Source: a virus (taxonomy: Duplodnaviria > Caudoviricetes). Taken from it: 43,181 nt of DNA. Of the stretch, positions 1 through 43,181 are shown piece after piece (position 1 is the first letter of the stretch; every line of letters starts with the position of its first letter). The notes under the pieces were generated by a model. It saw only the letters and a list, made by a program, of their open reading frames with translations. It did not search any database and was not told where the DNA came from. The stretch lies in IMG/VR virus record IMGVR_UViG_3300048856_000126, positions 1-43,181 of that record; one strand, given 5' to 3'. Made by a program: the position numbers and the translations under genes.

Positions 1-420
1 TCAGAGACGGCGGGCGGTCATCCCGCCCAGGACCTGCGACCCCGAGCCGAGCCAGCGGACCTTGAGGCGCGCCCCGGCACGCTTGACCTGGACCGCCGTC
101 TTCGGCGCTCGCTGGGCTCGGCCGGAGACGAACGACTCGCGGAAGACGAACCAGCCCTGCTTGCGGCCCTGGTAGCGCCAGGTCGATGTGCCGACCGCGT
201 GGTAGGTGACCCGGCCGGTCCACCCACGCCCGGACTTCTTCAGTCGCACGGTGGCGGAGTAGCCGGACGGCCCGTCCTTGCTCTGCACCGCGCCCTTCCA
301 GCTGCCGGCGATGCTCGCGGCGGCGCGCCGGTCCGGGTCGGTGGCGGCGGCCGCGGGCGGCGCCAGCAGGGCGGCGGCGAGGGCGAGCGGTGCGAGGACG
401 GCAAGGGGACGATGCGGCAT
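1..420 (-). CDS. host secreted hypothetical protein
   Basis: ATG at 420; MPHRPLAVLAPLALAAALLAPPAAAA signal-peptide-like N-terminus; lies outside att. Confidence 0.7.
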   Translation of the reverse strand: MPHRPLAVLAPLALAAALLAPPAAAATDPDRRAAASIAGSWKGAVQSKDGPSGYSATVRLKKSGRGWTGRVTYHAVGTSTWRYQGRKQGWFVFRESFVSGRAQRAPKTAVQVKRAGARLKVRWLGSGSQVLGGMTARRL

Positions 421-764
421 GGACCAGATCTCCCCGCGCCGGGAGGACCCGAAACGATCCGCCGGCAACGCCGTGGAACCCTGCGGCGGCTGGCGACCTC
501 TCCGTCGTCGAGGCGACGCGGATGACGTCGGAGGCGTCGTTGCCGAGCAGCGGGTACGGCGCTGGCCCGGTCTTCGACCACGTCGACCAGGGCGACCGCG
601 GCCGGCCGGGGTCGCCGGTCCGGCCACCGTGCACCCGGTCGAGCTCCTGTGCGGCGCCCGCCAGCGGTCTCGGCGCCGTCCGCGAGGGCGACGTCGGGCT
701 GCTTCAGTGCGGGCCCGGGGCCGACGATCCCCACCTACACCGTCGACGGGGCCGGTCCACCACG

Positions 765-798
765 CAGTGACGGCCGCCCCGAGGGGCGGCCGTCACTG
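765..798 (-). terminator. intrinsic terminator hairpin downstream of the tmRNA 3' end
   Basis: perfect inverted repeat CAGTGACGGCCGCCCC-GA-GGGGCGGCCGTCACTG. Confidence 0.8.
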
Positions 799-843
799 AC
801 TCAGGAGGTGATCGCGGTGGTGGTGATGGTCGGTCGGTCGGTC

Positions 844-866
844 GGTGGAGCTGCGGGGAATCGAAC
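844..866 (-). other. prophage att core: duplicated 3' end of tmRNA (ssrA)
   Basis: minus strand GTTCGATTCCCCGCAGCTCCACC = T-loop, T-stem 3' strand, acceptor CAGCTCC-A-CC; CAGCTCC pairs with a GGGGCTG 5' end with G3.U70, as in tmRNA; the 5' T-stem strand is absent so this is a fragment. Confidence 0.85.
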
Positions 867-905
867 GACGCGACACCCACGCTCAGCATCCCCGTTTACG
901 CTCAA

Positions 906-950
906 CTTCACCCGACAGGCCCCTGTTCAGACGGGCCCAAACGGGTGAAG
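906..950 (-). terminator. hairpin between immA stop and att (terminator or attP arm structure)
   Basis: CTTCACCCG...CGGGTGAAG with inner GGCCC/GGGCC; TTGACGGCGTCAA palindrome follows at 953-965. Confidence 0.45.
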
Positions 951-972
951 GTTTGACGGCGTCAATCGCAAG

Positions 973-1398
973 TCAAGCCGTGGCGTAATGCTCGGCGTGT
1001 CGTCGCCGCAGGTATCCCTTCTCGCTCGGATGTAGGTGTCGCAGCCGCGACTCCAGGATGAAGCGATCGACCCAGAGTTCGTCGGCCGCTTCGCGTACCC
1101 GCCAGTCCGCCCAGGCGAGTGCGTCGCCGATGGTCTCAATGTCGGGCAGAAGAAGCCGAGCGACGTTGCGGTCGACCAGCTCCTCCTCCCAGCCCTCCAT
1201 GCCCGTCGGCGGCAATCCGCGGAGGATGTGCTGCGTCTCGTGCGCGATCGTGCAGCGTCGCTGGGCCTGGTCCAGGCCCGTTGTGAGCGTGACCGTCTTT
1301 GTCGCGAAGCACGTCTCACCGAAGATGCCGTCCGGCAGTCGCTCCCAACGAAGCGTCCAGTCGACGAGTTCACGGAAGCGTCGCCACGGGTGATGCAT
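973..1398 (-). CDS. ImmA/IrrE-family Zn metallopeptidase (anti-repressor)
   Basis: RRCTIAHETQH (HExxH), EELVDRNVARLL, C-terminal AADELWVD helix; next to repressor. Confidence 0.9.
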   Translation of the reverse strand: MHHPWRRFRELVDWTLRWERLPDGIFGETCFATKTVTLTTGLDQAQRRCTIAHETQHILRGLPPTGMEGWEEELVDRNVARLLLPDIETIGDALAWADWRVREAADELWVDRFILESRLRHLHPSEKGYLRRRHAEHYATA

Positions 1399-1405
1399 GG
1401 CGGAG

Positions 1406-1427
1406 AGCGTAAGAGTCGCCTCCGACA
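1406..1427 (-). promoter_or_regulatory. PafBC/RecA-NDp DNA-damage promoter, leaderless, for immA
   Basis: TGTCGG-AGGCGACTCT-TACGCT then 7 nt to ATG; exact TGTCGG-N10-TA-N3-T. Confidence 0.8.
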
Positions 1428-1428
1428 G

Positions 1429-1689
1429 TCAGCGCCGTGGCCGCGGCAGGTCCGGCTCCCGCTTCGGCATGGACAGCAATCGCGCAATCTCCCCAACCTG
1501 CAGACGACCGCGGTCGACTGCGCAAACCGCGATAACTCCACCGGTGACGATGCACGCAATGTGACCGGCGATCACCGCCCACATCATCAATGCCAGTAAG
1601 TCGGCGGCAGTTGCGTACACCGCCAGCGCCAGCGTCGTGGTCCAAAGGACCGAGCCAAGCATGAGCCACGGCCAGTAGCGAGCAAGCAT
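1429..1689 (-). CDS. small membrane protein in immunity operon
   Basis: MLARYWPWLMLGSVLW..., two hydrophobic segments; GGGAGGG RBS. Confidence 0.7.
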   Translation of the reverse strand: MLARYWPWLMLGSVLWTTTLALAVYATAADLLALMMWAVIAGHIACIVTGGVIAVCAVDRGRLQVGEIARLLSMPKREPDLPRPRR

Positions 1690-1762
1690 GGTTGAACCCT
1701 CCCGAGAAGTCCACTTCCCCACGTCCTTGGTAGAGAGGTTCAACCGATATCCGGACGTTTGG

Positions 1763-2410
1763 TTACGCCTGCCCCTGACCTTCGTTATCAGTTGACTGGT
1801 CATCCTCGACCTCGGTCTCGTCGTAGACCTCGCCGTGCGCGTCGTCATAGATCTGATCGTCGCCGCGGATCTCTGCAACCTTGTCTAGCTCTTCCTGGGG
1901 CAGGGCGACCTTGCGGGAGGCCTTCTGCTCCAGCTCGGGCTCGGTCGGCGGGGTGGAGAAGTCACCGAAGATGACCTCCCCCTGGGTCTTGGGGGCGGGG
2001 TGCTCAGCATTGCCCATCAACTCCTTCAGGTCGGCGTTCAGCTCCGCCAGTCGGCGATTCTGCTGAGCGAACGAACGGATCGCGTCAATGACGATGCGAC
2101 GCTGCGTGCCGTCGAGGAGGTCTGCGTCGGGTGGAAGGTCGTCCCGCAAAGGCTTCAGCGGCAGCGGCATCTTTGCCGCCGCATACACCTCTTCCAGCGA
2201 GAACCCCGACAGCTCGGACAGCGCCTCCAGCGTCTTGCGCGAAGGTCGCGAGTTGTAGGTGCCGGCCGCCATCGCGTTGATCGTCGTGTAGACGATGCTC
2301 AGTCCGCGCTTCTTGGCTTGTCGGTCCAGTTCGCGACCAGTCGTGCCCGGGTTGCTATCGAGGGCGGCCTGCGCCACCTCACGTAGCGACCGCGGTCCGT
2401 CTGTGCTCAT
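1763..2410 (-). CDS. probable immunity repressor (N-terminal HTH, acidic tail)
   Basis: divergent from Cro-like gene; HTH-like TGRELDRQAKKRGLSIVYTTINAMAAG...PSRKTLEALSEL; CAGGAT 6 nt before ATG (leaderless). Confidence 0.7.
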   Translation of the reverse strand: MSTDGPRSLREVAQAALDSNPGTTGRELDRQAKKRGLSIVYTTINAMAAGTYNSRPSRKTLEALSELSGFSLEEVYAAAKMPLPLKPLRDDLPPDADLLDGTQRRIVIDAIRSFAQQNRRLAELNADLKELMGNAEHPAPKTQGEVIFGDFSTPPTEPELEQKASRKVALPQEELDKVAEIRGDDQIYDDAHGEVYDETEVEDDQSTDNEGQGQA

Positions 2411-2466
2411 GGCTCAATCCTGTCGGCGCTGTTCTCACTGGTGCCACCGAGCCCCGAAATTCTCAG

Positions 2467-2559
2467 GACAAGTGACGGCCTGAGTTTAGGGGCTGACCTG
2501 CACGTTTCCCCCGCACGGTTGACAAGTGACTGACCAGCGTTGCAGACTCCACTTGTCAA
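2467..2559. promoter_or_regulatory. immunity switch: GACAAGTG operators and rightward early promoter
   Basis: GACAAGTGAC at 2467 and 2521; TTGACAAGTG (2519) and CACTTGTCAA (2550) inverted; TTGACA-18-CAGACT. Confidence 0.65.
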
Positions 2560-2579
2560 TCGACGCAAAGGAGTTCAGG

Positions 2580-2894
2580 ATGGGAACCCGACGACCAAAG
2601 ATCCGCTACCTGAGGGAGGTCTGGATGAAGGTCATCAGTCCGGCCGGGATCCAGCGGGCGCGCAAGCGAGCTGGCTTCAGCCAGTACGACCTCGCCGCTC
2701 TCGCCCGCTGCACCCAGGCCACCATCTCCGCGCTGGAGACGGGAGCCATGAAGGGCTGCTCGGAGGATCTCGCTGCGGCGATCTGCAAGTGGGTCGACCG
2801 CGACGTCGAGGATCTGTTCGAGCGTCACGACGGCTCTCGCGCGCACCGCGTGACAAACGCTGTCGGCAGCACTCGCAAGGGGGCGGCGGCATGA
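2580..2894 (+). CDS. Cro-like XRE HTH regulator
   Basis: IQRARKRAGFSQYDLAALARCTQATISALETG; AAGGAG RBS. Confidence 0.9.
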   Translation: MGTRRPKIRYLREVWMKVISPAGIQRARKRAGFSQYDLAALARCTQATISALETGAMKGCSEDLAAAICKWVDRDVEDLFERHDGSRAHRVTNAVGSTRKGAAA

Positions 2895-3127
2895 CAGGCT
2901 CGCTCATCACGCCCGCCGAGCTCGCCGCCGAGTTCAAGGACGGCAAGACGGCCCGCTGGGTCCTGGAGAGCCGCCTGAAGTACGGGTGGCCCTGCGTCAA
3001 GGTCGGCCGCGTTATCCGGTTCACGCCGGAGCAGGTCGAGGAGATCGTCCGCCGGCACACCACCCAGGAGGGCGCGGGCACGCCTGCACTCGACGGCCAG
3101 ACGGCGCGTAGCCGGAGGGCGTCATGA
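2891..3127 (+). CDS. excisionase-like winged HTH protein
   Basis: LITPAELAAEF...WPCVKVGRVIRFTPEQVEEI. Confidence 0.75.
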   Translation: MTGSLITPAELAAEFKDGKTARWVLESRLKYGWPCVKVGRVIRFTPEQVEEIVRRHTTQEGAGTPALDGQTARSRRAS

Positions 3128-3537
3128 ACGCCGCCTACTTTCAGTCGATCTTCTCGTCCTGCCGAGTCGATGATTCCGGGTGCCGGCTCTGGGCGGGCAG
3201 CGTCGCATGGGACGGCTATGGCCGGTACTCGCACAAGCAAGCTCACCGCGTTGTCTACGAGCAGATGGTGGGCCCCATCCCCGACGGCATGACGATTGAC
3301 CACATCTGCTTCAACCGCAGATGCGTGGAGCCTAACCACCTTCGCCCTCTGTCGCCGATGGAGAACTTCCGCAACCACAGGAGTCGTCCGGTCCTGGTTC
3401 CCGACGGGGAATGCATCAACGGTCACGCCTACACGCCTGACAACACGTACACCCGCCCCAATGGGCAGCGTGACTGTCGGTCATGCATCCGCGCTCGCGT
3501 GAGGGCGTACAAGCTCCGCCGGAGGGCCGTCGCATGA
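3124..3537 (+). CDS. HNH endonuclease
   Basis: AHRVVYE...IDHICFNRRCVEPNHL...EN; C-terminal CINGH...CRSC. Confidence 0.9.
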   Translation: MNAAYFQSIFSSCRVDDSGCRLWAGSVAWDGYGRYSHKQAHRVVYEQMVGPIPDGMTIDHICFNRRCVEPNHLRPLSPMENFRNHRSRPVLVPDGECINGHAYTPDNTYTRPNGQRDCRSCIRARVRAYKLRRRAVA

Positions 3538-3755
3538 CCGCTCCGGAAATCACCGACGACGACCGCCGCATCGCCCATCTCCTCGACTCGACCGACGTCT
3601 ACCGCGTCAATCCAAAGTCGGGCGTCGTCCACACATGCGATTGCCGCACTCAGCTTCCGGAGATGCGCCCCGAGGTCCTGCCGTGGCCCGAGTTCCGCGA
3701 CTACGACGACAAGCCCTGCTCGATCTGCAAGCCGAACCTGGAGGCCACGCGATGA
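3534..3755 (+). CDS. small Zn-finger-like protein
   Basis: ATGA overlap; VVHTCDC...PCSIC. Confidence 0.65.
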   Translation: MTAPEITDDDRRIAHLLDSTDVYRVNPKSGVVHTCDCRTQLPEMRPEVLPWPEFRDYDDKPCSICKPNLEATR

Positions 3756-4036
3756 CCACCTGCCACCCCTCCTGCCTGTGCCGGTGCGGCCAGCAGGGAT
3801 GCGGATGCCGCGAGACCTCGTCCGAGCCCACTCGTCGCGCCACTCCCGCCTACAGCTGCAACCTCTGCGGCCAGGGGGCGCGGGCGATCAAGGTCGTCAG
3901 CGACAGCGGTACCGCACTCCTCGTCAAGAAGTGCCCCCGGTGCGATGTGCGTCGCTGCTCGGGCGACGAGGGCTGCGGCCACTACGAGCAGAACCCGCGA
4001 GCCGCGCAGTGCTCCAACTGCCACAAGGAGCTGTGA
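3752..4036 (+). CDS. Cys-rich protein (14 Cys in 94 aa)
   Basis: ATGA overlap; multiple CxC and CxxC. Confidence 0.65.
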   Translation: MTTCHPSCLCRCGQQGCGCRETSSEPTRRATPAYSCNLCGQGARAIKVVSDSGTALLVKKCPRCDVRRCSGDEGCGHYEQNPRAAQCSNCHKEL

Positions 4037-4377
4037 TGACCTCCCTCAGCACCCACGACCTCGGCCCAGACCTCCTCGACGAGCTGGCCCAGATCCGCAA
4101 CGACCGCACACCCGCCTCGTTCGCCGACAAGTTCCGCGCTGCCTGCGAGGCGGAGGCGGCGGCGAACGGCGGCTGGATCAACCCGAACCTCGTCCGCGCC
4201 CGTCTCCTCGACGAGCCGGACTACGAGCCGCGTTCCTACTCGGCGCAGTGGTCGGCGCCGTGGCTGACGAAGACGGACCACCCGGTGCAGATCAAGGGCG
4301 ACGGTTCGCGCGGCAACACCAACAAATCCACGTTCTGGCGACGGCTCACGGCTGACGTGGTTGGCGGTGCGGCATGA
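4036..4377 (+). CDS. hypothetical protein
   Basis: coupled ORF; AAGGAG RBS. Confidence 0.7.
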   Translation: MTSLSTHDLGPDLLDELAQIRNDRTPASFADKFRAACEAEAAANGGWINPNLVRARLLDEPDYEPRSYSAQWSAPWLTKTDHPVQIKGDGSRGNTNKSTFWRRLTADVVGGAA

Positions 4378-4541
4378 GCGAGTCGACGCACAAGGCCGAT
4401 GGTGTGTCGCTCCCGGCCCGAGTCGTCCACTTCCGAAAGCCGGGGTTGCGCGACTACCTATGCGAATCCCCCGCAGGGCTCGTCACCGAATTCGCCCCCG
4501 GGGTCACGTGCAAGAAGTGCTTGGAGTGGCTCCATGCCTGA
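4374..4541 (+). CDS. small Zn-finger-like protein (block 1, first gene)
   Basis: not in ORF track; MSESTHKADG...VVHFRK...YLC...TCKKCLEWLHA; ATGA overlap. Confidence 0.65.
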   Translation: MSESTHKADGVSLPARVVHFRKPGLRDYLCESPAGLVTEFAPGVTCKKCLEWLHA

Positions 4542-4848
4542 TCCCGACGGCGCGTCAAGTGAGGACCGGCTGGTGGTGAACGCCCCAAGGCGACGGACGC
4601 GGTGGGAAACCCCGCTACCGGCAACAACCGCGGCCGGGAGCGGGTCGATTGTGGATGAGGTCGAGGGGACAGTCCTCACGGTCCTGCGGCGCCACACCAT
4701 CGCCGCGTTCAACGGGACGCAGGTCGCCTGCTCGCACTGCCGTGCGTGGATGGAGAACGACGAGTGGCGTCGCCATCAGGCGGAGCTGGTCGCGCGGGCG
4801 ATCGAGCGACTCACTTCGCCCGTTTCGTCCATCCCGGACGCACCATGA
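4534..4848 (+). CDS. hypothetical protein (block 1, last gene)
   Basis: ATGCCTGA overlap; CSHC...H motif; ends LTSPVSSIPDAP. Confidence 0.6.
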   Translation: MPDPDGASSEDRLVVNAPRRRTRWETPLPATTAAGSGSIVDEVEGTVLTVLRRHTIAAFNGTQVACSHCRAWMENDEWRRHQAELVARAIERLTSPVSSIPDAP

Positions 4849-5087
4849 CCACCGCCGACACCCAGCTCGCCCAGCTCGACGCATGGCTGGCGGCGAACCC
4901 GATCACGTGGTCCACCCCGCGCACCGACCTCGACTTCGAGGACGAGGAGACGTTGCGGCGGTCGCGATCTGGCATGTCTCGTGCCGCCCGTCGTGAGCAG
5001 CGTAGGCCGCGCATCGACCGCCCGTCGGAGCCGTGGGCCGATTCGCTCGCCGCCTGCAACCCGCACGCGCACCTGGAGGCGTCGTGA
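4845..5087 (+). CDS. hypothetical protein
   Basis: ATGA overlap. Confidence 0.6.
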   Translation: MTTADTQLAQLDAWLAANPITWSTPRTDLDFEDEETLRRSRSGMSRAARREQRRPRIDRPSEPWADSLAACNPHAHLEAS

Positions 5088-5302
5088 TCGCCACGAGTCG
5101 TGCGTCGGCGTTCGTGGCGCAGGAGTTCGACTGCGCGGTCGTCCGGCTGCTGGAGCGGCTCGCGGGATGGCTCGACCGCCGTCGTTGCCGCGTCCCCTGA
5201 TCTCGGCGTGGCCATATGCCGCGTCGACCACCAACCACAAACAGCAGGGCCAGCGCCCGACTTCGACCCCGAGGCGCTGACCCCAACCACAAGGAGCATC
5301 TC

Positions 5303-5545
5303 ATGTTCGACAGCCAGGAATACAACGAGGCGGTCTTGGATCTACTCGCCGCCACGGTCCATGAGACCGAAGCGCGCAAGGCTCTGACCATCGCGTGCGA
5401 CACGGAGGCCGACGCGTTTTCGTCAGCCCTCACGCAGCAGAAGCGGCTCGCCGTGTATGCGGCCACCGAGCAGCGAGAAGATGCCGCCGAGAGGTACTAC
5501 AGCCAATACCTACGCGCCGGTCGCGAAGTGGTGGCCACCCGATGA
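5303..5545 (+). CDS. hypothetical helical protein
   Basis: AAGGAG RBS; MFDSQEYNEAVLDLL. Confidence 0.7.
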   Translation: MFDSQEYNEAVLDLLAATVHETEARKALTIACDTEADAFSSALTQQKRLAVYAATEQREDAAERYYSQYLRAGREVVATR

Positions 5546-5769
5546 CCGCCTCCCCCACCACCCTCGCAACCCTCATCCGCGGCTCCGTCGACCCCACCGC
5601 CCACCCACACGAGCCGCGCATCCTCACCGACGCCGGCTGTGTGCAGCTTCGTCTCGGCGGCTGGCTGCTGCTGACCGACGACTCGCGGCACCGGCTCGGG
5701 TCGTGGCGGTCGAGTGCTGAGGACGTCGCGGTCGCTTATTGGTGTCGCGTTGAGGCGGTGGCGGCATGA
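5542..5769 (+). CDS. hypothetical protein
   Basis: ATGA-coupled ORF. Confidence 0.6.
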   Translation: MTASPTTLATLIRGSVDPTAHPHEPRILTDAGCVQLRLGGWLLLTDDSRHRLGSWRSSAEDVAVAYWCRVEAVAA

Positions 5770-6167
5770 GCAGCGCTGACATCTCGTTCCGCCGACGCTG
5801 GAGCGGGGATGAAGAGGTGTTTCCGACCGACTGGACCTTCAATGGCCGTCGCCTCGTCGTCATCGACCCCGAAAATGACGATCACGTCGAGCTGCTCCGC
5901 GTGGCCATCTCGCGTCAGCCCATGACGCAGAACCTCGATCATCGCGCGGTCCAACTGGGCCTCATGTCGATGCTCGCACCCCCAAAGCCCGCGGAGCCGA
6001 CCGGCGACGGCGCTGTAGTCGAGGACCACCTAGGACACCGATGGGTCCGGATCGCCTCCCAGAACGGGTCTCCAGACAGTCCGCCGTGGCGTCATCGCGG
6101 ACATACCGCGCGCAGGTACGAGCAGATCGCAGCCGTCCGCGTGCTCTCCGAGGGTGTGACCGCATGA
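5766..6167 (+). CDS. hypothetical phage protein
   Basis: ATGA-coupled; PKPAEPTGDGAVVED...WVR. Confidence 0.7.
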   Translation: MSSADISFRRRWSGDEEVFPTDWTFNGRRLVVIDPENDDHVELLRVAISRQPMTQNLDHRAVQLGLMSMLAPPKPAEPTGDGAVVEDHLGHRWVRIASQNGSPDSPPWRHRGHTARRYEQIAAVRVLSEGVTA

Positions 6168-6249
6168 CCGCCCCGCTGACCACCGCCGACATCGCCGCGC
6201 TCCTGTTCACCCTGCGCGTCGCACAGGCCGAGGACGAGGGGGCCGAGTC

Positions 6250-6459
6250 ATGAGCGCCGCCATCGTGCGTCGAGCCGCCGACCAGATCCGCCGCGACCAG
6301 GAACGCGAAGAGAACCTCGGTCACATCGACGGGCGCACCTACGCGACCTGGCTCGCCGTCGCCGACTGGCTCGACGCCACCGCCGACGACTGGCAGCACG
6401 CCAACCACACCGTCCGCGCGCTCAGAGTCGCGCTGGCCTACCTCGGGGAGTCCGCATGA
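6250..6459 (+). CDS. hypothetical protein
   Basis: ATGA-coupled to tiny ORF 6164-6253. Confidence 0.65.
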   Translation: MSAAIVRRAADQIRRDQEREENLGHIDGRTYATWLAVADWLDATADDWQHANHTVRALRVALAYLGESA

Positions 6460-6677
6460 TCACGCGCGCTGACATCGCCGCCGGGCTCGACCATCCGTGG
6501 GCAGTCCTGCTCCTCGCGGCGGTCGTCGGAGTCCTCGGCGCCTGGTTCATCCTCGCCACCGCCAACGCGCTGTGGCTGCGGTTCGGACCCGACGAGCCGG
6601 TCGAGCCCATCGACGACATCGACGACGACGCCTGGTTCCGCGCTGCTGTGGCGCGGCGAGTGATGGAGGGGCAATGA
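6456..6677 (+). CDS. single-TM membrane protein
   Basis: WAVLLLAAVVGVLGAWFILATANALW. Confidence 0.65.
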   Translation: MITRADIAAGLDHPWAVLLLAAVVGVLGAWFILATANALWLRFGPDEPVEPIDDIDDDAWFRAAVARRVMEGQ

Positions 6678-7015
6678 GTGAGCACATGGCCGAGAGTGCG
6701 GCGACCACGCCATGCAGCCAAGATGACCACGATCGTGTGTTTCGGGCAGGTCGTGAGGCTGGCTATCGAGACGCCCTCATCGCACTCGCTGAGCGCCGTG
6801 GCCAATTCTTCGACGAACTCGACCGCGACATCGCTGATGCTCTCCGCCGAGACGCCGAGTACGTCACAGCCCACGATGCCGCGGTCCTGAAGGCTGCGGC
6901 GGACGCCGTCCAGGCGGAGCGGATCCGCCTTCATGAGGCCGGGGCTGGGCAGCCCCGGCAGATGGGTCTAGTTGACGCAGAGCGCATCATCCGAGGAGGG
7001 GTGCGCCGTGGTTGA
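6674..7015 (+). CDS. hypothetical protein (block 2, first gene)
   Basis: GGAGG RBS; MSEHMAESAATT. Confidence 0.7.
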   Translation: MSEHMAESAATTPCSQDDHDRVFRAGREAGYRDALIALAERRGQFFDELDRDIADALRRDAEYVTAHDAAVLKAAADAVQAERIRLHEAGAGQPRQMGLVDAERIIRGGVRRG

Positions 7016-7274
7016 GCGGCAGCCCCCGTCCCCGGTTGTCGTCATCTCGATTGACAACGTGCGGACCCTCCAGGACGTGCGGAAGTGGTCCGAGATCGTC
7101 GAGCATGTTGGCCTCCCGCCTAGCAGTCCGGTTGCCATCTCCGTGACTGGCGAGATCAAGGTCACCGCCTGGCTCGCTCAGGTCCCGTGGCCTCCCGACT
7201 TCTTCGACCTCGATGAGGATGACCAGCCGATCACTTCGCCCGTTTCGTCCACCGACGGGGGCAACCAACAGTGA
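7008..7274 (+). CDS. hypothetical protein (block 2, last gene)
   Basis: GAGGAGG RBS; ends QPITSPVSSTDGGNQQ. Confidence 0.6.
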   Translation: MVERQPPSPVVVISIDNVRTLQDVRKWSEIVEHVGLPPSSPVAISVTGEIKVTAWLAQVPWPPDFFDLDEDDQPITSPVSSTDGGNQQ

Positions 7275-7411
7275 CCTTCTACGACGACAACATTTCGAGC
7301 TGTCCCGGATGCACGCGCGGCCTCGACCCTGACGACCTCTGCGGCTGCGACGACGACACCGGGCCGCTGTGCTGTCGGTGCTGCTCGCTGGAGCATGGGA
7401 GGGCGGCGTGA
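7271..7411 (+). CDS. small Cys-rich protein
   Basis: GTGA-coupled at both ends; CPGC...CCRCC. Confidence 0.5.
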   Translation: MTFYDDNISSCPGCTRGLDPDDLCGCDDDTGPLCCRCCSLEHGRAA

Positions 7412-8223
7412 CTCTCCACATCTACGAGAACCTCACCCAGGGGTCCGACGAGTGGCACGCCGCACGACGAGGGATCGTCACGGCGTCCATCGTCGGCAAG
7501 CTCGTCGCCATCGAGTCGCCTGATGCCACGGCGGTCGACTGCCCGGCATGCAAAGCAGTGGTCGACGCGCCCTGCCTCAGCATGGCGAAGCGAAAGACCC
7601 CAGTCGCCATCAAGACGATCCACGACCAGCGAGCCAAGGCGGTTGCCGGCCTGCCAGCCACCTACGCGGTAGCCGACAACGACACCTCCCGCGCCGTCAT
7701 CGCCACTCTCGTCGCCGAACGCATCGCCGGGCTCACCGAGGACTCGCCGATGACCTCCGACATGTGGCGCGGGGTCGAGAGCGAGCCAATGGCCCGCGAC
7801 GCCTATGACAGGCACCGAGCGCCCGTGACCGAGGTCGGCTTCATGACCGAGGGCAAGTGGGGATTCACCATCGGCTACTCGCCGGACGGACTCGTTGGCG
7901 ACGACGGTCTGATCGAGATCAAGGCGCCGCGAGCAAAGACCCACGTGCTGACGGTGCTCGCCGATGAGGTGCCCGCCTACAACATGGCGCAGCTGCAATG
8001 CGGCCTGCTCGTGTCCGGGCGCAAGTGGATCGACTTCATCCCCTACGTCGGCGGCCTCCCGCTGTGGTCGAAGCGCGTCTATCCCGACCCAGCCTGGCAC
8101 GAGGCGATCGTCGCCGCCGTCGCCAACTTCGAGACGACCGCGGCCGAGATGGTCGCCGCCTACAACAACGCAACCGAGGGCCTGCCGGTGACCGAGCGGC
8201 CCGACCTAGAGATTCGGATCTGA
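7408..8223 (+). CDS. YqaJ/lambda-exonuclease family recombination nuclease with Zn-finger insertion
   Basis: QGSDEWHAARRGIVTAS, YSPDGLV, IEIKAP, AQLQ; inserted CPAC...C...H. Confidence 0.9.
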   Translation: MTLHIYENLTQGSDEWHAARRGIVTASIVGKLVAIESPDATAVDCPACKAVVDAPCLSMAKRKTPVAIKTIHDQRAKAVAGLPATYAVADNDTSRAVIATLVAERIAGLTEDSPMTSDMWRGVESEPMARDAYDRHRAPVTEVGFMTEGKWGFTIGYSPDGLVGDDGLIEIKAPRAKTHVLTVLADEVPAYNMAQLQCGLLVSGRKWIDFIPYVGGLPLWSKRVYPDPAWHEAIVAAVANFETTAAEMVAAYNNATEGLPVTERPDLEIRI

Positions 8224-8227
8224 CCTC

Positions 8228-8740
8228 ATGGACATTACCGACACCCTCGCGCCCAAGAGTGACCAGCTCGACGCCGTCGACCTTCTCGGTGGCCCTCAGA
8301 CCTTCACCATCACCGACGTCTCGCGCGGCAACAGCGAGCAGCCCGTGCAGATCGCCCTCGCCGAGTTCCCGCGCGTCTGGCGACCAGGAAAGTCGATGCG
8401 ACGGGTCCTGGCTCACTGCTGGGGCACGGATGCGTCGAAGTGGGTCGGCCGTCGCGTCACGCTCTACTGCGACGAGTCTGTGACCTTCGGCAACGACGTC
8501 GTGGGCGGCACGAGGATCAGCCACCTGTCGCACATCGACAAGCGCAAGTCGATCCCGCTGCTGATCAAGAAGGGCCGGAGCGCGGCGTTCACCGTCGACC
8601 CACTCCCCGACGCGCCGCCGCCCGACCCGAACGCCGCCCGCATCGACGCGCTGAAGGCCGAGTGGAAGACCGCCGACGCTGACCGACGCGCTGCCATCGA
8701 GGCCGAGGTCGCTGAGCTGAAGCAGGGGGCCGCGTCGTGA
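8228..8740 (+). CDS. exonuclease-partner protein (putative ssDNA-binding/annealing)
   Basis: directly follows exonuclease; KSDQLDAVDL...KSMRRVL..CWG...WVGRRVTLY; not obviously RecT or Erf. Confidence 0.55.
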   Translation: MDITDTLAPKSDQLDAVDLLGGPQTFTITDVSRGNSEQPVQIALAEFPRVWRPGKSMRRVLAHCWGTDASKWVGRRVTLYCDESVTFGNDVVGGTRISHLSHIDKRKSIPLLIKKGRSAAFTVDPLPDAPPPDPNAARIDALKAEWKTADADRRAAIEAEVAELKQGAAS

Positions 8741-8973
8741 GTGGGGTGCGAGGTGAGCACTCGGCCGAGGAAGAGCAGATGGCGGTGCGTCACCCGAAGC
8801 GGGGCAAGGCGCACCTCATCGCCCCCGACTGGGAGCGCTGGTACCTGCGGCCCACCACCTCATGCGGGCTCTCGGGGACGCCCCTGACTGACTCGATCGA
8901 GGCGCGCCGGACTGCACCCAAGGACCGCTGCAAGTCCTGCTTCCGCGAGACGAAGGGAGCCCGTTATGCCTGA
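8737..8973 (+). CDS. small Zn-finger-like protein (block 3, first gene)
   Basis: KAHLI...SCG...RCKSC; contains left site EHSAE. Confidence 0.65.
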   Translation: MSGVRGEHSAEEEQMAVRHPKRGKAHLIAPDWERWYLRPTTSCGLSGTPLTDSIEARRTAPKDRCKSCFRETKGARYA

Positions 8974-9286
8974 CCCCCAGGCCGAGAGTGCGGCGACTCG
9001 GACGCTCGCTCACTGGCGGCACGAAGCGGGCCTTGGGGTCTACAGCGGGCCGCGCAATGGCGGACACGGGGGGTTCGGCCGCGACTACCGGATTGTCGCG
9101 CTGGCCGAGCGCCTCCAGGCCGTCGCCGAACTCGTCGTGGACCTGACCGAAGAGGTCGACGAGCTCCGAGCGGACGTCCCTCCCGTGGGCCCCTCCCGCG
9201 TCGCCCACATGTACCGCACCGCCGGCCTGAGCGATGCCCGTGACCGACTCGCAACGCTGCTCGCGAAGGAGTTCCCCAATGCCTGA
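8966..9286 (+). CDS. hypothetical protein
   Basis: ATGCCTGA overlap; MPDPQAESAAT. Confidence 0.7.
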   Translation: MPDPQAESAATRTLAHWRHEAGLGVYSGPRNGGHGGFGRDYRIVALAERLQAVAELVVDLTEEVDELRADVPPVGPSRVAHMYRTAGLSDARDRLATLLAKEFPNA

Positions 9287-10058
9287 GCCCCAGGCCGAGA
9301 GTGCTCGGAGGCGGACGCCCCGAATCCTCGACCTGTTCTGCTGCGCGGGCGGCGCAGGCACCGGCTACCAGCGCGCGGGCTTCGAAGTCTTCGGCGTCGA
9401 CATCGACCCCCAGCCGCGCTATCCATTCATGTTCTGTCGCGGTGACGCGGTCGTGGTCTTGGAACACCTGCTCGACGGCGCGGAGGTTGGGCTGACCTGG
9501 CCGCCATTCGTCGATCCGGAGCCGGTGTGGCTGAGCCTGTCCGACTTCGATGCCATTCACGCCTCGCCGCCATGTCAGCGATACAGCGACTTGGCGAAAC
9601 GCAACGGCAACGCCCACGACTGGCCCGGCCTCGTGGAGCCCGTCCGCGAGCTGCTCAGCCAGACCGGCCTGCCGTACATCATCGAGAACGTCGAAGGGGC
9701 TCCGTTATTGGAGCCGATCACGCTCTGCGGCGCGATGTTTCCGGAGTTGCGCGTCTATCGCCACCGCCTCTTCGAGTCCAACGTCCCGATGGCCGCACCG
9801 GAGCACCCCCGTCATGCCGAGCTGACATTCACCCACGACAAGCGGAAGCGCCACTACGGTCAGCCGCTGGATCTGACCACCATGCGAGTGCAGGTGACCG
9901 GAGGCGGAAACGCGCCCGTGTGGGCCAAGCGCCAGGCGATGGGCGGGCTCAACTGGATGACGGGCCACGAGGTAAACGAGGCGATCCCGCCGGCCTACAC
10001 GGAGTTCCTCGGACGCCAGCTCATCGAGCACGTGACCATCGACGAGGTGGCGGCGTGA
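9279..10058 (+). CDS. C5 DNA cytosine methyltransferase
   Basis: LDLFCCAGG (motif I), HASPPCQ (IV), IIENV (VI), RHRLFE (VIII). Confidence 0.9.
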   Translation: MPEPQAESARRRTPRILDLFCCAGGAGTGYQRAGFEVFGVDIDPQPRYPFMFCRGDAVVVLEHLLDGAEVGLTWPPFVDPEPVWLSLSDFDAIHASPPCQRYSDLAKRNGNAHDWPGLVEPVRELLSQTGLPYIIENVEGAPLLEPITLCGAMFPELRVYRHRLFESNVPMAAPEHPRHAELTFTHDKRKRHYGQPLDLTTMRVQVTGGGNAPVWAKRQAMGGLNWMTGHEVNEAIPPAYTEFLGRQLIEHVTIDEVAA

Positions 10059-10237
10059 GCTGGCTCGAAGGCGTCCATTGCGCCTGCGGGGAGGACGACT
10101 GGAGCTCGGTCCCAGCTCCGGCCGGCGTGCAGACGCTGACGAACTGCCAGCCGATCACTTCGCCCGCCGCGCTTCAAGACTCGAACGAAATCGTTCAAGT
10201 AGATCCGAGCACAACGCCTGCTGGCGGTGAGGGCTGA
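10055..10237 (+). CDS. small hypothetical protein (block 3, last gene)
   Basis: GTGA overlap; contains QPITSP right site. Confidence 0.5.
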   Translation: MSWLEGVHCACGEDDWSSVPAPAGVQTLTNCQPITSPAALQDSNEIVQVDPSTTPAGGEG

Positions 10238-10440
10238 TGGCCGCCACCTGCCCGCTGTGCGACCGCGTCCACGTGCGCGGTGACGTCATTGCCGTGGGCA
10301 AGTTTGACGCGGCCGGCGCCTACGCCTACCGGACTGCCGACGGAGCCCTCCATGCGACCCGCGAGGACGGTCAGGAGCACCTCTGCTGGCAGCGCCGCCA
10401 GCGACCCACTCCGCCCGAACAGACCGGATCGGCCACATGA
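10237..10440 (+). CDS. small hypothetical protein
   Basis: TGATG overlap; CPLC...HLC. Confidence 0.6.
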   Translation: MAATCPLCDRVHVRGDVIAVGKFDAAGAYAYRTADGALHATREDGQEHLCWQRRQRPTPPEQTGSAT

Positions 10441-10763
10441 GCACCGCCGCCTCCGGACGCGCCCGCGAACACAAGATCCGCGACGAGCTCACCGCCCACG
10501 GCTGGCATCTCGTCGCACGATCCGCCGGCAGCAAAGGAGCGGCCGACCTCGTCATGGTCCACGCCGAGTACGGCCTCGCGCTCATCCAGGTCGGCACCGA
10601 CAAGAAGTCCCTCGGGCCAGCCGACCGCAACCGCCTGCTCGACCTCGCCGACCTCTGCTCGGCGCTACCCATCGTCGCCCGCTGTGCGCCGCGACAACCC
10701 ACCGTCTACACGCGCGCGACTCGGGACGTGCCTTCGACCTGGACCGAATGGAGTCCGTCATGA
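10437..10763 (+). CDS. Hjc-type (PD-(D/E)xK) Holliday junction resolvase
   Basis: GRAREHKIRDEL..HGW..RSAGSKGAADLV...LIQV. Confidence 0.8.
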   Translation: MSTAASGRAREHKIRDELTAHGWHLVARSAGSKGAADLVMVHAEYGLALIQVGTDKKSLGPADRNRLLDLADLCSALPIVARCAPRQPTVYTRATRDVPSTWTEWSPS

Positions 10764-10936
10764 CCGAGAACATCGGCAGCACCAACGAACAGACCATGTT
10801 CCTCGACGAGCGCCTGCCCCTCGTCGTCGAATCCGAAGCCGTCATCGCCGAACACGCACCTGCTGCGCTGCGGGTGCTCGCCAGGTTCGGAGCGATGGAC
10901 CTGGCGGCGGCGCTGGGGGTCGGGGAGCCAGCATGA
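10760..10936 (+). CDS. hypothetical protein
   Basis: ATGA-coupled at both ends. Confidence 0.55.
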   Translation: MTENIGSTNEQTMFLDERLPLVVESEAVIAEHAPAALRVLARFGAMDLAAALGVGEPA

Positions 10937-11451
10937 GCCGCTGCGAATGGTGCGGGGCTCGGACGACGAGCGCGGCGGTCAAGACGTGCGGCGGATGCAA
11001 GGGCGTCATCTCAACCTTGGGCCGGACGTCGCCTGAGACGCACGGCCTGTCGCGCGGCACATGGCACACCAGGCCGGGCGGCGTACAAGGTCTGGATCTC
11101 GTGGGACGAGGACGTGGCATGACCGCCCTCGAAGGCGGCACTTGGGTCCAGCGTGGCGCAGTGAAGGTCTGGACGACGCACGTACCGCCGCCCGTGCAGC
11201 CCCGCCGACAGCTCGACCTCACGAAGCTCATCGCGTGCCCGACCTGTCGCGCGGCAGTGACGGAGACCTGTCGCACCAAGAGCGGTCATCGCACCACGCC
11301 CCACGGCTCGCGGCTCGCACCCAGGCTCTGCGCGTGCGGCTCACTGCTGGGCACGAAGCGCCGGCTGTGCGACGCCTGCCGTGACGAGTCGATGAGGGTC
11401 AGCAAGCGGGACCACCTGCGGCGACTCCGGGGAGGTCGAGATGCGGCCTGA
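10933..11451 (+). CDS. Zn-finger protein(s); probably two genes (10933-11122 and 11119-11451) fused by a +1 indel
   Basis: CEWC/CGGC then CPTC..C..H, CAC..CDAC; see finding. Confidence 0.6.
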   Translation: MSRCEWCGARTTSAAVKTCGGCKGVISTLGRTSPETHGLSRGTWHTRPGGVQGLDLVGRGRGMTALEGGTWVQRGAVKVWTTHVPPPVQPRRQLDLTKLIACPTCRAAVTETCRTKSGHRTTPHGSRLAPRLCACGSLLGTKRRLCDACRDESMRVSKRDHLRRLRGGRDAA

Positions 11452-11617
11452 GATCAAGACCCCCAACCCCGTCCAGCTCACCGTCGAGGGCGCCTGGTTC
11501 GTGCTCACCTGCGCCTGCAAGTGGCTGCGCGCAACCACGAGCGAAGGGCTGCTGAACGAGTACCGCCGAGAGCACGAGAAGCGGTGCAAGGTGGCGCGTG
11601 GGGAGGAGGCGGCGTGA
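11441..11617 (+). CDS. small Zn-binding protein
   Basis: GGAGG RBS; LTCACKW...HEKRC. Confidence 0.55.
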   Translation: MRPEIKTPNPVQLTVEGAWFVLTCACKWLRATTSEGLLNEYRREHEKRCKVARGEEAA

Positions 11618-11651
11618 TGGTGTTTCCGCAGGTCAGAGGCGGTTTTGATGT

Positions 11652-11693
11652 TAGAATGCAAGTGGCCGAGAGGTGCGCTAACACCCCCCGGCC
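11652..11693 (+). promoter_or_regulatory. internal promoter with 5' hairpin
   Basis: TAGAAT -10 followed by GGCCGAGAGGTG-CGCTAA-CACCCCCCGGCC in a gap of an otherwise coupled operon. Confidence 0.55.
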
Positions 11694-11735
11694 GACCCAC
11701 CTGTCCGACACAACCGGAAGGGGGCTGTCGTCATT

Positions 11736-12212
11736 ATGACGCACCCTAAATCTTCAACTCACTCGGCCGACGCCACGCTCGTCGGAGTAGTTCGCCCCGA
11801 CGGCGCAGCCATGGTTCACCGGAGCGACTGCTTGCATGTTCGGGACGCGATGAGCGCGGTCCGGATGTCGGCGGCAGACATCCAGTCAGACGACCGAAAG
11901 TGCCCGAAGTGCATGTCGGACCGAACGATCGTGGCTGCGGCGCTCGGCGGCCATCACCGAGTGCCGATCCATGCTTTCGACGGGCGGCACGTCGGCTGGC
12001 ACGACACCTACATCACCTTCCCCGAGGCGGAAGTGATGGCCGAATCCTTGGTCCCGGTGATCGCTCGTCTCTACGAGGAGCGCTCTCGGTCGGCCATCAA
12101 GACGGCTAAGGCCCTGGCTTGGGACGAGGGCTACGCCGATGCGATCCGCGATTCCGAGGCCGACGACTACACGTCCGAGAACCCCTACTGGGAAGCGGAT
12201 AGCGATGCCTGA
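11736..12212 (+). CDS. hypothetical protein with Zn-finger-like N-terminus (block 4, first gene)
   Basis: THSAD left site; MVHRSDC...KCPKC; AWDEGY...NPY C-terminus. Confidence 0.7.
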   Translation: MTHPKSSTHSADATLVGVVRPDGAAMVHRSDCLHVRDAMSAVRMSAADIQSDDRKCPKCMSDRTIVAAALGGHHRVPIHAFDGRHVGWHDTYITFPEAEVMAESLVPVIARLYEERSRSAIKTAKALAWDEGYADAIRDSEADDYTSENPYWEADSDA

Positions 12213-12405
12213 TATCGATCTTCATGCCGCGCTCGCAGGTCAGCGCGAGGCGATCGTCAACAAGATCGAGGAGATGGCTCTCGCCATCCTGACCGATCCC
12301 GAGGCCGACGATGCGGGCGCTCCGATCGCCGCCGCATTCCTGCGCCAGGCCGCCGAGGTCGCTCGCTGGACGGTTTACGACCCGACGGAGGCCTCCCGTG
12401 GCTGA
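12205..12405 (+). CDS. hypothetical protein
   Basis: ATGCCTGA overlap. Confidence 0.6.
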   Translation: MPDIDLHAALAGQREAIVNKIEEMALAILTDPEADDAGAPIAAAFLRQAAEVARWTVYDPTEASRG

Positions 12406-12904
12406 CCCGATGACCTACCTCCCACTGAAGTCCGTGCTCGCCGGATGGCGCGACGGAGACGAGCGTGAGGGTGGGTGGGAAGAGGAGTTCCGGTTCCTGC
12501 GCACTGAGCACTTCGAACACCTCATGGAGGTGACTCAGTCCATCATCCGCGGCGGGATCTGCGAGCCGATCATGCTCGGGAGTGATGGTCGGGTGTGGGA
12601 CGGGCACCACCGCCTATGCGCCGCCCAGGCGCTCTACCTGGAGTACGTGCCGGTGGCCTTCGCACCACCCGAGGCCCCCCAGCCCGATACCGGCGTCGAG
12701 TCCACCGCGGCGCACCTGCTCGGCCTCCAATGCAGAGCTTGCAATCACAGCATCCTGCGACTTCACCACACCGCCGGCTGCGACTACCTCAATGCCTGCG
12801 ACTGCGACCAAACCATCGGGACCGCCCTTGCTGCAGCCCTCGCCGGGCGCTTGTTGGATCCGGTCACTTCGCCCGAAGAGGGTCGACCAGGGGGCGATGC
12901 GTAG
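12398..12904 (+). CDS. ParB/Srx N-terminal-domain protein (block 4, last gene)
   Basis: SIIRGGICEPIMLGSDGRVWDGHHRLCAA; ends PVTSPEEGRPGGDA. Confidence 0.75.
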   Translation: MADPMTYLPLKSVLAGWRDGDEREGGWEEEFRFLRTEHFEHLMEVTQSIIRGGICEPIMLGSDGRVWDGHHRLCAAQALYLEYVPVAFAPPEAPQPDTGVESTAAHLLGLQCRACNHSILRLHHTAGCDYLNACDCDQTIGTALAAALAGRLLDPVTSPEEGRPGGDA

Positions 12905-13233
12905 TGGCGTTTCCGCGACCTGACTACATGCAGCCCGCGGCCAGCGAGCTCGCGAACCTCGGCGAGCGATACCGAAAGACACGGGGGGGCAATCGGAGCC
13001 GCACCTGGCGTCCCAGCAAACAGCGAATGGAGTTCGTCCGGGCCTTCGTCTTAGATCGCGACGACTACGCCTGTCAGTCATGCGGGTGGCGCGCGGAGCG
13101 CGACGGATACCACCCGGGCGCGGGCCTGCATCTGGACCACCTCATTCCCTATCGAGACGGTGGTTTGTTCTACCCAGGCAACCTCCAAGCCCTTTGCGAA
13201 TCATGCAACTGCCGCAAGGGGGCGCGACCATGA
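12904..13233 (+). CDS. HNH endonuclease
   Basis: VLDRDDYACQSCG...LHLDHLIP..DGG...NLQALCESCNCRKG. Confidence 0.9.
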   Translation: MAFPRPDYMQPAASELANLGERYRKTRGGNRSRTWRPSKQRMEFVRAFVLDRDDYACQSCGWRAERDGYHPGAGLHLDHLIPYRDGGLFYPGNLQALCESCNCRKGARP

Positions 13234-13655
13234 CCACCAAGGACCCTCGACAGTACGCCCGTATGTCCGTGGACATGCCGACCAATAAGAAGTTGAAGGG
13301 GGCGCCCCCTCAGACCAAGTGGCTCGCGTGTGTCGGCGTCCTCTGGTCGACCCAGAACCTCACCGACGGACTCGTGACGCCAGCCATCGTCTGCGCCACC
13401 GCCGAGGTCCCGATCAAGCACTCACGGGACCTCATCAACCGCGACGTCTGGCACGAGAAAGGGCACGCCTGCCCAGACTGTCGACAGCCGGACATTGCCG
13501 CCGAGGTGGTCATTCACGACTTCCTCATTCACCAGGACAGCGCTGAGCAGATCCGCCGCAATCGCGACGAGAAGGCCAAGTCCGGCCGCCTTGCCAATCA
13601 CCTGCGATGGAAGCACGCCGGCCCGATCGAGGAGTGTGTCAAGTGCTCCGAGTAG
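13230..13655 (+). CDS. probable replication initiator (N-terminal domain)
   Basis: NLTDGLV, IHDFLIHQ, ANHLRW...CVKC pattern; followed by iterons. Confidence 0.65.
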   Translation: MTTKDPRQYARMSVDMPTNKKLKGAPPQTKWLACVGVLWSTQNLTDGLVTPAIVCATAEVPIKHSRDLINRDVWHEKGHACPDCRQPDIAAEVVIHDFLIHQDSAEQIRRNRDEKAKSGRLANHLRWKHAGPIEECVKCSE

Positions 13656-13660
13656 TCCCG

Positions 13661-13737
13661 AGTGGGATCCCAGTTGGGATCCGCCACCGGATATCCGAAG
13701 TGGGATCCCGAAACGGATCCCGAAGCGGGGACTCCCG
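13661..13737. repeat. GGATCC iteron cluster (probable origin)
   Basis: GGATCC at 13665, 13677, 13703, 13715; GGATATCC at 13689; GGGGACTCCC at 13727; more AT-rich tract follows. Confidence 0.7.
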
Positions 13738-13857
13738 TAACAGCAGCAGTAGAAGTAACACCGTTGTGCTTCTTGCTTCTTCAGAGCCGATCAACCAAGT
13801 CCAAATCGTTAAGGCAGTAGAGGACCAGGTTGCGTCGCTTGGATTTGGAGCTACGCG

Positions 13858-14340
13858 ATGAACGAGAACGAGATCGGACGGATCGCAGCGGCCGTCAACT
13901 GCTTGCGACCTGACTGGCCCATCGGCAGCCTCTCGACGTTGCTCAACCGCGCCGAATTGGTTCGTCGTCCTCGCCGAGACGTAGCGGTCGCCCTCACCTG
14001 GGTTGCCTGCGACTCCGAGACCAAGACCCCCGCTCGCGTCATCGAAGGCGGGCCGTGGTGGATGGCGACCAGCGCAGAGGGTGGCGAGGACCGCCGCTGG
14101 GCGCCACCGAAGGACCACCAGGCCTGCGGACGACACCCCGGCGAGTGGCGCGACCGCTGCCGAGCCTGCACCGCCGACCGACTGGCTGGCGAGGTCGACG
14201 AGGCACTCCCCCGCACGCCGGCCGAAGAGGCGAAGGCGGCGGCACGAGCTGCTGTCGCCGCCGCAAGAGCGACGACCGCCGAGCCGACCACCGCAACCCC
14301 CGAGACCACCACCGACGAAGCCCAGGAGGGCGCACGATGA
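13858..14340 (+). CDS. hypothetical protein, putative replication accessory
   Basis: follows initiator; LRPDW...KTPARV..GPWW, C..H...C..C. Confidence 0.6.
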   Translation: MNENEIGRIAAAVNCLRPDWPIGSLSTLLNRAELVRRPRRDVAVALTWVACDSETKTPARVIEGGPWWMATSAEGGEDRRWAPPKDHQACGRHPGEWRDRCRACTADRLAGEVDEALPRTPAEEAKAAARAAVAAARATTAEPTTATPETTTDEAQEGAR

Positions 14341-14546
14341 GCATCAACGAGTCCACGAGCGAGGCGTCGGTTTCGATCGACGGCCCCGTGACCTTCGCGG
14401 CGGTCCGCGAGGCGCTCGATCACCTGCAGGCGACCTACGTGTTCGACCGCGACGACTTGGTGACGGTCAGTCCGACCGGCCGCGTGATCGCCAGACGGGT
14501 CACCACTCGCGCGAGTGGTGAGGCTGAGGAGGGGCGCGATGAGTGA
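14337..14546 (+). CDS. hypothetical protein
   Basis: AGGAGG RBS; ATGA overlap. Confidence 0.6.
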   Translation: MSINESTSEASVSIDGPVTFAAVREALDHLQATYVFDRDDLVTVSPTGRVIARRVTTRASGEAEEGRDE

Positions 14547-14991
14547 GCACTCGGCCGAAACTGCGGCGAGCGACCTAGAACGGCAGGATCGTGATAGCCA
14601 GGAGTCCAGCGCCGTAGAGCACTGCGCCGATGACCGCCAGCAGCAGCGAGGCCCACGCCAGCCAGACAACAGTCCTAGCCGTGGCGGCAGGAGAGCCGAA
14701 CCACTCGTTGAGCCTCTCCACGAAGCACACCCTACGCCCGCCGAGGCCGCGTGCGAGTGCGTGGCCTACGCGAATCGCACTGACTACGGGACCGGCGTCG
14801 AGCACGACGTGGACACGGCCTCGTGCTCAATCCACAGCGTGAACGACGACGGCGAAATCGTGATCACAACGCCCGCGAGCGCCGAGCGGGTCAAGACCTC
14901 CGGTCAGCCCATTGACCTGCTGGCTGCCTTGCAGCGTTCGATCGACGCCGCGAAGTCCGACCGACGCAGTACGCCCGAGGTGCAGCGATGA
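14539..14991 (+). CDS. hypothetical protein (block 5)
   Basis: MSEHSAETAA start, STPEVQR end; Ku-tail-like IDLLAALQRSIDAAK. Confidence 0.65.
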   Translation: MSEHSAETAASDLERQDRDSQESSAVEHCADDRQQQRGPRQPDNSPSRGGRRAEPLVEPLHEAHPTPAEAACECVAYANRTDYGTGVEHDVDTASCSIHSVNDDGEIVITTPASAERVKTSGQPIDLLAALQRSIDAAKSDRRSTPEVQR

Positions 14992-15272
14992 GCGAGACGT
15001 TGGCCGAGGTGCTCGCCCAGCACGCGGACATGACCGACCGGAGCTCGAAGGACGGTTGCTCGTGCGGCGGGGCTTCGAACCCGAGCGACTACGCCGACCA
15101 CCTCGCGACCGCCGTGCTGGCTTGGGTCGAGGCGAGGTTGGCGGGGGCGCGGGAGGACGTTAAGGCCGCGGTGCTCGCTAAGTACGACTTCGAGTACGAC
15201 GCGCAAGAGCAGGTCACTCACGCCGCGCTCGACGTCGTGCGTGAGGCGCTGGGCGTGGAGGTGGGGTCGTGA
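14988..15272 (+). CDS. hypothetical protein
   Basis: coupled ORF; H...CSCG...H. Confidence 0.65.
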   Translation: MSETLAEVLAQHADMTDRSSKDGCSCGGASNPSDYADHLATAVLAWVEARLAGAREDVKAAVLAKYDFEYDAQEQVTHAALDVVREALGVEVGS

Positions 15273-15580
15273 GCACCTGTGACACCTGCGCTCACTGGCT
15301 CCGGCCCGAGAAGCGCAACGGGTTCGGGAATGCGGTCAAGTTCGAGGACGACGAATGGAACGACGACCTCGCCGGAGGTCTCGGCGGCTACGTCAAGGGC
15401 GACACGGCGGATCGCCTGTTCGGCGAGTGCCAGGGCGTCCCGTTCGGCGACGCGCTGACCGGCCCGCCACCGCTCGCTGCCATTCGTGATGGCAGCGACT
15501 ACAAGGCCGACCTGTTCACGCAGGCGAAGTTTGGGTGCGTGCTGCACGCCGCGCTTGATCGCTACGAGGGGGACGCATGA
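15269..15580 (+). CDS. hypothetical Zn-binding protein
   Basis: CDTCAHW...GEC...FGCVLH. Confidence 0.65.
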   Translation: MSTCDTCAHWLRPEKRNGFGNAVKFEDDEWNDDLAGGLGGYVKGDTADRLFGECQGVPFGDALTGPPPLAAIRDGSDYKADLFTQAKFGCVLHAALDRYEGDA

Positions 15581-15912
15581 GCACCGACTACGGCGCGCTG
15601 CGGGAGGCGGCGGAGGCGGTCGACCTGGCCGACGGTGAGATCGGTTGGTACGACGCGAACGACGAGCAACCCAGTGAGATCCACACCTGGGATCCGAGCG
15701 AGATCCAGTTCATTGCCGCCGCCTCGCCTGACGTGGTGCTCGCGCTGCTCGACGAGGTGGAGGCGCTGCGGGCGAAGGTGGCGCGGGTCGAGGTGCTGGT
15801 GACCGAGTGGGACATGTCTGGGCGGATGGGCCACCACAACGCGGCCGGATTTGCGGGGGCACTTCGGGCCGCGCTTGATGACAGCAACGACGACCGGGGG
15901 GACGAGCGATGA
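15577..15912 (+). CDS. Ead/Ea22-like protein
   Basis: YGALREAAEA...FIAAASPDVVLALLDEVEAL. Confidence 0.75.
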   Translation: MSTDYGALREAAEAVDLADGEIGWYDANDEQPSEIHTWDPSEIQFIAAASPDVVLALLDEVEALRAKVARVEVLVTEWDMSGRMGHHNAAGFAGALRAALDDSNDDRGDER

Positions 15913-16727
15913 GCAACGTGTGCAGGTGTGGACGACCAACCCGAGACGCCGCCTACGTGTGCGACGAGTGCGCCGACTCGTTGGCCCGGGCGCTCGGGGA
16001 CGTGCCGTGGCTCGACGAGGAGCTCGAAGTCACCATCACGAAGCAGAAGGGCGTCGACTACCGACGTGTCGGCGGCGGAAAGGGTGCCAGGAAGGCGAAT
16101 GAGCGGCCTCTCCCGGCCTCGTGGGGTGCGAGTGAGGCCCGGGGCCACCTGAAGGCTCTGCTCGTCTCCTGGGCGCTCTATTGCTCTCAGGAAGGCGTTC
16201 GGCATCGCGAGACGTCCAACGACCTGCCCGCCGACAACCTCGTCGCGCTCTCCCGTTGGCTCATCTGGCGAGTCGACGGACTCATGCTCCACGACATCGG
16301 CAGCGAGGCGGTCGACGAGATCACGTCCGCCGTCGCCCACTGCCACCGCCTCATCGACCGGCCGGCGGATCGGCAGTACCTCGGCACCTGCCCCACCTGC
16401 CTGTCGGGCAGATTGTTCAGCCGTGCGGGATCGGCCTGGGCAAACTGCGAGGAGTGCGACACGACGCACGACGCCGAGGAGATCCGGGTCAAGCTGCTGG
16501 CCGAGTTGGACGACCGGCTCTGCACCGCCGCCGAGATCGCCAAGCTGTCGACGTACCTCGGGCTGAAGGCGGACCGGGAGCAGGTGCGGAAGCGGATCAA
16601 CAAGTGGGCTCAACGCGGGGTGCTGGCCGAAGCTGCCTCGATCAGTGACGAGCCGACCTACCGATTCGGCACGGTCTACGCGATGCTCGCGGCCGACGAG
16701 TACCGAACGTCGAAGGCCGCCGGATAG
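15909..16727 (+). CDS. Zn-finger/HTH protein, probable late-gene regulator
   Basis: last early gene; CxC..CxxC, CPTC..CEEC, C-terminal HTH (VRKRINKWAQRG...YRFGTV). Confidence 0.65.
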   Translation: MSNVCRCGRPTRDAAYVCDECADSLARALGDVPWLDEELEVTITKQKGVDYRRVGGGKGARKANERPLPASWGASEARGHLKALLVSWALYCSQEGVRHRETSNDLPADNLVALSRWLIWRVDGLMLHDIGSEAVDEITSAVAHCHRLIDRPADRQYLGTCPTCLSGRLFSRAGSAWANCEECDTTHDAEEIRVKLLAELDDRLCTAAEIAKLSTYLGLKADREQVRKRINKWAQRGVLAEAASISDEPTYRFGTVYAMLAADEYRTSKAAG

Positions 16728-16810
16728 CACGTGACTAGGCATATTGCCCAGCGTTCTTGCGAAAGGCTGGGCGATCTGTCACCATTCCGTGCGTAGGGAC
16801 ATTTGTCTCT

Positions 16811-16857
16811 GAAGCGCCCCCGCCGTGAGTCTTAGGCTCAACAGGTTGGGGCGTTTC
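16811..16857 (+). terminator. hairpin at early/late boundary
   Basis: GAAGCGCCCC...GGGGCGTTTC. Confidence 0.5.
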
Positions 16858-16898
16858 GCATGTCCGCCTCGGTAAGCGCGCGGTGCTGCCATCGCTTC

Positions 16899-17066
16899 AT
16901 GACCGCCCTGCGAGTAGGCGACCACAGCACGCGGGTTGAGATCGAGGCGGCCATCGCTGTGCTGCGCGTCAAGGCGCAACGCTGGTCGAGGGTTGACCCG
17001 CGGCGGACCGAGGTTGATGCCGAGGTCGATGCGCTGGTCGAGCAGTGGATGGTGGCTGAGTCGTGA
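16899..17066 (+). CDS. small hypothetical protein
   Basis: GTGA-coupled to the HNH gene. Confidence 0.5.
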   Translation: MTALRVGDHSTRVEIEAAIAVLRVKAQRWSRVDPRRTEVDAEVDALVEQWMVAES

Positions 17067-17374
17067 CCGTGCGCGTGTGCTGTGAGCCTGGCTGCCCTCG
17101 GCTAGTTCGAGATCGGTCCCGCTGTCGCGACCATGAACGTGCGCGGGATCGAGAGCGAGGCACGTCCACCGAACGTGGCTACGGAACCGAACATCAGGCC
17201 AAGCGAGCTGAGGCTGCCGCCCTGGTCGCGACCGGTCTCGTCAAGTGCTGGCGTTGTGCCGAGTACATCGGCGATAATGAACCGTTCGATCTTGGTCATG
17301 ACGACCTTGATCGCGGGTCCTATCGGGGGCCTGAGCACGTGAGGTGTAACCGTGCTACCGCTGGGCGTCGCTGA
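17063..17374 (+). CDS. packaging-associated HNH protein
   Basis: CCEPGCP..RCRDH, RGYG..H, CWRC..DLGH..PEH..CNR; precedes terS, suggests cos packaging. Confidence 0.85.
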   Translation: MTVRVCCEPGCPRLVRDRSRCRDHERARDRERGTSTERGYGTEHQAKRAEAAALVATGLVKCWRCAEYIGDNEPFDLGHDDLDRGSYRGPEHVRCNRATAGRR

Positions 17375-17549
17375 CTGACCCCCACCCCATCACCCCTCCC
17401 CCGCCCCACCCTCGCGGTAGACCGCGGAGGGGGCGAACTTTCCCGTGTGAGGGTCTGGGACCTCTCCAACGGCCCTGGAAAGACCCGCCTGACGAGATGT
17501 CGGGCGGCGACTCGATTCGGCGAGATGCCGTTGATGAGGAGTGATCGGC

Positions 17550-18011
17550 ATGGCTGGAACCGGCCCCGCGCCAAACCCTTCAAGCCGTCGCCAGGCCGGC
17601 GGCCAAGCCCACACCTGGACCTCCCTGCCGGCCGATGGTCACTCCGGGGAAATTCCGGCTTGGCCGTTCGATCATCAAAGTGATCGTCAGGCCCGAGAAT
17701 GGGACCGCATCTGGCGCACGCCCCAGGCTGCCGAATGGGCAACCCGTGGTTGGTATGTCGAAGTGGCGATGTATGTCCGCTGGCTGGAGGCTTCCGAGGA
17801 CCCTGAGGCGTCGCTGACGCAGCAACTCAAAGTGAGCGCCGAGCTTCGCCAGTACTCAGACCTTCTCTTCTTGACGCGAGCTTCGATGCTCAAGAATCGG
17901 GTCAGGATCGCTGCGGACGAGGTGGCCGAGAAGCGCACCGAGCGGACGCCCTCGAAGACGAGCGCGCGTCGCCGGCTGAAGGTGGCCGACGGTGCCGTGG
18001 CGGGGTCCTGA
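17550..18011 (+). CDS. terS: terminase small subunit
   Basis: MAGTGPAP, WDRIWRTPQAAEW, ELRQ; GAGGAG RBS; position. Confidence 0.85.
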   Translation: MAGTGPAPNPSSRRQAGGQAHTWTSLPADGHSGEIPAWPFDHQSDRQAREWDRIWRTPQAAEWATRGWYVEVAMYVRWLEASEDPEASLTQQLKVSAELRQYSDLLFLTRASMLKNRVRIAADEVAEKRTERTPSKTSARRRLKVADGAVAGS

Positions 18012-18981
18012 GTACGACGGCGAGTTCCCCACGCTCGGCTGGGATGTCGGCGAGTGGATAGAAGACCACTGCGTCATCCCGGACCGTGAACACGGCGGCG
18101 AGCCGTACAAGCTCACCGACGAGATGTGGACGTTCCTCGCCCACCACTACCGACTGGCCCCGACTGCTCGCGTTGGACAGCTCGCCACAGCCTTCGCCTA
18201 TCGCCGCTCGATCTTGGTCCGACCGCAGAAGTGGGGCAAGGGTCCACTGACTGCGGCGATCATCTGCGCTGAAGCGATGGGGCCCGTGGTCTTCGATGGC
18301 TACGACGCCTCCGGGGATCCTGTAGGCCGGCCACAGTCGACGCCACGCATCCAGATTGCGGCGACCACGGACGACCAGACCGACAATGTCTACGGCCACC
18401 TGTTGCCAATGATCCAGCGAGGCCCGCTCGCGGACATGATCCCGGACGCCGGGGTGACTCGGATCAACCTTCCCGATGGCGGTTGGGTCGAGCCGGTGAC
18501 GTCGAAGGCGACATCCCGACTGGGTCAGCCGATCACGTTGGCCATCCAGGATGAGACGGGGATCTGGCTGAAGGCGAATGGCGGTCACTCGCTCGCCAAG
18601 ACCCAGCGTCGTGGCCTAGCGGGCATGGGCGGACGCTCGATCGAGACGACCAACGCTTGGAACCCGGCCGAGCTCTCCGTGGCTCAGATGGGCTTCGAGT
18701 CGAAGGTCTCGGACATCTACAAGGACTATCGCCAGGCCCCGGCCACACTGTCCTACAAGAACAAGGCCGAGCGTCGGAAGATCCACAAGATCGTCTACGG
18801 CGACTCCTGGTGGATCGACCTCGATGCGATCGAGGCCGAAGCCGCCGAGATCATGGAGACCGACCCGGGTGACGCGGAGCGGTTCTTCGGCAACCGCGTC
18901 GTCGCGGGCTCTGACTCCTGGCTGAAGACGGGCCTGTGGGAGAGGGCGTATCGCGATGCGCTGGTTGCCCAACCCGCCTGA
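17992..18981 (+). CDS. terL: terminase large subunit, ATPase domain
   Basis: RPQKWGKGP Walker A, AIQDE Walker B, TTNAW coupling motif. Confidence 0.9.
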   Translation: MPWRGPEYDGEFPTLGWDVGEWIEDHCVIPDREHGGEPYKLTDEMWTFLAHHYRLAPTARVGQLATAFAYRRSILVRPQKWGKGPLTAAIICAEAMGPVVFDGYDASGDPVGRPQSTPRIQIAATTDDQTDNVYGHLLPMIQRGPLADMIPDAGVTRINLPDGGWVEPVTSKATSRLGQPITLAIQDETGIWLKANGGHSLAKTQRRGLAGMGGRSIETTNAWNPAELSVAQMGFESKVSDIYKDYRQAPATLSYKNKAERRKIHKIVYGDSWWIDLDAIEAEAAEIMETDPGDAERFFGNRVVAGSDSWLKTGLWERAYRDALVAQPA

Positions 18982-19567
18982 CGGCACTTCGATCTGCCTC
19001 GGGTTCGATGGCAGTGACGTGGATGATCACACCGCCATCCGAGCTGAGACGCTCGAAGGGTTTCAGTTCACACCCCGTGTGCTTGGTGGCCGGCCCTCAA
19101 TCTGGAATCCAGCGCAGCACGAAGACCACCGGATCCCGCGCGACCAGGTCAATGCCGCTGTCGACGAGGTGTTCGCCCGCTTCAAGGTCGTCCGTTTCTA
19201 CTACGACCCGCCCTACTGGACCACCGAGGGCGAGGCATGGGCTCGCAAGCACGGTGAAGAGCACGTGCTGCCGTGGGAGACGTACCGAACGACCGCCATG
19301 CATAAGGCGCTGGAGCGGTTTGTCATCGACCTCGGGACGCGGGCACTGACGCACGATGGGTGCCCCGACACCACTAACCACATGGCCTCTGCCGTCAAGA
19401 AGTTCCGCGGCCGAGACCAGTACGGACTCGCCAAGGCATCCCGTCTTCAGAAGATCGACGCCGCGGTCACGAGCGTCCTCGCCCACGAGGCGGCATGCGA
19501 TGCGCGAGCGGCCGGCTGGGGCAAGTCGAAGCCCCGCAAGAACGCCCGCATGATCGTCATCCGCTGA
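18956..19567 (+). CDS. terminase large subunit, nuclease domain (separate ORF)
   Basis: LGFDGSDVDDHT, YYDPPYW, KIDAAV. Confidence 0.85.
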   Translation: MRWLPNPPDGTSICLGFDGSDVDDHTAIRAETLEGFQFTPRVLGGRPSIWNPAQHEDHRIPRDQVNAAVDEVFARFKVVRFYYDPPYWTTEGEAWARKHGEEHVLPWETYRTTAMHKALERFVIDLGTRALTHDGCPDTTNHMASAVKKFRGRDQYGLAKASRLQKIDAAVTSVLAHEAACDARAAGWGKSKPRKNARMIVIR

Positions 19568-19579
19568 GAGGAGGCCGCT

Positions 19580-21025
19580 GTGAAGCTGAGCGACCTCACG
19601 GACGAGCAGTGGTTCAGCCGTCTCTCCGCTCGCCGGAATGCTCAGGCTGGGGCTATCAAGGGTTGGTGGCAGTACTACGACGGCGAGCAGCCGCTGTACT
19701 ACCTCCTGCGGATACTCGCCGAGCAGGATGACCGCTTCGGGGCACTGACGATCAACTGGTGCGAGAAGTTCGCCGACGCGATCGATCGGCGCATGTTCGT
19801 CGAGGGCTTCCTGCTCGGCGGCAGCGACACGCCCGATGACGACCTATGGGCCGCCTGGCAGCGCAACGACATGTCGGAGTACCAGTCGGAGAACAACATC
19901 GCCTCCCTGGTCACGAGCAACTCGTACATCATGGTTGGCCCCTCTGACGAGGGAGCTTTGATCACGGTGGAGTCTCCAGACTCGATCGCGGTCGAGGTTG
20001 ACCCATTGACGCGCCGCGTGATCGCCGCACTGAAGTTCTACAAGTCCGACTCCGAGGCGACTCTGGACGATCGGGCTGTGCTGCACGTGCCGGACTCCTC
20101 GGGCGGCTCTCGGCTGGTCGAGTTCGAGGTCGGCAAGAAGGTCAACTCGACAAAGCAGGAGTGGATGGCGGCGGCGTCACGCCTCCAGTCCTCCCCCGAG
20201 GTTCCGATCGTCCAGTTCCCCAATCGCCAGCGCCAGCGCATCGGGCGTTCGGAACTGCGGTCACTGAAGCCGCTGGTCGATGCCGCCAACTTCACCGCAA
20301 CGTCAATGATGGCGACGGTCCTGCATCACGCGATGCCGCGCATGCTAGCGATCAACGTGGCCGAGTCGCTGTTCATGAACGACGACGGCTCGGTAAACCG
20401 CGATGCAGTCAAGGCGGCGACGGGCGCATTGTGGATCGTTCCGGCCGAGACTGACGATCAGGGGAACGTGCCTGAGAACGCACCGACGCCCGACGTGAAG
20501 CAGCTCCCAGCTTCCGACATGCGGAACTTCCACGAGACTCTGTCGAACCTCGCTCGCATCGGCGCGGGCCTGTGCGACCTGCCGCCGCACACGCTGGGTT
20601 TCGGCGTCTCAGACAATCCCGCTTCGGCGGACGGCATCCGCGCCTCCGAAGGCGACATGGTCGCCCGCGTCGAGCGCCACCAGGTGGCCCGTGGGAACGG
20701 CTACGAACGGGTCATGCGCCTCGCAATGGCCGTCGAAGGCAAGGACCCCTCACTCGCCACGGGGCTGGAGACGGTGTGGCGCAGCGCGGCCACGCCCACA
20801 CAGGCCTCGAAGGCGGATGCCGCGGTCAAGACCTTCGGTGCCGGCATCTCCGACCTGCGCCAAGCTCGCGTGGACTACGGGTACTCGCTGACGACCATCG
20901 AGGCCATGGAGGAGCGCGAGGAGCGCGCCGCCTCCGACCCGACTCTGACGTCGGCCGTCGACGAGCTGCGACGGGTCCGCGAGCGTGCGACGGGCGCGAC
21001 CAGTGATCCCACGCGCGGCGCTTGA
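19580..21025 (+). CDS. portal protein (SPP1 gp6-like)
   Basis: YYDGEQPL, INW, WQRNDM, FPN..GRSEL, NPASADGIRA. Confidence 0.9.
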   Translation: MKLSDLTDEQWFSRLSARRNAQAGAIKGWWQYYDGEQPLYYLLRILAEQDDRFGALTINWCEKFADAIDRRMFVEGFLLGGSDTPDDDLWAAWQRNDMSEYQSENNIASLVTSNSYIMVGPSDEGALITVESPDSIAVEVDPLTRRVIAALKFYKSDSEATLDDRAVLHVPDSSGGSRLVEFEVGKKVNSTKQEWMAAASRLQSSPEVPIVQFPNRQRQRIGRSELRSLKPLVDAANFTATSMMATVLHHAMPRMLAINVAESLFMNDDGSVNRDAVKAATGALWIVPAETDDQGNVPENAPTPDVKQLPASDMRNFHETLSNLARIGAGLCDLPPHTLGFGVSDNPASADGIRASEGDMVARVERHQVARGNGYERVMRLAMAVEGKDPSLATGLETVWRSAATPTQASKADAAVKTFGAGISDLRQARVDYGYSLTTIEAMEEREERAASDPTLTSAVDELRRVRERATGATSDPTRGA

Positions 21026-22001
21026 TCAAGAGCGCGAGCAGGACCGCATAGTCGCCATCGCCACCCGAGGCGTCCGCCGAATCTGGCAGCGCATGACGGG
21101 GCGACGGTGGGAGCGAGCCTGGCGCGACGATGTGGGCCCGTCGATCCAAGAGGTCGTACTGGCGGCGCAAGAGGCTGCGGCGGTTTCGGCCGATGCGTAT
21201 GTTGCCGCCGTTCTCGCCGAGCTCGACTTCCCGGTCGAAGTTCCCACGGCTCTCAACATCGACGCACTGATCGGCGTAGCCGGCGACGGAACACCTGTGG
21301 AGTCGCTGACCTATGGCGCGGTGATCGAATCCGCCAAGGCCCAGTATCGGCCGGCCCTGGCTTCTCTTTCGCAGTCTCAGGCTGCCCAAGAGGCGCTGCT
21401 CGAGGGTCAGCAGTGGATGGACGACCTCGTGACGACCATCCTTGCCGACACCGCGCGTGCTGCCGAAGTCGCCTCGACCGCTCAGCGGACGTGGGTCACA
21501 GGATACGTCCGGATGATCGAGCCCGGAGCCTGCTCACGGTGCGTGATCCTGGCGGGGTCCTTCTACTTCTACAACGAGGGGTTCCTGCGGCACCCACGCT
21601 GTCGCTGCCGACACATCCCAGCCAGCGAGGACGTTGCGGGAGATGTCCTGACCAGCCCGAGCGCGTACTTCGAATCACTATCCGAGTCCGACCAGGATCG
21701 GATCTTCACGAAGGCCGGAGCGGACGCCATCCGCCTCGGCGCCGACCCCGGCCAAGTGGTTCGCGCTCGCCGCGGAATGCAGACCGCCCAGATCTACGGC
21801 CGAAAGACCCTCGTCACCACTGAGGGAGTGACGGCGCGAGGACTCGCCGGCAAGACGCTCGGCGACCTTGGGAAGATCGCTGGCCAGCGCTACCGAAGTA
21901 GCCGCACGCCACGCCTGATGCCCGAGTCGATCCTGGCGAACGCGACGAGCCCCGAGGACGCCCTCCGCTTGCTGAAGCGGTTCGGCTACGTCCTCGACTG
22001 A
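21003..22001 (+). CDS. MuF-like/capsid maturation protein
   Basis: GYVRMIEPGACSRCVILAG...RHPRCRC...RLMPE; after portal. Confidence 0.8.
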   Translation: MIPRAALDQEREQDRIVAIATRGVRRIWQRMTGRRWERAWRDDVGPSIQEVVLAAQEAAAVSADAYVAAVLAELDFPVEVPTALNIDALIGVAGDGTPVESLTYGAVIESAKAQYRPALASLSQSQAAQEALLEGQQWMDDLVTTILADTARAAEVASTAQRTWVTGYVRMIEPGACSRCVILAGSFYFYNEGFLRHPRCRCRHIPASEDVAGDVLTSPSAYFESLSESDQDRIFTKAGADAIRLGADPGQVVRARRGMQTAQIYGRKTLVTTEGVTARGLAGKTLGDLGKIAGQRYRSSRTPRLMPESILANATSPEDALRLLKRFGYVLD

Positions 22002-22051
22002 GTCTCCCGGCGACGAGAGGTCGCCGGACAACCTCCGAGATGGAGACCCGC

Positions 22052-22657
22052 ATGACCGAGCAGCAGATTCCCGCCACGCCCACCCCGTCGGCCGTCCCCA
22101 CTGGCGCGGAACCGGCAGATCCCGCCGGCAACCCTCTGCCCGCGGCCAAGCAGCCGCCGTGGGGCAAGCCGGAGAACTTCGATCCCGATAAGGCGTGGGA
22201 TCTCATCCAGAACCTGCGCAACGAGAAGGGCGTCGTTGATCCGGCACTGAAGTCTGAGCTCGACCAGATGCGTCAGACGATGCAGCAGCAGCGCGACGCA
22301 CTCGCCGCCGCTTTGGGCGTGAAGCCCGAGGAGACGTCGGATACCGACAAGCTCGCACAACAGATCCAGGGGCTCCAGTCCCAGATCCTCTCGGCCGAGA
22401 AGCGCGCTCTCGCTGTCGAGTTCAAGGTCCCCGAGGCAATGCTCACCGCCCCGGACGCGGCCGCCCTTCGCGAACAGGCGGCACAGCTCGCCGAGTTCGC
22501 CCAGGCCGCCCACTACGCGGCCCTCACAAGCACCCCTCCGCCTCCGCCGCCCGCGTTCCAGCCGAACCCGGGACAGGGGCAGGGGAACGGTCCTCTGTCG
22601 CCAGAGGCCCAGGCAGAGGCGGAGTACGAGAAGTACTACCCCAGCACCAAGAAGTAG
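22052..22657 (+). CDS. scaffolding protein
   Basis: PPWGKPENFDPDKAWDLIQNLR, coiled coil, Pro-rich tail. Confidence 0.8.
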   Translation: MTEQQIPATPTPSAVPTGAEPADPAGNPLPAAKQPPWGKPENFDPDKAWDLIQNLRNEKGVVDPALKSELDQMRQTMQQQRDALAAALGVKPEETSDTDKLAQQIQGLQSQILSAEKRALAVEFKVPEAMLTAPDAAALREQAAQLAEFAQAAHYAALTSTPPPPPPAFQPNPGQGQGNGPLSPEAQAEAEYEKYYPSTKK

Positions 22658-22717
22658 TCGCCGAGATGGCGCTCTCGCAGTAACCACCCCACCTCATCCG
22701 AAAGAGAGGGCCATCTC

Positions 22718-23083
22718 ATGGCCGAGTACCTCCCCATTCACACCCCGGGGCAGGCGATCACGCTGAAGGCGTCGGGTTCCATCACTGGCGGCCGAGTCGT
22801 GGCCGTTTCCGGCTCCGGCACCGTGGCGACTGCGGGCGCAGACAGCACCGCCTGGGTTGGCGTCGCGTCTCACGACGCCGCAACGAACGACGACGTCACC
22901 ATCTGGTGCGGCGGCACGCAGGAGTGCGTTGCCTCCGGCGCCATCACCGCTGGCGACGCCATCGAGGTTGCCGCCTCGGGCGCGGTCGCCACCGCGGCAA
23001 CCCCGACCGTGGCGACCTTCGTCGGCATCGCCCTCACGTCCGCTGCGGACGGCGCCAAGGTGCGCGTCCGCTTCAACCGATAA
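22718..23083 (+). CDS. head decoration/capsid cement protein
   Basis: Ala/Gly-rich; ASGAITAGD...GIALTSAADG. Confidence 0.8.
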   Translation: MAEYLPIHTPGQAITLKASGSITGGRVVAVSGSGTVATAGADSTAWVGVASHDAATNDDVTIWCGGTQECVASGAITAGDAIEVAASGAVATAATPTVATFVGIALTSAADGAKVRVRFNR

Positions 23084-23095
23084 GGAGCCGTGAAC

Positions 23096-24022
23096 ATGGC
23101 TACGTACCCTCCCGCGGCTCCGACCTACTCGGACCCGAACCTGACCGCTTCGCGGTTCCTGAAGAACCCCGAGTTCGTCGCTCGACGGGTCCGAGATCTG
23201 ACCTCCCTGCGGCTTCCCGGCGAGTTCCTGCTGAAGGGTCGCTTCGAGGCGACCGGCGGCGCGATCGGCTACGAGACCGTCGAGGGGATGTTCGCTGACG
23301 CGGCTCCCGAGACCGTGGCTCCGGGCTCCGAGTACACCCTGACCACGATCTCTGACGGTCCGGCGGCTCTCGCGAAGGTGACGAAGTCCGGCAAGGACAC
23401 CATCGTCACCGACGAGTCCATCGCTCGACGGAACATGGATCCGGTCGAGAAGGGCCTGCGCAAGCTGACCAACTCGGGCGTGCTCGCGATCAACAGCACC
23501 ATCGTGTCGCTCATCGTCTCTGCCGTCACGAACGACCGCGCCGCCTCTGCGGTGTGGACCGGCACCTCGGCGAAGATCCTGCAGGACATCCTGCGCGCCA
23601 AGGCGTCGATCACGGCCCTGAACCAGGGCTACGACCCCGACGTGCTGCTGGTCGACGACGAGACCTGGGCCTACCTGGCCTCGGACCCGGTCGTCTCCGC
23701 AGCGATGGCGCGCGAGGACCGGACCAACCCGGTCTACTCGGGCCGCTTCGAGGTCATCGCCGGACTGGAGGTCGTCCCTGTGCCGACCGCCTACATGCCG
23801 GGCGGCTCCGGGACCTCGGCCTGGGTGCTCGACACCAACCAGCTCGGGTTCATCGCGCCCGAGGACATCGGTGGTGGCTACCAGCAGGCCGGCGAGATCA
23901 TGCAGACCAAGGTCATGCGCGTCGACGAGAACGACGGCTGGCGCCTGCGCGCCCGGTCGAACTTCGCGGCCGGCGTCACCGACCCGGGTGCCGGGTTCGA
24001 GATCACCGGGGTTCGGGCGTGA
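23096..24022 (+). CDS. major capsid protein
   Basis: AAGGAG RBS; ETVAPGSEY, GYDPDVLLV; size and position. Confidence 0.9.
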   Translation: MATYPPAAPTYSDPNLTASRFLKNPEFVARRVRDLTSLRLPGEFLLKGRFEATGGAIGYETVEGMFADAAPETVAPGSEYTLTTISDGPAALAKVTKSGKDTIVTDESIARRNMDPVEKGLRKLTNSGVLAINSTIVSLIVSAVTNDRAASAVWTGTSAKILQDILRAKASITALNQGYDPDVLLVDDETWAYLASDPVVSAAMAREDRTNPVYSGRFEVIAGLEVVPVPTAYMPGGSGTSAWVLDTNQLGFIAPEDIGGGYQQAGEIMQTKVMRVDENDGWRLRARSNFAAGVTDPGAGFEITGVRA

Positions 24023-24210
24023 CCGCCGCAAAGAAGGCGACCTCTGCGAGGTCGAGCTCTGACGGCTACCGCGTCGTCGGCTCTCGCATCCAGGTCGTCA
24101 TGGGCGAGCAGGTACTCCAGTTCGCGAACGGCGACGTCCTCCCTGAGGGCGTTGACGAGGCGAGCCTGGAGCGTCTGGTCGATCGCGGCCTGGTCGAGAA
24201 GAACGGTTAG
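24019..24210 (+). CDS. small head-associated protein
   Basis: GDVLPEGVDEASLERLVDRGLVE; GTGA overlap. Confidence 0.65.
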   Translation: MTAAKKATSARSSSDGYRVVGSRIQVVMGEQVLQFANGDVLPEGVDEASLERLVDRGLVEKNG

Positions 24211-24224
24211 GAGAGGAGGGCGCC

Positions 24225-24608
24225 ATGGCAAACCCGGCAACGACTGCGGACATCGAGGCCCGCTGGCGCCCCCTCTCTGCCGCCGAGCAAGTCGTCGCAG
24301 CCACGCGCCTCGACGACGCTTGGCGGAAACTGAAGCGCGATATCCCCGACCTCGAAGCCCGGATGGTCGGCAATGCTGACCTGACTGCTGATGTCGTCCG
24401 CGTCCTCTCGGATGCCGTAATCCGAGTTCTACAGAACCCCGAGGGAATCCGTCGCGGGACCGTGTCGCTCGACGACGCGTCTCGAACCTTTGACTTCGGT
24501 GGTGACTCAACGCGCGTCGGCCTGTACTTCACGGACGACGAGTACGCAGACCTGTCATCGACGGGCAAGCGCCGCAGGGCGCGCGCGTTCTCGGTGCAGC
24601 CGTCGTGA
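24225..24608 (+). CDS. head-to-tail adaptor
   Basis: ATTADIEARWRPLS...VIRVLQNPEG...GLYFTDDE. Confidence 0.85.
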   Translation: MANPATTADIEARWRPLSAAEQVVAATRLDDAWRKLKRDIPDLEARMVGNADLTADVVRVLSDAVIRVLQNPEGIRRGTVSLDDASRTFDFGGDSTRVGLYFTDDEYADLSSTGKRRRARAFSVQPS

Positions 24609-25036
24609 GCATCTTCCCCCTGCCAACCACGGCAGATGAGGCGGACTTCCGGCGCCTAGCTGAGCTTCGCATGACGTCCCGCGTCACAGTCCTCCGCAAG
24701 TCCGACCGCACCGCCCAGAACGAGTCGACCGGCGAAGAGTCCCCCGTCTGGGACATCGTCCACACCGACCTTCCCTTCCGCCTCGACTTCAGCTCGTCGT
24801 CGGATGGTGGCTCGCGTCGCATCGAAGTGGCAGGCGTCGAGTACGAGACCGCGACCGCGGTCGGTCACTTCCCTGCGACGACCGCCGACCTGGCCGACGG
24901 CGACTACATCGACGTCACGGCCGGCGAGTGCGCGGGTGACGTGTTCTCAATCGTCAAGGCGGTCCGCGCTGACCAGAAGACCGCACGCCGGCTCCCGTTG
25001 ACCGAGGAGTCGCGGCCCGACGAGTGGGGGTTCTGA
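24605..25036 (+). CDS. head-to-tail stopper (DUF6093-like)
   Basis: AELRMTSRVTV...TARRLP; position. Confidence 0.75.
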   Translation: MSIFPLPTTADEADFRRLAELRMTSRVTVLRKSDRTAQNESTGEESPVWDIVHTDLPFRLDFSSSSDGGSRRIEVAGVEYETATAVGHFPATTADLADGDYIDVTAGECAGDVFSIVKAVRADQKTARRLPLTEESRPDEWGF

Positions 25037-25185
25037 TGACAGAGCGCCGAGTGGCCTTTCGCCTCGATGTCACGGATGACTTCACGGGTCCAATGCAGGC
25101 TGCCGCCGAAGCGGGTCGCGCGATGCACCGCGACTTCGAACTCGCCGGGGCCACCTGGGAGCCGCACGACTGGGACGACCTCTGA
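25036..25185 (+). CDS. 49-aa protein resembling the tape-measure N-terminus
   Basis: TGATG-coupled at both ends; MTERRVAFRLDVTDDFTGPMQAAA. Confidence 0.55.
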   Translation: MTERRVAFRLDVTDDFTGPMQAAAEAGRAMHRDFELAGATWEPHDWDDL

Positions 25186-25556
25186 TGAGAATCTCCGTCA
25201 CGGGCGGCGTCGGCGACCTCGCGAACGACCTTGCCGCGATCCCTGCGAAGGCTGCCCGCGGCCTGGCCACGACGGTCCGCAAGAACGCCAACGAGGGCAA
25301 TCGGCTGGCGTCGCGGTTCGCCAAGGAGTCGGCCGGCGCGCATGGAAAGCACTACCCCCGCGCCTTCTCTGCCGAGGCCATCTCGCCGCTGTCTTGGGAG
25401 TACGGCCCGGACGCCGCGAAGCCTCAGGGCGGCATGAGCTTCGAAGAGGGCTCGCGCAACCAGCCCCCTCACCACGACCTCGCGAAGTCGCAGGACATCA
25501 TCGGCCCGAAGTTGGCTGCCGACGTCGGCGACGTGGTGGATCGGCTTTTCTGGTGA
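25185..25556 (+). CDS. neck/tail completion protein (HK97 gp10-like)
   Basis: HYPRAFS...EYGPD..KPQG...FEEGSRNQPPH. Confidence 0.75.
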   Translation: MRISVTGGVGDLANDLAAIPAKAARGLATTVRKNANEGNRLASRFAKESAGAHGKHYPRAFSAEAISPLSWEYGPDAAKPQGGMSFEEGSRNQPPHHDLAKSQDIIGPKLAADVGDVVDRLFW

Positions 25557-25990
25557 GCACTGCACCGGTCCTCGACGAGCGCGAGCACGTCGAGGTGTTC
25601 AAGGCTGCGGTCACGGCGGCGCTGGCCCCCAAGTGGCGGTGCTACGGCTATGACGACGTGCCGGGTTCGCCGCAGAATCCGGACGAGAACGAGCGCCGCA
25701 AGCCGCTGCCCAACATCTACGTCCTCGTCTCCCTGGAGCGCCGCTTCGTCCAGCCGGGTCGTCTCATCGGTCGCGCCGGCCGCTCTGGCTGGCGCGTCTC
25801 GTTCCGCGGCGTCGGTCGCACGGAGGACGAGTGCCGGTGGGCGCTGTTGCGGATCGCCAACGCGGTCGACGAGTTGCGGTTCTCCATCGACGGGTTCCGC
25901 TCGACGGTTCTCACGCACGAGTCGTCCACCTCGCCCGAGTGGGACGACCGCAGGTTCAGCGCCATCAAGACGTACACGTACTCGCTTTAA
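25553..25990 (+). CDS. tail terminator
   Basis: position before major tail; YDDVP..IYVLV..FRGVG. Confidence 0.65.
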   Translation: MSTAPVLDEREHVEVFKAAVTAALAPKWRCYGYDDVPGSPQNPDENERRKPLPNIYVLVSLERRFVQPGRLIGRAGRSGWRVSFRGVGRTEDECRWALLRIANAVDELRFSIDGFRSTVLTHESSTSPEWDDRRFSAIKTYTYSL

Positions 25991-25999
25991 GGAGCCGTC

Positions 26000-26239
26000 A
26001 TGGCTGATCTGGTCCGCGTCCGCACCGAGTCGGGCGCCGAGGTCAACGTCAACGAGTCGATCGCCAAGCGCAACAACCTGGAGATCCTCGACGAGACCGC
26101 CTGGAAGGCGTTCAACACGCCGCGTGCCGCCACCCGCAACGGCGGCCGGCGCCCCAAGAAGAAGACCACCGTTGCCGAGGCGGCAGCGGCCAAGAAGGCG
26201 GCTACTGAGCCCGCCGGCACCGAAGGAGAAGCCAAGTGA
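26000..26239 (+). CDS. hypothetical protein
   Basis: AAGGAG RBS; LVRVRTESG. Confidence 0.7.
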   Translation: MADLVRVRTESGAEVNVNESIAKRNNLEILDETAWKAFNTPRAATRNGGRRPKKKTTVAEAAAAKKAATEPAGTEGEAK

Positions 26240-26760
26240 CGGTCCACTTTCCCGAGGCGACTACCGTCCTCGGCAACCTGAAGGTCAACGCGATGCTCAC
26301 CGTCGCCGACCAGGAGGCGATCAAGATCGCCACCGAGTGGAACGCGGCCACGTCCGTCGACCTCTCGTGCTTCCTGCGTCCGTTCTCGCCCGACGTGACC
26401 GTGAACAACGGCACGGCGCCGACGCGGATCTGCACCACGATCACGCTGCCCCAGGAGGGGCGCACCCAGATCGGTGCCTTCGAGCTGCGCTACGTCTACA
26501 ACCCCCAGGAGGACGACTCCGACCCGGACAACGCGGCGAAGGAGCTGCTCGTCCGCGGCACGGAGATCGTGCTCGGCATCCGGAAGGGCCTCGACGCGCT
26601 GACGGTGGCGCCTGCGATCGGCCAGCACACGGAGTCCTGGAAGGGTCGCCTCGGCCGTCAGAACCGGGTGCAGTCCGAGGGTGACGACCAGGCGGAGTTC
26701 GAGATCTCGCAGATGTTCTACCCCACGCAGGACGTCGTCTACGGCGTCCTCGCCGCGTAG
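26236..26760 (+). CDS. major tail protein
   Basis: VDLSCFL...RIC...YVYNPQ...IRKG. Confidence 0.85.
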   Translation: MTVHFPEATTVLGNLKVNAMLTVADQEAIKIATEWNAATSVDLSCFLRPFSPDVTVNNGTAPTRICTTITLPQEGRTQIGAFELRYVYNPQEDDSDPDNAAKELLVRGTEIVLGIRKGLDALTVAPAIGQHTESWKGRLGRQNRVQSEGDDQAEFEISQMFYPTQDVVYGVLAA

Positions 26761-26772
26761 TCCCACGAACGG

Positions 26773-26807
26773 CCCGCCGCCGGTTCCGCCGAAGTGCCGG
26801 CGGCGGG
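26773..26807 (+). terminator. hairpin after major tail gene
   Basis: CCCGCCGCCGG...CCGGCGGCGGG. Confidence 0.6.
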
Positions 26808-26849
26808 TCTCCAAACTTCGGCTCACTTCGGTTTCGGCAAGGAGCACCA

Positions 26850-27191
26850 ATGGCGCACATCATCTATCGGCCCGGCCCGGAGATGGGCACGATGCAGCTC
26901 ATCATCAACGGTGTTGACTACTCGCGCGATGTTTATGACAACATCGAGATCGTCCATGTTGGCGACGATCCGCTTGCCAGTGACGTCGGCCTTCGCGTCA
27001 CCTTCGCGCTCGGCGAGGTCGAGTTCGGTGGCAACGCCCCCGCAGAGACGTGCCGCTTCGAGTCTGAGATGGCCCGCTACTCCGCAATCTTGGAGAAGGC
27101 CATCGATCGCCTCCCCGAGGGGATAGGGCGCGAACTCAACCGGTCGGCCACGGCGGGCAAGCGGAATAACAAGCGGGGCGGCCCCCGATGA
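26850..27191 (+). CDS. hypothetical protein between major tail and chaperone genes
   Basis: AAGGAG RBS; ATGA-coupled to chaperone. Confidence 0.65.
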   Translation: MAHIIYRPGPEMGTMQLIINGVDYSRDVYDNIEIVHVGDDPLASDVGLRVTFALGEVEFGGNAPAETCRFESEMARYSAILEKAIDRLPEGIGRELNRSATAGKRNNKRGGPR

Positions 27192-27892
27192 CGCGATCCC
27201 TCGCAGAACTTCGCGCCAACCGTCCCCAGGGCTACCGCGAGGAAGCCGTGACGGTCTGCCTGAACCAGCACCTGATCGCCGAGATGCAGTCACTCGGCAA
27301 CGAGCTCAACAACCTCTCGGCCGACGTCATCGAAGCTGAGGGCGACTCTGAGGGGCCGCCGCCGCGGTTGGTCGGTCGCAAGGAGCACCCTCGGGTCTCC
27401 GAGATCCGCGACCGGATGGCCGAACTCCTGCGAGAGATCGCCGAAGAAGAGGGCGAGTTCCGGCTCCGCGACAAGAAGTCGGACGGCGAGTGGCGTCGGT
27501 GGTGCAACGAGCACCCCGCCCGCAAGGATGGCGAGCCCGGTTTCGACCGTGACATCCGCGTGACGAGCGGTCACTGCAATGCCGACGATCTGATCGACGA
27601 CCTCGGCTCCTACGTTCACTCGTGGAACGGGGACCCGCTCGAAGGCTCTGACTGGTCCGACGTGTTCGAGGCGTCGGTCAGCTCGCCCGACAAGGCTCAG
27701 ATGGCTGCAGCCGTCGTGTCGATGTACGAGGTCCGCCTGGATTTTCCGCGATGGCGGAGCAGCTTGTCCGCCGGCCTGAAGAGGTTGAGCGACTTCGACT
27801 CGCACGAGACCTCGGGATCTCCTACAAGCGACTCCACGGCTGGGAGCCCCGAACTTCCCAAGTCGGCTACGACCGAGACGGCGACCGCGTAG
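27188..27892 (+). CDS. tail assembly chaperone (G)
   Basis: position before TMP; slippery G GAT TTT at 27739-27745. Confidence 0.8.
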   Translation: MTRSLAELRANRPQGYREEAVTVCLNQHLIAEMQSLGNELNNLSADVIEAEGDSEGPPPRLVGRKEHPRVSEIRDRMAELLREIAEEEGEFRLRDKKSDGEWRRWCNEHPARKDGEPGFDRDIRVTSGHCNADDLIDDLGSYVHSWNGDPLEGSDWSDVFEASVSSPDKAQMAAAVVSMYEVRLDFPRWRSSLSAGLKRLSDFDSHETSGSPTSDSTAGSPELPKSATTETATA

Positions 27893-28239
27893 CGCTCGCC
27901 GACGCCTGGGAGATCGTCACCGAGGTCGAGGTCGAGTGGGATGACGAGGAGCGCGCACGTCTACTCGCTCTCGGCCGCCACGATGGCGCGCTGCATACGT
28001 GTGGCTTCCATCCGGACATCACCTCGGACAAGGCCAACCAGTTCCAGATCGAAGAGACGGCCTGCAACGTCTGCAAGGCCACCGACCGCTACCTCCGCAT
28101 CCAGGCCCACCGTGACCGCGAGTTCGAGCAGATGCTCGGCGACAAGCCGAAGCCCGAGATGCCACGCCCCTCGGACGGTCGCACAACCAGGATCCGCGCG
28201 CTGTCGGCCCTGGAGGCGAACGCCCGGCGAGGGGCCTAG
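27188..28239 (+). CDS. tail assembly chaperone GT (-1 frameshift product)
   Basis: ORF 27751-28239 is in the -1 frame and opens at GGATTTT; LARDLGISYKRLHGWEP. Confidence 0.7.
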
Positions 28240-28523
28240 CAGTCCTTAGCGGGCAGCCCAGCAAGGACGCGATCAGTGTTCTCCGCCTGACAGTCGAGGT
28301 CGTCGTCCGCTGAGACGATCCCGTACAGCACCACTACACCGGCGACCACAGCGGCCACTCCGAGCGCCACTCCCTGAGCGATCTTCCGCGTGCTTGGCCC
28401 GGTCGCGGGCGGCGTCATCGGTGCGACTCGATCGGTCCAGTGCTCGCCATCCCAATAGCGCTGCGTGTTCGCCATCTCGGGGTGCGCGTACCAGCCCGGC
28501 GGGGGCTTCGGCTGCTCCGACAT
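28236..28523 (-). CDS. DUF2510 membrane protein (moron)
   Basis: PPGWYAHP...RYWDGEHWT plus one TM; TACCCT 6 nt before ATG. Confidence 0.85.
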   Translation of the reverse strand: MSEQPKPPPGWYAHPEMANTQRYWDGEHWTDRVAPMTPPATGPSTRKIAQGVALGVAAVVAGVVVLYGIVSADDDLDCQAENTDRVLAGLPAKDC

Positions 28524-28575
28524 TCCAGCAGGGTACGGCGCTCGGCGCCCCCGTGACCACAGAAGGCGGTGAGCG

Positions 28576-31500
28576 GTGGCTACCAGGCGCGAGCGTGTCG
28601 TCCTTGAACTGCAGGACGACTTCACCACGGGCATGGCGAAGGCCGCCGCCGCTACTGCGCTCCTCGATCGGGCCCTGAGCAACCTCGACGGCTCGTCGGT
28701 CAGCGCTCGACAGGGACTCACTGGCCTGAATCGTGGGGACGCGCTTCCGGCGGTTGAGCGTGGTGCGCGCCAGGCGGACCAGTCGATCAACCAGCTCACG
28801 GGCCGGTTGCGCTTGCTCGCTGACGTGACGGCGATCCTGGGGCCTGGCCTCGTTCCGCTCGGCGCGGCGGCAGTCCCTGGCCTTGCCGCTATGACCGCCC
28901 AGCTTGGCGCCGCAGCCGGCGCTCTCGGCGTGACGCTCCTGGCAACCCAGGGGCTCGGTGACGCTTTCGAGGCACTCAACACGTACCAGATGGAGCCGAC
29001 CGCCGAGAACCTCGCCGCCATGCGCGAGGAGATGACTCGGGTCGGCCCGGCGGCTGCCGAGTTCATCCGGTTCATCGACGATCTGGAGCCCCAGTTCCGC
29101 GACCTCCAGATGGTTGCGCGTGATGGCCTGTTCCCCGGCGTCCAGGAGGGCATCGAGTCGCTGATGACTCGCGCTCCTCAGGTGCGCGAGATCGTCAGCG
29201 AGATCGCCACCGCGATGGGCGACCTAGCCGGCGAGGCTGGTGCCGGCCTCGGTGGGGATCGCTTCACTGCGTTCTTCGACTACCTGGAGACCCGCGCCGC
29301 TCCGATCCTGATGGACTTCAGCCGCACGATCGGCAACTTCGTCGAAGGCGTGGCGAACCTGATCGTCGCCTTCGACCCGGCGGCGCGCGGCTTCTCTGAC
29401 GGCCTACTGGACATGTCCCGCTCGTTCGCCGAGTGGTCCCGGTCGCTCGACTCGAACGCTGGCTTCCAGGAGTTCCTCGCCTACGTGCAGGAGTCCGGCC
29501 CCCGCGCGCTCGACCTGATCGGCTCGCTCATCGACCTCCTCGCGGGCGTCGTGCAGGCGGCGGCTCCCCTGGGTCTCCAACTGCTGCCGGCACTGACCCA
29601 GGTTGTCGACCTGCTGGCCTCGATCGCCGGATCCGACTTGGGTACGCCGATCCTCGCTGGAGTCGCAGCGCTGGCCGCCTACAACCGGGCTCTGCGGGTG
29701 ACCTCGACGCTGGGTGCGACCGCGTTCGGTGCGCGCTTCCAGCAGAACGTGCGCGGTTCGGTAACAGCGCTGACGACCGTCACCTCGGCGCAGGATCGCG
29801 CCCGGATGTCGACGACGGCACTGGCTAGGGCCGAGGCTGACCGTGCCGCGTCTGTGCGCCGTGGCGCCGCTGAGATCGGCAAGGTCGGCGCAACTGTGGC
29901 AGGGCTGGCGCTGGCGACCTCTGGGGCCGCGGACAGCTTCGGCCTGACCAACACCGCGTCGCTGGCCCTGATGGGCACTCTCGCCGGCCCGTGGGGTGCC
30001 GCGATCGGCGGCGCCGTCGGCCTCACGATGGACTTCGCTGCAGCGAACGATGACGCCGAGGAGTCACTCCGCCGCACGCAGGCGGCGATTGAGAGTGTGG
30101 ACACGTCGGTCATGGAGCAGCAGCTCGCCGATGTCACCCAGCAACTCGCCGCAACCAAGGATGACATTGACAGCGACTCGATAGGCGAGTTCGGCCGCAA
30201 CTTCTTTGACGTCGACCTCTGGTCCGAGTGGACTCGCGACGCCTGGGGAGCCGGTACCGCCGTCGAGAGTCTCACGCAGCAACAGCAGGATCTGCAGGAC
30301 GCGATCGCCGAAGGTCCGTCTGGCTTCGATGCTCTGAGTGCCGGGGTCAACGCAACCACTGCTTCCCTGACCGAGCAGACCGGCGCAATCGTTCAGAACA
30401 TCAACGCGCTCCGGACCCGGACCAACGAGGCGCTGCGCGCCTTCGACGCCGAGACGTCCTGGCGGCAGGCACTCGTCGACGCGCGCAAGGCGGCCGAGGA
30501 CAACAACGCCGGCATCCGGGGCTCGTCTCAGGCGGCGCTACAGAACCGGCAGGTTCTCTCGCAGCTCGCGGCGGCCTGGAACAACCAGTCCGAAGCGGTG
30601 AAGAACAGCGAAGGCCGGTTCAAGTCGGCCCGTTCGGCGTTCATTCAGACCGCGACCGACATGGGCGTCCCGATCAAGCGGGCGCGCGAGCTGGCAAACT
30701 CGATCCTCCAGATCCCGGCGTCGCGCACGACGAATCTTCAGGTCCAGGCTGCGCAGGCCTTGGGCGTTACCCGCCAGGTTGTCGCCGAACTGGCACGTCT
30801 AGCCGACAAGACGGTCACGGTCACCGTGCGTCGCGTCGGCGCCGGCGTTGGCGACCTGCTCGGCTCCTTCGCCAGCGGTGGCTTCACGGGCCCCGGTCGC
30901 CGCGACGAGCCGGCCGGCGTCGTCCACCGCGGCGAGGTCGTCATCCCGCAGGAGCTCGTCCGCCGTGACTGGTCGATGCTGTCGAGCCGCTACGGTCACC
31001 TTCCCGGGTTCGCTGACGGCGGCGTGGTCGGCAACACGACGGGCAGCACCGAGGGCTCGAAGGAGCGCGAGGAGCGTCGTCGCTTCGGCTTCACGTTCGA
31101 CATCGAGGAGATGCGGGCGGCGGTCCGTGGCTTCAGGGACGAGCTGCGCAACACGGGCCGCGAGCTGACCCGGTCCGAGCAGGCGCTGGCGCGCGAGACG
31201 GACGTCCGCGACCGGCTGCTGGATGTCTTCAATGAGGCGTCGAGCAATGCGCAGTCGGCGGTCCGGTCGGACATCTTCGCGCGACCGGAGGGCAGCCCCT
31301 GGGCGGCGCAGACCCCGTCTTCGCCGGGCGACGTGCTGCGGTCGGACCTGGGTCAGATCCGGGAGTTCACGCAGATCATCCAGTCGCTGCGCAGCAAGGG
31401 CCTGGAGGGTCCGATCCTCGCGGAACTGTTGGCGAAGCAGGACATCGACTTGGCGCGGTTCTACAACACGCTTCCGGCGCAGGAACTGCTCGGCTACCGC

Positions 31501-31803
31501 AACCTCTACCAGGAGCGCGAGGGCGCACTGGCGGCCCTCGGGAACGTCGCTGGCGCGGGCGCTGCTCCGGGGTTGGCTGCCGCTCAGGCGGCGGTCGACG
31601 CATCGGCCGCTCAGGTGCGTGCGATGGAGCAGATCGCCAAGCGGCAAGAGAAGGTCATCGATCGCCAGACCCAGATCCTGAAGTCGGCCGTCGACAACCT
31701 GCCTCCGGGGCTGGCGAAGGAACTCAATGGCGCCGCCTCGAACGGCAAGCGCCAGCAGCGGCGAGACAAGCCCAAGGGCAAGGCGGGGTTCAACTTCTCA
31801 TGA
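28576..31803 (+). CDS. tape measure protein
   Basis: 1075 aa, Ala/Gly-rich helical; FASGGFTG...PAGVVHRGEVV motif. Confidence 0.95.
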   Translation: MATRRERVVLELQDDFTTGMAKAAAATALLDRALSNLDGSSVSARQGLTGLNRGDALPAVERGARQADQSINQLTGRLRLLADVTAILGPGLVPLGAAAVPGLAAMTAQLGAAAGALGVTLLATQGLGDAFEALNTYQMEPTAENLAAMREEMTRVGPAAAEFIRFIDDLEPQFRDLQMVARDGLFPGVQEGIESLMTRAPQVREIVSEIATAMGDLAGEAGAGLGGDRFTAFFDYLETRAAPILMDFSRTIGNFVEGVANLIVAFDPAARGFSDGLLDMSRSFAEWSRSLDSNAGFQEFLAYVQESGPRALDLIGSLIDLLAGVVQAAAPLGLQLLPALTQVVDLLASIAGSDLGTPILAGVAALAAYNRALRVTSTLGATAFGARFQQNVRGSVTALTTVTSAQDRARMSTTALARAEADRAASVRRGAAEIGKVGATVAGLALATSGAADSFGLTNTASLALMGTLAGPWGAAIGGAVGLTMDFAAANDDAEESLRRTQAAIESVDTSVMEQQLADVTQQLAATKDDIDSDSIGEFGRNFFDVDLWSEWTRDAWGAGTAVESLTQQQQDLQDAIAEGPSGFDALSAGVNATTASLTEQTGAIVQNINALRTRTNEALRAFDAETSWRQALVDARKAAEDNNAGIRGSSQAALQNRQVLSQLAAAWNNQSEAVKNSEGRFKSARSAFIQTATDMGVPIKRARELANSILQIPASRTTNLQVQAAQALGVTRQVVAELARLADKTVTVTVRRVGAGVGDLLGSFASGGFTGPGRRDEPAGVVHRGEVVIPQELVRRDWSMLSSRYGHLPGFADGGVVGNTTGSTEGSKEREERRRFGFTFDIEEMRAAVRGFRDELRNTGRELTRSEQALARETDVRDRLLDVFNEASSNAQSAVRSDIFARPEGSPWAAQTPSSPGDVLRSDLGQIREFTQIIQSLRSKGLEGPILAELLAKQDIDLARFYNTLPAQELLGYRNLYQEREGALAALGNVAGAGAAPGLAAAQAAVDASAAQVRAMEQIAKRQEKVIDRQTQILKSAVDNLPPGLAKELNGAASNGKRQQRRDKPKGKAGFNFS

Positions 31804-33629
31804 GCGATCACCAGTTGACCCTCGGGTCGTTCGACTTCATCCGCGGCGAGGGTGCCTCGTGGTGGGTGGAGACGATCGCGGAGGGCATGTCCTTCGGCGG
31901 CGCGAACCCGGTCGACGTGGTGACGCAGACGCTGCTCCAGGACGGGGCGGTGGTCACGACTGAGCGGTGGGAGAACCGCGAGCTCACGTTCGGCGTGCTC
32001 ATCAAGGGCGCGGACTTGATCGCGGTCTCCGAGGGCGAGGCGCTGCTCTACGCCGAACTGGCGCGCCGGAACGTGCTGACGTGGACGCCGCCGGATGGGT
32101 GGGGGCCGCCGTCAGTGTTCGACGTGCTGACGTCGTGGGCCGAGTTCGACTTCGACGACTGGGGCGAGATGGAGCCCGGCACGATCGGCCGGCGGTTCGT
32201 CATCCGGTTGACGTGTGCTCCGTTCGCCCGGTCGACGGACGAGGTGGTGGTCGAGGCGGTCGTCTCGGGAGACACTCCCGAACCGATCACCGAGACGATC
32301 GACGATTGCACTTCGGTCACCGGCTGGACGGCGTCCCGAACCACCGGGAGTGGCCCGAGCTACGACAACTTCGGCCCGTTCGCCCAGTTCGGCATGGTCA
32401 CGACTGGCACGAACTGGACCCCACCCAACAGCGTCCTCCGCTACCCCACATTGGACGGCCATCTGCGGCTGATCCGATCGGGCCTCTCCGCGCCGATGAC
32501 CGACACCCGATTCCTTGTCATCGACGCCCAGGCCAACATCTACGGCGTAGGTTCAACGATTCAGATCCAGACCTTCTGGATCAACGGCGTCGCGACGATG
32601 CCTACGGCTCAGTTGGGGGCCAAATACTACTTCGACTGTTTGAGTATCGCGTCGATTGAGACAGTCGAGGTTGAGGCTTACGTACTCTGGTCCACTCAGA
32701 GCGGCGGCGTAAATTGGTCGCTGGCGGTCCATGACATCTCTCGGACGAGCCAGCCGCCGTTCATTGGCACGGGTCGTCAGCAGTTCCGGTCGATCTCTGT
32801 GCAGGGGTCGGCGCGCACGCAGGGGTCGATCCAGCTCGCCCACGAGACAACGTCGCTGGGCGAGGTGGTCGCCTACACGAACGCCGCGAGACTGGCTTCC
32901 GGCTACCAGCCCGCGTGTCGTGGCGCTGGCTACCGGACTGCTGGGGGGACGGTGACTCCCGACGCGAACACCGCCAGTGGTGGGTACGCGCCGCTGAACT
33001 CCGGCACCCCCGAGACGTTCGACATCCCTGCCGCTGCTCTCCCGACGGGCTCGTACTCGATCATGGCCCGCATCCGTGGCGACTCGACGGCTATCACGGG
33101 CGTCTCGTGGGCAGCGTCAACGCTGGTCGGATCAACGTCGTATGCGACCCAGTCCGGCTCGACGATCCTGAGGGGCGGAACGACGACGACGTGGCTGCTG
33201 TATGAGATCGCGCGCGTGGTCCTGCCGCCGGACGACCTGCCGCCCGGTTCGGCGCAGAAGGTCCGTGTGACTCTGTCGTCGTCGGCGTTGATCTATCTCG
33301 ACGAGCTCTACCTGTTCAACACCGACATCGGTCACCTGACGTGGGTCTCGTGCGGCACTGGCGCCCCGGCGACCGGCGGCTCGTCGAATCGGCTGTGGAT
33401 CGACACGGCGACGCTGGACCGGCCGCGCGAGGCGATCTGGTTGGGCACGGCGGCGGACGGGTCGGACCGCCGGCACGCGCTCGGCAGTGAGGTCCGGTCT
33501 CTGGGCACGCACGTCATCGAGCCGGGCGACCTCAACCTGTTCACTCTGACGTCGAACGCCGAGAACGCGGCGGCGTCGGCGAGGTACTACCCGCGGTGGG
33601 CGAACAACGCGGGCCAGATCGCGGCCTGA
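31800..33629 (+). CDS. minor tail protein (Dit-like with inserted domains)
   Basis: follows TMP; Thr/Ser/Gly-rich; ends YYPRW. Confidence 0.75.
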   Translation: MSDHQLTLGSFDFIRGEGASWWVETIAEGMSFGGANPVDVVTQTLLQDGAVVTTERWENRELTFGVLIKGADLIAVSEGEALLYAELARRNVLTWTPPDGWGPPSVFDVLTSWAEFDFDDWGEMEPGTIGRRFVIRLTCAPFARSTDEVVVEAVVSGDTPEPITETIDDCTSVTGWTASRTTGSGPSYDNFGPFAQFGMVTTGTNWTPPNSVLRYPTLDGHLRLIRSGLSAPMTDTRFLVIDAQANIYGVGSTIQIQTFWINGVATMPTAQLGAKYYFDCLSIASIETVEVEAYVLWSTQSGGVNWSLAVHDISRTSQPPFIGTGRQQFRSISVQGSARTQGSIQLAHETTSLGEVVAYTNAARLASGYQPACRGAGYRTAGGTVTPDANTASGGYAPLNSGTPETFDIPAAALPTGSYSIMARIRGDSTAITGVSWAASTLVGSTSYATQSGSTILRGGTTTTWLLYEIARVVLPPDDLPPGSAQKVRVTLSSSALIYLDELYLFNTDIGHLTWVSCGTGAPATGGSSNRLWIDTATLDRPREAIWLGTAADGSDRRHALGSEVRSLGTHVIEPGDLNLFTLTSNAENAAASARYYPRWANNAGQIAA

Positions 33630-33639
33630 GGGGGACGAC

Positions 33640-34671
33640 GTGTCCGAGCAGGTTTGGATCAGCGTCAATGGCACCCCGCTCCAGTTCATCGGCTACTGGG
33701 GCGACCCGGTCATCACTCACCGCTGGCCCTACGGCTCGTGGGAGCTGCGCTGGCGGATGGAGCTCAAACCAAACCAACGCACCAACGTCCTGCGCCGCAA
33801 CGCCGACGTGATCGCCTACGTCGGTCCCTCCCGGGTCTGGCGCGGCTACCTCACTGAGCCTGACTTCGACTCGGGCGAGTTCATCGCCAACGGTGCGGCC
33901 AGACAGGGCGAGACGGCGCAGGCGTTCGACGAAAGCTACAACGCGACCACCGTCCCGAACACCGCCATCGACGAGGCGCGGATGCGTGGTGCGCTGTGGT
34001 GGACGCGCTCCAACCTGTTCCCCATCTCGGCCGATCCGTTCGGCACTGTCGACGCCGACGAGTTCGGGTCGGTCAACGAGCTCCTCGACGCCTGGTCGGT
34101 CAGTGTGGCGAAGAAGTGGTGGATCGACCCTGACCTGTACGTCCGCGCCGACGCCGACCCGACGACGCCGATGTGGCAGGTCACGCCGGGCGCCGGGACG
34201 CTCGGTGTCGCGGACTCCGACTATTGGACCCACCTGTACGCCGTCTACGACACGGGCGCCGGGTACGCGAAGGTCACCGCATCCGACACGTCGCAGAACG
34301 TCGGCCGCGTCGAACGGCGGATCGACCTCACTGACCGCGGCATCCTCACCGCCCCGCAGGCACAGGGGATCGTGGACGGCCTGATCGCGCAGGGCATCGC
34401 ACGGACCGGCTGGGCGAACGGCATCCAGGTCGGCCACGGGCAGGTGCTCACGATGGGCTCGACCGCCGCCTCGCTGTCGCAGGTCCGCGCCGGGCACATG
34501 GTCCGACTCAATGGCCTGTTCGACGAGCGTGGCCTGTCCGCGTTTACCGACATCGTCATCGGCGAGTCCGTGTGGAACGTCGCCGCCGACGAGCTGCAGC
34601 TCAACCCGGTCGGGCTTGCGGCGCGCGACCTGTCGTCGATCGTCGAGTCGGCCGGCGGGTCGCTGGACTAG
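33640..34671 (+). CDS. minor tail protein (hub-like)
   Basis: position; VWRGYLTEP. Confidence 0.7.
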   Translation: MSEQVWISVNGTPLQFIGYWGDPVITHRWPYGSWELRWRMELKPNQRTNVLRRNADVIAYVGPSRVWRGYLTEPDFDSGEFIANGAARQGETAQAFDESYNATTVPNTAIDEARMRGALWWTRSNLFPISADPFGTVDADEFGSVNELLDAWSVSVAKKWWIDPDLYVRADADPTTPMWQVTPGAGTLGVADSDYWTHLYAVYDTGAGYAKVTASDTSQNVGRVERRIDLTDRGILTAPQAQGIVDGLIAQGIARTGWANGIQVGHGQVLTMGSTAASLSQVRAGHMVRLNGLFDERGLSAFTDIVIGESVWNVAADELQLNPVGLAARDLSSIVESAGGSLD

Positions 34672-34686
34672 CACCAAGGAGGCGGC

Positions 34687-34719
34687 CCCCCGCCTAGACG
34701 TTGGGACGCAAGGCGGGGG
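34687..34719 (+). terminator. hairpin after tail genes
   Basis: CCCCCGCCT...AGGCGGGGG. Confidence 0.5.
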
Positions 34720-34867
34720 ACCTGGCAGCACTCGACCGATTCCGGCGGTCTCGGGCTGCGTAATCGAGGAGTCAACTGCACGACGGCCTGATACGTCACG
34801 GCTGTCTCAAATCGCGAAGGGACGCCGCGATGTGGATGCACCGCCGATTGAGCCCAGAGCGCCCCAG

Positions 34868-35113
34868 ATGACCATCTTCGAAGGCTTGCTCCTGGGCGAC
34901 TACACTGGCCCGGCCGTTCTGGCTGCGGTCGCGTTAGCCGTCATCACGCGGAAGCTCGTTTGGATCGGCGACCTGCGCAAGGTCGAGGCCGACCGCGACG
35001 AGTGGAAGCGCATCGCGCTAGGAGCCCTCGGGGTGGCAGAGAAGATGACCATCACTGGTGAAACCGTCGCTTCGGCAGTCCAGAATCTCCCGGACCCAGG
35101 AGCCAGGCAATGA
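34868..35113 (+). CDS. single-TM protein (lysis cassette)
   Basis: TM then coiled coil DRDEWKRIA. Confidence 0.7.
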   Translation: MTIFEGLLLGDYTGPAVLAAVALAVITRKLVWIGDLRKVEADRDEWKRIALGALGVAEKMTITGETVASAVQNLPDPGARQ

Positions 35114-35295
35114 GGTGGCTCTGGCGCCTCATGAAGCGTGACGACGACGACCGGGATCCTCACCTGAAGGTCGCCAAGGAGCGCCTGCGCGTAGTCGAGG
35201 AGCGGGCCACTGGCCCGGCCGACTATCTGCGCGGACGCCTAGACCGCAACCACTTCTCCCAGACCTGGGACGAGATCATCCACGGGAGGAACTGA
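35110..35295 (+). CDS. small lysis-cassette protein
   Basis: ATGA overlap; RNHFS motif. Confidence 0.65.
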   Translation: MRWLWRLMKRDDDDRDPHLKVAKERLRVVEERATGPADYLRGRLDRNHFSQTWDEIIHGRN

Positions 35296-35296
35296 G

Positions 35297-35605
35297 GTGG
35301 AAGATCCACTGATCTTCAAGGTGCTGTCGACGGGCTCGTTCATCGTCTGCTCGATCTTCATCCCTATGTTCATCCCCGAGGGATGGCGCCGCTCGTTCTA
35401 TGGCCAATCGGTCCTCGTTCTCGCTATGGGGATCTGGCTGCTGACGCTGGCATCGGTGCTACGCCAGTGGCTCGGGATGGACTACCCGGGGCGGCAGCCG
35501 ATCCGGATCACCGGGCAGATGTTCGTCTTCATCGCGATGTTCGAGCGCACCGCCGAGCTTGCCGTCGTCAAGTGGCATCGCCGTCAGCAGCGCCGCACTC
35601 CCTGA
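35297..35605 (+). CDS. 3-TM putative holin
   Basis: three hydrophobic segments; WRRSFYG, DYPGR. Confidence 0.7.
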   Translation: MEDPLIFKVLSTGSFIVCSIFIPMFIPEGWRRSFYGQSVLVLAMGIWLLTLASVLRQWLGMDYPGRQPIRITGQMFVFIAMFERTAELAVVKWHRRQQRRTP

Positions 35606-35692
35606 GTGCTGCACCGCATCCCCCGCCTCCCGTCCGAACGCACGCGCCGTCTGCGCGTGGCTCTCGCTCATGCCATCTCCGGAGGTGACGAC

Positions 35693-36373
35693 GTGCCTGA
35701 CTTCAGCGTGCGCGACCACGGCACCGACACGTCTGGTCGTCCGATCCTGATGACCGAGTTCATGGCCGCCTGGTGGGAAGCCATCGTGGCCGATCTCGGG
35801 TTCCGACCCACGATCGTCCAGGGCGCGTTCATGTCCCGGCTCGGCGGCGGCGCTTCCGCGTCTGCTGGCTATCACGACGCCGGGGGCTGCCTCGACCTGC
35901 GCACGTGGGACCTGACGGACACCCAGCAACAGGCGGTCATCCGTGCGACCCGTTGGGGTGGCGCCGGCTCGTGGATCCGCGACGCCAAGCACGGCGGAAT
36001 GGATCCGCACATTCACCTCGTCCTCGGGTCTGACGCACCCCTCGCGCCCGGCGCCTCGTGGCAGTGGCTCGCCTACCTCAACGGCGGCGACGGCCTCTCT
36101 GGCGGCGGACGCGACTACCACCCGCGGCCGACACCACTAGTGACCGAGCCGCCAGCATCTCTGATGGAGGAAGCCATGAAGCCTGAGGACTGGGACCGCC
36201 TGCAGAAGATCGTCGACGGCGCGGCGGACCGTGCGGTCAAGAGGCTGCTCGCCACCGAGCTCGGCAACGGCGTGACCGTGCAGCAGAACCTCCGCCGCGC
36301 TGGCGACACGAAGGCGCTGGCGGTCGAGATCGCGGCCGAGATGAACAGGCCGGGCGGCAAGACGAAGAAGTGA
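35693..36373 (+). CDS. endolysin (M15-like Zn peptidase)
   Basis: IVQG, SAGYHDAGGCLD, HIH; GGAGG RBS. Confidence 0.8.
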   Translation: MPDFSVRDHGTDTSGRPILMTEFMAAWWEAIVADLGFRPTIVQGAFMSRLGGGASASAGYHDAGGCLDLRTWDLTDTQQQAVIRATRWGGAGSWIRDAKHGGMDPHIHLVLGSDAPLAPGASWQWLAYLNGGDGLSGGGRDYHPRPTPLVTEPPASLMEEAMKPEDWDRLQKIVDGAADRAVKRLLATELGNGVTVQQNLRRAGDTKALAVEIAAEMNRPGGKTKK

Positions 36374-36374
36374 C

Positions 36375-36854
36375 CTAGGGGTTGCTAGGAGACTCGTCGT
36401 AGTTCATGTCCCCATCTTGGCGCACCGCGAACGGCTCAACGTCCATGACTTGGTGGACAGTCGAACCCGTTCCCATGACGCCGTCCGGCCGCCAGGGCTG
36501 TTCGTAGTCCGGGTGGTCGGCGTACACGACGGCGAGGTACTTCACGATGTCAGGCTGATCGCCGTTCGCCTCCATCTCCTCCCGTGACTGACCTCTCCCC
36601 AACTCGCCCTCGATTCGGAGCCAGTCCACCCAGGCCTCCCCCACGATCCGCCGCTTGGCCTCACACTCGGCCAGCACGCGGGTCGGGTCGATCGTGAGCG
36701 CCGGGTAGTCCATGTACCCGGTGCCAGCCGGCTGGAGGTCTGAACTCAGTTCTGACGACGCGTGGCCGAACTCGCCCCGCAGGTCCGCCTCCACGCCCCG
36801 CGCGGCCGCTTCGTCCTCAGCGATCCGCGCCAGCAGGAACTCGGTCAGAGTCAC
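36375..36854 (-). CDS. DUF6221-family protein (copy 1)
   Basis: LTEFLLARIAEDE...RVLAECEAKRRI...YADHPDY..PW. Confidence 0.85.
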   Translation of the reverse strand: MTLTEFLLARIAEDEAAARGVEADLRGEFGHASSELSSDLQPAGTGYMDYPALTIDPTRVLAECEAKRRIVGEAWVDWLRIEGELGRGQSREEMEANGDQPDIVKYLAVVYADHPDYEQPWRPDGVMGTGSTVHQVMDVEPFAVRQDGDMNYDESPSNP

Positions 36855-37000
36855 CGCTTCCTCTTCCCGTACCGCCGCAAGTGCTCGACCACCACGTCGG
36901 TCAGCGTCTTGCCCTCGGCGGTCGCTCTCTCGACAGCAGCGGTCTTGATGTCCTCAGGGATGCGGAAACCCGTGACCGGCGTCTTGGGCTTGTTTGGCAC
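36851..37000 (-). CDS. ribbon-helix-helix (Arc/CopG-like) regulator
   Basis: MPNKPKTPVTGFRIPEDIKTAA...TLTDVVVEHLRRY; TAGCGT 7 nt before GTG. Confidence 0.8.
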   Translation of the reverse strand: MPNKPKTPVTGFRIPEDIKTAAVERATAEGKTLTDVVVEHLRRYGKRKR

Positions 37001-37029
37001 GCGGGAGACGCTACCGGGTGTATGCACGC

Positions 37030-37173
37030 CTAGCCCCTCTTCTCGGGCGGAAAGATCACATGCCACCAGTCGCCGATCTCATCCTGGCCGCACGCATCGT
37101 CGTGCGCATGGTTAGGCGCACAGCGCTCCTGTGGCTCGCCGGGATCACCTGCTGGGTAGCCCACGTCAGTCAC
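37030..37173 (-). CDS. small hypothetical protein
   Basis: GTGACTGA overlap with upstream gene; 47 aa. Confidence 0.4.
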   Translation of the reverse strand: MTDVGYPAGDPGEPQERCAPNHAHDDACGQDEIGDWWHVIFPPEKRG

Positions 37174-37369
37174 GGTCCCCACCACCCTCGGTGATTGCGG
37201 GCGTGGTGAGTCGCTTCGCCCGCTCGGCGTAGCGGCCCGAGAGCACGTCGCAGTAATGGCATCCCGGATGGTCGGTCCAGCGGGTCAGCACGCCCATGCT
37301 GTCGATCTGGACGTGCCCGTTGGTCTCGGCCCAGTGGTCCCAGGCGTCGAGGGTTCGCGCGACGGTCAC
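37166..37369 (-). CDS. hypothetical protein (block 6, last gene)
   Basis: GTGA overlap; CHYC; ends RLTTPAITEGGGDRD. Confidence 0.6.
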   Translation of the reverse strand: MTVARTLDAWDHWAETNGHVQIDSMGVLTRWTDHPGCHYCDVLSGRYAERAKRLTTPAITEGGGDRD

Positions 37370-37785
37370 TGGACACGCCTCCCGCCCATGTAGATGCGCA
37401 CGCCGCGACCTGAGCGGATGGCGAGGCACTCGGGACAGTCGCCCTCGCGCTCCTCGCCGAGCCGGTCACTGGGGCCGATCTCGCCGCGACAGACGGGGAT
37501 CTCGGGTGCCAGCACGGCGCGGAGGTGAATGACGCCCAACCTGGGTGGCGGCGGGGCGGCTCGCAGTCGCAGCGGCCAGCAGACCTTGCACCGGTCGGCG
37601 ATGGCGGTAGTGCTGAGTGCGACCTGCGAGTAGCCCCACAAGAGGGCTCCACAGCCGGTCCCGCTCGGCGTGATGACACCTTCGTCGGTCTCCCACCAGG
37701 AGCCCATCCGATGGACCTTGCCGGAGTCGGGATTCACCCACGCCTCGTGATCACCATCGGCCTTCTGATCATCTGCGGTGTTCAT
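37366..37785 (-). CDS. double Zn-finger-like protein (block 6, first gene)
   Basis: TACTGT 6 nt before ATG; KVH..CG..CKVC and IH..C..CPEC. Confidence 0.7.
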   Translation of the reverse strand: MNTADDQKADGDHEAWVNPDSGKVHRMGSWWETDEGVITPSGTGCGALLWGYSQVALSTTAIADRCKVCWPLRLRAAPPPPRLGVIHLRAVLAPEIPVCRGEIGPSDRLGEEREGDCPECLAIRSGRGVRIYMGGRRVQ

Positions 37786-37835
37786 ACACCAACAGTACTC
37801 GGTGTACATACACCGCGCAAGCGAATCGAGGCCAC

Positions 37836-38513
37836 ATGCGCCGCTTCGTCGCCGCCACCCACAACCTGACCGAGGGCGACATCACCAACGCCGTCGCCGA
37901 CTCTCACCTCATCGCCCTGCAGGAGATCGACCGCCGCAAGGTCCGCGCCGGCCTCCACCGCCAGGAGTTCGCCAAGTTCTTCCCCCTACGCGACCGCCAC
38001 CAGTGCCTCGCCTGGCACCGCGACCTGTTCAAGCGCGACGGACGAGGCGCGACGATCCGGCTGCACAGGTCGGGGCGCGCGGAAGGCTGGCGAGGGATCC
38101 GCACACCGGCCCGCTACGTGCTGCGGCAGCGACTCGTGCACCGCGAGACCGGCCAGCGCGTCACGCTGTTCGGCGTCTGGCTCATCCCCTCGTGGGACCC
38201 GGCAACCGAGCGCGGCGAGGACCAGTTCACCGACGACCGCGAGCGCATCGCCGACAAGTCGCTGAGGAAGCTGGAACGGCTTGTCCAGGCCGAGCTCGAC
38301 CGCGACGCGGTGGTGATCCCGATGGGCGACTTCAACAGCATCTTCGGCCGGATCAACCTCGGCTTGCGATCCGCCTTCCGCGTCGGCCTCGACCGCGTCT
38401 TCTACTCCCCCGGCCTGCGCGCCATCAAGGAGTGGGAGGGGCCGAAGACCGGCGTCGGCGATGACATGCGCCACCACAGCCGACACGTCCTGTTCGAGAT
38501 CACCAAGGAGTAG
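37836..38513 (+). CDS. endonuclease/exonuclease/phosphatase (EEP) family protein
   Basis: THNL, ALQE, MGDFN, LDRVF, terminal HH. Confidence 0.8.
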   Translation: MRRFVAATHNLTEGDITNAVADSHLIALQEIDRRKVRAGLHRQEFAKFFPLRDRHQCLAWHRDLFKRDGRGATIRLHRSGRAEGWRGIRTPARYVLRQRLVHRETGQRVTLFGVWLIPSWDPATERGEDQFTDDRERIADKSLRKLERLVQAELDRDAVVIPMGDFNSIFGRINLGLRSAFRVGLDRVFYSPGLRAIKEWEGPKTGVGDDMRHHSRHVLFEITKE

Positions 38514-38515
38514 CC

Positions 38516-38716
38516 ATGACCCGCGAGCCCCTCGTCACCGCCGCCACCATCACCGCCCTCGTCACCGCACTGATCGGCCTGCTCGTCGCGTTCGGCGTCG
38601 ACCTGACCGACGACCAGCAGACCGCCGTGCTCGGCGTCGTCGCCGTCGTCGCGCCGCTGGTCGTGGCTCTGTTCACGCGCAGCAAGGTCACGCCCGTCAA
38701 GGACCCGCGGCTCTAG
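38516..38716 (+). CDS. holin (2 TM)
   Basis: REPLV...FGVDLTDDQQTAVL...RSKVTP. Confidence 0.8.
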   Translation: MTREPLVTAATITALVTALIGLLVAFGVDLTDDQQTAVLGVVAVVAPLVVALFTRSKVTPVKDPRL

Positions 38717-38718
38717 CC

Positions 38719-38838
38719 ATGTCCATCGGCGCCGCCTTCGTTCTCGGGCTGGGCCTCGGATATCTCATGCACCCGCTCTATGACATCGCGGCCCACCTGC
38801 TCGCCGGGCAGCCGCTCATCTACCCGCAGGAGTCCTAG
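38719..38838 (+). CDS. tiny membrane protein
   Basis: MSIGAAFVLGLGLGYL; TAGTG overlap. Confidence 0.45.
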   Translation: MSIGAAFVLGLGLGYLMHPLYDIAAHLLAGQPLIYPQES

Positions 38839-39491
38839 TGGCTGGCACGCACACCCTCAGCGGCGACGTGAAGACCCTCATCGGCACCGAGGACTTCACC
38901 CGACTCCGCGCCCGCGTCGAGATCCTCGGCAGTGGACGCGCGACCGACCCCGACACGGGCGAGACCAGGCTCGGCGGCATCGACGTCATCACCGCCGACT
39001 CGAACAGCACCGTGTTCGCCGTCGAGCTGCCGGACCCGACCTGGGACCCGTCGCCCTGGTACCGCCTCGTCGTCGACTACAACGCGCTCACGTCGAACAC
39101 GAAGGTCCCGACGTGGACCAGCGGCGAGTTCCAGATGGACGTCGACCGCACGCTCGCGGACCTGCCGGTTGAGGCACCGGTCGCGTTCGATCCCGCGACC
39201 TACGAGAACATCGAGACGTTCGCCGAACAGGCAGAGCAGGCGGCGGCCGTGGCTACCACTGCCGTTGCCGCCGCTCGCGTGGCGTCCTCGGTCACCTACT
39301 CAGGCGGACTGCCGGCGACCGAGACCATCCCGCTCGCTACCGGCGGCAACCTCGTGAAGACATACCACTGGGACGACGAGGGCAACCCGACCACCTGCGA
39401 CTGGAACTACCCAACCGGGCCCGACTATGTCGAGACCTTCACCTATGACGCCGACGGCAATGCCACCGGCTCGACATTCGCGGAGGCCTGA
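38838..39491 (+). CDS. probable tail-fibre/baseplate-associated protein
   Basis: AGGAG RBS; beta-rich N-terminus, C-terminal YD-like TFTYDADGN. Confidence 0.55.
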   Translation: MAGTHTLSGDVKTLIGTEDFTRLRARVEILGSGRATDPDTGETRLGGIDVITADSNSTVFAVELPDPTWDPSPWYRLVVDYNALTSNTKVPTWTSGEFQMDVDRTLADLPVEAPVAFDPATYENIETFAEQAEQAAAVATTAVAAARVASSVTYSGGLPATETIPLATGGNLVKTYHWDDEGNPTTCDWNYPTGPDYVETFTYDADGNATGSTFAEA

Positions 39492-39493
39492 CA

Positions 39494-40684
39494 ATGGCAC
39501 TCGATCCGATCACCCTGGCGGCTGCCGCCACCCGGGCGCGCACCATCGTCGCTCCCACCAAGCGCGCATTCTTCGTGCTCTCAACCACAGGTGGTGTCAC
39601 TACCGCCTCTCTCGGTCGTGGTGGCGACGGAGCGAACCCCCGCTTCGCAATCCGCCTCCCGGTCGCCACGACCCGCTGGCGGCTGCGAATCCGCAACTAC
39701 AACACCCGTGACGACATCCCCCAGGCCGGCCAAGTTGACTTCACCGGGGCGTGGATCGGCCCGGTGGCATCGATCGATACCGGCTGGGACGGGAAGTTCG
39801 CTGCGACCCCGACACAGGCGCTCACTGCGTTCACGACCGCCGACCTTCAAGACGAGCTGGTTACCGACTGGGTCACCGACCCTGCCGCCCAGACTGAGCC
39901 GAACCGACTCATGCAGGTCGGGTTTGGCTACATCGGAAACACGAGCGGGATGCTGATGTCCCGCGGTTACCAGGGGATGTTCTACACGTCGCAGAAGAAC
40001 GACGCGGGCGTCGCGGCCCCCAGTCCGCTCTTTCAGGCCGACGTCGGGGTGTTCGACGTCGTCTTCGAGTACGAAGCGAACACCGACGCGCCCCGGGTCC
40101 TCGTGGTCGCCGACAGCCTCACTCAGGGCCGCAACGCCTCCGGAGTTGCAGGTCTCGGTGGGGCTGGCTCCTGGTGCACGCTGTGGGGTTCGCGCTCCAA
40201 CGCACTTGTCACCAACGCCGCGCTCTCGGGGTCGACGCTGGAGAACTGGCAGAACACCTCCGCCTGGAAGCTCACCCGCTGGGCCGCTGCTGACTGGGAC
40301 GCGGTGGTGGTCGCCCTCGGCACGAACAACATCGAGAACGGCGACACGCTCGCAACCATCAAGACCCGGTATGCCGCCACCCTCTCCGCACTGAGGACCA
40401 CGGCCAGTTGCCAGCGGATCTTCGCGGGCACCATTCCGCCCCGGGTCTACTCGGGCGACGACGCGGCCAAACAGGTCATCCGTCTTGCGTTCAACGACTG
40501 GATCGAGACCCTCCCACTGGGCATCACGGGCACGTTCCGCATCGACCAGCCCGTCATCAACCCCGCGTCGACGAACACCCTGCTGCCGACCGTCAATACC
40601 GGCGACGGCACACACATCAACACCCTCGGTCAGTCGCGCATGGCGAACGTCGTCCCAAGCGTCGGGCCGCTGACTACGCGGTAG
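39494..40684 (+). CDS. SGNH/GDSL hydrolase
   Basis: ADSLTQG, NAALSG, LGTNN, DGTH. Confidence 0.85.
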   Translation: MALDPITLAAAATRARTIVAPTKRAFFVLSTTGGVTTASLGRGGDGANPRFAIRLPVATTRWRLRIRNYNTRDDIPQAGQVDFTGAWIGPVASIDTGWDGKFAATPTQALTAFTTADLQDELVTDWVTDPAAQTEPNRLMQVGFGYIGNTSGMLMSRGYQGMFYTSQKNDAGVAAPSPLFQADVGVFDVVFEYEANTDAPRVLVVADSLTQGRNASGVAGLGGAGSWCTLWGSRSNALVTNAALSGSTLENWQNTSAWKLTRWAAADWDAVVVALGTNNIENGDTLATIKTRYAATLSALRTTASCQRIFAGTIPPRVYSGDDAAKQVIRLAFNDWIETLPLGITGTFRIDQPVINPASTNTLLPTVNTGDGTHINTLGQSRMANVVPSVGPLTTR

Positions 40685-40728
40685 ACGAAATCGGGACTGG
40701 CTGGCCATGCCCAGAGAGGACTCGCGTC

Positions 40729-41007
40729 ATGCGCCTGTGGATCGACGACGTTCGCCCATCTCCGGCTGGATGGACTTGGGCCAAGAGTTCGGCGGCGGCA
40801 ATCTCCGCTCTCGCCGAACATGACGTCACTGAGGCGTCGTTCGATCACGACCTCGGCGGTGACGACACCTCCCGCCGCGTGGTGCTCTGGCTCTGCGAGC
40901 ACGAGGAACATTGGCCGACGGTGGTCCATGTCCATAGCGCCAACCCGGTTGGGGTCGAATGGCTGACCGGCATGATCAACCGCTACGGCCCGGGAATCAC
41001 TGCCTGA
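40729..41007 (+). CDS. cyclic-phosphate-processing receiver domain protein
   Basis: LWIDDVRP, SFDHDLG, VHSANPVG. Confidence 0.85.
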   Translation: MRLWIDDVRPSPAGWTWAKSSAAAISALAEHDVTEASFDHDLGGDDTSRRVVLWLCEHEEHWPTVVHVHSANPVGVEWLTGMINRYGPGITA

Positions 41008-41043
41008 TCGACTCACTAGGCCGGTTAAGCCCAACCAGCCCAC

Positions 41044-41084
41044 CGCCCCCGCGGCGCCTCTCCGGAGGTGTCGCGGGGGCGTTT
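41044..41084. terminator. terminator between convergent genes
   Basis: 17-bp stem CGCCCCCGCGGCGCCTC-TCCG-GAGGTGTCGCGGGGGCG then TTT. Confidence 0.75.
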
Positions 41085-41107
41085 CGTCATGCCTGAAGCC
41101 GACCGCT

Positions 41108-41344
41108 TCAACGACGCGGAATGAAGCCGGGCGGTGGCTCGAACGGCTCCAGCTGCTTCGCGTCGAGCACGTCCTGCACGTGCGACCCCTCGCGCTCCGA
41201 CCAGATCACGCGGCCCTTCCAGGGTGCGTCGCCGTCGCGGACCCATTCGAGGAGCAGTCCGGGGAAGCGGCCGGCGGAGGTAGTGACGAAGATGTGCTGG
41301 GGCGTCGTGTGGCCGTTGGTGCCTGTGCCGTCGGTGGCGCGCAT
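41108..41344 (-). CDS. small hypothetical protein
   Basis: PGLLLEW...WKGRVIW; starts 2 nt after the DUF6221 stop. Confidence 0.65.
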   Translation of the reverse strand: MRATDGTGTNGHTTPQHIFVTTSAGRFPGLLLEWVRDGDAPWKGRVIWSEREGSHVQDVLDAKQLEPFEPPPGFIPRR

Positions 41345-41346
41345 GG

Positions 41347-41688
41347 TTAGGGTCGCCAGGACTCGTCGAAGTCCGGGTGGTCGGCGTAGACCTCAGCCAT
41401 CATCTTCAACTGGTCCTCGTTCCAGGGGGCGTAGTCGCCCTCCATGAACGCGATCAGGTGGGAGATCTGGTTCCGCTTGGCCTCGCACTCGGCCAGCACG
41501 CGCTCTGGGCCAACTAGGACAGCCGGTACGCCGACATCCGGAAAGGACTGCAAGGTCATGTCCGGGATCTCGGGCGGGCGAACGTAGTTGATCCGGTCAC
41601 GCTCGGCGATCGCCTCGCGCGCCTGCGCCTCATCCTCACCGATCCGCGCCAACAGGAACTCGGTCAGCGATGTCGTAGCGTTGCTCAT
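41347..41688 (-). CDS. DUF6221-family protein (copy 2)
   Basis: LTEFLLARIGEDE...RVLAECEAKR...YADHPDFDESW; GGAGGTGG RBS. Confidence 0.85.
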   Translation of the reverse strand: MSNATTSLTEFLLARIGEDEAQAREAIAERDRINYVRPPEIPDMTLQSFPDVGVPAVLVGPERVLAECEAKRNQISHLIAFMEGDYAPWNEDQLKMMAEVYADHPDFDESWRP

Positions 41689-41759
41689 GGGTCCACCTCC
41701 AAGTGGATCAAGTGACGACCGCCGCCTCTGCCAAGACTCGGCGGTCGTTGCGTTCTCCG

Positions 41760-41813
41760 AGACTACCCCTCGCCACCGACACCCGCAGGACTGTCGGTGC
41801 TGGCGCCGACACT
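41760..41813. promoter_or_regulatory. back-to-back PafBC-type promoters
   Basis: minus 41781-41760 TGTCGG-TGGCGAGGGG-TAGTCT (exact); plus 41792-41813 TGTCGG-N10-GACACT, 7 nt before ATG. Confidence 0.7.
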
Positions 41814-41820
41814 CGACGTC

Positions 41821-42069
41821 ATGCTCTCCATCCGCGACCACATGGCACTGCAGCTCGCAGGCGAGACGTTCCGCTACCCCGCCGTCCGTGAGACCAGGGC
41901 GCTCGACGAGCTCGGCTACACGCCGACGCGGTACTGGCAGCGCGTCGACTGGCTGATCGGGCAGCCTGAGGCGGAGGTTGCGTATCCGGGGGTGGTGCGG
42001 CGGTTGCGGCGGTTGCGGGATGCGAGGGCGCGTCAGCGGAGCACTTCGCCAGCAACGACGTTCGCCTGA
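41821..42069 (+). CDS. DUF3263-family protein
   Basis: DELGYTPTRYWQRV...PEA..YPGVVRRLRRLR. Confidence 0.8.
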   Translation: MLSIRDHMALQLAGETFRYPAVRETRALDELGYTPTRYWQRVDWLIGQPEAEVAYPGVVRRLRRLRDARARQRSTSPATTFA

Positions 42070-43181
42070 GGACGCAGTAAGGCGTCGAGGCGGTCCGCAG
42101 ACTCATCGCTCATGCCATCGATCATTCGGCCATAGACGTCGATCGTCGTCTGGATCGACTCATGCCCGATGCGTCGCTGGATCTCGGGCAACGTGAGGCC
42201 GGCGGCGTGACAGATTGCCACATGGGTGTGCCGCAGCCAGTAGGGCGTCGGGGCCCGGTCCTGAAGGCCTGCCGCGGCGACAACCTTGGGCCAGTAGTGC
42301 CGCCCGAAGCTCGCCGGGGACCAGGGCTTCCCCGTCGTGGGGTGCGGGAACACCGGGGCGGTGATTCCCAGGCCAACGACTCGTCGGGCCAAGACCGCAG
42401 CACCCTCACCCAAGACTCGGATTCGCCGCCCCGCCGCCTCAGTCTTCCCGTCTTCGACAATGCCCTCACCTCGGCGATAGACACTCGCCATCGTGACGTA
42501 CACGCGCCCGTCGCCCATGACCTCGACGTAGCCGGCGCGCAGACCAAGAACCTCTCCTGGTCGCCACCCAGTCCCTGCCATGACCGCGATGACGTCGGCC
42601 GCATCGGTCTGTCCGGCCTTGGCGCCCGCGCTAAGCATCCGATGCAGTTCGGGGATCGACAGTCCGCGCGGCGGTCGCTTCTTGCGCTTCGGTAGGACGG
42701 TCTCAGTACACGGGTCGTTCGAGATCTTGCCGACGGTCCGCGACGAGGCCCACTTGAACATGCCGTGGAGCAGCGCGTGGTTCTTGGCGACCGCCTTGGC
42801 GCCGAGCTTCGGCCGGAGCACCTTGTTGACCCACTCCTGGACGTGGCGCTCGGTGACGAGCTCGGCATCGTGCCAGCCCAGGTGCTTGGCGATCCACTTC
42901 TCGTAGGCGCGGACGTAGTCGCGGTGACCCTCGGTGGTCATGTCTGGTCGCTTGACCTCCAGCCACTCCTCGAACAACTCGGCGACCGACGGGCCACGGT
43001 CCTTCTTCTGCTGCCCGATCTCCAGCGCATCTGCGGCGCCTACAGCCTCCACGAGCTTGCGGAACTTGTTGGCCGCCTTCTCAGTGGCGAACGTCTTCGA
43101 ACGCTGCCTGCCCTCGTGCTTGAACAGGACGGCGTAGGACACCTGCCCGTCCTTGCTAGCCCGCTTCCGGATGCTCGCCAT
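42033..43181 (-). CDS. int: tyrosine integrase
   Basis: TGWRPGE (R), GKT (K), YWLRHT, IGHES, DVYG (Y); N-terminal arm-binding domain. Confidence 0.95.
   Translation of the reverse strand: MASIRKRASKDGQVSYAVLFKHEGRQRSKTFATEKAANKFRKLVEAVGAADALEIGQQKKDRGPSVAELFEEWLEVKRPDMTTEGHRDYVRAYEKWIAKHLGWHDAELVTERHVQEWVNKVLRPKLGAKAVAKNHALLHGMFKWASSRTVGKISNDPCTETVLPKRKKRPPRGLSIPELHRMLSAGAKAGQTDAADVIAVMAGTGWRPGEVLGLRAGYVEVMGDGRVYVTMASVYRRGEGIVEDGKTEAAGRRIRVLGEGAAVLARRVVGLGITAPVFPHPTTGKPWSPASFGRHYWPKVVAAAGLQDRAPTPYWLRHTHVAICHAAGLTLPEIQRRIGHESIQTTIDVYGRMIDGMSDESADRLDALLRPQANVVAGEVLR

What the first reader, a model, noticed from the sequence alone, without database searches (positions are those of the whole stretch)
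4386..37770. Six accessory gene blocks bracketed by paired L/R sites: candidate phage gene-cassette system
Seen: left sites lie in the first 4-9 codons of the first gene, always read H/P/Q-x-A-E/D: GACGCAC-AA-GGCCGATGGTG (CAC at 4389), TGAGCAC-AT-GGCCGAGAGTG (6683), TGAGCAC-TC-GGCCGA (8758), AACTCAC-TC-GGCCGA (11760), TGAGCAC-TC-GGCCGAAACTG (14548), and on the minus strand TGATCAG-AA-GGCCGATGGTG (37770-37749). Right sites lie near the end of the last gene, always read T/S-S/T-P: TCACTTCGCCCG at 4811, 7231, 10155, 12864, GCAGTACGCCCG at 14966, and minus GCGACTCACCACGCCCG (37214-37198). L and R alternate along the genome. Identities extend to 21 nt (4811/7231), 20 nt (7223/10147), 18 nt (6688/8980) and 16 nt (8753/14543) between otherwise unrelated genes. 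L and R share a left half (GA.(T/G)CAC) and differ in the right half, like attL/attR; L is also quasi-palindromic (CAC-N10-GTG). Inference: the blocks are exchangeable cassettes (integron-like or MPME-like) inserted so that translational coupling is preserved. No dedicated recombinase is visible besides Int and the exonuclease pair. I do not know of a description of this motif pair.
Basis: partly seen in the sequence, partly recalled or inferred. Interest (0 to 1): 0.9.

Follow-up and report, generated by a model that had tools for sequence, protein, structure and literature searches.

The report
Palindrome-ended swappable phage gene cassettes
In this temperate phage and several other actinobacterial phages, small accessory genes are bracketed by two short DNA sites hidden inside their first and last codons; the same genome positions carry different genes in different phages, so the sites likely mark a previously undescribed gene-swapping system whose enzyme is still unknown.

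Summary
The sites are real: coordinates and repeat lengths are exact and far above shuffles. The same L/R pair brackets unrelated cargo in the same syntenic slots of other phage records (G309, G748, G749, G754, L149), and brackets genes in two phages that share no early-region gene with the window (G752, G753). L..R pairs occur in 17 of 520 fetched loci, all from these carriers. New here: each site is arm, 6-bp centre, arm, and the inner arms of L and R are inverted repeats. They fall into arm types that are re-paired across slots and phages. Joining R-left to L-right would give a palindrome around a 6-bp spacer, the layout of tyrosine-recombinase sites. Best reading (0.55): non-autonomous gene cassettes exchanged by an unidentified recombinase acting in trans. 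Against it: no empty site, no circle junction and no recombinase shared by all carriers; reads could not be examined. Target duplication, a general mRNA stem and the resident integrase were tested and not supported. The scan noted analogous but different boundary systems in E. coli prophages; nothing for this DNA.

The parts
4374..4848 (+). Block 1: two unknown genes (55 and 104 aa, 8-nt overlap)
   Evidence: same slot holds an unrelated L..R gene in G309 and G748
4386..4411 (+). L1 site (arm, centre GGCCGA, inner arm)
   Evidence: inner arm is 11/12 complementary to R6 and 9/12 to R1
4805..4830 (+). R1 site (inner arm, centre CGCCCG, outer arm)
6674..7274 (+). Block 2: two unknown genes between a membrane-protein gene and the gene before the exonuclease
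   Evidence: same slot filled with unrelated cargo in G309 and L149, no cassette there in G748
6680..6705 (+). L2 site
7225..7250 (+). R2 site; inner arm is the exact 12/12 inverse of an L arm in G748
8737..10440 (+). Block 3: five genes including a C5 DNA methyltransferase (9279-10058); site order L L L R R R
   Evidence: slot after the 8228 homologue also filled in G748 and G749
8755..8780 (+). L3a site
8972..8997 (+).
9285..9310 (+). L3c site at the start of the methyltransferase; leader is present or absent among close homologues
10149..10174 (+). R3a site
10203..10228 (+). R3b, weak R whose inner arm is 9/12 complementary to L3c
   Evidence: pairing chosen after seeing the match
10400..10425 (+). 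R3c site at the end of gene 10237-10440
11736..12904 (+). Block 4: three genes, last with a ParB-like domain
   Evidence: G309 has an L..R gene before its homologue of 13230
11757..11782 (+). L4 site, degenerate (inner arm 1/10 complementary to R4)
12858..12883 (+). R4 site
14539..14991 (+). Block 5: one 150-aa ORF with L, an internal in-frame R and a terminal R
   Evidence: slot also filled in G309, G748, G754
14545..14570 (+). L5 site; inner arm 8/10 complementary to R5
14858..14883 (+). Internal R (R5x); inner arm 11/12 complementary to L6
14960..14985 (+). R5 site
37166..37785 (-). Block 6: two unknown genes on the opposite strand in the lysis region
   Evidence: G309 and G749 have opposite-strand cassettes in the same region
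37745..37774 (-). L6 site
37186..37215 (-). R6 site
37032..37061 (-). R7 site at the end of the 47-aa gene 37030-37173, just upstream of the Arc-like gene
42035..42060 (+). R-like site at the end of the DUF3263 gene, overlapping the integrase 3' end; possibly a by-product of the integrase C-terminus
7408..8740 (+). Context: YqaJ exonuclease and its partner gene (unknown family); candidate for the homologous-recombination rival
36851..37027 (-). Context: Arc-like repressor, shared by four carriers; candidate for the operator rival
42033..43181 (-). Context: tyrosine integrase of the prophage; not shared by all carriers

Best explanation
L and R are the two ends of small gene cassettes that carry different genes in the same slots of different phages, and they are likely the left and right products of a site-specific recombinase supplied from elsewhere. 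Shown: each site reads arm, 6-bp centre, arm; the centres differ in a fixed way (L ends CCGA; R is mostly CGCCCG); the inner arms are inverted repeats that come in matching types; the sites lie in fixed reading frames, and stop/start overlaps keep the operon coupled. Inferred: a cassette leaves or enters as a circle whose joint is a palindrome of about 12-6-12 bp, the geometry of tyrosine-recombinase sites with unequal 6-bp spacers. Later exchanges, L with L or R with R, would re-pair the arms and swap cargo without deleting the core genes between blocks. The enzyme is unidentified; a host or helper-element tyrosine recombinase is the best guess.
For: Same slots, unrelated cargo: none of the window's 15 block proteins hits G309 and only the methyltransferase hits G748 or G749 (39%, in another slot), while flanking genes do. 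L..R pairs in 17 of 520 loci (6.46 Mb, partly redundant), all from seven carrier records, 0 in the other 503. G752 shares no window protein in the 20 kb tested yet carries G749-type ends. Inner-arm complementarity: cognate 5.9/10 against 2.7 background, n=19, all-pairs permutation P about 1e-4; within-genome P 0.011 by duplex energy. Six cassettes outside that set match 9, 8, 8, 6, 8, 5 of 10. 10 of 26 distinct L arms match some R arm at 10/12 or better against a null mean of 2.9, 0 of 5000 shuffles. One G748 cassette has 12/12 arms. Close methyltransferase homologues either carry an H-S/T-A-E type leader or start without one. Two near-identical phages differ by an in-frame 117-nt block that ends inside the L centre.
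Against: No clear empty site or circle-type junction in five carriers. No recombinase is shared: carriers have different integrases and att repeats, G752 and G753 show no tyrosine integrase though incomplete, and 0 of 5 records have a resolvase domain. Internal L sites have their own start codons, and R tails recur in different slots, which fits whole units moving rather than a crossover at the centre. Within-genome cognate preference is modest (match counts P 0.11-0.23); L4/R4 match 1 of 10. The invariance of the centre is partly built in, since sites were found by it. The breakpoint could also be a short slip. L-like starts are common in host genes (292 of 401 genomes have a match at one mismatch).
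Confidence: 0.55

Rival explanations
1. L and R are conserved boundary sequences: whole gene units (start, leader, L, cargo, R, tail, stop) are swapped by short-homology recombination, L with L and R with R, using the phage exonuclease and annealing proteins, with no site-specific enzyme.
For: Shared sequence runs from the start codon to about 12 nt inside L (profile), tails are shared across slots, tandem cassettes each have their own start and stop, no empty site is seen, an exonuclease gene sits between blocks 2 and 3. Boundary-sequence recombination is an established proposal (PMC3029335, passages).
Against: It does not explain why L and R arms are inverted repeats of matching types or why the centres are fixed. 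G752 lacks the window's exonuclease pair in the region tested.
Confidence: 0.22
2. The arms are half-sites for a dimeric DNA-binding protein, for example the Arc-like repressor, that marks or loops accessory genes to tune their expression, like stoperators; the slot pattern reflects selection to keep foreign genes under control.
For: Arm consensus drifts by phage (same-genome non-cognate 5.3/10 against 4.2 across genomes); four carriers share an Arc-like gene; stoperators are a precedent (PMC3029335, passages).
Against: Sites lie inside coding ends in fixed frames, only around variable genes, always L before R; arm types are re-paired between phages; Arc-like genes also occur in loci with no L..R pair. 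No promoter consensus was found in 2400-17000, a weak test for an actinobacterial phage.
Confidence: 0.15
3. L and R pair in the mRNA, closing the cargo into a loop that controls translation or processing, or lets ribosomes pass to the next core gene.
For: The arms are complementary and lie close to start and stop codons; the helix is predicted with probability above 0.8 in 3 cassettes.
Against: Only 3 of 21 folded cassettes form it on the sense strand (5 longer ones skipped); no strand bias in G-T pairs (18 against 15); several best partners lie in other slots or phages.
Confidence: 0.06
4. The motifs are chance products of common actinobacterial protein ends in GC-rich DNA.
For: L-like peptide starts are frequent in host genes.
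Against: Shuffle nulls, 0 of 503 non-carrier loci, rare codons and inverted-arm types.
Confidence: 0.02

Closest known systems
Strand-biased circularizing integrative elements (SE) and Tn554-type elements (PMC10214605, passages read)
   Same: Ends form imperfect inverted repeats; the predicted attL x attR joint is a palindrome with a 6-bp spacer; spacers at the two ends differ; empty sites are not regenerated in SEs.
   Different: SEs encode two tyrosine recombinases and two further proteins and are kilobases long in Gammaproteobacteria; these cassettes are 0.15-1.7 kb, encode no recombinase, and have both sites inside coding ends.
Inverted-repeat cassettes of the P2 Z/fun locus (recalled, and named in earlier findings e1-8113630 and e1-210175; paper not read)
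   Same: Variable phage cargo between recombinase-type inverted sites at a fixed locus.
   Different: As recalled, one or few loci in enterobacterial P2-like phages; here six slots per genome, sites within reading frames, actinobacterial phages. Sequences were not compared.
Mycobacteriophage mobile element, MPME (PMC3029335 and PMC4351075, passages read)
   Same: Very small actinophage element with inverted-repeat ends and a 6-bp feature at one end.
   Different: MPME has a fixed 123-residue ORF, about 440 bp, varied insertion sites and a variable 6 bp; here cargo varies, slots are fixed and the 6-bp centres are conserved.
Boundary (linker) sequences of lambdoid phages (as cited in PMC3029335; original papers not read)
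   Same: Short conserved sequences at gene junctions between unrelated genes; exchange at them explains mosaicism.
   Different: Those are direct repeats of one junction; here two distinct sites bracket the cargo and are inverted repeats of each other.
Mobile insertion cassettes, MIC (PMC4337579, passages read)
   Same: Passenger genes between inverted repeats, no own transposase, mobilised in trans.
   Different: MICs have IS-type terminal repeats and target duplications; no duplication signal here, and the repeats are inside genes.
Stoperators and SAS/ESAS of mycobacteriophages (PMC3029335, PMC3203893, passages read)
   Same: Short repeats near gene starts in actinophage genomes, oriented with transcription.
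   Different: Those are mostly intergenic or upstream of starts and not paired around variable cargo.

Membership tests
SE (strand-biased circularizing element) | Predicted attL x attR joint forms imperfect inverted repeats | tested here: met
SE (strand-biased circularizing element) | [quoted passage not shown] | tested here: met
   arms are symmetric about a 6-bp centre
SE (strand-biased circularizing element) | Split attB retained at both borders, seen against an element-free genome | tested here: inconclusive
   no empty site found; no element-free close relative available
SE (strand-biased circularizing element) | Encodes two tyrosine recombinases and accessory genes | tested here: not met
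   block proteins have no integrase domain
Integron cassettes | Dedicated integron integrase beside one attI and an array (recalled) | tested here: not met
   only the prophage integrase is found; cassettes lie in six separate slots
Integron cassettes | One attC per cassette downstream of the gene, folding on one strand (recalled) | tested here: not met
   two sites inside coding ends; no strand asymmetry. No attC model was run; Rfam gave 0 matches
MPME | Fixed ORF of 123 residues in an element of about 440 bp | tested here: not met
   cargo is unrelated between cassettes; no DNA match to isolated phages beyond the methyltransferase
MPME | Variable 6 bp beside the left repeat, varied targets | tested here: not met
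   centres conserved and slots syntenic
MIC / non-autonomous transposon | Passenger genes between inverted repeats, no own transposase | tested here: met
MIC / non-autonomous transposon | Target-site duplication | tested here: not met
   junction match 4.5 against 4.3 nt, P 0.30, 24 blocks; tested only at the start-codon junctions
Boundary sequences | Same short sequence at junctions of unrelated genes, with different genes between in relatives | tested here: met
Boundary sequences | Exchange by general homologous recombination | not testable with these tools
   needs experiment or close relatives
Stoperator / operator | Bound by a phage repressor, blocks transcription | not testable with these tools
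   needs binding and expression assays

The most novel reading that the evidence does not exclude
Actinobacterial phages share a distributed, integron-like cassette system with no home integrase: gene-sized circles closed by a 12-6-12 palindrome are plugged by a host or helper recombinase into sites written into the first and last codons of genes, so unrelated temperate and non-integrating phages trade accessory genes without breaking translational coupling.
Probability: 0.35. Interest if true: 0.9.

Novelty: new variant of a known kind. Interest (0 to 1): 0.76.

Why it matters
How phages acquire and swap their many small unknown genes is a long-open question, usually put down to random illegitimate recombination because conserved boundaries are rarely found (PMC3029335). 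Here a defined pair of sites marks exchangeable genes across unrelated phages, which makes the mechanism directly testable, gives a way to find accessory genes by their ends, and could point to a new recombinase-site pair that works inside reading frames.

Tried and rejected
Exact-pattern scans of viral contigs with window R (21 nt) and L (18 nt): 0 hits; a looser L pattern gave 11 hits, none with paired sites. 216 exonuclease-linked loci and 80 methyltransferase-linked viral loci were mostly too distant: only L149 and L071/L111 had L..R pairs. An L pattern over 401 genomes gave 22 matches against 6 control, none an array. A start-anchored L pattern was too common in host genes; 20 genomes with several hits showed no phage-like cluster. 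A tail-peptide protein search returned only the query; 149 ParB-like homologues had 0 leaders and 4 R-like tails. Resident integrase: a 9-nt likeness between R and two repeats in the window's att arm region is not paralleled in G748 or G749, and was not assessable in G309; an R-like antisense site at the integrase end occurs in 3 of 45 integrase ends, two carriers and one non-carrier, inconclusive. Target duplication rejected. General mRNA stem not supported. The idea that an empty site fuses the leader in frame to the next gene is not consistent: the frame is closed by a stop or out of register in several of 20 cases. A match to cluster B mycobacteriophages lacks the arm and is chance. Searches used two mis-picked L positions; one search corrects one and keeps a degenerate G309 site mis-picked, which lowers the cognate score. 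Sequencing reads could not be examined, so circles and empty sites in the source sample are untested. Literature searches listed no description of this site pair; only listings and the passages named were seen, no supplements, and most subscription papers are outside the library.
Full report
Setting. The window is a 43,181-bp provirus record of a temperate actinobacterial siphovirus: repressor 1763-2410, a long coupled early operon 2580-16727, structural genes, and a tyrosine integrase 42033-43181. The nearest named relatives of its exonuclease lie in Nocardioides and other actinobacterial contigs. It has no near DNA match among isolated phages.

The observation. Six of 83 genes carry L in the first 45 nt and six carry R in the last 90 nt; neither codon shuffling nor synonymous recoding reached this in 1000 trials. 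These patterns came from the same sequence, so this shows only that the repeats are not a product of composition. There are more sites than listed: L at 8980 and 9293, R at 10215, 10412, 14870 and 37049, so block 3 reads L L L R R R. All 8 genes that start with an 8-nt stop overlap lie in or abut a block. L4 and R5 are weak.

Other carriers. Most relatives lack the sites. A leader scan of the fetched loci found a prophage in genome G309, drawn from the Nocardioides sample, and the metagenome locus L149. A search with an early-gene alignment added G748 and G749. An R-only pattern gave 42 viral stretches, five from carriers, among them G752 and G753. G754 was among the exonuclease loci. With matrices trained on the window, G309, G748, G749 and L149, an L followed by an R in the right gene context occurs in 17 of 520 loci, all from these seven records, and in none of the other 503 (loci overlap, so these are not independent counts). 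L103, from a contig titled Arthrobacter, has a 51-aa gene with both ends that falls below that threshold.

Same slots, different cargo. By flanking homologues, slot 1 is filled in the window, G309 and G748; slot 2, after a membrane-protein gene and before the exonuclease, in the window, G309 and L149; slot 3, after the 8228 homologue, in the window, G748 and G749; slot 4 in the window and G309; slot 5, before the phrog_908 gene, in the window, G309, G748 and G754; slot 6, on the opposite strand near the lysis genes, in the window, G309 and G749. None of the window's 15 block proteins hits G309, and only the methyltransferase hits G748 or G749, at 39% and in another slot. In G748 the slot-2 membrane gene abuts the exonuclease directly, but the neighbouring small gene is missing too, so this is not a precise empty site. 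G752 shares no window protein over the 20 kb tested, and over its whole record only distant hits with other carriers, yet it carries ends of the G749 type.

Protein evidence. Among the 31 closest methyltransferase homologues, four carry an H-S/T-A-E leader by eye (three by strict pattern), and many start directly at the catalytic body. Members of two 90% clusters show the same variation. Controls: 0 of 119 exonuclease homologues, 1 of 89 more distant methyltransferases, 0 of 149 ParB-like homologues. Caution: such peptide starts are common in host genes, so a leader alone is weak evidence.

Anatomy. Aligned across 20 cassettes, each site is arm, 6-bp centre, arm. L centres end in CCGA; R centres are mostly CGCCCG, and CGGCCG in G754. 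Because sites were found by these centres, their invariance is partly built in. The inner arms are inverted repeats: cognate pairs match 5.9 of 10 against 2.7 for random gene positions, 5.3 for non-cognate pairs in the same genome and 4.2 across genomes (n=19, block 3 left out because its pairing was chosen after the fact). The within-genome preference is modest: P 0.011 and 0.025 by duplex energy, 0.11-0.23 by match count. Six cassettes outside that set match 9, 8, 8, 6, 8 and 5 of 10. The clearer result is that arms come in types: 10 of 26 distinct L arms match some R arm at 10 of 12 or better, against 2.9 expected, 0 of 5000 shuffles, and the window alone passes the same test. The best partners are often elsewhere: L1 with R6 (11/12), L6 with the internal R of block 5 (11/12), and window R2 and R3a with an L of G748 (12/12). 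So the arms arose as inverted pairs and were later re-paired.

Mechanism. Joining an R's inner side to an L's inner side gives a palindrome of about 12 bp, 6 bp, 12 bp. Two inverted arms around a 6-8 bp spacer is the layout of tyrosine-recombinase sites (established knowledge), and inverted repeats with a 6-bp spacer at the predicted joint are two of the three criteria used to call SE elements (PMC10214605, passages). I therefore infer cassettes that move as circles or are exchanged between unlike sites by a recombinase acting in trans (0.55). Unequal centres would disfavour simple L x R loss and allow L x L and R x R swaps, which fits full slots with changing cargo. G752 and G753, nearly identical around one cassette, differ by an in-frame 117-nt block ending inside the L centre; a short slip could also explain it.

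What counts against. No clear empty site or circle-type junction was found in five carriers. Internal L sites have their own start codons, tandem cassettes in G754 each have a start and a stop, and R tails recur in different slots, as if whole units move. No recombinase is common to all carriers: integrases and att repeats differ, G752 and G753 show none though only 61% and 34% complete, and no resolvase domain was found in 5 records. Reads were not available, so excision is untested.

Rivals. Boundary sequences used by short-homology recombination (0.22) explain the slots and tails but not the inverted arm types. Operators for a dimeric protein such as the Arc-like repressor (0.15) explain phage-specific arm consensus but not the fixed frames and strict bracketing of variable genes. 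An mRNA stem (0.06) forms in only 3 of 21 folded cassettes, with no strand bias. Target duplication is not seen.

Comparison and novelty. It works most like SE or Tn554 ends and the P2 Z/fun cassettes (the latter recalled and named in earlier scan notes, not read), and resembles MPME and MIC in being small and non-autonomous, but fails defining tests for SE, integron, MPME and MIC. Nine literature searches listed no description of this pair; I read passages of PMC3029335, PMC10214605, PMC4351075, PMC3203893 and PMC4337579 and no supplements. The scan's own notes held nothing for this DNA and analogous systems in E. coli prophages. I rate it a new variant of a known kind, interest 0.76; if the circle model with a shared trans-acting enzyme holds (0.35) it would deserve 0.9.

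Noticed in passing
window 17992-19567: The large terminase is split into two overlapping ORFs (329 and 203 aa), each matching its own PHROG family; G749 has hits to both parts.
   Followed up: no
window 14892-14963: The end of the block 5 ORF matches a 60-70 nt stretch at about 76-83% in many genomes of the Nocardioides sample; from memory it resembles a Ku protein C-terminus, not tested.
   Followed up: no
window 14575-14805 (-): An antisense ORF inside block 5 ends in a hydrophobic, membrane-like stretch; it may be the real cargo gene.
   Followed up: partly
window 36375-36854 (-) and 41347-41688 (-): Two DUF6221 / phrog_6326 paralogues sharing exact repeats of 19, 17 and 15 nt.
   Followed up: no
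window 41007-41032: A site with an R-type left arm and an L-like centre lies just after the cREC_REC gene and before a hairpin; no partner found.
   Followed up: partly
window 42035-42060 and L514 about 4860-4880: An R-like sequence overlaps the integrase 3' end on the opposite strand in the window and in G754, both ending in G-E-V; 13 DUF3263 homologues lack the window's tail.
   Followed up: partly
window 841-972: Probable attachment core and arm region, with a 9-nt sequence repeated in inverted orientation at about 904 and 942-950; Rfam did not call the target RNA.
   Followed up: partly
L253 12182-14573 (G344): A prophage without L/R has its own shared gene tails (E-R-R-I-S-P twice) and 8-nt overlaps, perhaps a second site family.
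   Followed up: no
P0129, P0133, P0143: A second leader type (M-T-D then proline-rich, G-V) on the same methyltransferase body.
   Followed up: no
L279, L287, L288 (G378): Three junctions after what looks like part of a tRNA gene match the L pattern at one mismatch; probably chance.
   Followed up: partly
G749, reverse coordinates 42434-45186: The phrog_908 gene appears in two pieces with tandem cassettes and other genes between them.
   Followed up: no
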